Shown here one piece after another: positions 1 to 64,000 of a stretch of 64,000 bases of DNA. The stretch spans positions 62,001 to 126,000 of the forward strand of contig NW_002060956.1 in assembly GCF_000150275.1 (NCBI RefSeq). The letters run 5' to 3'. Under the pieces are notes generated by a model. That model was not told the origin of the DNA. It searched no databases and saw nothing but the letters and a program-made list of their open reading frames with translations. This stretch comes from Trichoplax adhaerens (lineage: Eukaryota; Animalia; Placozoa). Position numbers and translations under genes: made by a program. The number at the start of each line of letters is the position of its first letter. The stretch's first letter is position 1.

Positions 1-1263
1 TTTTTCATGATTTCCATAATACTTTTATGAATGACAACGCTATAGAGGTTATTTAGTACCTATATTTTGTAACCGTTTACTTAACAAAATAATATAAATA
101 TAGAGATTCCTACACCTTTTTTATCTATAGATCTGTTTCCTTTAGTTTGTTGCATATATAACCCTCTTTCTAACTATTATCTCCGAACTAATCAGTAAAT
201 ATCAAGCAACATACAATCTTGCTGTATGTGTACTAATAAAAATAAAGTGAGACAGCATGAATCACTTCAATTACAACTGTATAAAAAATTACAATTTAAA
301 TTGAAGACCATAGGGTGTTTTACTGATCGAATAAATCATGTAACTGATGACTATCAATTAGACAGATGTACCATACTCATCTGCATCATAACCAATCAAA
401 GATGTCTATTCATCTCTCAAAAACATATTTAAAATGTACATACAATAATTAATTGCTAAATTATAATACAAGCAAATTCTAAAAAACGGTTATTCAATTC
501 CTTTTACATTAAGAAAGTTTGAAATGAATCAATAAAGCAAAAATTAACAATATCGGCATGTATACGTCATATCGTCTCCCGGAACGTAGATACGGTTTAA
601 AGCAGATTTCGGTATTGTTTATCATAACCTATACAAATAAATTAGACGGATAACATGCATCGTTTCATACAGTATTTTTCTAAACAAAAGATTATTATAT
701 CTAAAATTCCTAAAATCACAGCAAAGTTGTATAATAAAATACTGTTCAGTAGATACTAGGTCAGTAAATACAATTTTAATTATAGCTGATAGATGAATCA
801 GATTTACTCAACATTTAATTATTCTATTAGCTTATACAATAATGATGATAATAGCTGATATTAACGTCAGCGGAGCCATAACTAATATTTACGGTATTTA
901 GAAAGCTCATTAGCCGTACCTTGACAATGTTTACATACTAATAAATTATTTGCCATCAACAAAATCCCTAATAGCTAATACTATACATCGCTATTTTACA
1001 GGGCTGAAAAAAATTGCATAAATGAATTTACTTTGGAAAACATCCATCTTATAACCACAATAAGTATTATGAAACTGAAGTAATTACAACTTAACAATAA
1101 TTTTTATAGTTGAAGTTTGCATGTAAAATTTCGAATGAAAACAGACTACATTATTCTCCATTGTAATCCTGACAAGTTACAAGAATCTTATCTATTTAAT
1201 AAGATATTGATAGTGAAATTAGAAAGTCTTTCGTGAATTTTTAGTTCAGTTTACATCAATTAT

Positions 1264-1768
1264 ACACTATGGCACAAAATTCGGCTGCATGGAGTATAAC
1301 ATTGTCACAAACCAGCTTCGTGACAAGGATAACGTAAAACAAATCTCTAAATTACTATAGTCTCCGGGATTCAGTATCCCTACTCACAAGAATTTAGACG
1401 CCTTTGATTCTACGTTAAACTCAACTAGACAATTGAGAACTGTTTTATTCAACTATCTAACGGGCTTATATACCCTTCTACAGCAGCTAACATTCACAAG
1501 TCATCTTATAAAAATACTTAGGTGAGAACATCTACTAACTAATTTTTCACAGTCGGACTACAATATGTCCATTCACAGAATCATTTCAGTACACATTACA
1601 GCGCAGCATTAAATTTACTGTAATACATTTACAATTAGAGTAATCCCTATTGTAAGTAACTAGTTGTAATATAATATCACTATATTATATTAACCAAATT
1701 TAGATATCTATTTCTTCACGGTAGTTCGTACCGTGACAAATATATTGCTATATTTTGTACCATAATGT
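1264..1768. mobile_element. Small MITE-like element (~70 bp net) hosting a solo LTR
   Basis: 17-bp imperfect terminal inverted repeats acactatggcacaaaat / attttgtaccataatgt. Absent at the paralogous site ~26130. Confidence 0.5.
1303..1738 (-). mobile_element. Solo LTR, family A
   Basis: TGTCAC...GTGACA termini and TSD AACAT/AATAT. Inverted near-copy at 61688-62128. TATATAA followed by AATAAA on the minus strand. Confidence 0.85.
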
Positions 1769-2885
1769 TGTTAATATTTCTTTTTAATAATTCAGTGAAT
1801 TTGATATTTAAACCTGTAACGATTATATTATAAGTTTAAATGTACTGCATTATATACTAGTATTTAAGAAATGTTTGACGAGTAAAATTTAACGAATGTG
1901 TGAAGTAAAACCTTACAATAAATTTGCCTACTCTATAAGTAACTATGGTGACCAGAAATTAATCTCTTAGACTAATTCTAAGCATATTGATAGATTATTC
2001 CTCAATACTTTTATATCTAAAATGATGTATATCAATAAGGCGCAATTGATTGTATAAAATCAATATCTGTCGCAATTTTTCATCTCACTTTCTCTATATC
2101 TAATGCCATATTGAGGATTATAAGCGTTGCCAAGACTAAATGATCCAATATAATTTACTATTACCGAAGTATTCTTTCTGAATGTCTATCGCTAAGTAAC
2201 CTACCCTACGTATCTTTACTGCCTCGTCTAAGAATATGATCAAGAATATTATTGGGAAATAGCATTGAATTTTTACTGCCGTCCCTCTCTAAGCGTAACT
2301 TTTGCTTGATGATGCCCTATTATCACTTGCTTACTATTTAATAGTATCAATATTCAAAAATGAAACTTTCTGAAAGATTTACATTTATGCTACTGAATCT
2401 AATATAGCATTAACAGTAATATTTACAAGTTCTGTTCGATAAACCTAGTTACTACAGTGCGTGAGTTCGTAATAAAAGAATACCTAATCTTAATATTGTA
2501 ATTTCAAGGTGCTATATTCTCTTAGAGTAATTAATGATGTTTAGTGACATAATTTTATTTAGATTATGAGATAGTATATACTGTACACATCTTGTACTTT
2601 AATATATGATTGTGACTATTTTACATTAGATTGTATATTATGTCTTGATGGTTTTGTGAATAAATATATAGTAATCTAGATGCCTTGTATCAGTCAGTCA
2701 TCGGGTATTTATGTCCTTAAATGTCATTTCATTAATTAGGCATTTCGATATAAATTTGCTGCTCATTCTATAGGCCCTTTTGATATTAGTAATAGCTTCC
2801 AGTTTTTATAAAAAGTTATCCAAGCCCTAAATTTTGATAGAAAAATTAGTTCTGAAGTATAGTGTTAACGTAAAGGTAATGGCGT

Positions 2886-3151
2886 TGTCATAAACTTAGT
2901 GTTGCGAACTACTACACTAAACTAATAGATTACTTATGCCTTGCTCCACTACACCTGGAGATCTACTGTATGGTAGTTCTTTACTACTTTCGGTCACACA
3001 GGGATAAGACTGTTCTAAAAGATTAGTATAGTTTTTATTAGTAGAGTAGCCGAGTACCTTCTCGTACAGATCTAATAAGGAAATATGATCCATTAGCTAA
3101 ATACCGACAAAATCTATTTAATTAGCAAGTACGGTGCTTTGCTCCGTAACA
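2886..3151. mobile_element. Short solo-LTR-like insertion
   Basis: TGTCA...TAACA termini with a perfect 5-bp TSD GGCGT (2881-2885, 3152-3156). Absent in block B (~26585). Confidence 0.75.
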
Positions 3152-3644
3152 GGCGTACAAATCACTGAGAATCTGTAGGATTTAGAATGAGTGTTCTAAA
3201 GTGTTTCTTAGATGGATTTTGCTGCCCTAATACGTAATTCAGAGACAAGATTTTAAGATTTAGCTTTTTCGCTATCTTGTCACAAAGCTGGTTAGTAGCA
3301 TATAAATTTAATGAAATAATGATTTTCTGTGAGCAGATGATACATACTAATTATCCATATTATTGTAGACTGTTTTATCGATAAAAGTTGGGACAATGCT
3401 TCCATTGTGTTATTAAAAACATCATTCTTAGTAATCTAGAAATGTAAGATGAATGGCGTTTCTAACACTTAGAGTGATTGACATTCTCGTGTGGAGGACT
3501 GAGTTGTTGATTGGCTCATTAGTAAGTGCAAGATATTGCAAGGCCATTATTATTGATTTGCCTATTTCATACTAATCTTTTACTCGCAATTCTTACGTAA
3601 ATTTATTTATGTTAATCTAATACGGAAGTTTTATCTGGTGTGCA

Positions 3645-4465
3645 TGTGACATAGCTGATCAAGAAAATCCAAAATTTGTAGAGATTTGGAACATTGTTAG
3701 ATCTTATACAAAGATAATACATGCACAACTATACTTTAGCCGAATACAGCTACTAAATACTCCTAGAAAGAATTACTAGAACAATTATAGTTGCCAGCTT
3801 TTATACTTTCCGTAGCATTCGCAGCTATTATCAGTATAGCAACATTCTACTATATTCAATATACAGTTGTTACAGAGCCATGCTCCGAAATATTAATTGC
3901 TATGTTAATTAAAATATCTCATTTAAATTGTTGTTTGCTCCAGTAGCTTATTAGATATTAATGTTAATTAATAAGTACTTATAATTGCCAAGGTATCATA
4001 GGATATGTATACTGTACAGTATAAGTCGCTATGTCAAGAATATTCGCAAGTGCATCATCGGCGTAGGCCGAGACTATTAAAAAGGCGAGCACTAGCTTAG
4101 CTGCTCAGTTCCATTTAGTCACTTGCAGGATCACTTGACTTTTATTGCTAAGAATATTCTTACGTTTTTCTTTAGTACATCTTACGACGAAGATTAACGT
4201 AAATAAAGTGATGTATTTAAACCTATTACTCATTAGTAGCTTATTTGTGTAGCTGAGAGTTAGTTCAACTACGATAGGTCCCTAAGTTAATTGGGAACAC
4301 GAGTACTAGTGAAGATAGTGTTTCAGACCCGTTTTCTAGTTACAAAGAAGATTTGTAACAACAGTATATTCAGATTATTATTAGGGATAACATTTTACAG
4401 TGAGCCATCACTAATCCAATCTGGAAACTACTACAGTATTTATGTAGACTTTATTTCTGCCATCA
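3645..4465 (-). mobile_element. Diverged, truncated solo LTR of family C, interrupted by a nested LTR
   Basis: Starts TGTGAC and matches 9706-10272 ('tatactttccgtagcattcgcagcta', 'actacagtatttatgtagac'). The right end is lost at the junction with the pseudogene exon. Confidence 0.75.
3868..4360 (+). mobile_element. Nested solo LTR, family B
   Basis: Perfect 7-bp inverted termini TGTTACA...TGTAACA and perfect TSD ACAGT (3863-3867, 4361-4365). TATA-like box ~4075 and AATAAA ~4202. Confidence 0.85.
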
Positions 4466-7017
4466 TAGTGGTGAGTAAAATACTATGATTATCAGACAAG
4501 GTAGTCGATAATAGCGAAAGATTTATTTCGCTAGTACGAATATCAGACAGGGTAGTAGGGAAGCATATACATCTAATTGACTAGAAGCAGCTGTTGCCGA
4601 AATAACATTATTACTAGTTAGCATAGATATCACAGACGAGGAAATTAATTGGTTAGTAGAAAAACTACAGCTTGCTGAACCTGTGCTAACTGTGGTCGGA
4701 TAAGAGTAAGAAACTTGACAAAAATTAATTGTCTTTAAGAAGTGCTTGCATAAAAAGTTTCACAGTCATTATCCTACCAGTGCACAAGATCAGCAAGTTT
4801 TGTAATGTGAAAACATCCAAAAGCTGAATATAATGGATAGGTCTACAACCAAAATTGTGAACTAGCTATAACGTCTTGAGCGTTCGCCAACCAATGATAA
4901 TTACCTAGCTGGTTGTTATCCATAGTATCTTTTAACCCAATCCAGTGACAAGTCTAGAGTATTAGTATATCATCTAGGCCATCATGAATTTCAGAGCTAT
5001 TATCAATTGTCAAATCGATACTAGGAAATGCCTGGCAAGCAGCTAGAGCACCACCGAAGGATTTCATGGCCCCAAAGCGCTTGAAATAATACTTATCGAT
5101 TCCTCTATCCAGTTAAGAGTTTGTCATTAGCCAAAATTTATAGTTTCTTAACAGTTTGTCATACTTGACATTTTGTTAATTAATAAAGATCAACTATGCT
5201 TTAGGTACTCTCCTACCATTTAATTTTGGAATACTGTGCATGATTTTCAGTATTGTAACATACTGGTATGTATCACTAATAAATAACTTTTTTCGATATT
5301 TAACTACAGTCTATGCAACTCCAAATTCGATATTTAGGTAAAGCAGCTGTAATTTTAGTACATCCCCTTTTCAACTGTAGCAAGCTAATCTTTTAAAACT
5401 GCAATCATATCATAGCTATCAAAAATATAATTGTTTCTTAGTCTGTATTGTAACTAATTTCAACCCATTTTTAAATATCATCGTATCTACGACAGTATAT
5501 CATCTCTAATACGTCATCTAGGACGATACTATGCAGTAATTATGTTTCTTTTCAATATTACTGTGCTCAAGGTCAAGCATTAGGTAATGGATAACATACT
5601 ATAAAGATGATGCTGACATCAGTATCAGGATCATAGTCAAGATCGAAAATAGGAAGAATCTGTATTTGATAGGCATCTTCCCTACAGTACAGCATTTAGC
5701 ATCGTTCATAGTTATATTTTCGTTAATCGTTTTAATAAGCATTATCGAATAGTTTCGCTAATAATCATCCTTTCAATTTTGAGTAAATTGATCAATTTAT
5801 ACAATCATCAATGATCTCATTACGTCAAGAAAATAAACTAATCACTGATATACACATCACTATTATTGGAAATTTAATCCATTGGTTACTTTACCTTCAA
5901 TCTAAAATCTATACTATTTATATCATCTATTGATTAATACTTTAACGAACCGTCAGCATTGATGGCAGTTAACGTTACATAAACGATCTAAAAAAGATAA
6001 AAAGATAATGATATCAATTCTGTCAAGACAAAAAGCTATAACAAAATTGATCGACCTAGCTGTCTATTACAAGCTATCGAAAAAATTCCATCAAAATTTC
6101 TTCTCTAAATACTCGATATAACGATTAGATAAAATAACTTCAGTAAAATGAATTTTAAGAGTAGGAATACAAGCAGTAAATAATGTCATCGGATACTGTA
6201 TAGTAATAGTAAAAGACTATAACTCTTTCATTACAAATCACGTTATTGATCAAAATTTGTCATAGAATCAAAGTAGAAAGATGTAATCTGTTAATTGAGT
6301 ATCTATATAACACGAATTAATATAATGTAAAGTTAAGAAAAAGAGCGTATAAAATGATTGCTTACCATGTGCTGTGATATATTTAATTTTATGTTATTGA
6401 TTTTATGAACGCACACTAGATAAAATTTCTTTACCCGTTAGTTTTTAATACATTTATATTAGTATTTTTGAGGTACTATATGATAATGGGTAACAGTAAT
6501 GTACAGTACATACCAAGCAAGCAATACATAAATCCTGAAAATTGGAAGGTATGTTATGTTGAACACAGATAAATTAAAGCAGCATAAGCCTTTAAAAGTG
6601 AACTAGTATCAAGTTGAGTACGATTAAAATGCCTGAAAGAAAATTGTATTTCACTACAATTCTTAAAGATATTCGGAAAGTTAAAAGATATATACAAGCA
6701 ATAAACTAGATGCGCATCACGATTATTTCATAAGAAAAAATTGGAATGAAATTGAGTAGATAGCTTCAAAGTATAATCTTGTCATATTTTCAATAGATAC
6801 TACTGCATCGCTATCAGTAACATACATTTGCAAGACGAGAAGATCTCTATAAGCGCTCATGCTTTCTTTCTGAAAATGTACTAGAATAGAATCGAAGTGT
6901 CAGCCTATACGACCAATATTCTTGTCCCAAGTGTCATAAAGGTATTTTAGTTAAAAATTCAAATAAAATGTAATATCGGAAATACGAAAGCATTAAAATT
7001 ACCAAAATGATTTTCGT
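4465..7017 (-). pseudogene. Truncated pseudogene of CTLD adhesion GPCR (sister of gene 2): exons 1-2 and 5' part of exon 3 only
   Basis: Exon 1 (7003-7017) has ATG changed to ACG. Exon 2 (~5951-5987) encodes IVYVTLTAINAD. The CTLD exon (ACQAFP, CHWIGLKD, YHWL) has in-frame TAG at 4954-4956, 4843-4845 and 4774-4776, and has lost the CESGW segment. All GAIN and 7TM exons are missing. Confidence 0.9.
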
Positions 7018-9705
7018 CTGATCTGTTTGTCAAGGTAGAAGTATGAGTTGCAATACAAATAAATGGAGCGAGGATATTAACTATAAACTCGTATCAAAAT
7101 AGTATCATTTGTTCACAGCTACTAGTAATAACAAATGTTTCAGTTATTAAAATGGCGCCAATTTTATTCTGCTTACAGTATTTATTCTCTGATACTATCA
7201 TTGACTGCACTATTATATCATTAATGATTACTTGTTTTATAGTAAAGTATTTGAATTGACCAAACCCATACCTTTCCATACATATCAAGAATTCCAGAAT
7301 AGATAATAAAAACCGCAACGAGAAATAGGATTTATTATAACATATCCAGCATCATATCTGTATAACAGCCGAAAAAAGCTATCACAAATAGAATAGATTA
7401 CACCGCTAAGCACTAGCCCTAAAATGGATTAAAAATTATCACCTACGTTACAACAATAACAAAATTATTTTTTAATTTTCTTTTTTAATATGACGAATAT
7501 AATAGATATTTTTACTAGATAACCTATGGCCAATAATTTATTATTTCTTCTAACTAAAGGCATCTGTTACAATCCTCTTTTGTGATAAAGATTTGCAGAA
7601 AAACTTTAGCGTAGGTACGATAACTCGGGCTACTTCCCTAGTATGCATATTTTGAGCCTCTACGCTAGCGATATATGAGAACTTAATTTCTCGGCTGTAC
7701 TCCACAGATAACTGATTAATTATTGTAATTTTCTCACGTTACGACTCACGTACGCTTCATAAGTAATTACTACTTTACTTTACAACCACAAACACTGAAA
7801 CAGTTTTCTACAATGAATTTCAATATTTTAACTAGCGTGAAAAAGGTACATATTTTACAAGTTACATATATGCAATTACTAAATAGATACGAGTATGCAG
7901 ATATTCCGGAAATTAGAGTATTGAAACCCTCATTCTCCGTCTATATATTCTTTAATCCTGGAGTCCAGCAAGACTTTTAATTTACAGTAAATAGATACAC
8001 AATAGCTTGTATTTTATATCACAATTCCACAACCAAAGTATTGACCACAACCCCAATAAAATTTAACAACATAACATATGACCTTATCTAGACTATTTTA
8101 AGGTATTCATTATTTGCTAATCAATAATGACTTTAATTGATTACGCAGTGCCGTAATAGCATCACATTCAGCCTTATTAATCATCCATACGTATTCCTGT
8201 GCTCTTTATTAAGAACCTATATTCAATTATTACGATATCATATAAGCTATGATGATATAAAATTGTAATTGCCTCTCTTACTACAAGCAAATTTCGGACC
8301 TCAAACGATAAGTAGCGGTTATAAATTGTGTCCTATTTTCCTGATGTGCTGCACATTAAATCGGTTTGGATTTATTATTAATACCTTGAAGTGAATTTAT
8401 ACATTTATGACTATTTTTAAAGGCATTCTGAAGATATAAAATTTATCCCTTTACCTCTAGATTATTATTTTGTATACCGCTACTATTCTCGGCTGATAGC
8501 AAATTTGGCTCAAATTACGAATCATATTGAAAGATGGTTAACTATGTACTAAAACCTCAATCTGTGATGCTTCAGGTATAAAGTGCACCATTATCTAACA
8601 GCTAAATAATAGCATTCAAGCAGATAACTTTAAAATCAGATTTTATTTGACTAACATAAACAGCACTTTGCAGTTTTAATCGTGGCATAACTATTAACAA
8701 ATATCAGATGAAAAGCATGTAATAAATACAGCAGCAATAACTTTTGAGTAAGCAAAGTTGGAAAGCAACGGCTGTATAACTCGAGAGACGATCTTTCTGT
8801 TATCATTTTAAGTTTATATGTCTGTAATGATTTCAATGATGTTAAGCTATGCTATATAGTAATAGTAAAAGACTATTAATCGGTCATTACAACGTCTACG
8901 ATAATTTCTGTGCGTATTTATGAGTTGGTATGATATTGTCCGAAACATTATGCTTAATAGCTACGATATGGACATTGACCGCAGAATTAATAAGAAAGTT
9001 AAATTTGAAATGCCGAAACAATGCTATCATTCACTTATTTTGCCATTAAAAATGGATACATCAACGATATCGATATAGAGAGATCGCCGAATAAAATTTA
9101 TTTCTTACACCGTCCTAAAATTCTGATATCAACTAATTCTTATCATAAGCAATTCATTACGATATTGCTCATTAGCTTAATTAAGTGTTATCAGTGATGG
9201 AACCATAAATAGTCACAAACAAATTTAAATTGATTTTTCTATTAACTTTTGACTTGGAATTATCAACGAACTTGTTAACTAATATTGAACACAAGGTTGT
9301 ATTTTATAAATATCTAATGAATTATTAATTACTCTGATTAATATGAACTGATTTTATAATATATTCACGATTTAAACTTCAACATAGGTTACCTAGGCTC
9401 ATTTTTCCCTGTTGTTTATGAAGACGATGTACGTAAAAATTTTTTGATTTCCCTATTGCTGGATCTATTCTTTGTTTTCATTTGTATAGGAACATCCTTT
9501 ATTATTACCACTTTCGCACTAATACATGAATAATTACCATTGCACAATTTCGTTGTATATATTTAGAGAGAATAATTAAATATAATTACTGACAATGCGC
9601 CGCGAGCATCTAAATTAAAAGACATCTTTGGACTCCATCGAAGATTAATTATTATTGTACAATTTCGTATTATATGCATATGGAGAATAATTATGTATTA
9701 ATGTG

Positions 9706-10272
9706 TGTGATATATACCGATCACGAAATTCCAACTTTTAGAAAAATAAGGGCTTTACTGAATCTTATACAAAGACTAACTACACATAGCTCTACTCTAG
9801 CCGAATACTACTACTAAAGACTTCTACAACGAACTAACTGAATAATCTAAAGTTGCATGCCTTTATACTTTTCGTAGCATTCGCAGCTACAATCCGCATG
9901 GCAACCTTTTACCTTATTTTACATATAGTTAAATTATTCTTAGTAACACTATTCTACTGCGGACCATCATTAATCCGAAATGGATACGACTACAGTATTT
10001 ACGTAGACATTATTCACACCAGCCAAAGTACAATGAATTAACCATATCCTAATATACGATTTGCAGTTCTATTTTTACCTATAACCTTATTAGTAACTCA
10101 ACACCTTACTGTACTGTATATAGTCATCTGTACTTTAGCATAGAGTCTATACCACTACAGTCTATAGTTATGGCTACCAAATATCTCTTAGGATAAAAAT
10201 AGAAGTTACGCTACAGTTCATTATACTAAACATGGCTAACAGTCTACAATCACAATACTAAATTACATTACA
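9706..10272 (-). mobile_element. Solo LTR, family C
   Basis: TGTGAT...ATTACA termini with perfect TSD ATGTG. Near-identical copy at 24804-25364. Minus-strand TATAAA at 9862-9867 and AGTAAA at 9754-9759. Confidence 0.9.
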
Positions 10273-10346
10273 ATGTGATATACGTAATATTCATAAGTAG
10301 AAATCCAAATTACGCTTCAAATGTCGTTCCTTTATCTCTGATTAAA

Positions 10347-13300
10347 TTAAAGATGAGTAACGACATCTGTCATATTGTTCGCTGACACGTCAGGATTATC
10401 GAACGTAGAGAGCAAGGTAGTAACACTAGATCGAAAAAGTTAAATCATAATTCGAGAGATTAATTATATATCTTAATCTGTGAGACAAATCAATATCGTC
10501 ACAATCAATAATGTCTAAACTAAAATATATATGAACAGGCTTCTGTATCTTCATTTAAGTGAAATATACAATGCAAAAAATACGTCTGTAGTAGTATTAC
10601 TCACCTGTTTGATGAATCCTTTCTTATAGCTATCAATTCAACATTAAGAACCAGAAGATTAATTTTAGATAATTATTTGAAATAAATACTTGCAAATTAA
10701 GGAACTAATAAATATTTCTTAACTAGTTATCAGTAGTATGGATAAGCTAATATTTGCTATAGTCTTAAAAATATGATCATTTTAAACCGATGATGGTCAT
10801 TTCTAAATGAATGAATGTATTTGAATCTGATACCTGCAGTCTTATTATGACTGAATGAACATCTTCCAATATCCCTACATTCATAACATGCATTATCTTG
10901 AGAAATTGGACGCACTGATATTTTAGCAGTACGACTGGAACGTGTATTTTCGAGCTAAGTTGAAACATTGTAGTTAGATAAATACGCATGTTAGAGTCCG
11001 ATAAATGAAAGATAAATAGATTTTACTCATTCTAATTTAGTGCCGTATTCACTAGCTAAGGATATAAGCAGTCTAATTTCATCCCGAAACTAAGTTATAT
11101 AGTAGTACAGAACCGGCTTATCTTAAGACATTAAAAATTAGTAACAAGTCGTACTCGAATATCTCTGCTACAATCGCCAGTAGAGCGCGTTGGAAAAATC
11201 ATGGAACCAAGTTTGAACTTCTTCCGCATGTAATCTTGCATCTAATAGTAATCGAATAGGTCATGATATAAAGCAACATAGCTACTATCAATTCTCATCA
11301 TTTACTGCTATTTTAATATTATGGCATGTATAACTGCTCTTAGTATGTTGTCGGCATTTAGAAAGTAACTTTAAAAGCTTTGCATTGATGATCGCCGATC
11401 TTTCACTTTACCATGCTATTATAATTATAATTTACGTTTGCATAAAAGAGATTAAAAACACATGATCAATAACTTACCTCGCGATCTTGAAAGCAGTGAA
11501 AGTAAAAGATCAACAATCCCTTTACACCAAGGAAAATAACAAAATCATTAATAGTGTTAAATAAACAGAACCAATATATGTGGCGGAGAGAAGGCTAACA
11601 AAAAAATAAGACTATTAGTGCTATGCAGGCTAAAAGCAAACCTGTGGACAGTTTAATATTGTAAACAAGTAAGCCAAGACAATATGGTTCGTAGCATAAT
11701 ACAAGATACCAAATATCCATGATATACCAAAGAGAAAGACCAAGGAAGTTACAGCTTTTATTCCGACTCTACATGAAATCGGTAAAAAGTACCTTGATTA
11801 GGCTATCATATTACTTGTTGCTATTCATCTATCTGGAAATACTTGCAGGTTTTATTAATAACAAAGTCAAGTTTTTTAACTTTTATATCTGAGACATTTT
11901 ATACATATTTTTACAGTTATAATATATATCATTATATTAGCATCTTAGCAATTAAATTCAGAAGGGACGAATTTTTTACCATACTTGAATTTTTGAATTT
12001 CGGACTTTCGGACCACAGCCTTAATAGAGAAAAGTGACCTAATAGCGGTGACTACTACCACCACGTTCCACTAGAACATCCGGTGAAGAAAATAATTATT
12101 TAAATTTCGCCTATGGGTTAGAATATTAGTAATACCGGCACTGATTATATCTAATAAATACGAGGGTAGTCAATCTTTTCATTAGCCAATGTTAGCCTAG
12201 ACTATGTCACAAACTATATAGCTAAAACTAATTAATTAATTGTAGATCAAAGACAGATTGATAATACTATAATTTTACAAATACTATACGAAGTAAATAT
12301 TAAATATTGGTTATCTAGTTGTTAAGATACATTTTACTGATATTTCAAGCCTTATATGAAATATAACTGTCTTCATTATCTCACCGCAACTATAAAAATA
12401 ATTGGACCTACAAAGAACCACATTTGAGTAGTAGCATTTCGAATCCAGCAACTGTCAAAAGCGATGTTCAATTAATTACATGTTAACAGATATATGAGTA
12501 CACGATCATCGTTTATTCATGCTAAAAACTTACTAATCTCGATTACGATAGGCATCAATCCCAGTAGATGCGGACACAGATACTACAATAGCTGGAGGCG
12601 CTAAGAGCCATTTATAAAAATAAATAAAAAATATTTCAATTGTCACAACATTTGTATTAATAAATGACCTATGATACAAATGTTAAACGAAATTACTTCT
12701 TACACTTTCTTAAATTAAATAGATTAACAACGATTATCGATAATCAATTTACTGTACTAACAGTAAATATTCAATTTTAAAATAATATTACAGCTACTGC
12801 GATTTACGGATATATCTTTTATACGCACCCCAGCCGAAAATAAAGTAAACCCATCGAAGGTTCGGATCCATATTTTTGCGTACGGAAGAAATTTTGTGCA
12901 AAAGTAGTATGGCTTCCATCATCATCCACATTAAACTAGCCAAGTAGAAGAAATGTAACGTAATCGCAATGATGGTGCAAATAAGCTACAGTTAAAGAAA
13001 GTCACAATTATTTCATTATAGCCAATTTTGAAAAATGCAGTTGACGCTCTTATAACAATTGTCATCGTATACTTTTAATATATCTAGAAATAACAATAAC
13101 GGTTATCACGTATACGTATATTTTATCATTAAGATATCTTAAAGTTATCATGATCAATCTCTCGTATGCTTAGTTTTTAAGTATCAATAATACGTACTTA
13201 GAGAACAGACAAATGCCGTACATTCAAAATATCATAAATTTTATCACCGGTATTCGAATATCTTGTAATTTTATACAAGGCATTATTTTATCTATCATCT

Positions 13301-16300
13301 TTCTATTAATGAGCAATTACCGGCAGGCTAGCTGCATTCATACCAGCTAAGAATCCACTAATACATATCACCATAGCAATAGCCAAATTTAGATGAATAA
13401 AGTTCTTTACTGCATGTAATTTCCTAGAATGAATTTTAAGAGAACTGTTCTGATTAAAAATTTATAGATAAATTGATATAATTACCGTACCGTAAAAATT
13501 GTAATTCTTTTCTAACTGTACCATCGCTTTCATTTTATTTACTTTAATGCAGTCGTCAATTACTATGATAAACTATAAAGTGACTAACACAACAATTCTA
13601 TCCAATAATGGATTTTTGCTTACTATTGTTTCACGACCGTTGTCACTAAATGACTTTTGCTCACTACAGTTCCTCTTACTTTCGTCAAGTAACACACTTT
13701 TGTATATGTCGAGAATATTTACTGGACATCTACGACTTAATGCATTCTTTTATAGATAAATACATAGTTTTATAATATTTAAGTAGTAATAATTAATATT
13801 TATGCAGATTTACTATAAATTGACTGATTTTTCAAGAAAGTTTGGGTCAGTTTTATCCTAGGAAGACTAGTCGTATTACTGTTTCTCGTGACGATCTCCT
13901 ATCGTCAGTATTTATAACCGTACTGTAGGTAGATGTCGGGGAGGACAACCTGACAGAAGACTTGCAGTGTTCAGTTTTCTGCAATAATTTAATTTTTTCG
14001 CCGTTACAAATCGAACGATCGTGTTATATTTTTAGGTGCTTCATATAGGATGAACTTCTAGAGTAATAAGAATTATAAATTCTCAACCTGTAAATTCTTG
14101 GAATGTGAGTATCAATCATGATTATCTTTAGTAGACTATAAAACGCTGTATTTGCGGATTATGCTTTGTCTCAAACTAGTAACTATAATATATTTGCTTA
14201 GAGGGCCTTATCTATAAGAATTAAGAATCAGAAGTTCAGTAACTTCAGCTATTCATCGCTTTTATTCTTTAGACTGACAAGAGATTCCAAATAGGAGCCC
14301 CTAACCTCTCCAACATCTTTAGAAAATCAGTAACAAGATATTCTAGACTAACAAAAGATAATCTTGAATAGATAGTTTCTGTTATAGCTCATATCAATAT
14401 CAAACCTTTTACTACAAAAGTTTATTACATAAAAATTAACTATCATACTCGTTACGGACCTGCTGCTAATCAATATTATTATCATCATCAGTAGGGCGAA
14501 TAGTGAAATAGAGTAGCCAATATAAGTGATGTAGCGAAGGTAGGTATCATGAGGTCCAGTTAATGCCTACAATCAAAACACGATCAATGATGTCGTAGTA
14601 CATTAAAATCAGTCACGTAATATTGTGATATGTTGTGACTGTCATTGTGTCTTCTAAATCAAGTGCATTGTTCGAAGAATAAATGTAACGAAAAAGATTA
14701 AATTTAAAAAAATTTATTTAGCTCTCAAGAATTTTTCATGAAAATGCAGTGTACTCGTAACAAGGATACGAAAGGTTACCGAAACTCCACTTCAAGGAAA
14801 ATTAATAATCTGCCGTAAAGATTTACTGCATGCAAAAGGCAAATAACTTTATATATTGATGTATATCTACATTATCCTTAAACTATTTGTATTTTACGAA
14901 TATGATTGTATTACAGCATCAATAAATATTTCTGGTTTACCTTGGAGCCTTGCATAAGGACGGCGAAACTTGTAAAATGAATGGTTGTGCAATGTACAGT
15001 GCTAGAATTATAACCTATCAAATCTGTTCCATACTGCGACCATTGTCTGCAAACATGTTTGCGATTTAATAAAGTTTGAGTAGTATAAATATTAACATGA
15101 TGAATCATGATCTTAATATTAAGAATTCCTTATTTTAATCTCAACTAAACGAAGCGTAAATGTTACGTTATCTATTTTAATAAACAGGTAAGTTAGATTG
15201 ATGTTAGTCACGAAATACGCTTGGTTATTACTAGCATAACATCGAAGTTAGATAGACAAATTATCTTACGTATTCTCCCAATATACACATCGATAGGGTG
15301 GATGAAGCTAATAGTAAAAAGGACGTTACAGTACTTAGTTAGATTTAATCAATGTTTAAAAGGATTAATAAATCGGTAATAATCAATTTAACTGACCTTT
15401 CGATATCTTATTTTAAGATAAAAATGAACGGGTAAAGTAAAATTTTTATCTTGGAGTGGATACATTGAGCAAGACAAGATATTGGAAATAATACTAGACG
15501 AAATATTTGAAATATTGCTTAACATGAAACATATTGAACACTACTAGCGAAGTTAAAGAAAAGAAATTTAAGGGTAATCGCTAGCATTATGTACGATTAT
15601 GCTACAGAGCATAATATATGCACAAAATATAATAAATCTAGAGATACCTGCTACTAGTTTCGTCAGTGTTATTTTTGGTCCAACTCTCTTCAGCACGATA
15701 CGATCTTACTACCACAGTAACAGTATCAGCTATAATATGTTAAAGTTACGAACAAATAGAAGGATATCAAATATTGTACGGTATTAAATTGAATAGATGT
15801 GATTTGTTTGCTTGCAGATTTACAATTTTTCGCATAAATTAAAATTAAACTGTGTAACTGACTAGTATATTATACAGAAAAAGGCAATTAACTTATGACA
15901 TTGCTTTTCATCTTATTTGAAGAAGATACGGGAATATGTAATTTCGAATACATAATATGACCGGAGATATTCGATACCTTGGCTAGAAAACAGAAATATT
16001 GATCTCGGAATTCTTACTTCTGCTTCGGACTCATTAGATAGTGATAACACTAGATTGATGATTGGAGTCGTATCCGATACGGAGATTGTATAAGCAATTA
16101 ATTCTAGTATATAATATGCGATGCAAATAGCATTAGGATACAAGACAGGATATAAAGTCAGCAACAGATGAGTTAATATAGTTTCTCTTTCGGTAAATTA
16201 TTATGAAAGAGTAGATTCAAAATATAACTATAGCAAAGTCCCACAAGTAGTGCAAGCAACAAACACTTAATTATCTATATTGCTAACAAGTAAGTGGAGA

Positions 16301-19300
16301 CATAGTTTTGTTCAATAGAAATGAAAGCGTACACTGTATTAAATTGATGAAATAGGATGTTTTATTAGGATATTATTTATAGGAGCTCTGTTTGACACTA
16401 AACCGTATAGACTGAAGTATCATAGCAAACCTTTTGAATAGTTAATAGTGAGTAAAGCTTTTTATTACCATCACCGACCTGAGCCAAAGCTATAAAAGCC
16501 GGCTCATAATTGCAATTTTTATTCCCTTTTCCTACCTTACCTGATCGAAGTGTCTAATAAATGTAAAATTATTCCCGTTGCTCTCCTATAAGTACGAGTA
16601 ATCATAACTATTGCGTAGTATTTAAGTAAAGCTGTACTCTGGTATTAAGACTACAGTTCCCCTTTCGATCTTAGAGGATAATTGAGGTAGAGTAGCCTTA
16701 TTCTAAGTGCAGTTCTAAGTGATAGTGGGTGGAGCATATCGCTGAATAGCCTAACGAAAATTTACAAAAATTAAGCTCAACTTCGTACATTTCCAGTAAC
16801 TTAGTATAATCATCAACATCAGGTTAATAATTAAACAATTTCGATTCAGTCAAAAATTATAGCGACATGCTGATTTGTATATTATACAATAAGTAGTGTT
16901 TTCAATAGATATTTTAATGAGCATAATAAAGACTAACTAAAGAGAAAAAAATCGTTACGAATAATTTAAGGAAATAGGATGACAGAAATTCGAAATAGTA
17001 ACACGCTAAAATGATAGATTTTACGTTTTTCATAGTAAATGAAATAAATACCTGAATTTGGTGTCGATAAAGTTAGTCGTGTAGTAATATTGGCTTGATT
17101 AATTTGTTTTGCTAAAACAGCATCATAGTGATCGATTTGCTTGAGAACAGAACCAAGACGCTTTAATGTAGCAAATAATTAATCTCGATCAGGCATCTGA
17201 TTTCCGTAATTTTTAGCAATGAACATCAAAACATGTAATATATCATTATATCATCTCAAGTCTAAGGCAATTAATTTAGGGGATAATATGTCACACAGCA
17301 TAGTTTCAAAGCATGAAATTTTTCCCTCTTAAAATCCTAAAAGATATTAATGCTTGACTAACCTTATCAACACCTTTTGTAATATTTGCAATAAACTGAT
17401 CGTTGGCTACTTGTATCTCCTTTAACTATAAGTAAAGATCTGATATTTTAATTTATGTTATAAGATCGAGAATTCATTAATAGCTTATACTAACGAATTT
17501 GTTGTTATGGATACAATTGTTGCATCATTACAAGAGAAATAAACCTTAGGTCCTTACTAGTACAGTATTAATCAACATGTCTAAATTTAATCATAAATGC
17601 ATTATTAATAAATTTTAAATAATTAAGAGTTATTAATTTAGTACAAGAGTTAATTATTAACTCTAATAAACAATAAAATAAGAATCCTATCTAAGAAACA
17701 TCATATTACTTTTAAAATTGAAGGTAAAATATTTGTACGCTTTCCCTACTATTTACCGTATTATTTGTCATGAAACCAGATGCAACAGAGTTTCCATTAT
17801 CCAATGAAGGAGACGGATTGAATACAGTGCTTGCAGTAACTAATGTAAAGACGATATTTACAATATAAATGAGAATAGCCGGGCGGCGAAATCCTTAAGA
17901 AATTGATAATCATGATTTAGATCAGCCTAATACAAAATTTGTACATTATCTTGTTAGAATATTACATATCGTACATATGAATATGTAATATATTAGTTTA
18001 TGTTTCGTGACAAAAAATCAATGAATCCATTAAATAAGCTTTAAAAAAATAGTTGTTATTCTACAGAACAATGGATCTTTTTGTCATTAGTTATAGGATA
18101 TTTACATTATAAGTACAGGATAGTCGCTAGAATATTCTAATGGCTGTATCACTGTATTTGAAAGGTGGCCAAATGATAGAATGGGTACATAGGTATATCG
18201 TTAAAAGACAGTAAGTGTTAATCATGTCTAATGATACCTGCAGGGAACTCGCTAGAATATCCAGATGGCAGCATTGCTGGCGACGAAAGACTACCTGAAT
18301 GATTGAGCAAGTCTACAGATACATGGCTGGAAAAATATCCGTAAGCATCACTAGTTTTCCTGTACACTAGACAAATGAAGAAGTATAAATTAGCTACTGT
18401 TGCAAAATAACATAATATAAAAGTCTCACTCGTACTGTTAAAGCTACTGCAATAAGTAATCTTTCATAGTACTTATATAAAGCGTAGTAAAATTCGTTCA
18501 TGATAATATATCATTTAAAGTGCATTCGTATTAAATGTGATACAGAAATTAAATAGAAAATCACACATACCGCTTACAGGCAATATTGATGGATTTTCTT
18601 GCCTACTTGAAGTAAAACTAAAACAAGAGCTGGTATGACCTTTTAATGATGATGTTGATGGATTTTCTTGCCTACTTAAAGCAAGACTAAAGCCAGAGCT
18701 GATATAACTGCTTAATGATGGTGTTGTTGGATTTTCTTGCCTACTTAAAGTAGGGCTAACGCCAGAGCTAGTAGGACCGCTTAATGACGATGTTACTGGA
18801 TTTTCATGCTTACTTTTAGTAAGACTAAAGCCGGAGCTATTTTGATTACTTAATGATGACGTTGATGGATTTTCTTGCCTGTTTAAAGTAGGGCTAAAGC
18901 TAGAGATGGTAGAACTGCTTAATAATGACGTTAATGGACTTTTTTGCGTACTTGAAACAAGACTAAAGTCCGAACTGGTGCGATCGCTTAATGATAGTGT
19001 TGATGGGTTTCCTTGTCTACTTATAGTAAGACTAAAATCAGGATAGATGGGACTAATTAGTGACGACACTGATACATTTTCTTGCCTACTTAAAGTAAGA
19101 TTAAAACTAGAACTGGTAGACCTAAATGATAATTCATCATTGAGGCTGCTAAAAGTAAACATCAATTTTTCATCATTAGTTGTAGTAGTTACTGAAATAA
19201 CACTTGAGATGGAATACATTATTAAATTTGACGATGACTGCAGATGATGATTTGCAGCTTTTTCTGTATCCGATACACTTGCATTAGCAATGGAGATAGG

Positions 19301-22300
19301 ATCTGATAAAAAGGAATTTGATCATAAATCATGAACGCAACTCGAAACCAAATCTAGAAAAAATAAGTGTACGGTTAATTCTACCTGTTACTATTATAGT
19401 TGATGGATTTTCAATGATACTTGCGCTAATATGCGATTTGTTAGGAGTTGATGTCATCAATTCCATTTGGCTTAACGTGCTCATTACTAAAATAGGAGAA
19501 TTACCAAGCGTCCATGGACTAGACGATATAGATTGATCATATATATTGGAATACTTTTCACTGCCTATGACTGTACTTTTTGTTGAGATAATATTAGCAG
19601 TATTATCAATAGCTAAAGTTGAAGATGTAATGAGCGATGATGATAAATCCTGGTATGTGATTGAATGAGAGTTAAAATTCAAAATAGTAGACGCAAACAT
19701 CTGTGAAGTGCTCGTTGTTAGTATCGTGGCAATATCAAAACTGGTACTAACCAGGTTCAGATCATTATGCATAATGATGGTAGACGATTCTAATAGACCC
19801 TCAGACTGCGTTGAGCTAAAGACAAAATCTAAATTACTACTAGATGTTAACAACTGTGAATCACTCGTCGTGTTGGCTATCATGCTATTGCCTAAACCAG
19901 ATAATAAAGAGGATGATATAAATAAATTCTCATGTGTAGTTGAGTTGATGATCGCGTTTGACGCACCCATCTCATTGATCGTGGTGGTTGTTGCCGTTGA
20001 AATGATGCCGTCTTTAGATGAAGTTGATATTACTACTGAAGGACTTATTTCGCCTGAGGAAGTATCAGAGACTACTGAGGTTGTACTAAGAGTTGCTGAG
20101 GAAGAAGAACACACTATGCTAATAGGCCTTTGACAGATGTATCTATAAGTATCGCTGCAGTCACTATTACGCCATTGAAACTTATTTGATGGTAAACTTC
20201 TAGCATGAACGCATCTTTTATTCTCGTGCTTTGGATAACTGTTTGCCCAATAATCTGGGCCACTGGTAACACTCTTACCATTTGACAACCAGCGATAATC
20301 ATCAATTTGATTATTGCCTACTATATCTTTTAATCCAATCCAGTAAAGAATATTATGCTGTAGTATTCCCTTTAAGTTATCATGAATTGTAGAGGTATTA
20401 TCGGCTGCTAAATCGCCACAAGGAAATGCCTGGCAAGCGATTCGAGCATCTTCGAATGATTCAACGTTCGTAAAGGATTTAAAGCATCGATTACTAATTT
20501 CCGTCCATCCATCAGCACATTCCTCTATTTGATTAAGAATTAACATTTAGCTAAAATATAGATTATTTCATACACTCCTCTATTTAGATATGTGATATAT
20601 TAAAGATCCTGGCAAAGTAATCGGAAAGTATAAACTTGTAGTACTGGTAACTTTCTCTTTTCAACATTGAACTCCGTATTGTCGATTTAAATTTTACAAT
20701 ATCAAATATGGGTATAGCTACGTTATACATTAGTTTCGAAATTATCAACTTCCTTTTGCAGACATGCGATATGATTACAGCTCAGTTTTGCATGTAAAGC
20801 TGAGATAGACGCAAATATATCAATATCCTATATAATTAGATATTTAAATGAAACAGATATATTAAGATTATTTATACCCTTTACACTGTACTTTTTTGTT
20901 ATTTCAAATTTTTAAAACTACGATCATATCAAAGCTGTCATAAATATGATCTTAGATTTCATCTTCACTAATTCAAACTTGCTTGTAAATTTAAATATCA
21001 TCCATATCGCAGAATAATTTTAAACGTGACGACATGAAACCATAAAACACCTTAAGATGTTTAATTATGTTCCTCTATTTAAACTTATTCAATACTAAAA
21101 CGCTGGTTACTACCAAACATTAGTATTGTCACAGCTAAAAATTATGATGAAACGTAAAAATTAATAGATATCTTTTCTAGTTAATTAGCTTTACCCGAGA
21201 AAATTATTCCTATTAATTATTAATGTTTGACTACCTTTATAAAGTAATTTTGTTAAAGCCTTTCTTATCTTTGATTAATTTACCAATCTATTACCGATTA
21301 CTCACGAACTCGTTACTTTCAAGTAAATAAATAAACTACTAAATGATTAAAATAACCATGATTCTAGGCAGCAGATCAGTTTTTCTACATTCAATCCAAG
21401 ATATAAATTATTTATATCATCTATAGATCAACATTTTAACAAACCTTGAGCAATGGCGATGCGCAACGTTATGCAAAGGATCTAGAAATGGATCCAATAT
21501 AAAATCTTAATTCCCTTAATAGAAAATTACTATCAAACATTATTAATTTCATCCTATAGTTTTAGGTCATTGCTGTTTAGGTTATAATTGTTTCTTTGTG
21601 CATTCATGAAACAGTAGAGAAGAGCTACGTAAAATTGATGTTATACTATTAATATTACAGTTTTAGTTATGATAAATCAATTTACTTATTAAAACTCGGC
21701 AAGAATTAAAATCTTACTAAAAATTTCTTGGAAAGTCTGCACAAAAATTCTATATAGTAAATACTGTAATTAACCTTTAAGTGTATTGCTACATACACAA
21801 CTTACATAAACCATATATCTTCTACGAGTGTAAGCAAAGGATGTAAGTGTACAACAGTTTTATTAAGTATAATTATATACTGATAAAGGAAATCTAATTT
21901 CATGATAGTTATCATTTGTACTTATTGTTTAACCTTATCAAAGGTATACGCCATAAATGGCGGAGAACTTAACCGCTAGTGAGTAACTAGCAAGTACAAA
22001 TGCAGCAGATCAGATTTACATTAAAACTACCTTATCGATTAGAAAACGGCATAGGTTTAAAAAAGAATACAACACATTTAAGACATCACAAAATTGGGAA
22101 AATTTTATAAAAGGTTTCTAATTGTCAGTTATGACACTTTCACTCCTTTGTGTATGATCCCATGAACGCTCTTGCTAGAAAAAGTTATACTTAATTTGTA
22201 GTCTGCTTTTCTATTTTGATACATTATNNNNNNNNNNNNNNNNNNNNNNNNNNNNNNNNNNNNNNNNNNNNNNNNNNNNNNNNNNNNNNNNNNNNNNNNN

Positions 22301-22631
22301 NNNNNNNNNNNNGAAAAATAATGCTTCTCTTGGGCCCTGAACCATAGCCCCTGAACAGTAAAATCCAACTTAAGGATGGCCGTAACATAAAATTTAGGCA
22401 GATATATTAAAGTGATAAGCTACGATTATGTACGTTATAAATATATGTACTGTAATGGAAGAGCAGGGACAAGTACACCCGTCGCGTAAAAATTATATCA
22501 AAATAGAATTGACAAGTGCGGTAAGCAAACATTTTACGGTATATAGCAGCAGTCATTCTTATTATAAATTTTAAATAAAGTCAAGATATTGATATAGCAT
22601 TCTACAATATACTTACCAAAATGATATCCAT
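10347..22631 (-). CDS. Adhesion GPCR gene 1 (CTLD - Ser/Thr stalk - GAIN/GPS - 7TM), ~25 exons, ~1270 aa
   Basis: Phase-consistent GT-AG exons: 22617-22631 MDIIL; 21445-21481 ILCITLRIAIAQ; 19385-20524 CTLD and stalk; 18571-19302; 18238-18366; 17757-17839; GAIN exons 17425 to ~15270; GPS 14941-15046 (HFTSFAVLM); TM1 ~14460-14566 (YITYIGYSIS); TM2 ~13321-13423 (FIHLNL); TM3 ~12828-12986 (LHFFYLASLMWMMMEA); ECL2 CWI ~12450; TM6-7 ~11642-11768; micro-exon 10605-10629; last exon 10347-10425 ending DVVTHL*. Confidence 0.9.
14941..15307 (-). other. GPS motif and Stachel exons of gene 1
   Basis: YRCVYWENT | QWSQYGTDLIGYNSSTVHCTTIHF/TSFAVLMQGSK. Confidence 0.9.
18575..19110 (-). repeat. Coding tandem repeat, 69-nt (23-aa) unit, ~8 copies, in gene 1 exon 4
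   Basis: SRQENPSTSSLS...SSGFSLTL units. 'ttttcttgcctact'-like motif recurs at 69-nt spacing (18594, 18663, 18732 ... 19077). Confidence 0.9.
20125..20524 (-). other. C-type lectin-like domain of gene 1
   Basis: CADGW...RCF...F-EDARIAC...YWIGLKD...YRW...CV...WRNSDC...YIC pattern. Confidence 0.9.
22228..22312. other. Assembly gap (N run) in intron 1 of gene 1
   Basis: Run of n characters. Confidence 1.
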
Positions 22632-23824
22632 CAGATCATTTCCGCAAAGATAGAAAAGAAATTGCTATACTAATTACGCATGCAGAATAATTGACGATTT
22701 ACTTATATTAAATGTTATTTGCTAACATATATATGGAATTGGGAATGAATCAGATATGTAAATGTCACTATTTTTATTTCAATAGGGATACACCCTCTGT
22801 CGCTTGATCTGATTGTTTTAATTGATAAATAGTTATTTTAAAATACAAGAATTAAACAAGCCTATACATTAATCAATAACAAATATTAAGAGTGTAAAAT
22901 AATGATCAAATGGAAAAAATTGCTGTGAAATATATCATTTCATGACTGCTTAGCCGCTAAGAGCATCACACTATATACTTAAATATACTGTAAGCTCAGT
23001 GCTTACTCTGAATTATCTTAATTATTAACTCCATCAAACAATAAATTGTTTCATTTCAATTTTCAATACATTTCATAAAATGCCAGTAGCATTGTTCAAG
23101 CTCTAGTAAGGCCTATTTTCACACAATACTCGGCTCGCAGTAATTGTTTTCTATAAGTAATAGGATATGACTACACCGTAATTCTATGCTGTCTATCATT
23201 CATGTTCACCGATACATCTTTACTAGGATCTGCATGTAGATAATACGATATCACACATACCATGATGATATAAAAATTGGAATTGCTTTTCTTAGTGTAA
23301 ACCAATATCGAATACCTAATTGGACGTCGCTAAGAGTAAATTATATTATACATTTCTACTTTATATCAAAATAGACTCAAGCTTAATGCATATTATTAAT
23401 GCCACACATAGATTCAATTAAATGAAATTTAGGTAGAATTCATCCATTTAGCAGATTCTTTAATAGTTCATGCAGCTACTAATTGTTCTTGATGAGAACA
23501 ATTTCTTAATATTTAGTTTTACAGAGTACTATTATGAATATACCGAATTATAAACCTATTATGCTTTAACGAGTCAAAAAATCGAAAATATAGGTGCAAT
23601 ACCCGTAATAAGATAAAATTATGTCTACTATACTATCACATTCACATATTCAAGAATAAAAAATCATGAGTGTAAGATTTGAAAACATGATCGATTGTAA
23701 TGTACGACATTAGTGATATCAATCTTGACGCACCGGAAATAATTAACAGTAGAAAAAGAAAATAAAATCATAACATTATTACTTCTTTAGATGGGATTAG
23801 ATCATACAGACTTTTAGTGCTCAA

Positions 23825-24070
23825 TCATATAACAGATGATAATCAATTAGACAGATGTGCCATACACATCTACATCATAATCAATCAATGATATCTATTC
23901 GTCTCTCAAAAATATATCTTAAAACTAACTGCAATATTCAATTACTATCATATAACAGATGATAATCAATTAGACAGATGTGCCATACACATCTACATCA
24001 TAATCAATCAATGATATCTATTCGTCTCTCAAAAATATATCTTAAAACTAACTGCAATATTCAATTACTA
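23825..24070. repeat. Perfect 123-bp tandem duplication
   Basis: 23825-23947 equals 23948-24070. Single copy in block A (~336-458). Confidence 0.9.
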
Positions 24071-24530
24071 AATTATTATACCAGCAATCTTTAATAATTG
24101 CTATTCAATTCTTTTTTAATAAAGAAACTTAAAACAAATCAATAAAGCAAATTAACAATATCGCCATGTATACGTCATATTATCTTCCGGAACGTATATA
24201 CAGCTTCAATTAGATTTCGGTATTGTTCATAACAACCTACAAAGATAAATTAGACGTATGACGCGTACCGCTTCATACTGTATTCTTCTAAACAAAAGAT
24301 TAATGTTTTAAAAATTCCTAGAAATTACAGTCAAGTTGTGTAATAAAACATTCTTCGATAGACTTTAAGTTAGCAAATACAATTTAATTTTAGATGATAG
24401 ATGAATCAAATTTACTCAGTATATTAATTATTCTATAAGTTTTATACAGTAATGATAACAATAGCTGACATTAACATCATCGGAATGATAGCTAATGCTT
24501 ACAGTATTCAGAAAATATTAATAATCGTAT

Positions 24531-24789
24531 TGTAACAAGTTCCCGAGCAAATGTAGAGACAACGTATTAGCAAAGAATAGAACTTTATTAAGACTTATAA
24601 GTGCAAACTAATAAAGTATGACAGCAACGTTCATATATATAGTCTATCATGGAATATTCTAGAACTTATTAGTAGATATTATAATATACATAGACTGAGT
24701 ATTCTAGAAGGTTCTGCATGTATATGAGGTTCAAATGCGTGCGCATCTAAGACTGACTCTTACGAAGTCACTCTACTAATACTATGACA
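24531..24789 (-). mobile_element. Short solo LTR, family D
   Basis: TGT...ACA termini and TSD CGTAT/CGTAC. Empty site 'cgtaccttgacaat' at ~915. Minus-strand TATA ~24635 and AATAAA ~24584. Confidence 0.75.
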
Positions 24790-24803
24790 CGTACATTGAC
24801 AAT

Positions 24804-25364
24804 TGTGATATATACCGATCATGAAATCCCAAATTTAGAAAAATAAGGGCTTTATTGAATCTTATACAAAGATTAACTACACATAGCTCTACTCTAGCCG
24901 AATATTACTACTAATGACTTCTACAACGAACTAACTGAATAATCTAAAGTTGCATGCCTTTATACTTTTCGTAGCATTCGCAGCTACAATCCGCATGGCA
25001 ACCTTTTACCTTATTTTACATATAGTTAAATTATTCTTAGTAACACTATTCTACTGCGGACCATCATTAATCCGATATGGATACGACTACAGTATTTACG
25101 TAGACATTATTCACACCAGCCAAAGTACAATGAATTGAGCATATCCTAATATACGATTTACGGTTCTATTGTTACCTATAACCTTATTAGTAACTCAACA
25201 CCTTACTGTATATAGTCATCTGTACTTTAGCATAGAGTCTATACCACTACAGTCTATAGTTATGGCTACCAAATATCTCTTAGGATAAAAATAGAAGTTA
25301 CGCTACTGTATATTACACTAAACATGGCTAATAGTCTACAATCACAATGCTAAGTTACATTACA
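24804..25364 (-). mobile_element. Solo LTR, family C
   Basis: TGTGAT...ATTACA termini with perfect TSD ACAAT. Near-identical to 9706-10272 but with a different TSD. Empty site at ~924. Confidence 0.9.
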
Positions 25365-27491
25365 ACAATATTTACACACTGATAAATCATTTATCATCGA
25401 CAAAGTCCCTAACTGCTAATAATATAGTATATACCGCTATTATACAGGGATGCAAAGAAATTGTATTAATGAATTCACTTATGGAAAAGATTTGTCTTAT
25501 ATTCGTAATAAGCACGATCTATCCTAACTAATTACAATTAATAACTGATTTTTTAAGTTAAAGTTTGGATCTAAAGCAACTTACGGTAGTATTGAGATAG
25601 TAGACTATCGGTCATGTTTAGTATGATGTATAAAATATTCAAGTTATGTATCGGATTAAAAGTAAGTCGCAATCTATTTTATCATTTATTTCTTCAAGTT
25701 TACAAGACTGCAATGAATTAAAAACTCCAGGTAAATATCAAAATATCTAGCTTCAACTACGAAAGAAACCTTTGGTAATTATCAAGTTAATATTTATTTA
25801 GAATTTAGCTTAATCATTGTGAATTAAAATTCATAATTAAAAAATACACATCAAAAAATCAACGTACATTTATAGCAAAAATATTAATGCTAACCATAAG
25901 ATCCCAAATATCAGAAGATTCTATCTATCTGGCTTGTTAAACCTTATATACCTTATATACATATTTATATATGTTATACATAACGTTTGTACGTAAGGTT
26001 TCAAATGAAAATGGACTGCATAATTCCCCATTGTAATACTGGGCAGTTACGAGAATCTTATCTATTTAATAGAACCGTGATAGTGAAATTAGGAAAAATC
26101 TTTCGTGAACTTTTAGATCTAACTATATCAATTATTAATATTTCTATCTAATAATTAAGTCAATTCGATATCTAAACCTGCAATGATTATTTTATAAACT
26201 TAAATGTACAGCCTTATACACTAGTATTCTGGAAATTTTTGAGGAAAAAAATTTAATGAATATGCGAAGTAAAACCTTACAATAAATCTGCACACATTAT
26301 ATGTAACTACAATGACTAGATATTAATCTCTTGGGCTAATTTTGTACGTATTGATAGACTATTTCTCCATAATTTTATATCTAAAATTTGATATATATCA
26401 ATAAGGCGTGATTGATTGTACAAAATCAATGTCCGAAGCGATCCTTCACTCCATTATTCTATATGTAATGCCATATTGATGATTGCAAGCCTTTCTTAGG
26501 CTAAATGATCCAGTATAATTTTACTATTACCGAAATATCCTTTCTGAATATCAGTCTCTAAATATAGTGCTTAACGTAAGTTAAAGATAGCAAATTATTG
26601 AGAATCTGTAGGATTAGGGATGACTGTTCGAAACATTTCTTAAACAGATTATAGCGCCCTAATAAGTGATTTAGGGAAAGATATATAGATTTAGTATTTT
26701 TCGTTATTTTTTGATAGAGCTGGTTCATGACATATAAATTTAATGAAATGATGATTTTCCATGAGAGACGACAAATACTAATTTTCTACATTATTGTAGA
26801 CTATTTTATTCATAAAAATTGGGACAAGGCACTGATTGTATTATTAGAAACATTATTATTAGTAACGTAGAAATGTAAGATTAATAACGTTTCTAAGGCT
26901 TGGAGTGATTAGCATTATCATACGGAGGACTGAGTTGTTAATTAGCTTATTATTAAGTGCGAGATATTACAAGGCCATAATTATCGATTTACTAATTTCA
27001 TACTAATCTTCTATTCGTAAGTCTTATATAAATTTATGGTAACCTAATATAAAAGTTTTATCTAATGTGCACCAGGTGATTTATCTAAAAGCCATATAAG
27101 ACCGGTGCCTTATTAGTTTGAGATAAGTGCTCGAGTTATAATATGTCAGGGGCTTTTAATATCCTATCTGTCAAGATTAACTTTATGGAATAAATGTTTA
27201 ATGTTCTCAAGCTGTTTCTCCAACTACCGTTGTACAGGCTATATCGATACTAGTAATTAGTCGGTAGAATTAATTACATCCTTATACAGCCAGTTCTATG
27301 CTGACTTCTGTAGATGCATTTTTAGTAGTGATTGTCTACATATCGCACTTGTTCGCGACACTAATATACAATCTGTCTATGCTAATGAATCGCTTCTAAT
27401 AATACTGAATAAGTACATGTGCTAACAAAGGAAATTGCCTAACAGATAAATATGGTACTTTCTCCGAATTATATCTTTATTTTAATGATAA

Positions 27492-27993
27492 TATGACATA
27501 TAACCGATCTCAAAATTTCCAAATTTGTGGAAAACTCGGACTTTATTCGATCTTTGTGCAAAAAGTAACTTGCACACAGCTCTGCTCTAGTCTGAATATA
27601 ACCACTAGAAAGACTTCTAAAAAGAATTTAGAAAGCTGCCTACTTATATGCGTATACTTTCCGTAGCGTTTGTGCAGGGATCAGCATGGCAACATTCTAC
27701 TTAAGTTTATACATGTTCGAATTATTAATAGTCACAACACTTTACAACGCACCATCTATAATCCAATATATTAGTTACATATCTAGCTCTGCCTCGAATA
27801 TCAATGATGACTCAACAGTCAATACCCTATTCTATGGTCATATACAGTATATTTTAGCATAGAGTCTTTTTTAATTACAGACTATAGCTATGGGCTATTA
27901 AATAAGCCTTTAGATAAATGTAGAAAGTTACACTACCATACATCATGCTAAACATGGCTAATGGTTTACAATCCAATACCAAACTACGTTACA
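27492..27993 (-). mobile_element. Old diverged solo LTR related to family C
   Basis: Similar to 9706-10272 ('tttagcatagagtct', 'ctaaacatggcta'), ends GTTACA. No recognisable TSD. Confidence 0.65.
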
Positions 27994-28848
27994 GGCGAAT
28001 GCTGGATATAGTATGCTATGAAAATGTAACTGCTCTAAAAATTACTTCAATTTATAAATCGATCAAATTTTATTTAAAAAAAGAGGAATTTTAGGGTATT
28101 CTTAATTTAATTCCATGCAATTGATTAATTATTCTTCATAGCAGGATAACGAAATGGGAAGATTTAAGATATCAGAGCAACACTATAATAGAGATTGTGA
28201 CGCTCAATTCTTAATCGTATTATAATTATAATAGCAAGTCCTATAATTTCTCATTTCTGAGACAAATGCATGTAGCCTTAATGAAGGTGATCTAATAATT
28301 ATCTTAAAAGTAATCTTATATTGATATATACCTTAAGGTTACGTGATATAAGTTATTGATTATTACTATTACAAGAAAGTACAAATTTGTAAAATAAAGC
28401 AATTATTTCTGAAAATCAATTATGTAGCTTATCAACTAAAGAATATGCGATAACTAAAGAAAACGTACAAACAATTTTTTACTAATATTTATTAGAGTAT
28501 TAAAACATAAATCAAACATTGCTCAAGTACTAAGCAGCAGATTGCCAAAAAAGAACACTATCGACAATACATTATGAATCGATGAGATGATAGCTCAAGA
28601 TGGACTGGTTCAAAAAGCATAGAAATTACGGATCTAAATTTGGGTGGTTAAAATTAACAAAAGCTATTAATTCATGTTCCATGAATAAATGGGATTAGTA
28701 CAGTTTATAAGTTCACTTCTCTTGTCAGTGTTACCAAACCCAAATATAGCAAACATTATTTTCAATTTCATACTAACATATTTGAAAAAGTGTAAAAGAT
28801 ACCGATTGTATAATGAAATATCTTCAAATTTTATTCCAAAGCCCATAT

Positions 28849-31800
28849 TTAATGATGGCTAACAACTTCATTTCTTTGATTACCGGTACTCGACAAAGTA
28901 GGATGATCACATGCTGAAGCTAAGGTAGAAACACTAAAATTTATAATGAATAATAAAGTGAATGGTATTAGATTACAGTTCTAAAATTAAATTGTAAGTA
29001 TTATTATGATTAATATTCTTATTAACAAAAGTGAGTATCAACAGCATTGCGGTGATTCCATTTAATCAAAGTATATATTGTGAAAGGACATTTGATCATA
29101 TTAAAATGTACATATATACAAAGTAGCTATCCCTGTTTTACTAACCTATTAGCCGATCCCTCTCTCAATTCAGCTATCAATTTAGCGTTATGAACAGAAA
29201 ATTACATTTTTAGCTACTCGTTTATTTAAAATATGTACTCGATAATCGTAAAATCTATAAATATATCTAAGCTAGCTATCAGTAACAAGAATAAAGGAAC
29301 AGCTACTATAGTCTAGCATATGCAATTATTTTAAATCAATCATGGTTACTGCCAAACGAGCGAACATATTTATATCTGGTACCTGGCATCTTATTCAAAC
29401 TGGTCGAATATCTTTCGATTCTCTTACATCGACGGGACATATTCTCCGCAGAAACTGGAAACTTTGCTACTATACCATGTTCGTTCAAATGCATATTTTT
29501 ACCCTAAATTGAAAATTGAAAAGAAAAAATAAGTGTATTATATTAGTCCTGTAAATTAATAGTGATATTCAATCACGTAAATCATAAACTGATATTGACT
29601 TAATTTTAAGTATCACTTAACCTATCGTTTAATTATCTTATCAGCTATATTAGATCGTAAATCTTGCATAGATACAAGTTAGAGCTGAATTATGTACGTG
29701 GCATTTAACAAATTAAATAGTAATAAATCGCACTCGAACATCTTTATTAGCTTCGCCCACGGTATAGCTTGGAAAGATCATTGAACCGAATTTGAATTTT
29801 GCCCGAATATAATCTCGCACCTAATAGTAATTGAAGTAATCACGACATAAATTGGTAACACTTTTATCAGTTTAATCATTAGTCATTCTACCCTTTTAAT
29901 GTACGAGTTCTATATTCTTTACATGTACAGCATTCTCAGTATGGTATCGACATTGATAGTAAATAATCTTAAATCTTTATTTAAGTAAATATATATGTGC
30001 TGGCTACGAAGTAAGATACTAGAAACTTACATTTCGATCTCGAAAGCAGTGAAAGTAAAAGATTAACAACCCCTAAAAGAAGTATAAATCACCACCTCAT
30101 CAGTATGAAAAAGTACCGTAGAATCGGCAAGCTTAACTTATACATGTAGGACTGACCACACTCTTAAACTTAATTTGTAGTTGGACGACGGATGAAAACT
30201 TACCTGTGGACAGTTCAGTATTGTAAACAAGTAAGCGAAAACGATATCATTTGTGGAATAAAGTAAGATACCAAATATCCAAGATAAGCCAAAGAGAAAT
30301 GCTAATGAAGTCACAGCTTTTATTCCAGCCCTGCACAAAATTAATTAAAAGATTTCGATTTGATCTTTCGTATTACTTAAGATTATTCAGCTATCAGTAA
30401 TATAGAGCTTCAGTCGTAATAAAATTATTCATAGCTGTCAGAGATTTCTTCCACTAAGATAATATAAGATTGTAGCAATTCTCTTTCAGCCTTATTGCAG
30501 TATCTGCATCCTAACAATCAAATCCTGGAGTAACTCTTTATTACACTCGTACTTAAACTTTTGAATTTCAGATTTTCGGACCATAGCTTTAATTGAGAAA
30601 AGAGACCTGATAGCGGCAGCTGCAATCGTAAAGTTACACTAAAACACCCCATAAAGAAGGAAAATATTGAAACATTACTAACGGATTAGAATACCAATAT
30701 AAATTCTAGATACTCGTCACTGAATTAGATAAATATGAAAGTAGTCAGATCTTTTAACTAGCTCCATATTTAGCACACAGAAGAGGTCACAACTATCGCT
30801 AAAACATATTAATTGCATACAGAGGCTAATCGATAATATCCCATTTATACAGGTTTGAAATTCCTATCGATTATCTGGTTTATAAGATACTCTTTATAAT
30901 TATTACAAATTTTATTGGTGCATTGACAGCATCAATTGCCTCACCGAAACGACTAAAATAACCGGACCAACAAAAAGCCACATTTGGTAACTAGTACTTT
31001 CGATCCAACAACTATAAAAAATGATGGCCATTGATGCTATATTAACTGAAATTGGGTGCATGATCATCATAATTTCGTATTTCGAACTTACTATTCTGAA
31101 TTACCATAGGCACTTATTCCAGTAGATGCTGAAACAGATACGATTACAGCTGGAAGTGCTAATTTGAAAGATAATTAAAAAATACAATAAATGAGCAAAA
31201 ATAAGCAATTACATATAACTAAACAATTGTAAGATTAAATAACAGTTATGCGCAAGCTAAAGAATGGCATATCTTAAAACAATCCTAACGATCATCAGAA
31301 TAACAACCGAAAAAAGAATACTGTCTATTATTAATAAATAATAAAAATTAGGTCATTAAAAGTGCGAACCTGTATTTCATCAAACATTAAAATTTTAAGA
31401 TAATGATAGAGTTAATTTAATTAACATATTTTATGCCTACCCCAGCCTGAAATAAAATAAACCCGTAGCACTTTCGGATTCATATTTTTACGTAAGGAAG
31501 AAATTCTCTGCATGAGTACTATAGCTTCTATCATCATCCATGCTAAACTAGCTAAATAAAAAAAATGTAATCCAACTGCAATGATGGTGCAAAGAAGCTG
31601 CAATTGAAGGATAGCAAATCTTATTTTCATTTACAGCCACTTTAAATAAATTAGGATATTATTACAACAAATGCATTGCAATAGATATTTAGATGAGAAT
31701 CATACTTAAAATACTCATTATAGCAATATCTTATCCATTGAGATATCTTAAATGTATCATGATGATTACTAAGCCTTAAATGATCTATAATATAAATTCA

Positions 31801-34800
31801 AAAAGTAGATAAATACTAGTGATAAAGTGTCTTGAAAATACAACACGAACTACAGTTTCTTGTAAGCTTCACTTTATTACATAAGATTAGGTTCGTCTCA
31901 TAACTACCAAGAACTATCTAGCTTCAATAGGACTATCTCTGGACTATCTTTTACAGCGAAAGCTTGAGGTTTATATACCCTTTGTTACAGAATGAATTTT
32001 ACACATTGTAATCATATCTTGCCAATTAAGTCGCAAGACAACAGTTTATCATGGCGCGAATTATTCATTATTTACGCGTCTAATTAAAGCGCCACAATGC
32101 AGCTCTCACAGTACTAACATAATTAGTGCTATCTATTACTATCATGAAATCTTAATATAAACATCTCAATAGTATCAAGACAATACGTATGTAAACCTCT
32201 GCTATAAATAGATATCTTCAAAATCATACTATCCAACAAACAAGTACTACTACTCTCGTGCAGTCTTATAATCATAATCCAAGCTAAATTTGGGGCTGCA
32301 CTACAATACTGTACAACCAAAATACAACAAATAGATCACTCCATCCATGATCGAAATAACTTTAGCATTTATACACATTCCTGATATCTTTCCAATTGAA
32401 GACTAATTACCGTTAGTTTTGTAGTTTGCATGCCAGCTAGAAACCCGCAAATGGATACTGCCATGGCTGTAGACAAGTTAAGATGAATAAAATTTTTTGC
32501 TGTATATAGTTTCCTACATTAAAAGAGGTTAAGAAAACCGCTGAATTAAAATTTATATCAAGATTGATTGATATTGATATAGTAAATATGCTATGGATTG
32601 AGTGATTGAACGTGAGTCATTCAACAATTCCGCAAATATTACCAGAGTTGGTGCATGACTCCTGTAAAACTACAAAGCCGGTGACAAACACAGTATTTAT
32701 TGTCTAATTGCGTTTAACTTACATCTAATAAACAATCAATAACTTAGTAAATTATTAGCTTATGAGCAATTCTGATCAAAGAAGACTCTGTACAAGTCCC
32801 AGCTCTCACAGCTATGCTATGCATTAAGTGATAGATTCAATGAATTTTGAGAGCATCTTTTATATTATAAGTTCTTTCTCGACTGGAAATATTTGCAATA
32901 AAACTATTAATAGGAGTATCTTCTATTAAACTTTACTACGTTATACTGTATTTAAAGAACTCGTATTTGTAGTATAAGTTAATAGCACTATCATATTTTG
33001 CATGAAGCTCTTCGTCTACGTTAATGATCAGATGCTCATACTTCCACACTATCAATAGTTATATAGCAACAATACTTACTGGGCTAATAAATCGTTATGT
33101 TGAACAGATAACTACCGCAATAAATAATATTCATATCACATAATTTTTTATCTGACGGATTTATAATACGATTATAACCCATCTTACTTACTTGTTGCTA
33201 ATTAATATCATTATCATTATCAGTAAGGCAAATAGTGAAATAGAGTAACCAATATAAGTGATATAGCGGAGGTAAAGATCATGAGGCCCAGTAATCGCCT
33301 ATAACAAAAATACAATCGATCATTTCAAAGTATGACGTTGAAATTAGTAATACAAATTTTGCGATTTGCTACATTTGCTTTTACATATTCCAAATTAAGC
33401 ATATTATATCTTTGAGACAAAATGAGGCATAAATTATACAATGGAGAAAAATTATCTTTCGCTCGATTAATTATCCTGTCTGTCATAAAAAATCTAACCT
33501 ATTCGTAAACTATAGAACTGGATGATAAATTATCAAGATAAAAATTCTTTTTCTGGAACGTAACAAAAGTAATTTTCCATAAAAATGGATTATTCAATGC
33601 AGATACAAAGCGGAAACAATGATGAATTGCAACATGCATATAATCATAATAATTTTCAACATATTGTATTGTATCAACGCAATTGTATCACCTTAAACAT
33701 TTCTATTTTACCTTGGAACTTCGCATAAGGACTGCAAAACTCGTAAAGTGATTGGTAGTGCAATGTACTGTAGTAGAATTATGATCTAATAATTTTATTC
33801 CATATTTCAACCATCCACTGCAACATATTTATATTTAATAAAGCATGATCAGTATAAATATAGATAAAACACATCATAATCTTGACTTTGAACAACGATA
33901 TTTCTAATAATCACAAAGAAATCCAAGATGAATGTCTTAGTCATGATCATTACAGTCAAGAATCCATTTCAGAGAACAAGTAAATAAGATTGATTTCAAT
34001 TTTAATAAGCACGCAATAGTATTTTAAGCATAACATAAAAACTAGCTGTATAATGCATCTTACGTTTTCTCCCAATATGCACACTGATAAGGTGGGATAG
34101 GCTAATAGAAAAATGATCATGAGGTACAGTATTAATAATAATAAATGTTGAAAATAATCAAGTAATCATCATAATTACTTAACTGACCTGTTTGTGTAGT
34201 ATTTTAAGGTAAAAATGAACCGGTTCAGTAAAATTTTTATCTTGGCGTGGATACATAGAGCAAGACAAGATACTAGAAATAATAAACCTAAGGGAAATAT
34301 TTATAAAGCAGCTTAATATAGACTTGTATACTGATTAATATCAACAATAAGGTTAAGAAATAAAAATTTTAAGGGAAATAATTACTTTGTATTATATATA
34401 TATTGGATAAAAGTGGATTACCTGCTAGTAATTTTTTTAGTATCGTTTTGTGCCCAATTTCCTTCTACGTTTAACGATCGCACTACTACAGTAACAGCTT
34501 CACCTAGAAATCATTAATAACATCATTAATAAATAACTGCTATCATATACTGTAGTGTAATAAGATTACACAATTGCAATCGTTCGTCTCGCAGGTTTGT
34601 ACGTATATTAGTATATCATTCAAGATTATGATACGAAATAGGCTAAATATTATTTAGAATTGGATATCGTTTTATTACCTTACCTCAACTTGTTAATTAA
34701 TATATTGTACGAGTATTTAGGTAATGAATAAAAAATAACCAAAAATATTTGTTACCTTGACCAGATAATTGCAATACTGATTTAGGAATCCTCATTTCTG

Positions 34801-37800
34801 CTACAGACTTATTGGATAACGATAACGCCATATTGATAGCTGACCGTATATCCGATGCCGAGATCGTTTGAATGATTAATTCTAACACATTCAACGTGAA
34901 AAGTTATGAATAACATTAGAGTACGTAACAAGAAATCATATTAATCGGTGATGATGTCCAAACAGCCCCTTTCTACAATAAAAACATTATGCGGAAACTA
35001 GAATACAGAGATTTGTACACGTGCAAGCAACAACGACATCATCAAATAACCGGCACATGTTTACAAGCTTGAGATGATAATGCAACCCTTCTTGTGTAGT
35101 ACATAACAAACTCTAACTAAGGAGAAAATGAAAGTGAATATGACTTAAGAAGGTCGACTGATGTAACTCCAAAAAAGTAGTGTACTGATATAATAGATTT
35201 ACCGCCATTGTCATGAAATAATACCTGACTGTAAAGTTGAAATTGTAACTTGTGTAGTAATATTGCGTTGATTAACCTCCTTAGCTAAATCTGCATCATA
35301 TTGCTCAATTTGCTTTAGAACGAATTCAAGGTTCTACAGAATAGCATACAGAGAAATTTCGGTTAAGTGTTTTAGCCGATGGAATATTTTGATTAAGAAA
35401 CATGTAACACAATCCTTTCATTTCTTCAACCGTGAAGAAACTGATAATTTGGATAATAATTCAGATCACATTTCAAATTTTGAAACTTTTCTATCGCAAA
35501 ATCTTGAAGTATATCTACATTTGACTAACCTTGTCGGTGCCAGTTGTAATATTCGCAATAAATTGATCATTCGTTGCTTTTATCTTATTAATCTATGAAA
35601 TAAGAGGAAAATTTAATACGATAACGCTGATTATTTATCAACATTTAATATAACCAAATTGTGCCAGTATGAGGTGAGCTACGTACTCGTATACTCGTAA
35701 CCGTAAAATCATCCTAAGAGGAATTGTAATTTAATTGTATTTAGTTTAAATTTAATCCCAAACCGGTGATTAAGAAATTTTTAAATCATTAAGAGTAGGT
35801 AATCTAACAAGTTATTTGATAATTATGATATTATTTTAAACTTATCATGATCATTTTTTTCCAAAGATAAACTAATATTTCCAATCGAGAAAATATCATT
35901 TAATAAGTGACATTAGTACTATTCTAACAGCTTGTTACCTACCGTAGTATTTTTTAAAATCAAAGATAGAGCATTAATCATGTTATCGCTATTATTAACC
36001 GTCTTATTAGCCTTGATAAGATCCGGAAAATAGTTTGCATTATTTGGTGGAGCTGGCTGATTTACTGCCATACTTGCCGCAATTTCTATAACTATGATAT
36101 AATATTAAAAAACAAAGTTAAAGGATGGAGTCTATGGAAATTAGCATCTAGTAATATGAATAGCTAAGGAAAAGATTTATTATAACAGTTTCAAATAGAC
36201 CCTATGCTATTGATTTGATTATATATGTACCCATATAAAATACAAAATCATATCCACTGGATGGTATCAGTTTATTTTTATTGAGTTGAAGTAGGCTCAG
36301 CAAGAATAGTAATTATTGTTGTATAGATCTCATTTATCACTAGTTATGCTACGAATATAACTTAAGAAAAAGCCCCAGAATACTCCAATATCTGCGTCTC
36401 ATAACTGACAGACCATCAGAATGATAATGACTCCATAGATATTTCACCTGGAGTCAGTAGATATTAATTGAGTCTAATATTCGCATACCTGAAGGAGATT
36501 TCCTAGAATATTCTGATGGCTGCATTGCTGCCAATGAAAGTGTATCTAAATGATGGAGTAAATCGGCCGATACATTGCTAGAGAGACCACTAGAAGTTAA
36601 ATATCTGCAATCATCACTAGCCATTTTATACCCTAAGAAAAATAGCATGCATTACTAATTGGTAGGGATAGAATAAAATAATGAAGGTCGTATCTGAATT
36701 TATTAAATCTAATTTATTAAAGCCGTGGGCATTAAAGTTTCTCTACTTGAGTTAAATATACGGTATAGCAGTATATCGAAATTAGTATATCTCATGAGTA
36801 GCTAGAGTATATCGTGACGTAAAGTAGAACAGGAATTAGAATTAAATTTTGAATTATACGTACCGCAGACAGACGACATTAACAGATCTGCATGCGTACT
36901 AGAGTTAAGATCGGAACCAGTGATGACAATGGCGAGCGAAAATTTATCACCCGTAGTCGGACTGGTTGCGAAAAAGACGCTAGAATTGGTATGTACCAAC
37001 AAATTAGACGATAACCGCTGATTATGGACATCTTCTACATCCCATACACTTGTACTTATATCCAAGATGTCATCTAATAAAGTAAATAACAATCATAAAC
37101 CATAGGCAAAATTAGAAGTGATATTTTATGAAATTAAAATGAGACTGCAATAAATCCCAGCAAATTACAATAGTAATCGTGTTGAAAGTGTAACAGCAAT
37201 ATGAAGCAAGCACTGTATTAGGTAGAATTGCCTTTTATGCATAACAAAATGATTATAGATGATGGGCTAATATGACGAAACGGAGATTAATCTCACCTGA
37301 TACCAGCATAATTAATGGATTCTGGTATACACTGGAACTAACTTGTGATTTGTAATCGATAGAAGCGGTCGATGGTGAGTAATTCGTTACACCCGAAATT
37401 AAAATAGTAGGACTACTACCAGCCCGAAAGGTAGTCGAGGAAGATTGAATATTCAGAATCTCTAGTTCGCTTAAACCTATACTTTTTAAAGCAGATTGGA
37501 CATTGAAACTTTCTTGATCGTCTATCACTGCAATTGTCGAAGCAGATTGGACGTTAGATAGTTCTTGATCTTCTAAAACTGTACTAGTTGAAGCAGATTC
37601 AATATTGAAAGTTTCTTGATCGCTTAACGCTGTACTTGTCGAAGTAGATTGGACATTAGATAGTTCTTGATCGCTTATAACTGCACTAGTTGAAGGAGAT
37701 TGAACATCGAAAGCTTGTTGATTATCTATGACTGTAATTGTCGAAGCAGATTGGATGTTAGATAATCCTTGATCGTTAATAACCGAACTTGTTGAAACAG

Positions 37801-40800
37801 ATTGAAGATTGAAAATGTCTTGATCGCCTAACACTGTACTTGTCGAAGTAGATTGGACATTAGATAGTTCTTGATCGCTTATAACTGTACTAGTTGAAGC
37901 GGATTGAACAGTAAAAGTTTCTCGATTGCTTATTATTGTGCTTATCGAAGCAATATCTGAGGTGACATCAATAGTGAAAGTTAATGATGATATAGAGGAT
38001 GCTAATGGATCCTCAAGCGTGCTTGAAATAATATTAGTATACGCAGTAGTAGACGCCAGCAACGGCAAATCACTTGTTTTCGATGTTATAATGCCAGAAC
38101 TATTCGCTAAAGACATTACGAAATGATCTTCATATAAAGTTGAGCCAGTATTAGCGTTTGAAGTAGTCGAACTCAACAATTCTAATTCATTAGCCGTAGT
38201 GGAAAGGAAAGTGCTAGTATTACTAGACGGAATAGTCGATAATAACGGACGATTTATTTGGCTAGTTCCAATATCAGACTGAGAAGTTGGGGAAGGATAT
38301 AGATTTAATCGGCTAGAAGCAGTTGTTGCTGAATTAATATTGTTACTGGTTAGCGTAAATATCATTGATGAGGAAATCAATTGGCTAGTAGAAACATTAC
38401 GGCTTGCTGAACTTGTGCTAATTGCGGTCGTGATAGGGTAAGTAACATGACTAGCATCAATTGGTTTTTGACAAATGTATACACAATCATAGTCACAGCC
38501 ATAATCACACCAAGTTGCTTGAACAATATCAGTGATCTTTGAAATATAAACACATCCTTTAGCTAAACTTGATGGACAGGTTAACGACCAAAATGCTGAA
38601 CCAGTTGTAACGTTTTGACCAGTCGCCAACCAATGATAACTATCTAACTGGTTGTTCCCCACAGTATCTTTTAACCCAATCCAGTGGCAAGTGTAGAGTG
38701 TTAGTAGATCTTCTAGCCCATTATGAATTACATTGCTATTATCAACTACTAAATCACCACTAGGAAATGCCTGACAAGCAGTTCGAGCATCATCAAAGTC
38801 TTTCACGCTCCCAAAACGCTTAAAACAATACTTATCGATTTTTGTCCATCCACTCTCGCAGGCATCTATTCAATTTAGAGTGGGTCATTAGCTGAAATAT
38901 GTAATTTCTTAACAGTTACTTAACATATTGTTCTGACAGGTCTATCAAATGGTAATACTATCTGTTAAATGAGCACATTATCGTAAACCGTCTGCAAAGC
39001 GACGGGAGTTTGCACTAGTCATTAATAAAAAAATTATTCTTCCGACATTCAACCGCAGTTTATCGTATTGCTTGAGTTTTACAATCTTGTACTTCTGCGG
39101 CCTTATATGCACATAATACGAATAGTATAAGTACATCGTTTCATCACCAGCAATCATGAAATTACCTTATTAGAATAGTAGTATTCTACTTTTTAATGCT
39201 ATTGTACTTCAATTACTACTGTAATTAGGTGGAACTACTACATTTATGCAACTCCAGATTCGAAGATTAATTGAAACTGCTGTTATTTTTACGACATGCT
39301 CTCAACTGAAGTAAGCTAACCTCTTGAAATTATAATCATATATATCAATAACATAATCCTTTCTTAGTCTGTATGCTTGCTAATTTAAACTCATTTTTAA
39401 ATAGCATCTATGGCGATCTACCAACTCTGATAGCCCATCCAAAACGATACTACGCAATAATTATGTTCTCCTTCAAGTTTACTCAAGGCCAAGCGTTAGG
39501 TAACGAATAACATACTACGAACATGATACAGTACAGACATCAGCATCAGCATCATGATCAAAGTCAAAAATAGGAAGAATCTTCATTTGGTAGGCATCTG
39601 TCATACTGTACGGTAATTACCATCACTCAAGATTATGTTGTCGCTAATAGTTTTAAAAGTATTATTAAATAACTTCACTAATAATCATTATTGCAACTTT
39701 GATTTAATTAATCAATTTAGGCAATCAATAATGATCTCATTACGCCAAAAAGTAAATTAATTATTCATTATTATATAAATCATAATTTCTAGAAATTTAA
39801 TCTATTAGTTATTTTACGATTAATCCGCTATCCGTATTATTTAAATCATCTATTGATTAATAGTTTAACAAACCGTCAGCGCTGATGGCAGTTAAGGTTA
39901 AAGAAAGGATCTAAAAAAAGATAAAAAATAATGATATTATTTCTTTCAAGGTGAAAAGCCATAACACAATTGATCAAGCTGGTTGGATATTACAAGCCTT
40001 CGAAACATTTTTTTAAAATTGCTTTCTAAATATTCAATATTACGATTAGAAGACAAAAATTGGGTAGAAGGAATTTTAAGAACAGGAATACAAAGCAGTA
40101 AATACGATCATCGGATACCGTATAGAGTAAATAAGCATCTTATTGATCGAAATTTGGCGTTCTTTCAAAGCGGAAAAAATAATCAATCAATTGTATGTCA
40201 ATATACAATCTATTAGCAGTTTAGCACAACCTAAAACTAAGAAAGAGAACGCATAAAATGCTATCTATGTGCTATGATATTTAAAATTTCATGCCGAAAT
40301 TTTCTGAACGCTCGCATTGAATAAAATTTCGTCTTGCGCTTGTTATTGATATTTTTATGTTAGCATTTTTAAATCGTTATACGATAATAGGCAACATTAA
40401 TGTACGTACGTATTAAGAAAGTAATCTATAAATCCTGAAAAATCTAAGATACATGCCGAGCATAGGTAAATTAAAATAGTATCGGTCTTAAAAGTGAACT
40501 AGTATCCATTTGGGTACGATTAAAATACATTAGAATAAAAGTAAAGAGTAGATAGCTTCTAAGTACAATCTTGTTATATCTTCAATCGATACTACTGCAC
40601 CACTATGAGTAATGCATATTACAAGGCGAGAAGATCTCTATAAACAGTTTTTTGCATTCTTTCTTAAAATGCTCTAGAATAGAATCAAAGTGTCAGCCGT
40701 TACGACCAATATTCCAGTCTCATCTGCCATAAAGGCATTCTAATTAAAAAATTTAAATGAAATTTAATATCAGAAATACGAAAAGCATTGAAATTACCAA

Positions 40801-40812
40801 AATAATTTTCAT
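28849..40812 (-). CDS. Adhesion GPCR gene 2 (CTLD - Ser/Thr stalk - GAIN/GPS - 7TM), ~25 exons, ~1265 aa
   Basis: Exons: 40798-40812 MKIIL; 39874-39910 ILSLTLTAISAD; 37297-38865 CTLD and stalk; 36864-37073; 36489-36632; 35943-36085; GAIN exons ~35592 to 34063; GPS 33712-33817; TM exons ~33298 to 30030 with the same phases as gene 1; last exon 28849-28933 ending EVVSHH*. No stops or frameshifts seen. Confidence 0.9.
31817..32329 (-). mobile_element. Probable degenerate solo LTR in the TM2-TM3 intron of gene 2
   Basis: ~510-bp insertion relative to the gene 1 intron. Ends ...CAACA with TSD-like AATAC/AATAG. Minus-strand GGGTATATAAACC ~31968 and AATAAA ~31873. The left terminus is not TG. Confidence 0.5.
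33712..34101 (-). other. GPS motif and Stachel exons of gene 2
   Basis: YQCAYWEKT | GWLKYGIKLLDHNSTTVHCTTNHF/TSFAVLMRSSK. Confidence 0.9.
37432..37927 (-). repeat. Coding tandem repeat, 51-nt (17-aa) unit, ~10 copies, in gene 2 exon 3
   Basis: DQELSNVQSTSTSTVLG-type units alternating with DQxxFNxQS units. Confidence 0.9.
38460..38865 (-). other. C-type lectin-like domain of gene 2
   Basis: CESGW...YCF...FDDARTAC...HWIGLKD...YHW...CV...WCDYGC...YIC. Confidence 0.9.
38932..39018 (+). mobile_element. Short non-autonomous Helitron-like element
   Basis: 5' TC, subterminal GC hairpin ccgtc(t)gc-aaa-gcgacgg, 3' CTAG followed by T, no TSD. Absent from the pseudogene intron (~5185). Confidence 0.7.
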
Positions 40813-41986
40813 CAGGTCTGCTAACCAAGGTAGAAGTAAAATAGTTGCAATAGGAATAAATGATGTTGAGATATTAACGATATTCTCGTATCAAAATAAT
40901 ATAGCTGCTAGTAACCATAAATGTTTCAGTTATTAAAATTGCGCTAATAATATTTCACGTACAGTATTCATTCTCACATATCAACAATAACAGAATAGAT
41001 AATAAAAACCGAAATGAGAGACAGAATTTATTATAGAATATCCAGTATCAAGCCTATATAACAGCCGAAATAAGTAAATAGAATGGATTACACGTCCAAG
41101 CATTGACTCTAAAAATAGAACAATAATTATCACCTGTGTTACAACAATAATAGATTTACATTTTCTTTCAATTTTTAATTTGCCCGAAGATATGCGCAAT
41201 AATTTATCGTTTTTTCTAGCAACAAGCATCTGTCACAATCCTCGCTTGTGGTAAGAATTTGCAATAAACTCTAATGTAGGTACGATAACTCGGGCTACTT
41301 CTCTAGTACTTCGAGTCTCCATGTTAGCGATATATGAGAACTTGATTTCTTGGCTGTACACCATAGGCAACTAATTAATTACTTTTTCACGTTGCGACTC
41401 CTACACACTTTTTAAGCAATTACTACTTTTATTTTACAACCATGCGCACTCAAATCAACTTCTACGGCTCAATTATTACCATCTATTATGCTGTTCAATC
41501 TGCAGTAAATTAACATGCAATAGTTTGCATTTAATATCACAATTCTACCATCCAAAGTACTAACTACAAACCTAGCAAAAATTTTACATCAAACATAACA
41601 TTTGACCTTATTTGGGCTATTCTAAGGTATTCATTATTCGAATATTAACTAGTAATACTTAATTGGTAACGCATTATCGTGACAGCATCATATTCAGTCT
41701 TATTAATTAATCATGCGTATGCAATGCTGTCTTCCATATTAAGACCCTACATTTAATTATATTACTATATCATAAGCTATGATGATATAAAGTCGAAATT
41801 ACCTATCATACTGCATGTAAATTTTGCACCTATAACGGTAAGCAGCAGTAATAATTTGTGTTCTATTTTCCAAGTGTGTACTACATTAAATCAGTTTGGA
41901 TTTAATATCAACACCTCACAGTGACTGTGTGCCGTTATAAATATGTGTAAAGGCGCTCTTAAGATATAAAAATTATCCAATGACCT

Positions 41987-42621
41987 TGCGACAGTGTTAT
42001 ATACTGTATTAGAGTAGAAATATCTATGTTAAGATAATTTTGTTAGACTATCCTTATTTAGTTAACTTCTAATTTGGATATACTGTGTTTTAATATAGCA
42101 CTGACTTTTTATGACAGTGACACTTACACACGTACTGAAATTAATAGTTATAATAGGGAATGCAAATCATCTACTTACAGTTCAAATCATTGTGATTGTA
42201 ATTTACTTATGATAGATTGTAAATTATCATGGAAATATTCCGTGATAGGATATATCGTAATCTGACTATTCTGTATTAGTCATCACATGTCTATGTTCGT
42301 AAATACTGTTGTCTGCATTAAGGGAGCAGTAGCTAAAATTAATATCCAATTCAGTAAATGATCCCAATGTTAATCGTATTAGCTATGACTCATGAACTAT
42401 TGAGGAATAGTATATAAATGCAGTATATCGTGTAATAAAGTGGATTCTCAAACTTAGTGTTTAACGTAAAATACGAGGCGTTTAAGTCTTTGTGTAGTCT
42501 GCTAGTAGAGCAAAAGTGTTTCTGATAGTGCAGATATCGTTCCTTGATGCGTGGTTCAAGGAATTGTCTTATTTTTCGTATTGCACATTACGTTATCTTA
42601 TTGCAAAGCTGTTTTGTGACA
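41987..42621 (+). mobile_element. Solo LTR, family E
   Basis: TG...GTGACA termini with perfect TSD GACCT. Empty site at ~8452. TATATAAA ~42411 and AATAAA ~42434. Confidence 0.85.
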
Positions 42622-42947
42622 GACCTCTAGATTCTTCATTTATATACGGCTACTATTTTCTACTGATAGCAAAATTTGCTCAAATTCCTAATCATATTCA
42701 AAGAGGGCTAATCATGTACTAAACTTCAACCTGTCATACTTTAAGAAGTATAAAATCAAGTTTGTATATGTAAAATTAAAATAGAATTTGTGCCCCTATA
42801 TCATTATCTCATAACTGAACAACAGTAGTTCGTCAGATAACTTAAAAATCAAGTTTTATTTGATTATAATAAACAGTACTTTGCAATATTAATCAAGGCA
42901 TCATTATTAAAAATATTAGTTGAAATGTATGAAACAAATATTGCAAC

Positions 42948-43436
42948 TATGATGGAGGGTTCGATATCTCAGAGGATTGAGATTTAGTCGCCATTTATGA
43001 TTAATACAACAAAGGGTTTATAAAAGTTATGCTTTATTGTAGGTTAGTAATGTGAAGTACAGTGAGGTAGTTACGGTAGATCAGCGTGCAAGCTGTCGTG
43101 AGTAACGAGTAGAAGTATTAGACTGTGAGAGACTAACTAGAAGACTAACTGAGAGGCTAATGAACTCTGTGGTAGAAATCGCCGGTATTTATAGTTTTAA
43201 AGATAGAGCACATGCAGAGAATAGGATTGTGGAATTAGATGCAACATATACCATAACAGGTTACAAAATAGCAGATGATTGTAGAAAACAGCGAGTACCG
43301 TAATAACTAAATACAGTAGTCTATATATGAATGTAGAGTAAGCGGACTGTAGATCTGTCTAAATATAAGAGCAATACAACAAAATGTCTATATTTAAGAG
43401 TAGAATATAGTTACAGTATATTCTAAATACACTACA
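42948..43436 (-). mobile_element. Solo LTR, family F
   Basis: Perfect TSD GCAAC (42943-42947, 43437-43441). Termini TA(TG mutated?)...CTACA. Minus-strand TATAAATA ~43190 and AATAAA ~43033. Confidence 0.75.
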
Positions 43437-43464
43437 GCAACCATGATGTTTGATTGGATAGTTA

Positions 43465-43560
43465 CTAGTGCAAACTCCCGTCGCTTTGCTGACGGTTTAC
43501 GATAATGTGCTCATTTAACAGATAGTATTACCATTTGTCGTACTCAGTAGACCTGTCAGA
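43465..43560 (-). mobile_element. Second Helitron-like copy (inverted relative to 38932-39018)
   Basis: Reverse complement of 38932-39018 with a ~9-bp indel, including the hairpin and CTAG end. Confidence 0.7.
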
Positions 43561-46500
43561 GGTTCAGTAACTTTATAAAGTGTACTGTGTACTATTTATG
43601 AAAAATTTCTATACGGATATTTTTTAGAGGAATTAGTATGATATTACCTATGATATTATGCATAATGGCTACGACACAGGCGTAGACCGCAGAATTAATA
43701 GGCAAGTTGAATTTGAACCGCCGAAATAATGCTATTGTTCACTTATTTTGCCTCTGAAAATAGGCACATCAATAATACTGATATACATATACGAACGAGT
43801 TAATGGAGATCAGTAAAAGTTATTTCTTGCAACGTTTTAGAATATACTAACCTATCCGGTATCAACGAATTCTTATTATAAGCTCTTCGTTACGATATTG
43901 CTCATTAGCTTAATTAAATGCTATAAATGCTATCAGCGACGGAACCATAAATAGTTAGGAATAAATTTGAACTGATTTTCTATTAACATCTGACCTCGAA
44001 TCATAAACGAACTTGTTAACTAATATTGGATGTATGATCGCATTGTACGGATCTCTGATGAATTATTAATCTACGTCGACTAATGTTAGCTAATTTGATA
44101 ATATCTTTATGATCTAAACTTCGATATACGTTGCTTAGGCTCCTTTTTCCTGTCATTATCGGAGATAATGATATTGAAACTTTTTTATATTTCCATTGCT
44201 GGATTTATTCCTTATTTTTATTTGTATACGAACATCCATTATTATTAACGAAGAACAGACTTCAAATGGTATATGTATTAATAAGATGTACGTAAGATTC
44301 ATATATATAAATTCAAATTATGCACGTCATTCAATGGGACTATCTTTGTATTTCAAATTAATAATTATTCTACTTTAAGTGCGAATAGTCATAATGAAGA
44401 TATCTACTGTTAACATTTAGAGAAAATGTAATCGAATATTTGCCGTATCTTCAAACTTGGTAATAATTTATTATTATGTTAGCTATATCTACAGCCAGAA
44501 ATAAAGCTATTATAATAGATAAGAATACCAATGTTACCGCAACGACTAATGCTATGTATTATTTTACGGAAATAGATAGAAATCACCTCGATGAATTCTC
44601 TTATTTTTACTTTCGTCCTGCAAGTAGACAAGTACAATATGTACAGAATAGATTATTTATTCTGATATTTATATGAAAAGTTTAAAACGAGAATAAATTT
44701 AATAAATATTGTCTCTGACTAAGTGACGGAAGCATCTTATTTAATTTTTATATTGAGCTTTATTAATAAGTGCCCCTTATAAGAGACAGCAAGGCCTTTC
44801 TTTGATTTTATGGGCGCAGTTAGGCTCCATTAATTTCTAACATTTCTGCTAAATGATTAAAAAACTAGATCGGATTGATCTGGAATGATTCTTATTATGT
44901 ATCTACGTTATTATTTTGCTCAATAGTAACTACGATATTGAGAGTTACACAGCGATCACATATTAATACTAAATAATATATACTACATCCAATTTTATCT
45001 TACCATTATAATCACTTTTTTTTTATACCGTGCATATTAATTCTATTATGGACTTAAATATATGATTAATGAAATTTTAAAGAAAAAAATGATGCTATTC
45101 GTGCATTAGCATTGTTTCATAGTACATCTGATCACAATATATAATTAATTATGATGTCTAGACACTAATTAGTCTCCTCCTGTAATATATATTGATCGTT
45201 ACTGTTCACTTTATATCTGAAATTTAACGTTCGTTAGTTAGCCGTAACTGATTATGCGAAACCATAATTTGAAACCACGTTTTGTTGACTGCAACTTTCA
45301 ATATTAAAGATAACAGAAGGAAAAAATTGTAGCAAGCAAATAAACTCGCATAATTAGGCTATTTTAGAGCAATAGATTTCAGTAGCTCTAACATATCATA
45401 CAGTACAGTATACTAGTCTGTAACCCATCTCAAATTTACTGATTTTGATTTTATCTAAGAATTTATAAGGTAAAATATGCTTAAATGTTAGGATATTTGT
45501 GAAATTAGTTCGTAATTTATATATTACTCAAGAAATAATTAATATCAAAGTGGTTGTACTGCCAATTAAGTAACAATCCGATAATATTTCCAGTTTCATA
45601 TAAGTATCATAGTCAAAGTGCAGATATTTTTTAGCTGCTGCAGCCCCCTGCCTTAAGAGCATAATCGGTATCTTGAGTTAATCCATATATATGGTCATGG
45701 ACTAGTAGAAATTACTACTTGTGTAGTTATTTCTAGTAATCCATAGTATGATAGTAGTATTAATTTCACTCTAGTAGTCGAAGTATATAACGTGTAATAT
45801 TAACTGTTTGAATATCCTACTGTCGCAAATTGATTATTCCTAGCGAAATTCTTACAGTATCTTATTTTGGAAAATAACATAACTTGCTCTTTGCTGATAT
45901 GACTATTATCTGCTATCTCATACTTTTGCAGGTAAACTGTATACTTTAATAATATGATCTAAATTCCTAATATCCATGTATGATTGTCAGGCACGGTACT
46001 GTATGATCATATCATGATTTCTACTGCATATTTCGTCTTTAGCTGTTGCTGCTACCCATCGTACTTTGCTGTATATGTTTACGTTTATTAAATGAGCATT
46101 TAAGGTAGTAGATTACTTATAGACTTTTAATTTACGTTCCCTTATCGTAAAAGTTAGTTTATTACCTTATTAAATATGTTCAATTATCGCATAATAATTA
46201 AGTTTATCGTAATGCAAAGCTCAGTCACGAAATCGGATATGTCAATTTGTAGACGTACAAGTAGATTTTTGTAATGGGCAATTAGAATAACAGTTTCAAA
46301 GTAGTAATATAGCTTAATTTTATTTAATCTAGTCAACGAATCAATCCATCCTGCTTTCTGAACTCTTAATGCTGTATTGTTAATAACTAAGCCACAAATC
46401 AGTCCCAACCACTTCGAAATATCGTATATACTGTTCTCTAAAATTTATTTTCCGATATCAATGTGATATCTAGCGAAACAGATAAACTTATTAATCAATT

Positions 46501-47399
46501 AAAGACCCACAAAATGGGGAATTATCTTTATTAAGCAATTGAGGATACTTCTATTGCAAACGATCAATCGTTCAGATTTTGATAGCTATAATCACGATAA
46601 TATAGCAATTTATTGTACCAATACTGATTTAAAAATCGTTTCCATGACCATAGTTATCAGTTCAACAGTAATTAATACGCGTTGAGATAACGTTTTTTCT
46701 ATTTAAGTACTCGTTATTTATGTATATCTGGTATATTTGTAACATGATAAAATAATATACATTTAGATTGTATTGGAAACAATAGTAAAAGTATCTATAT
46801 AATTTGAATTCAGCTATAATTTCATATCAGAAATATTGATAATTTCCTATTATAATATTTACAGAATTGCATTTCAATAAAGATAATCGGAGCAGTCTAT
46901 ATCTACTTCATACATATATATGTATGCAGTAATAACGTGAGTACCGTAGTTACTAAATTTTACTGTCAGGGAATATTTTAATGAATTCATTTTTACCTTC
47001 TTCTTTAATCCAGGTCAACTAAGCTAAATCATTCAAAACTGAGATCCTTGTCGATGATTAAGTTATAACTGAATAGTCTTATATTACTAATAAGAGAGTA
47101 TCTCCAGAAAAACTACTCTATTTTCTAGCCCTATTTAAACTTATTGAAATACAGTTGATCTATACTGAATTGCATCAAATTATTAAAGTGATAAAATATC
47201 GCAAGATTTTGCTATATGTAAGCCATAATCTACTAGTCTCTAACATCGTTGCACATATGAAGAAACTAAATATGTAGAATAAATAAGCAATAAAGAATGA
47301 TGATTAGTATTCTACGAGCTATATAAGCGAGGACTTCTGAGAGAAGTCTTTGATATAAGTCTGTGATAAAATATATCAACGCTTAAGTATTCTCAACAA

Positions 47400-50300
47400 T
47401 TAGCAATCGTCAATCTTGTTAATATCAGTAACTGACGCCTTAGAATTCTGTGATGAGTTTTCGACTCCAATGCTCCATCTGTCATAATTCAATTATTATC
47501 GATATTAGTTTTAACTTATTTAAAGTATGTGTAATATGAGTATTTTTAATGTTGATTATAATCTAAAATCAGATTGATCATCATATCTGCTAGTTCTATA
47601 CACATGAATTTAGTTAATTGCTAACCTACTAAATGAAAGGGTAAGCTTATATTGATCTAGATAGATAAATACGAAAATAATCATGAAAAGAAAAATTATA
47701 GTTAATTTCCCAATGTTTCGTTAACAAAGCCAATAAACACATGTTTCGCTGGCATATGGAGCTTTGATGTAAGGTCGAAGGTAAAACTGTAATACTGTAC
47801 ATGAATTCGCTATAGCAGTATACCTGGAGATAGAGTTTCACATACGATTGGACTGCTGACCAACTTATTCGAAGTAATTGATCCTCGTGTGCCATCTCTT
47901 TGACTTTCACAAGGAGCGTTTTTCGTTACTGAAGCAGGGGTAACTGGTATCTTAATGAAATGACTAATGTCTCTAGTCTAGATGAGAAAATAAAGTTACA
48001 AGTTTTCAATAAATAGATCAACTTTAACCATAAATAACCCAGCTAAATAAAAGTGAACATTTAAGTTAAAGCTACACTAAAGCTACTATAAAATGCAATA
48101 GAATGAATGGCACTAATATTTTAATAGAATAAAAAATTGTTTTCTATTTTATACCTTCAAATCTTTACTAGTATCCCCAGGATAGTGAGCAGGAAATATC
48201 GAAGTAGAAAATTTAAATTTTCGTCGAAGACATTCTTTTACCTAAAAACGTCGTAATAAAGTATTTACTATACGAGCGCATTAATAAAAGCTGCTATCTG
48301 TTTTTACAGCTTCTTATTAGCGCTGGATCCTTTCATTTTTTTGATGTTCAGAAATGTAAATTAAAAAAATATGAAAAATTCAATAGCTGGTTTATTCGAT
48401 CCAGCCTATGAAAAACTTACGTCACGATCGGTAAAGCAATGAAAGTAAAAGATTAAGAATCCCTATAATAGGCATACAATTTCATAATATTAGACAGCAC
48501 TGGTTTTAACAGTACGGTAGTTACATGATATATCCTAATTATGGCTAATTCGTGAAACTGTCGGCTAAAACTTACTTGTGGACTATTGATGATCGTAAAT
48601 AGATAGCCGAAAACAAGTTGATTAGTTGAGAAATATAAGATACCAAATATCCAGGATATCCCAAATAGGAAGATCAAAGAGGTTACGGCTTTTATTCCGA
48701 CTCTGTTTTATGAAAGAACTAATTAATATTCCTAATATTTCATTTTATTAGTTGATGGAATTCGCTTATATATTAACACACATAATTATAATTATATATA
48801 GCTGAAGTTCTAAATTTGAATAGTTGGGATCATATACTGCTGTAGTTTCTATCATTACTATTCTAATTCTTAAAAGTACTCATAGTACTTAAATAAAACC
48901 TAATGCAGAAGTTCGCTACTTCTTTGCTTCAATAAGTAATTTAGATTAGAGTTAATTGGTAAATCCATCCTTTTTTAATTAGTGATTTCATATCATCACT
49001 GCTGAAAAACTTGTAAATTAAATTACTATATTTTAAAGTTATCTATTAAGGTATGTAAGTTAATTTCTATATTCTACCGAATTACCACACTATAACTTTT
49101 CAGTCTCTATTCGATCATTATTCTAATGGAGTAGACTATTTATATTCATTTTTAGCTAATAATGGATTACTTAAGCTTTTGAAGTTCGGTCTTTTGAATC
49201 ATGGCTGTAATAGAGTAAAGGGATTTCATCGCAGTAACAGCAATAGCACAGTTACACTAAACATAAATTAGTATCAAAGAATATTGAAAATTAAATGGCA
49301 ATAATCTATGTTCATATACTATATTAAAACACTGATGAAAACAAGCAATTACTCTTTGAAACTATCAGTAATATAGACTGAAAATTAGATTTATAATTAT
49401 AAAGCAGCATTCATAAGCTACTAATCAGCAGGGCAATAAATCTTATGATGTGATACGTTACGCTAAATCAAGCTTTATGTTGTCGATTTAAGGAGATACA
49501 AACGCAAGGATTAATTATTTAATATTTTATAATCAAGCTTAAAATAAATCTTTGTACCGTAATTATTAACATGACAGGTCCAACGAAAAACCACATTTGA
49601 CCGCTTGCATTCTTTATCCAACAACTATGAATTCATTTTCAAAATTTTCAATCATGTTAATAACGTTTTATCTTCGTAAGTAACATAAACTAGAAGTATG
49701 TCGCCGCTTACTAATCTGAATTCTGATATGCATTTACATCCGTGCCAACTGATATCGCAACAATAACTGCTGGAGGAGCTATAAAAATGCGATTAAAGGA
49801 AATGGTTCATTATAATTATAGTTATAATCTTATAAGTAAACCACAGCAAAGGTAAGATGCATGTGAGTAATTGAAACATAAGCGAACCAATTCACTGTGA
49901 GTGATATTAACAAATATTGAACAAGTTGTCTTTAATACAGAATCAAGCATCAGTTACCATATTCTATCTGAAAATATCAGCTGGTATAAAGACATTCTGA
50001 CACTATTTCTCACAGCATCATAATTAATATGTAGGATAAAGACTTACACCATCCTAGTATAAAATAGTATCGCCTAAGTCTTAAATCTAGTTTTCGTCTC
50101 ATCGACGTGATTTTCTGTAGTAATAATATCGCTTCCATCATCATCCACATTAAGCTAGCTAAATAGAAAAAATGTAGACCGATGGCGATAGCAATACACA
50201 AAGCCTATTAGCCCATAATATGATAAATAAAACGTTAGCCATCTTGAAAATACTAGTGACTGCACTTTATATATAGAGAGAGAGAATAGTTAACAGTATA

Positions 50301-53300
50301 AAACTAAATATCATCGACTACAAAATATTTATCCTAATTTAGTAAGTAGCAATTTACCGGTATCTCAGTCGCATTGATACCAACTAAAAATCCACAAATA
50401 GATGTCGCCATAGCGATAGCCAAATTGAGATGGATAAAATTCTTGATGGAATATAATTTTCTGCGTTGAAAAATTCGTCAGAGATTGAATACATGATTGA
50501 AACTGCATTAATACTTAATCATCAACTTTAGTTAACATCATCGTTGGCAATCTGTATCACTTAATAAAAATTCGACTATCACATTGTAAGTTATCTATGG
50601 TATTGTTTCCACTAAAAAGAAATTGAAACTGCTGTACTTACATCACTATTTTATATAATTTAGCATTGACCTCGGTATCATAGGAATTAACAGACATTGA
50701 AGTACAGCAATATACAATAAGGATAGGTTGATTTTATGTACGTGACTATACGCGTATAATCTATTTCATAATTGATTCAATTTCAAGTAAAAACGACGTA
50801 CCTATTTCCAGTAAATATAATAATCATAATGATCAGAGATGACAAGGAAATAGTATAACCAACGTAGGTAAAACTGCGAAGAATACCATCATGAGTTGGA
50901 CTTAGCGCCTATTTAAAACGGCAAATAGAATTATTGAAATCCTCTCTTGGTTTATATAAGTAATTTTTCGTCCGATTTATGTATCCTTGAAGTATCATAA
51001 CAACTTCAGTAACGTACGCAAAGTCATTTACCAAGTTTGCCACTAAATTAGAATTAAGTTATAAATATTACCGAATTAACATTAATATTGAGACTATTTA
51101 AAGAAGGATACTTCTAAGATTGGATTGTTTGATTTAGCGTAAATGCAGAATTTCAAGTTTCAGATGATATACCTTTGAGCCTTGCATAATAACTGCAAAG
51201 CTCGTAAAATGGTTAGTCATACAACGGATGATAGTAGAATTAGAACTTTTTAATACTAGTCCATAATCTGACCAACAATTGGATCTAAAATATGAACATT
51301 GAAATATATCAGTTAATTAAGAAGCAGTGGTGGAAAGCAATCATTTCTTGAAGTGACTACTTTACAAGTTTACCCTCTCTCCCAATAAACACATTGATAA
51401 GCTGGTTTAACCTTGATAGAAATATTCATATGAGCTGTTAGTGCTAAACTGTTACGTTTATGTCATAAAATCATCATATGAGGATGAAAATATTATACGA
51501 ACTTGATAATGCTGTACTTTAAACTTGAGCTCAACTGGTATATTAAACTTTTGATGGTGGATTGGAATTACTGAACAAGAAACAATATCGGTGATAACAT
51601 TCGCAGACGCATTTGCAACGCTAGCAATGATTAATCATCGAAAGAGTTATTCAAGAATAAGAGCAGCCAATAGAAAGCGATTTTAGGTACTGCATGAAAA
51701 GTGTCAAGAATACCTGTGATTACTTCGATATTTTTGACTTCCATCTAACTTATAAAGCCGAATAACTATCGTGATCACCTCATCTAGAATTTTTATAGAA
51801 ACAAAATCATACATATGTATATATTTAAATTGGATAAATGTCCACATTGATTAATATGAATTTCATAAAACTATTGTGCAATTCGGTGTACGGCCATAAC
51901 AAAATTCATAAAACCAATTATTAGTCAGCAAGAAAAATTGTTTCTGAGATACTTGCTTTGTTAGCACAATACTTGGGTAAAAAATATGATGTATGGTAAA
52001 GTACTCTACCTAATTAAATAAGCAAGAAAGTAACTTTATCTTACCGTCATGAGAAAATTTAAATACAGACTTAGGAATGACAACTTCAGCAGTAGAACTA
52101 TCTGATATCGATAGTCTAAATGTAGTTACCGCTTTTATATCAGATACTGGAGCGGATTTAATAATCAATTCTAGAATAGACAAAGATGACGATAAAATTA
52201 CATGAACAACTTCAGTAGACAGAATTCAATTCTTAATAACTATTCTTTCTATGAACTATGCTGAAATTTAATATATCAAAGCTGAAAGCAGGCAGTTTAT
52301 ATCTTTAAGCTAAAATGAAAATATTATAACTTTTTGTAATCAATAACAATAAAATATGTAGCTGGGAGAGCCATAAAATAATGAACGCAATTAAATCTTA
52401 ACAACATAAGAGAAAACTTTTCTCTGCCTAAAATCCATTATCAGATCTAGCTACCTGAATCCAGATTGGATATGGTGAATTCACCGACAATTTTTGCTTT
52501 GTTCAATTCTTTAGCCAATTTAGCATCGTGTTGTTCAATTTCTTCTACAGTAGATGTGAAATTCTAAACGGTAAAATGGAGAAAAAAGCTCTCATTAAGA
52601 GCAGATAACTGCTAATTTTTTATATTTACTAAAACTAATCACTGGGATTCCATTAAATATATGGTCTCAATAATTAACAATCATAAAGTATGCCATACAT
52701 CATAAAAGTATGCCAATAAACTAAAATTTAACTCAATATGTAGCCTAACCTCGCTAGCTTCGCTGGTTGCCTTTGCCATAAGGCGATTATTTCTTGATCG
52801 TACTAGATTAATCTAGATCAAAGTAGAATTCAGAAATGGTATTATGGAATTTTTTATGCTTAATCATTGCTAGGCCAATCCTCTTACTGGTACTTTACTA
52901 TCTTGATTTCAATTGCTAATATTAATCTAATACAAGTAAAATAGTGTTTAAAATTGATATATTCAAATTAACGTCAACTCTATTTTTCCTGTATTTACTA
53001 AGGCTAACATTCTCTTCAAGCTTAGCTAGCGTCGACTTAAAAATTTTTGCGTGCCATGTTCAAATTACTTGCTCTAGCTTATGTCTTTATTTTCAATTTA
53101 AGTAATGAAATAATAGACCCTGTAAATGGTCGAGTAGTAACAAAACAATCGCATTCAAACTTGAAATGATGTTTTTCAATTTATGATACCGCTGTAGGAT
53201 GCATTATCGTCTCCAACGTCACTGACAAAATTGGTTCATAGCTTGTCCCTCAGTATAAACGTTTCTTTTTATTGAATAACTTATCTTGCGATATTTCTAG

Positions 53301-56300
53301 TACTTACCAAGTTAGAAGTTTTGTTTTGGCTTAGGGAATTAACAGCGTTGCCAGACGGATCTAGCGTCGTGCTTGGTGAGACTAAAATACGTAATTGAAC
53401 AACAATTATCCCAGGAGCAAATGGTAGTCAAAATTCAGAGTTACTTAATAAAGTACTTCAAAAATAGCATTATAACAACTTTGAATTCTTGTTAAGCTTC
53501 AATTCATCGTATCTATTAGTTTTCTTACCAACACTTGTACAGTCTAATAAACTATCCTACGACACGATCTGTTCAGGGACTACACAATTTATTATCAATT
53601 ATGCCCCTTGAAGCAGTGTGGGACGCAAAGATACGTCCATTCTACTGATGAGTGCATGATTTTTATATGCACCAAGAGTTCAGTAGCTAGAATGTACATA
53701 GATAAATTCCGATGCTAATGTATAATAACGATTTAAGTTCTGTAGACTTTAATCGTGTTCTATCCTGTTTTACTCCACATTCTACTAGAATTATCTTATC
53801 CATCAATACTACTACGGTATTCTTAGATTAATAAAAAATGCAATAAATAGGTTTTATCTCCATAGTTTTTATTGCACGACTGTCATACCTTCAATATACA
53901 CCACCACTATAACTAGCTAAAATAGCTACAAATAGTCGGGATATTTATGCTAGTATTTCAAGCCAATTAGACTTATGAGCCTTGCAAGGTTCGTAATTAG
54001 TCTAGTGCTACTGTAGAGATATTTTATTGACAATTAAGGAACATTCCCTCAGTACTTTCGGTCTATAGAGTTGTACAAGAATCGTTAGTTAAGGTTAACG
54101 TTATTTGCTAAAGCAAACTTGATAGGTTTTAGTTCGAGCCCATTAATTCAGTAATGGATGGGGAATTTCTTAATAAAGTGTGGCAATCAATTGGGGTTGG
54201 CTTAAAGCTATTTCTTCTAAAACCATCAATCTTATGCCTTACCTATAGGATATCTCTTGGACTGTTCCGATGGAGCACTAGTTATCGAAGCACTTTTATA
54301 TCGATAGACTGATTCTTTAAAGACGCAGCTATGATGACCATTGGATGCCGAACATGAGCTATAATCTTTAACTTTTTCATTGTCTAAATTGAAGGATTGA
54401 TTAGCTTAATGTTACTATTGTAGGATAGAAAAGATAGAGGGGAAAATGGCAAGAAATACAGTTATCTCTAAGATAAAATTATTAAGAATAAATACGAGAT
54501 ATGACCATATTGGGATCATCTGTACATAAGTAGTAAGTTTACCGTTCCTGTAAAGTTTCATATCTATTCTATTCTAATGTTTGAGAGAGTAGACCTAACA
54601 CCATGATGTTTTTCAATAAAGCTTAAACAGCCTCACCTGTTAATATAAGATCAATCATATCTTCAATTGTCGAATCCAAATGAGCAGAAGGTGCTACTGG
54701 ATGAATATTAGAAGTTGTAGTATCTGCAAGGATACTAATGACATCGGTATCCGCGGAAATAGACGATTTAGTGCTATGTGTAGATGTTGTAGATACTTCC
54801 AAGGAGGTAATACTCAAGGTAGATCTCGGAGATGAATAGGATATTAAAAAGTTTGTGAGTGCATTATGTTTTACAGTATTATCAAAATTGGCGAAGTTCT
54901 GTGGATCTATCAATCGATGATATTCTGCTGTTAATGATCGATCCGAAGAAGAATGAAAGAGAATACTAGAACTTAAAGTGTTATAATATCGAGCGTAATC
55001 TTGACTCGATAAAGTCCTATCATTGGAATTAACTTGGTAAGTACTGAATTGGGATGAATGATGAACATTTGATATTAGCTTATGGCTGCTACTAACGAAT
55101 CCTAAATCTTGTCTACTTGTTGATAATAGACTTGAGCCAACTGATAAAACTCCATCTTTAGGATGCGTCCTAGAATTGGATAAATTAATATGATTTACAG
55201 AGCGTAATGCTCGTTCATCGTTTTGATATGTTCTAGTGCTCCGATCCAATGCCAGTTTATGCTTGATATTGAAAGTCTTAAGACGGCTAAAATCGTTGAT
55301 AATCAATGATGAAGAAAATATAGCGATGCTTTCATGATCTGCTGTTGAAGATAAAGATAATACTTTATGAAATGATGTAGTTGAAATAATATCAGAAGAT
55401 GGGCTGCTAGAAATGGCAGCGGCAAATAGAGCATTAGCTCTACCTGGTGGTTCTTCACTAGGCTGCTCCATAGTAGCTGACGACAATGGACGTAAATCAT
55501 TCGATGTTAACGATGTTGACTTACTTACTATAGTTTTAGACAGTTTAAACAGTTCAGAATTAGGAGACATTTTTTCGTAATTTGAAAAGGGTGATAAAAC
55601 GGATATTCCACGAGTTGATATAACCTCAATATTGTTAGAATCCTGCCTGTTTATGGAAGACAGCAAAGAATGCATGTTCATTGAGCTGGTGCGGATATCA
55701 TCATTATTATCTGAATGGATAAATGATGTATGTAGTATATTAATGTTATTAATCATGTTTGAGGATAAAACCACATTAGTTTGCTTGTCTAACATTGGTG
55801 ATAAAAATATAGATAAATCGTTTTTTGTTGAAGTATTGTAGGTTTTCGTGAAAACAGTCCGATGTTCTAAATTATTTGCATCGTTAGCAGAAATAGAAGA
55901 ACTGCTAGTTACCACTGTTGAAGGTAAGCTTTCAACTGCAGTTGCAAAAATACTATTCTGATCCGAGCTGATAATATGATTTACCGATTGCTCATAATCA
56001 GAAATATTGTCGCTGGAGCTAAAATCAGATGTACTTTTCGAGGGCGCCGACGATAAACCATCAGTATGAAAATTTTCTACATGACTAGAAGTAAAATGAA
56101 AGGACATTTCTTCAGAGTTCCAACTAGTTGCAGCAGTTGAAGTAAATGATACAAGTGCAAGTTGATTATCTCCTATTGATTTCAACTCAGTAGAGAGAGA
56201 TGAAGCCAATAAACTATGGATAGAAGTTAATTCTAAATTATATCTCAAACTGCTCTCGTCAGTCGATGGCCAAAGTCCTGTAATAGTATTAGAATCACTA

Positions 56301-57177
56301 CTTGCCATGACTGTAAGTGTATCAGTCAAGAATGATGAAGAATCTCTGATATAGCCGGAGTTGATGCTAGACATAATATCAATCCAATCAGTTGTAGATG
56401 ATATTGATTCTGAATTACTGTTTCCAGTGGAAGATATAACAGAATAATACTCTGAAGGTAAATGTTGATATCCACTCGTTATAGTAGTACTAGAACTCAA
56501 TTTGAATAGTAAATTGGATGATAATGATAGATCTTCCATTAGATAATTCGCGGAAGTATCACTACCTAGATTACTGAATGTAATAGTAACCTGCTCTGTG
56601 AATAAATCATGATATATACTTATCACCGAATCGCTAGAGGTAAATTCGAATAACTGATCTAATGATGACGATGGTGCATGGTTGATTGAACTAGTAGCAA
56701 GATCATTGCTATCTTTTGCGGCGGAAGTAGTCAGCGAAGAAGAGGATGATACAACGTTTGATATTGGAGGTCTTTCACAAAAGTATCGAAATCTATTAGT
56801 GCAACGGTAATCACGCCAAGTGAATTCTGATGAAATAAAAGACTTAACCACAGCTACACATCGATATGACGACAGACTAGGATAGCCATTCTTCCAAAAT
56901 TGCGAACCACTTGTCACATTTTGGCCATTTAGCAGCCATTGATAATCACTTAATACATTATTGCCCTGTAGATCCTTTAGCCCAATCCATCGAAAATTCA
57001 TAGTTCCAGTGGCCAAATTGTTTAAACCTTCATGAATTTCTATCGTATTATCAACAGCTAAATCGCCACCGGGAAATTTTTGGCAATCTGCTCGAGCATC
57101 ATCAAAGTTTTTCCAAGACCAGTAGTTGCTGTAGAAACAACGATTGCCTAACAGTGTCCAACCTGCTTCACATTGAC
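47400..57177 (-). CDS. Adhesion GPCR gene 3 (CTLD - very long Ser/Thr stalk - GAIN/GPS - 7TM), ~1500 aa; signal-peptide exons lie further right
   Basis: Exons: 54637-57177 CTLD and stalk (847 codons); 54243-54383; 53308-53381; GAIN exons ~52812 to 51374; GPS 51173-51284; TM1 ~50802-50908; TM2 ~50358-50460 (FIHLNL); TM3 ~50048-50204; TM6-7 ~48576-48702; last exon 47400-47478 ending KIDDC*. Confidence 0.88.
51173..51411 (-). other. GPS motif and Stachel exons of gene 3
   Basis: YQCVYWERG | SNCWSDYGLVLKSSNSTIIRCMTNHF/TSFAVIMQGSK. Confidence 0.9.
56765..57177 (-). other. C-type lectin-like domain of gene 3
   Basis: CEAGW...RCF...FDDARADC...RWIGLKD...YQW...CV...WRDYRC...YFC. Confidence 0.9.
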
Positions 57178-60100
57178 CTACAAGATATATTATATTCGAA
57201 TTAAAGGCATAAAGAGAAACAGCTTGATACAGATAATTTATTAATCCGATTTTCATCTAATCGCTCTTATTATAATGCTACCTTCAACTTTCAGTATTGT
57301 CCAAGTTGCGGAAATAATCTAAATTATGAAATTGTATATATATACTATAAATTAGTCTGCATACCATTGTAATTTCAAGCAGAATAAATTGAATTTTGGT
57401 GTTTGTTTTCTCAGCGCTAAGAAATGAATTTACCCTGCGAATCGTTACAATTTCGAGCAGAATAAGTTCGTTTTTTTTGTTCATTTTCTAAGCGCTAAGA
57501 CATGCATTTACTTTTATTACAGTTACTAATTAAAACTGTCTATAGCCCGAAATTGTGATGATATCTTTCTTCCATCGGGCTTTAGCCGGCTAGTACGTAT
57601 AATAGCCGTCTATTAAGCATACCAACCGAGATCGGGTTTTAGCCGGAACATTTATACTATTTATATATCAAATAGCATTAAGGAAAGAAAGTAATCTATC
57701 GTATCGATGACCTGTTAAATTGTTACGGTGTGACTTTTTAAAGAGAAAATTTTATGTTTATAACACTATAATTTAGTTCATTTTTCAGTAACACTTGGGC
57801 TTATAATTTATTAAGGAAAGATACAGTTACTACTCTGAACTACTAGAAATTACTATGTAGTAATTTCTATGCAGTAACGTCAATGGCTACTGTGCACCCT
57901 TCTGATAATGAAAAATTGTCAGTATTTTGAGTGGGCAATTGTCAATGAGGATAAGCCTGACAATAGGCTCGTAATAGTTTAATTTTTTATTATAAATTTC
58001 GATTGATAAATGATTATATCTCTTAGAAGAAAGGAGCAATTTACGCTTAATTTTCACCAATATCACTCTATTTTGTTTTTTACTACCCTGAAGTAATTAG
58101 TAAATAATGCTGATTCTAAATTATCTAAGTACGTTAATTATTCTTTATTTCAATTAAATTACTGGCATTATAGTATATTACTAAATAATACTTTATAAAG
58201 CTTTAGCATCGGTAATATTTTGGAGTGTATAATAAATATCTTAATAGTAGATAAAATCGTTATTAGTAACACAAGTCGTAAGAAGGAAACCTGAATCACA
58301 AAAGTAATATCTTCTCATCATGAAATTGCTGAATTTCTTTTATATCAGCTTAATAAAGCTAGTTATTTAATAGAAAACTTTTATCAATTACGAAATAAAT
58401 CTTTTTGGATTACAATGGATTTTTAAGGTGAAATCAAGTAGAATTCAGGATTGCTCTTATTAAATTATAATTAATTGCTCGTGTAAAATAGCACTTTTGC
58501 ACAAAGGGACATAATATGATCGCAAATAGGGCTGCATTTCTCTTGTTCTAAATTATTGCACGTCGAAAAAAAAGATGCCAATCACGTCTACGGGACCTGC
58601 AATGTTTTTGTCAATAATATTTGTTACTCTACTCTCACCCGATATTTAAAATAATAACTTGCGACATGATTCGCATTATGAAAAAACTGCTTGAATCATA
58701 ATATTGTATTGAGGCTGAAGTAGTAATGATTCCTTTAGTATTTAGCAATAATTCTACTTCTACTTTACTAACGGTAGCTTGATATCGTTACAGACTATCA
58801 TTGTTCTTTCGCGAGATTCAATTTAAAAGAATTAAATTAATCGTCAAAGATATCTCTTGATTCGTTAAATTTTTTATCCGCAGTAATGAAACTAACAGTT
58901 CAACAGATTACACGAATAACGGAAGTACTCCTACGATTCCAGTACTTTAAATAAAATAGTTTTAAAGCTTTTATAGTAACCTATCCATTAATACAAAATT
59001 ATTAGTTACGGTATCTATTGGTGCAGTAAAGTTGACAAATAGATGTTATAGTTTTACTTAATTCAATCACTTAGACGTGATTTGTTAACTTACATCATCA
59101 TATGCACATAAATATAAATTTATTGTCATTAATAAATTTAAAGAGCTAAATCAATATTTGTAATCTACGTATATCAATCATAATAAATTTTCTAGTCAAT
59201 ATTGCACCAGCTATTAAATCATAATGTATGGGTTACTTCTATATCGAAACCGAAAAGGAATAAGAGAAATTGATGTAGATAAGTTATAAAAGACATTTAC
59301 TACTTTATAGCAGTATAATAGTGTTTAGAATAATCTCAGTGCAAGTTTATACAACCTTCTACATTAATTTTCGAATATTTTATTTATTTTTTTAACGATT
59401 AGATGGATTAAGCATTTATTATATGTGCGCGATAAATTAATCTTTTTTCGGATGATTAATATTTTACCAACTCCATTTCTAGATTAGTTACTTGCTACTA
59501 CAAACATGAACTAGCCTACCTACCGTGTGTTTTCTACGATAAAGTTTATATAAATGTTTTTTTTGTTCAATTGATTTTTCTCTTCACCTGGAATTAAGAT
59601 CCTGTTACGTGATTTATTCAATCATTACAATAAATAATTATTTAACTACGTTGCATACAAACGTAATTAACTCCTTAAAGTACATTTTATCTTATTAAAG
59701 AATGTCATCAATAGTACTATATTCTATTATGAGTTCAAGATATGCTAGTACCACCATAGGTTATTGAGATATAGTGATTATAAGCGATTTCACGGTCGCT
59801 TTGTATTCTCAATTATTACCTACCGTATAAAGTTTACAGTAACCGAAGTAACAACGCAACGTTCTAACAGGGGGTAATAAACACAATGGGAATTTTTACA
59901 AAAAGCGTTGAATATGTAGACGTATGAGTACAATAAATGTAGTCTTTACAGTTTACGTAAATTTCCATAGAGCCGCTAAAGTAAACAAAATGAGTCATAA
60001 ATACTAAACATAGCTAAATCTGGTAGCTAAGTAGCTTAGTTTTAAATAAAGTGTTTAATATTCTTCATTCTGTAGCTCTATAATATTGTTAAGGACTTAT

Positions 60101-61352
60101 TTAAATTTATCCGATTCAATCGTAAATTAAATTGAACAGTGAGCTTATCCAAAATCTCTCTATACTTATTAGGTGATACAAAACTATATCATGTTAAATT
60201 TCCGAGTAAAAATCCGTTATAAAGCGAAATAATAAAAAATGAGTCTTCCTCACTGATACAAAACATTCATTGATTTTTAATGAAGTAAAGATCAAAATTT
60301 TTATTACCTATTCTTAGTACAGTCGCAGAATTGCCCTCTAAATGTTACTTAATAGTGAATAATTATTTGTCATGGATATAAGCAATTTTTTAAACCTAGT
60401 CTTTGCCTTACAGAAAGGATAATCATGATAGTCAATTTAGCAATAAAGTACCGGTAAATGCTAGAGTATTATACGATAGTCTATTATTTTGATTTTAAAA
60501 CCGATTCTATAAATCGCTTAAGATTGCGAATCACCCGAATCTGGTGGCTTAATTAAGAGTTGCCTCGTAATGGGCTCACTATTTGACTATAAGTTAAATC
60601 GCTAGATAAATCAAATAAAACAGTATATCGGAAATATAAACCAACAAATATCTGTACATAATCTCTTAATTTGATATTTTGATTTTAAAATAGATATTAC
60701 TATCGCTTACAAGATTGCAATTGTAGCAATAGCTAAAAACTCGCTCAAAACTTTTGCTAAGTGTTCCCGATGTAGGATCATGTTGAAGTATAAGTTTATT
60801 GTGTTGTTTTGTAGATAAAGCTAGAGCCCCAAGTTTAATGAAGTGAGTAATAATGATTAGTCAAAATCTGGTTAAATTAAATAATCTTTTTATGGTGTTG
60901 TATATTACTGAACTTGCCGTTCAGAAATAGTAGACCATGTTCATGTGAGCTACATTATTGTCTATGTGAAATACAATTTCAGAAGCATCCCTCGTCAACC
61001 CAGTAACTGTGAAATTGCCAAAAAATAGCTACTTTGAATAACAATACCTGGTTATCAAAGGCCTAAATATTCAAGTATAGAGTAGAAAACTACGGATATA
61101 ATTAGTTAATTTAATGTAATAAATCATAAGTATATATGTTATGTTATATATAAAGAACGAAAATAGACTAAATTATAATTATAAAAGAACAGAATTTTTC
61201 ATTCCTTTATCATCCTATTTAAACAATAATACTTCGAAAAAATGATAGTCTACATTTGTCTAGATGTCATAGCGATTACAATCAAAGAAAAGGTACCGTA
61301 ATTAAAATATGGAAAAGTAATAATCTAAATACATTTTACTATTAATACTTAC

Positions 61353-61379
61353 CAAAATAGAAATTACGGTAAAATGCAT
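61353..61379 (-). CDS. Candidate first coding exon of gene 3 (MHFTVISIL)
   Basis: Ends ATTTTG|GTAAGT like exon 1 of gene 1 (ATTTTG|GTAAGT) and gene 2 (ATTTTG|GTAATT). An in-frame upstream ATG lies at 61418. The linking phase 0-1 exon 2 was not found. Confidence 0.45.
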
Positions 61380-61687
61380 AACTCCTAAATGGCTTCCTAA
61401 TCCCTGTGATACAATCATCCACACACTTCAGAAAATCATACTGGTAAAATTGGATACCAATTTTAAATTAAGAAATTAAACGTAACATTCATTCATAGAT
61501 ATTTTACTTACTTGAATCAAAAGTATTACCAGTTTAAGACAAAAATTGCAGAAAAACCAAAAAGCAATCCTGCTTTCAGTATTACACTTACTTCAATATT
61601 ATGATGTTGATTCGATAGAACTTCGCGTAGACTCTTTTTTCGCCAAAGAGTTATCCTAACGAAAGATTAATAAAAAATTAACCTGAC

Positions 61688-62128
61688 TGTCACGGTACGA
61701 ACTACCGTAAAGAAATAGTTATCTACATTTGGTTAATATAATATAGTGATAATATATTACATCTAGTTCCTTACAATAGGAATTACTCTAATTATAAATG
61801 TGTTACCGTAAATTTAATGCTGTGCTGTAATGTGTACTGAAATGATTCTGTGAATTGACATATTGTAGTCCGACTGTGAAAAACTAGTTAGTAGATGCTC
61901 TTACCTAAGTATTTTTATAAGATAACTTGTGAATGTTAGCTGCTGTAGAAGGGTATATAAGCCCGTCAAATAGTTGAATAAAGCAGTTCTCAATTGCATA
62001 GTTGTTTTAACGTAGAAGCAAAGGCGTCTAAATTCTTGTGAGGTAGTTAAGGGATACTGAATCCCGGGGACTATAGTAATTTAGAGATTTGTTTTACGTT
62101 ACCCTTGTCACGAAGCTGGTTTGTGATA
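61688..62128 (+). mobile_element. Solo LTR, family A
   Basis: TGTCAC...GTGATA termini with perfect TSD CTGAC. Inverted copy of 1303-1738. GGGTATATAAG ~61951 and AATAAA ~61977. Confidence 0.9.
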
Positions 62129-64000
62129 CTGACAAATAAATATTGATCTCCAGGATGTATCATTATTTTTTTAAGTTTGGACATAATATTTTGTTGCTAC
62201 GTAAATGGAAATCGATTCGGTAGCTTCGTAATTCAAAACTTGACCTAGTTTTATTTCGCTGAGATATCTTAATTTACTAAATCGATGGTAGTACTAGTAA
62301 TTGTTTACGAATTATTTAATCTACCAACAACGAATCATTATCGATAAAAAAGCTGCTCAACTAGAGTAGAATATATTACGATTAGTACCATATAAAAATT
62401 TCTCTGGTTAAAATTTATGAAAAAATATTAAAAGAAATGATTGCTAACATAAAATTATAAACAATTTAGCCTATTGCTAATTACGTCAGGCCGTTAATTG
62501 TATAAAGAGATAGTCCATATAATAAATTACTACCGTTTGATACTACTCTCTTCATAAGCAAGACCACACTGTTGTGCAAAAATTCAATTCAGTTTACAAT
62601 TAGTAGAAATAAAATATTACTGTAAAGATCAAACTACTAGCAGCGATAGGAGTTCTCTAAGCAAAATTTGCGTTCAGTATTGGAATACAAGATAGGGTGC
62701 CGTAATACAATTTTACTGTTAAATACCTATTATTTTTTGTTACGATACGATTACACAAAATTGTAAGAAATTTAGACTGTAACTATACAAGCTGTCCATA
62801 AGGATCGGAAAGTTATATTTTACTAAAAGGTTTATTTGTTTGACGGATCAGCTCACTGCTATAAATTTTGGATAGCTAATTAGATCATATTACGTGTCAT
62901 AGAATTTTCAAGTGAGCAAAAGGCGAGGTAAAATTTACCAGGGAGTGTTTGCTCTTAGACGGACTTAACTTCTGCTATAAAAAATTAAAAATTACAACCC
63001 ATTCAATCCATTTCAATGAAATATGAATTACTATGAATTACTGGAATACATTAATTCATCAACGGTAAAAAAATGCGTCAATTAGATCAGGTCAGCAATC
63101 ATCTAGAATCCAAACTTAATGAAAAATATTGCTATATTAGCAGTTTCTATATACGAGTAGATCCTAAAATTGCTATAAAAACTATAATATTTCTTCATTA
63201 TAATAAAAGTATTAATATAAATTTAGAAGGATTTTACTGATTAACAGATCCCATTGTCGATATAAAAACTACGGCTTTTTTAATTAGATCCAATATCAGA
63301 TAAATGCTACTTATAAAATTAGTCTATTGCTGATGAAGACGATCAGTTAAAGTATGAAAAAGCTTATTAGTAATCGATATATTAAGTTACCTTGATAGTA
63401 AACGGTTTACATCGTACGAGTATAATCAAAAGTTTCTTAAATATATCTTACCAGGCAGAAAATCAATTGCTATCAATGAACTTAAAGACTCTGGCTAAAA
63501 CACCTAATCTTCTTCTTGTATATGTCATGTATTAGTCAAACACCCAGCTCGCGATACTTCGCATACTCGTTTACTGATCATAATGTTTCAGTATATGTTT
63601 AATATAATACTTTTGAAAAGCTGTCTACCTGTCTGTTATGCTTACATTTCACCGAGCATGATCAGTCTTTGAAATCTGAACTCACAATGATTTTTTTCTT
63701 AATTTTGATAATAGAATAGACACTATTTAAGATGATATCTTTATGTAAAAAGGTGCTAAAAATGACGAACTATTCCTGTTCACTGTGAACAGATATTAAT
63801 AGCTAGCTAAAAAAATAATCCCGTAACATTAATACGGTTAAATCATAATTTTACTCACAAAAAACTGACTATGCATCTATGTCCTTGGGTACACGACCTC
63901 TTCACTGAATTCTTTTCGTATTAGAATAGACACTGCCGATATTTTAGCATAAATAACCATCGATCGGTAACAGTTTGCTAATAGAATTTCCAAAATCAAA

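What the first reader, a model, noticed from the sequence alone, without database searches (positions are those of the whole stretch)
4465..57177. Tandem, diversifying array of C-type-lectin / mucin-stalk adhesion GPCRs: candidate variable recognition-receptor system
Seen: three spliced genes and one pseudogene on the same strand with matching intron positions and phases. Each full gene joins one N-terminal CTLD, a ~560-780 aa Ser/Thr stalk, GAIN/GPS and a 7TM. The 7TM and Stachel are well conserved, while the CTLD loops, stalks and tails are strongly diverged. Established: a single CTLD on a mucin stalk with no HormR domain is not the layout of the standard vertebrate aGPCR subfamilies, although invertebrate aGPCRs carrying CTLDs are known. 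Birth-and-death tandem arrays with variable tips are typical of immune, self/non-self or chemosensory receptor families. Inference: a lineage-specific family coupling variable surface recognition to force-triggered G-protein signalling.
Basis: partly seen in the sequence, partly recalled or inferred. Interest (0 to 1): 0.85.

Follow-up and report, generated by a model that had tools for sequence, protein, structure and literature searches.

The report
Placozoan lectin-tipped adhesion GPCR gene array

Summary
The window is Trichoplax adhaerens scaffold C1401:62001-126000. On the minus strand lie three intact paralogous genes: A (about 47.8-57.2 kb), B (28.8-38.9 kb, TRIADDRAFT_60121) and C (10.3-20.5 kb, TRIADDRAFT_60120). 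A dead CTLD fragment lies at 4449-5100.

Each gene encodes one long-form CTLD, a 560-780 aa Ser/Thr stalk, a GPS (HF^TSFAVLM) and a 7tm_2 domain. Exon lengths and phases are identical from GAIN to tail.

The array is larger than the window. Three more genes lie below it on C1401 and one at the end of C1403, giving seven intact members of one clade.

The assembly gap (22228-22312) is intergenic, and its flanks are collinear with a paralogous segment.

- Birth-and-death is real. A two-gene block was duplicated, and one copy lost about 11 kb.
- The clade is lineage-specific. Nearest non-placozoan relatives share about 30-35% identity.
- dN/dS is below 1 in every domain.
- CTLDs are 96-99% identical between Trichoplax H1 and H2 orthologues.
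- Part of the 7TM conservation is a gene-conversion tract.
- The CTLD lacks the EPN/QPD and WND sugar-binding motifs.

CTLD-headed adhesion GPCRs of placozoans, read as pattern-recognition receptors, were published by Kamm et al. 2019. An earlier follow-up in this scan (s1-749471, other DNA of this genome) reached the same family. No RNA evidence could be obtained.

The parts
4449..5100 (-). Pseudogene: remnant of a B-like CTLD exon (CTLD plus the first ~100 aa of stalk). It has 3 in-frame stops and 2 frameshifts, the first Cys pair is lost, and the rest of the gene is deleted.
   Evidence: tblastn of gene B exon 1 gives 58/52/51% identity in three different frames. DNA block 4466-5177 ~ 38197-38932 and flanks 5303-9507 ~ 39237-44247, while 3158-3644 ~ 26591-27071. 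The equivalent of B 27071-38197 is therefore missing.
10350..21481 (-). Gene C (TRIADDRAFT_60120). Signal-peptide mini-exon 21481-21446. CTLD+stalk exon 20524-19385. Stalk exons 19302-18571, 18366-18238 and about 17842-17757. GAIN/GPS exons 17425-17363, 17160-17052, 16103-15978, 15729-15648, 15493-15397, 15307-15270, 15046-14941. 7TM exons 14566-14460, 13423-13321, 12985-12829, 12600-12534, 12451-12385, 12070-11985, 11768-11642, 11519-11478. Tail exons 11241-11155, 10954-10834, 10629-10605, 10425-~10350.
   Evidence: Spliced alignment; P0005 and P0002 map here; Lectin_C and 7tm_2 hits.
18586..19122 (-). Tandem 69-nt (23-aa) Ser/Thr repeat, 7.8 copies, inside stalk exon 2 of gene C.
   Evidence: TRF; translation.
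12000..13000 (-). Gene-conversion tract between gene C and paralogue G3 (TM3-TM5 exons and their introns).
   Evidence: Non-coding identity is 0.939 here against 0.798 elsewhere in the locus. 7TM dS is 0.11 against CTLD dS 0.46.
22228..22312 (.). Assembly gap, intergenic (upstream of gene C, downstream of gene B).
   Evidence: Flanks 22009-22221 and 22313-22995 align collinearly with the region upstream of G3. No exon of any model touches it.
28849..38865 (-). Gene B (TRIADDRAFT_60121). CTLD+stalk exon 38865-37297. Stalk exons 37073-36864, 36632-36489, 36091-35943 (plus an optional 27-nt exon 35713-35687). GAIN/GPS exons 35592-35530, 35333-35225, 34881-34756, 34503-34422, 34287-34188, 34101-34064, 33817-33712. 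7TM exons 33298-33192, 32513-32411, 31597-31441, 31158-31092, 31011-30945, 30638-30553, 30330-30204, 30072-30031. Tail exons 29820-29734, 29503-29383, 29173-29146, 28933-28849. A candidate signal-peptide exon lies at 39354-39321.
   Evidence: P0003 maps at 95-100%. Spliced alignment. The TM2 exon 32513-32411 is skipped in the database model but conserved in all paralogues.
37467..37952 (-). Tandem 51-nt (17-aa) Ser/Thr repeat, about 9 copies, inside the stalk part of gene B exon 1.
   Evidence: TRF.
47854..57177 (-). Gene A. CTLD+stalk exon 57177-54637 (846 codons). Stalk exons about 54383-54243 and 53381-53308. GAIN/GPS exons 52812-52750, 52563-52455, 52170-52045, 51783-51714, 51620-51503, 51411-51374, 51284-51173. 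7TM exons 50908-50802, 50460-50358, 50204-50048, 49778-49712, 49624-49558, 49256-49171, 48702-48576, 48462-48421. Tail exons 48241-48155 and 47977-47854. The last exon(s) and the 5' signal-peptide exon are unresolved.
   Evidence: Spliced alignment. Phase-consistent GT-AG chain. Lectin_C, GPS, 7tm_2.

Best explanation
**What it is.** The window contains three intact members and one dead remnant of a Trichoplax-specific clade of adhesion (class B2) GPCR genes. The clade has seven intact genes: six in tandem on scaffold C1401 and one at the end of C1403. It arose by tandem and block duplication. It belongs to the published placozoan group of CTLD-headed Secretin/Adhesion GPCRs.

**The protein.** Each protein has a signal peptide on separate mini-exon(s) and one long-form C-type-lectin-like domain without the canonical Ca2+/sugar residues. 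A 560-780 aa Ser/Thr-rich, Pro-poor stalk follows, partly built of tandem repeats and presumably O-glycosylated. Then come a small GAIN/GPS region with an intact H-x-T cleavage triad and a class-B2 7TM.

**Likely mechanism (inferred from what is established for adhesion GPCRs, not shown here).**
1. The receptor is self-cleaved at HF^T.
2. The stalk holds the CTLD far from the membrane.
3. Binding of the tip to an unknown ligand, plus traction or shear, displaces the N-terminal fragment.
4. This exposes the tethered agonist TSFAVLM, which activates G-protein signalling.

**Evolution (shown).**
- A two-gene unit (C-like + B-like) was duplicated. One B-like copy then lost about 11 kb and decayed.
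- The tip and tail diverge fastest and the 7TM slowest, all under net purifying selection.
- At least one gene-conversion tract homogenises the 7TM of the youngest pair.
For: - **Organism and gene identity:**
- **Domains:** Lectin_C, GPS and 7tm_2. There is no HRM or other domain.
- **Conserved exon-intron structure in seven paralogues:**
- **GPS and Stachel:** the H-F-T triad and TSFAVLM / TSFAVIM / TNFAVLM / TSFAILM, plus class-B2 TM6/TM7 motifs aligned to a nematode latrophilin-like protein (hhalign probability 99.96%).
- **Closest solved 7TMs:** ADGRD1, ADGRL3/2 and ADGRE5, E 1e-30 to 1e-25.
- **GAIN-B/GPS-like features of residues 690-915 of P0003:**
- **Stalk composition and repeats:**
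- **Clade definition:** 56-71% identity in the TM3-4 exon within the clade, next paralogue 49%. Long CTLD+stalk open frames occur only at these seven loci.
- **Block duplication and deletion:**
- **Rates:**
- **Conversion tract:**
- **Prior description of the family:** PMC6321704.
Against: - There is no transcript evidence.
- The 5' exons of A and B and the last exon(s) of A are unresolved.
- Pfam GAIN (PF16489) does not match. The AlphaFold model was useless (mean pLDDT 29), so the GAIN fold is only indirectly supported.
- The GPS has two cysteines, not the usual four.
- Cleavage, glycosylation, ligand and G-protein coupling are all untested.
Confidence: 0.85

Rival explanations
1. This is a variable immune or self/non-self recognition system. 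In this reading the paralogous CTLD tips are diversified by positive selection to recognise different microbial or foreign patterns, with GPCR and arrestin signalling or endocytosis downstream.
For: - The family has expanded: at least 89 Lectin_C hits, many next to 7tm_2/GPS hits on the same scaffolds, and 28 CTLD-7TM genes in H2.
- Birth-and-death is visible.
- CTLD variation is concentrated in the C-terminal third.
- In the young pair C-G3 the C-terminal half of the CTLD has dN 0.262, about equal to non-coding divergence of 0.236. The N-terminal half has dN 0.112. Amino-acid differences are 27/70 against 12/66 (Fisher p=0.013).
- The closest solved CTLDs are REG3A/PAP antibacterial lectins (E about 1e-8).
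Against: - dN/dS is below 1 in every pair and domain.
- There are only seven members in this clade.
- H1-H2 orthologues differ at 9 of 530 CTLD residues, against 47 of 1135 in the stalk.
- The EPN/QPD and WND motifs are absent.
- There are no expression or binding data.
Confidence: 0.25
2. These are mainly mechanosensors or substrate-contact sensors in the manner of ADGRG4. In this reading the glycosylated stalk is the functional element, acting as a shear or traction antenna on the ciliated epithelium. The CTLD would serve as an anchor or dimerisation knob rather than a specific pattern detector, and paralogues would differ mostly in stalk length and expression.
For: - The layout matches ADGRG4: a single globular tip, a long Ser/Thr stalk, then GAIN-7TM. 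ADGRG4 is proposed to be a shear-force sensor (PMC10687090).
- Stalk length varies (566-780 aa) and the stalk contains tandem repeats.
- The Stachel and cleavage triad are intact.
- The CTLD has no sugar-binding motif.
Against: - The CTLD is kept under purifying selection in every paralogue. This argues that the tip has a specific partner.
- The stalk is Pro-poor (1-3%), unlike classical mucin domains.
- No functional data exist.
Confidence: 0.3
3. The CTLD/stalk exons and the GAIN-7TM exons are separate transcription units. In this reading a secreted or membrane mucin-like lectin gene sits next to an orphan aGPCR gene, and prediction programs have fused them.
For:
- Database models of these genes contain errors: a skipped TM2 exon in P0003, intron-derived inserts in P0004 and P0005, and an H2 orthologue of gene C split into two models.
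Against: - In all seven paralogues the first exon ends at a phase-1 GT donor. It is followed, after introns of 80-400 bp, by phase-compatible open exons down to the GAIN region.
- No stop codon is available at the end of the stalk exons other than past the donors.
- The GAIN-7TM part has no signal peptide or start of its own.
- The same CTLD-to-7TM spacing recurs at many other loci in the genome.
Confidence: 0.05

Closest known systems
Placozoan CTLD-containing Secretin/Adhesion GPCRs (Kamm et al. 2019, BMC Genomics 20:5, PMC6321704)
   Same: This is the same family. The paper reports that 28 of 36 CTLD receptors of Trichoplax sp. H2 carry a 7tm_2 domain and proposes CTLD recognition linked to GPCR signalling or endocytosis. 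TrispH2_011071 (orthologue of G1) is in their 7tm_2 list. TrispH2_011671 (orthologue of gene C) is in their CTLD list.
   Different: I found no mention in the text I read of three things: the single-CTLD plus long Ser/Thr-stalk subgroup, its array anatomy, or its evolutionary rates. TrispH2_011671 is filed there as 'single TM'. The likely cause is that the H2 gene is split into two models (011671 + 011672) on a 16-kb contig.
ADGRG4 / GPR112 (vertebrate)
   Same: It has one globular domain at the very tip, a very long mucin-like Ser/Thr stalk, then GAIN and 7TM. It is proposed to be a force sensor (PMC10687090).
   Different: The tip is a pentraxin-like domain, not a CTLD. A HormR domain is present, the stalk is about 2000 aa, and the 7TM belongs to group G. 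In the window genes the closest solved 7TMs are ADGRD1, ADGRL and ADGRE, and HormR is absent. The resemblance is convergent in layout, not orthology.
ADGRD1, ADGRL1-4 (latrophilins) and ADGRE5: closest solved 7TM domains
   Same: Class B2 7TM, a Stachel of the TNFA(V/I)LM type, and a GPS.
   Different: Identity is only about 30%. No family is clearly closest, with E-values of 1e-30 to 1e-25 for three families. The ectodomains differ (PTX, RBL/olfactomedin/HormR, EGF).
REG3A / PAP and other group VII CTLDs: closest solved CTLDs
   Same: A single long-form CTLD with the WIGL core and six cysteines.
   Different: The match is weak (E about 1e-8). REG3 proteins are small secreted lectins. No functional inference is justified.
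CTLD-bearing aGPCRs outside placozoans (one amphioxus receptor cited by Kamm et al.; a nematode latrophilin-like protein, P0010)
   Same: CTLD and GAIN/7tm_2 in one protein.
   Different: In those proteins the CTLD is one of several ectodomains (for example with a Gal_Lectin domain). Identity to the window genes is 28%. They are not orthologues.

Membership tests
Adhesion GPCR (class B2) | 7tm_2 seven-helix domain | tested here: met
   PF00002 scores above its cut-off in exons of A, B and C and in P0003 (E 1e-28). Seven hydrophobic segments and the TM6/TM7 motifs align to a latrophilin-like protein.
Adhesion GPCR (class B2) | GPS motif with H-x-S/T cleavage triad followed by a hydrophobic Stachel | tested here: met
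   PF01825: P0003 E 9e-8, P0001 E 3e-6, and window 51188-51301. H-F-T followed by SFAVLM or a variant is present in all seven genes. There are only two cysteines instead of four.
Adhesion GPCR (class B2) | GAIN domain fold upstream of the GPS | tested here: inconclusive
   There is no PF16489 hit. The AlphaFold model has mean pLDDT 29, although its secondary structure shows two long helices followed by about ten strands. Language-model features are nearest to GPS/GAIN-B clusters (score 0.97).
Adhesion GPCR (class B2) | Autoproteolysis and tethered-agonist activation | not testable with these tools
   This needs protein biochemistry and signalling assays.
C-type lectin-like domain (CTLD) | Lectin_C profile match, WIGL core and long-form cysteine pattern | tested here: met
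   PF00059 gives E 1e-7 to 1e-10, above its cut-off. The cysteines and WIGL are invariant in seven paralogues.
C-type lectin (Ca2+-dependent sugar binding) | EPN or QPD motif plus WND motif (Ca2+ site 2) | tested here: not met
   The aligned positions read YPx, CPS or NPV, and WRD, WRN, WIN or WCD. Assignment of these positions rests on my knowledge of the canonical CTLD alignment.
Mucin-like domain | High Ser/Thr content, tandem repeats, high Pro content, dense O-glycosylation | tested here: inconclusive
   S+T is 33-40%, and tandem repeats of 17 and 23 aa are present. Pro is only 1-3%. Glycosylation is not testable here.
Placozoan CTLD-GPCR family of Kamm et al. 2019 | CTLD and 7tm_2 in one placozoan gene; orthologue in their catalogue | tested here: met
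   Gene models P0003 and P0005 carry both domains. H2 orthologues TrispH2_011071 and TrispH2_011671 are listed in Dataset S3A. Transcript-level proof was not obtained.
Diversifying (arms-race) receptor family | dN/dS above 1 in the recognition domain, or rapid change between close species | tested here: not met
   CTLD dN/dS is 0.16-0.71. H1-H2 CTLD difference is 1.7% against 4.1% in the stalk. Only the C-terminal half of the CTLD in the pair C-G3 reaches the non-coding rate. Site-wise tests were not possible with seven saturated sequences.

The most novel reading that the evidence does not exclude
After each duplication the binding face of the CTLD (its C-terminal third) changed at or above the neutral rate and was then frozen. 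The seven receptors would then be a small set of tip-specific, stalk-mounted force-gated sensors, each tuned to a different ligand (microbial, algal or self). That would be a non-bilaterian recognition system that reads binding through traction on a mucin tether rather than through kinase or TIR signalling.
Probability: 0.2. Interest if true: 0.6.

Novelty: already known. Interest (0 to 1): 0.3.

Why it matters
Placozoans lack nerves and muscles and feed on biofilms, so their surface receptors are the main way they read the outside world. A family that couples a lectin-like tip to an adhesion-GPCR force switch is a plausible route for sensing food, microbes or the substrate.

The family and that idea are already published. 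This analysis adds the following:
- a precise map of one array, with corrected exon models;
- the definition of a seven-gene single-CTLD/long-stalk subgroup;
- evidence for block duplication, deletion and gene conversion;
- the finding that there is no signal of diversifying selection.

This is useful for anyone who picks candidates for binding or signalling assays, but it is not a new kind of system.

Tried and rejected

I re-ran it using the session's own files only.
- AlphaFold2 on P0008 with an 8-row alignment gave mean pLDDT 29, which is useless. No fold search was made.

**Searches that found nothing**
- Pfam GAIN did not match.
- Pfam on ten intergenic open frames and Rfam on the whole window found nothing.
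- A search of papers for the TRIADDRAFT gene numbers found none.

**Signal-peptide exons**
- The hydrophobicity-plus-donor scan for signal-peptide exons was too noisy.
- Only the mini-exon of gene C was located, through P0005.
- B has a candidate. A is unresolved.

**Spliced models**
- The joined spliced models of A, B and C were built and compared only inside local scripts.
- They were not sent to any search or folding tool. Database searches used single exons by reference or database proteins by id.

**Not done**
- A formal 7TM phylogeny against named bilaterian aGPCR families was not made, because their sequences were not on hand.

**Rejected reading**
- I rejected the reading that the gap at 22228-22312 breaks a gene.


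Full report
**Where the window comes from**

The window is G000:C1401:62001-126000 of a 105.6-Mb, 1414-contig, roughly 30% G+C genome. Protein matches identify it as Trichoplax adhaerens. P0003 is TRIADDRAFT_60121 and P0005 is TRIADDRAFT_60120. Both lie on a 1,898,518-bp scaffold and map onto the window at 95-100% identity.

**The observation**

All coding features are on the minus strand.

- Three large open exons carry a Lectin_C domain above the Pfam cut-off: 19332-20546, 37256-38869 and 54626-57256.
- 7tm_2 and GPS matches lie 5-9 kb downstream of each.
- An all-against-all comparison of minus-strand open frames shows three collinear sets of conserved small exons.

I wrote a protein-to-genome spliced aligner (GT-AG, all three phases). 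I checked it on gene B with its own database model. Projected on all copies, it gives the same exon series from the start of the GAIN region to the tail: 63, 109, 126, 82, 100, 38, 106, 107, 103, 157, 67, 67, 86, 127, 42, 87, 121 nt, with identical phases. Gene A differs only by 70+118 for 82+100, 112 for 106 and 124 for 121.

The database model of gene B skips the TM2 exon (32513-32411), which every paralogue has.

For gene A my first alignment was poor in the stalk. A direct enumeration of acceptors and donors then gave a clean chain with the same phases as in B and C:
- 57177-54637, ending at a phase-1 donor GGTGAG;
- about 54383-54243, phase 1 to 1;
- 53381-53308, phase 1 to 0;
- 52812-52750, exactly 63 nt.

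**The 5' ends**

The CTLD exon is not the first coding exon. In all six C1401 copies an AG acceptor lies at the same place, two codons before the first cysteine, in phase 1. In four copies a stop codon lies just upstream in frame. For gene C the database model supplies a signal peptide whose hydrophobic part is a mini-exon at 21481-21446. B has a candidate at 39354-39321. A has an in-frame ATG in the same open frame, and its true start is unresolved.

**The protein**

- *CTLD.* It is of the long form, with the WIGL core and six conserved cysteines. The positions of EPN/QPD and WND read YPx, CPS or NPV, and WRD, WRN, WIN or WCD. It is a C-type-lectin-like fold without the canonical Ca2+/sugar site. 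That positional assignment rests on my knowledge of CTLD alignments.
- *Stalk.* It is about 566 aa in B, 580 aa in C and 780 aa in A. S+T is 33-40% and Pro only 1-3%. It contains tandem repeats of 17 aa in B and 23 aa in C.
- *Other domains.* No HormR or other domain is detected in the database models.
- *GPS.* It reads ...HC-x3-HF^TSFAVLM, with variants TSFAVIM, TNFAVLM and TSFAILM. The histidine and threonine of the cleavage triad and the hydrophobic tethered agonist are intact.
- *7TM.* The profile of the clade aligns from the last GAIN strands through TM7 to a nematode latrophilin-like protein (hhalign probability 99.96%), including the TM6 and TM7 motifs. The closest solved 7TMs are ADGRD1, ADGRL3/L2 and ADGRE5, with similar E-values of 1e-30 to 1e-25.
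- *GAIN fold.* Support is only indirect. There is no PF16489 hit. The AlphaFold model has pLDDT 29, though it shows two long helices followed by about ten strands. Language-model features are closest to GPS/GAIN-B clusters.

**The pseudogene and the history of the array**

The fragment at 4449-5100 aligns to the first 230 residues of gene B exon 1 in three different frames. It has three in-frame stops and has lost the first cysteine pair.

DNA self-comparison of 146 kb of the scaffold gives these correspondences:
- contig 46.8-62.9 kb (paralogue G3 and its upstream region) matches window 10.3-24.5 kb (gene C and its upstream region);
- window 1.8-3.6 kb matches 26.1-27.1 kb (3' flank of B);
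- window 4.5-9.5 kb matches 38.2-44.2 kb (CTLD exon of B and its upstream region).

A two-gene unit (C-like + B-like) was therefore duplicated as a block. In one copy the equivalent of B 27.1-38.2 kb, about 11 kb, was deleted.

Below the window lie three further intact genes: G3 (TRIADDRAFT_60119), G2 (60118) and G1 (60117). A 7TM fragment lies at contig 7.3 kb. A seventh intact gene, G0 (TRIADDRAFT_59938), lies at the very end of scaffold C1403 and has the same exon structure. Nothing related lies in the 20 kb above the window.

**The gap**

The 85 N at 22228-22312 lie upstream of the signal-peptide mini-exon of gene C and 6.5 kb downstream of the last exon of gene B. The flanks 22009-22221 and 22313-22995 align in order and orientation with the region upstream of G3, where 156 bp correspond to the gap. 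No reading frame depends on it.

**How special is the clade?**

The TM3-4 exon of gene B finds the six other clade members at 56-71% identity. The next Trichoplax paralogue is at 49%, and many others are at 33-46%.

Genome-wide there are at least 89 Lectin_C, 86 7tm_2 and 52 GPS matches. Many lie side by side on the same scaffolds (C1387, C1405, C1411 and others). Long open frames that join a CTLD to a stalk occur only at the seven clade loci.

Against 1.84 billion representatives, the matches above 40% identity are all from Trichoplax, by name or by mapping onto scaffold C1401. The next ones are 28-36% identical. Those I looked up were other Trichoplax receptors or came from a centipede, hemichordates and mussels, under the names ADGRD1-like, latrophilin-like and ADGRL4-like.

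The clade is therefore lineage-specific as far as this collection shows. Other placozoan genera may not be in it.

**Is the tip diversifying?**

| Domain | Pairwise aa identity | Youngest pair C-G3 | dN/dS (NG86) | Median terminal branch |
|---|---|---|---|---|
| CTLD | 44-55% | 71% | 0.16-0.71 | 0.84 |
| GAIN | 35-61% | 85% | 0.18-0.36 | 0.32 |
| Stachel+7TM | 62-73% | 96% | 0.11-0.24 | 0.23 |
| Tail | 27-45% | 71% | 0.29-0.93 | not built |

 dS is saturated for most pairs. The branch lengths come from star-like trees in which only C+G3 is supported.

Variation within the CTLD is concentrated around columns 50-60 and in the last 40 columns.

For the pair C-G3, non-coding divergence is K=0.236. 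The CTLD N-terminal half has dN 0.112 and the C-terminal half dN 0.262. That is at the non-coding rate, but not significantly above it.

Against a continuing arms race, Trichoplax H1 and H2 orthologues compare as follows:
- CTLD: 9 of 530 residues differ;
- GAIN: 9 of 756;
- 7TM: 1 of 359;
- stalk: 47 of 1135.

Part of the 7TM conservation is not due to selection. Between C and G3 a tract at 12.0-13.0 kb, introns included, is 94% identical against 80% elsewhere. dS is 0.11 in the 7TM against 0.46 in the CTLD. This is the signature of gene conversion.

**Comparison with what is known**

Kamm et al. 2019 (PMC6321704) reported that 28 of 36 CTLD receptors of Trichoplax sp. H2 are Secretin/Adhesion GPCRs. 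They called the combination unique and proposed CTLD-mediated pattern recognition linked to GPCR signalling and endocytosis.

Their list contains TrispH2_011071, the orthologue of G1. It also contains TrispH2_011671, the orthologue of gene C, under 'single TM'. That placement is probably an artefact: the H2 gene is split into 011671 and 011672 on a 16-kb contig.

A 2024 preprint notes that certain peptidergic metacells express one or two CTLD-GPCRs.

In layout the closest analogue is vertebrate ADGRG4. It has a pentraxin-like tip, a mucin-like stalk of about 2000 aa, then HormR-GAIN-7TM, and is proposed to be a shear sensor (PMC10687090). This is a resemblance of design, not membership.

An earlier follow-up of this scan on another piece of the same genome (s1-749471) also filed its array under the published lectin-headed family.

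**Limits**

- The joined spliced models were used only in local scripts.

**Verdict**

The main claim rates as 'already known', and interest is modest.

Noticed in passing
window 9706-10273 and 24804-25365: A 568-bp interspersed repeat, 95% identical between the two window copies. It has more than 700 first-look candidates genome-wide, and 39 scored full-length copies elsewhere in the genome are 92-94% identical. This looks like a young non-autonomous mobile element. Further copies lie elsewhere in the array (contig 16.5 kb, 40.3 kb).
   Followed up: partly
window 1303-1739 and 61688-62126 (inverted); also 41991-42622 and 42945-43436: Other repeats of 430-630 bp, 90-97% identical to copies elsewhere on the scaffold, some of them inside introns of array genes. 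They might have mediated the rearrangements.
   Followed up: no
window 23824-24070: A perfect tandem duplication of a 123-bp unit (2.0 copies, 100% identity) in the intergenic region between genes C and B.
   Followed up: no
gene B, window 32513-32411; gene C: Database gene models contain errors. TRIADDRAFT_60121 skips the TM2 exon and uses a wrong acceptor for the next exon. TRIADDRAFT_60120 contains an insert of about 23 aa in the GAIN region that my model splices out.
   Followed up: yes
Trichoplax sp. H2 proteins P0004, P0002, P0157: The H2 model P0004 is G3-like from the CTLD to TM2 and C-like from TM5 to the end. The switch lies inside the C/G3 conversion tract. The 5' part of the gene C orthologue sits on a separate 16-kb contig, split into TrispH2_011671 and TrispH2_011672. 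This is either an assembly collapse in H2 or a real unequal crossover.
   Followed up: partly
G000:C1403:1931237-1931385 (L010): In paralogue G0 the exon carrying the GPS and Stachel may be shorter. The H2 orthologue model reads HFTSFA followed directly by ALTGP, which would truncate the tethered agonist. My aligner needed a dubious 5-nt exon here.
   Followed up: no
G000:C1401:~910 (L001) and C1401:7261-7386: Two pieces lie at the start of the scaffold. One is a signal-peptide-like mini-exon nearly identical to that of the H2 orthologue of G0. The other is an isolated fragment homologous to the 127-nt TM6-7 exon. The array probably runs across the C1403/C1401 scaffold junction and holds further remnants.
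   Followed up: no
window 38450-38865 (CTLD of gene B): The CTLD of gene B has several extra cysteines not found in the other six paralogues (in the TCH, TCP and WCDYGCDYDC stretches). These may form additional disulfides.
   Followed up: no
G000:C1401:27200-27386 (L003), paralogue G2: The 127-nt TM6-7 exon of G2 is interrupted by about 60 nt, and its end reads differently from all other copies. This is a possible small insertion or the beginning of decay.
   Followed up: no
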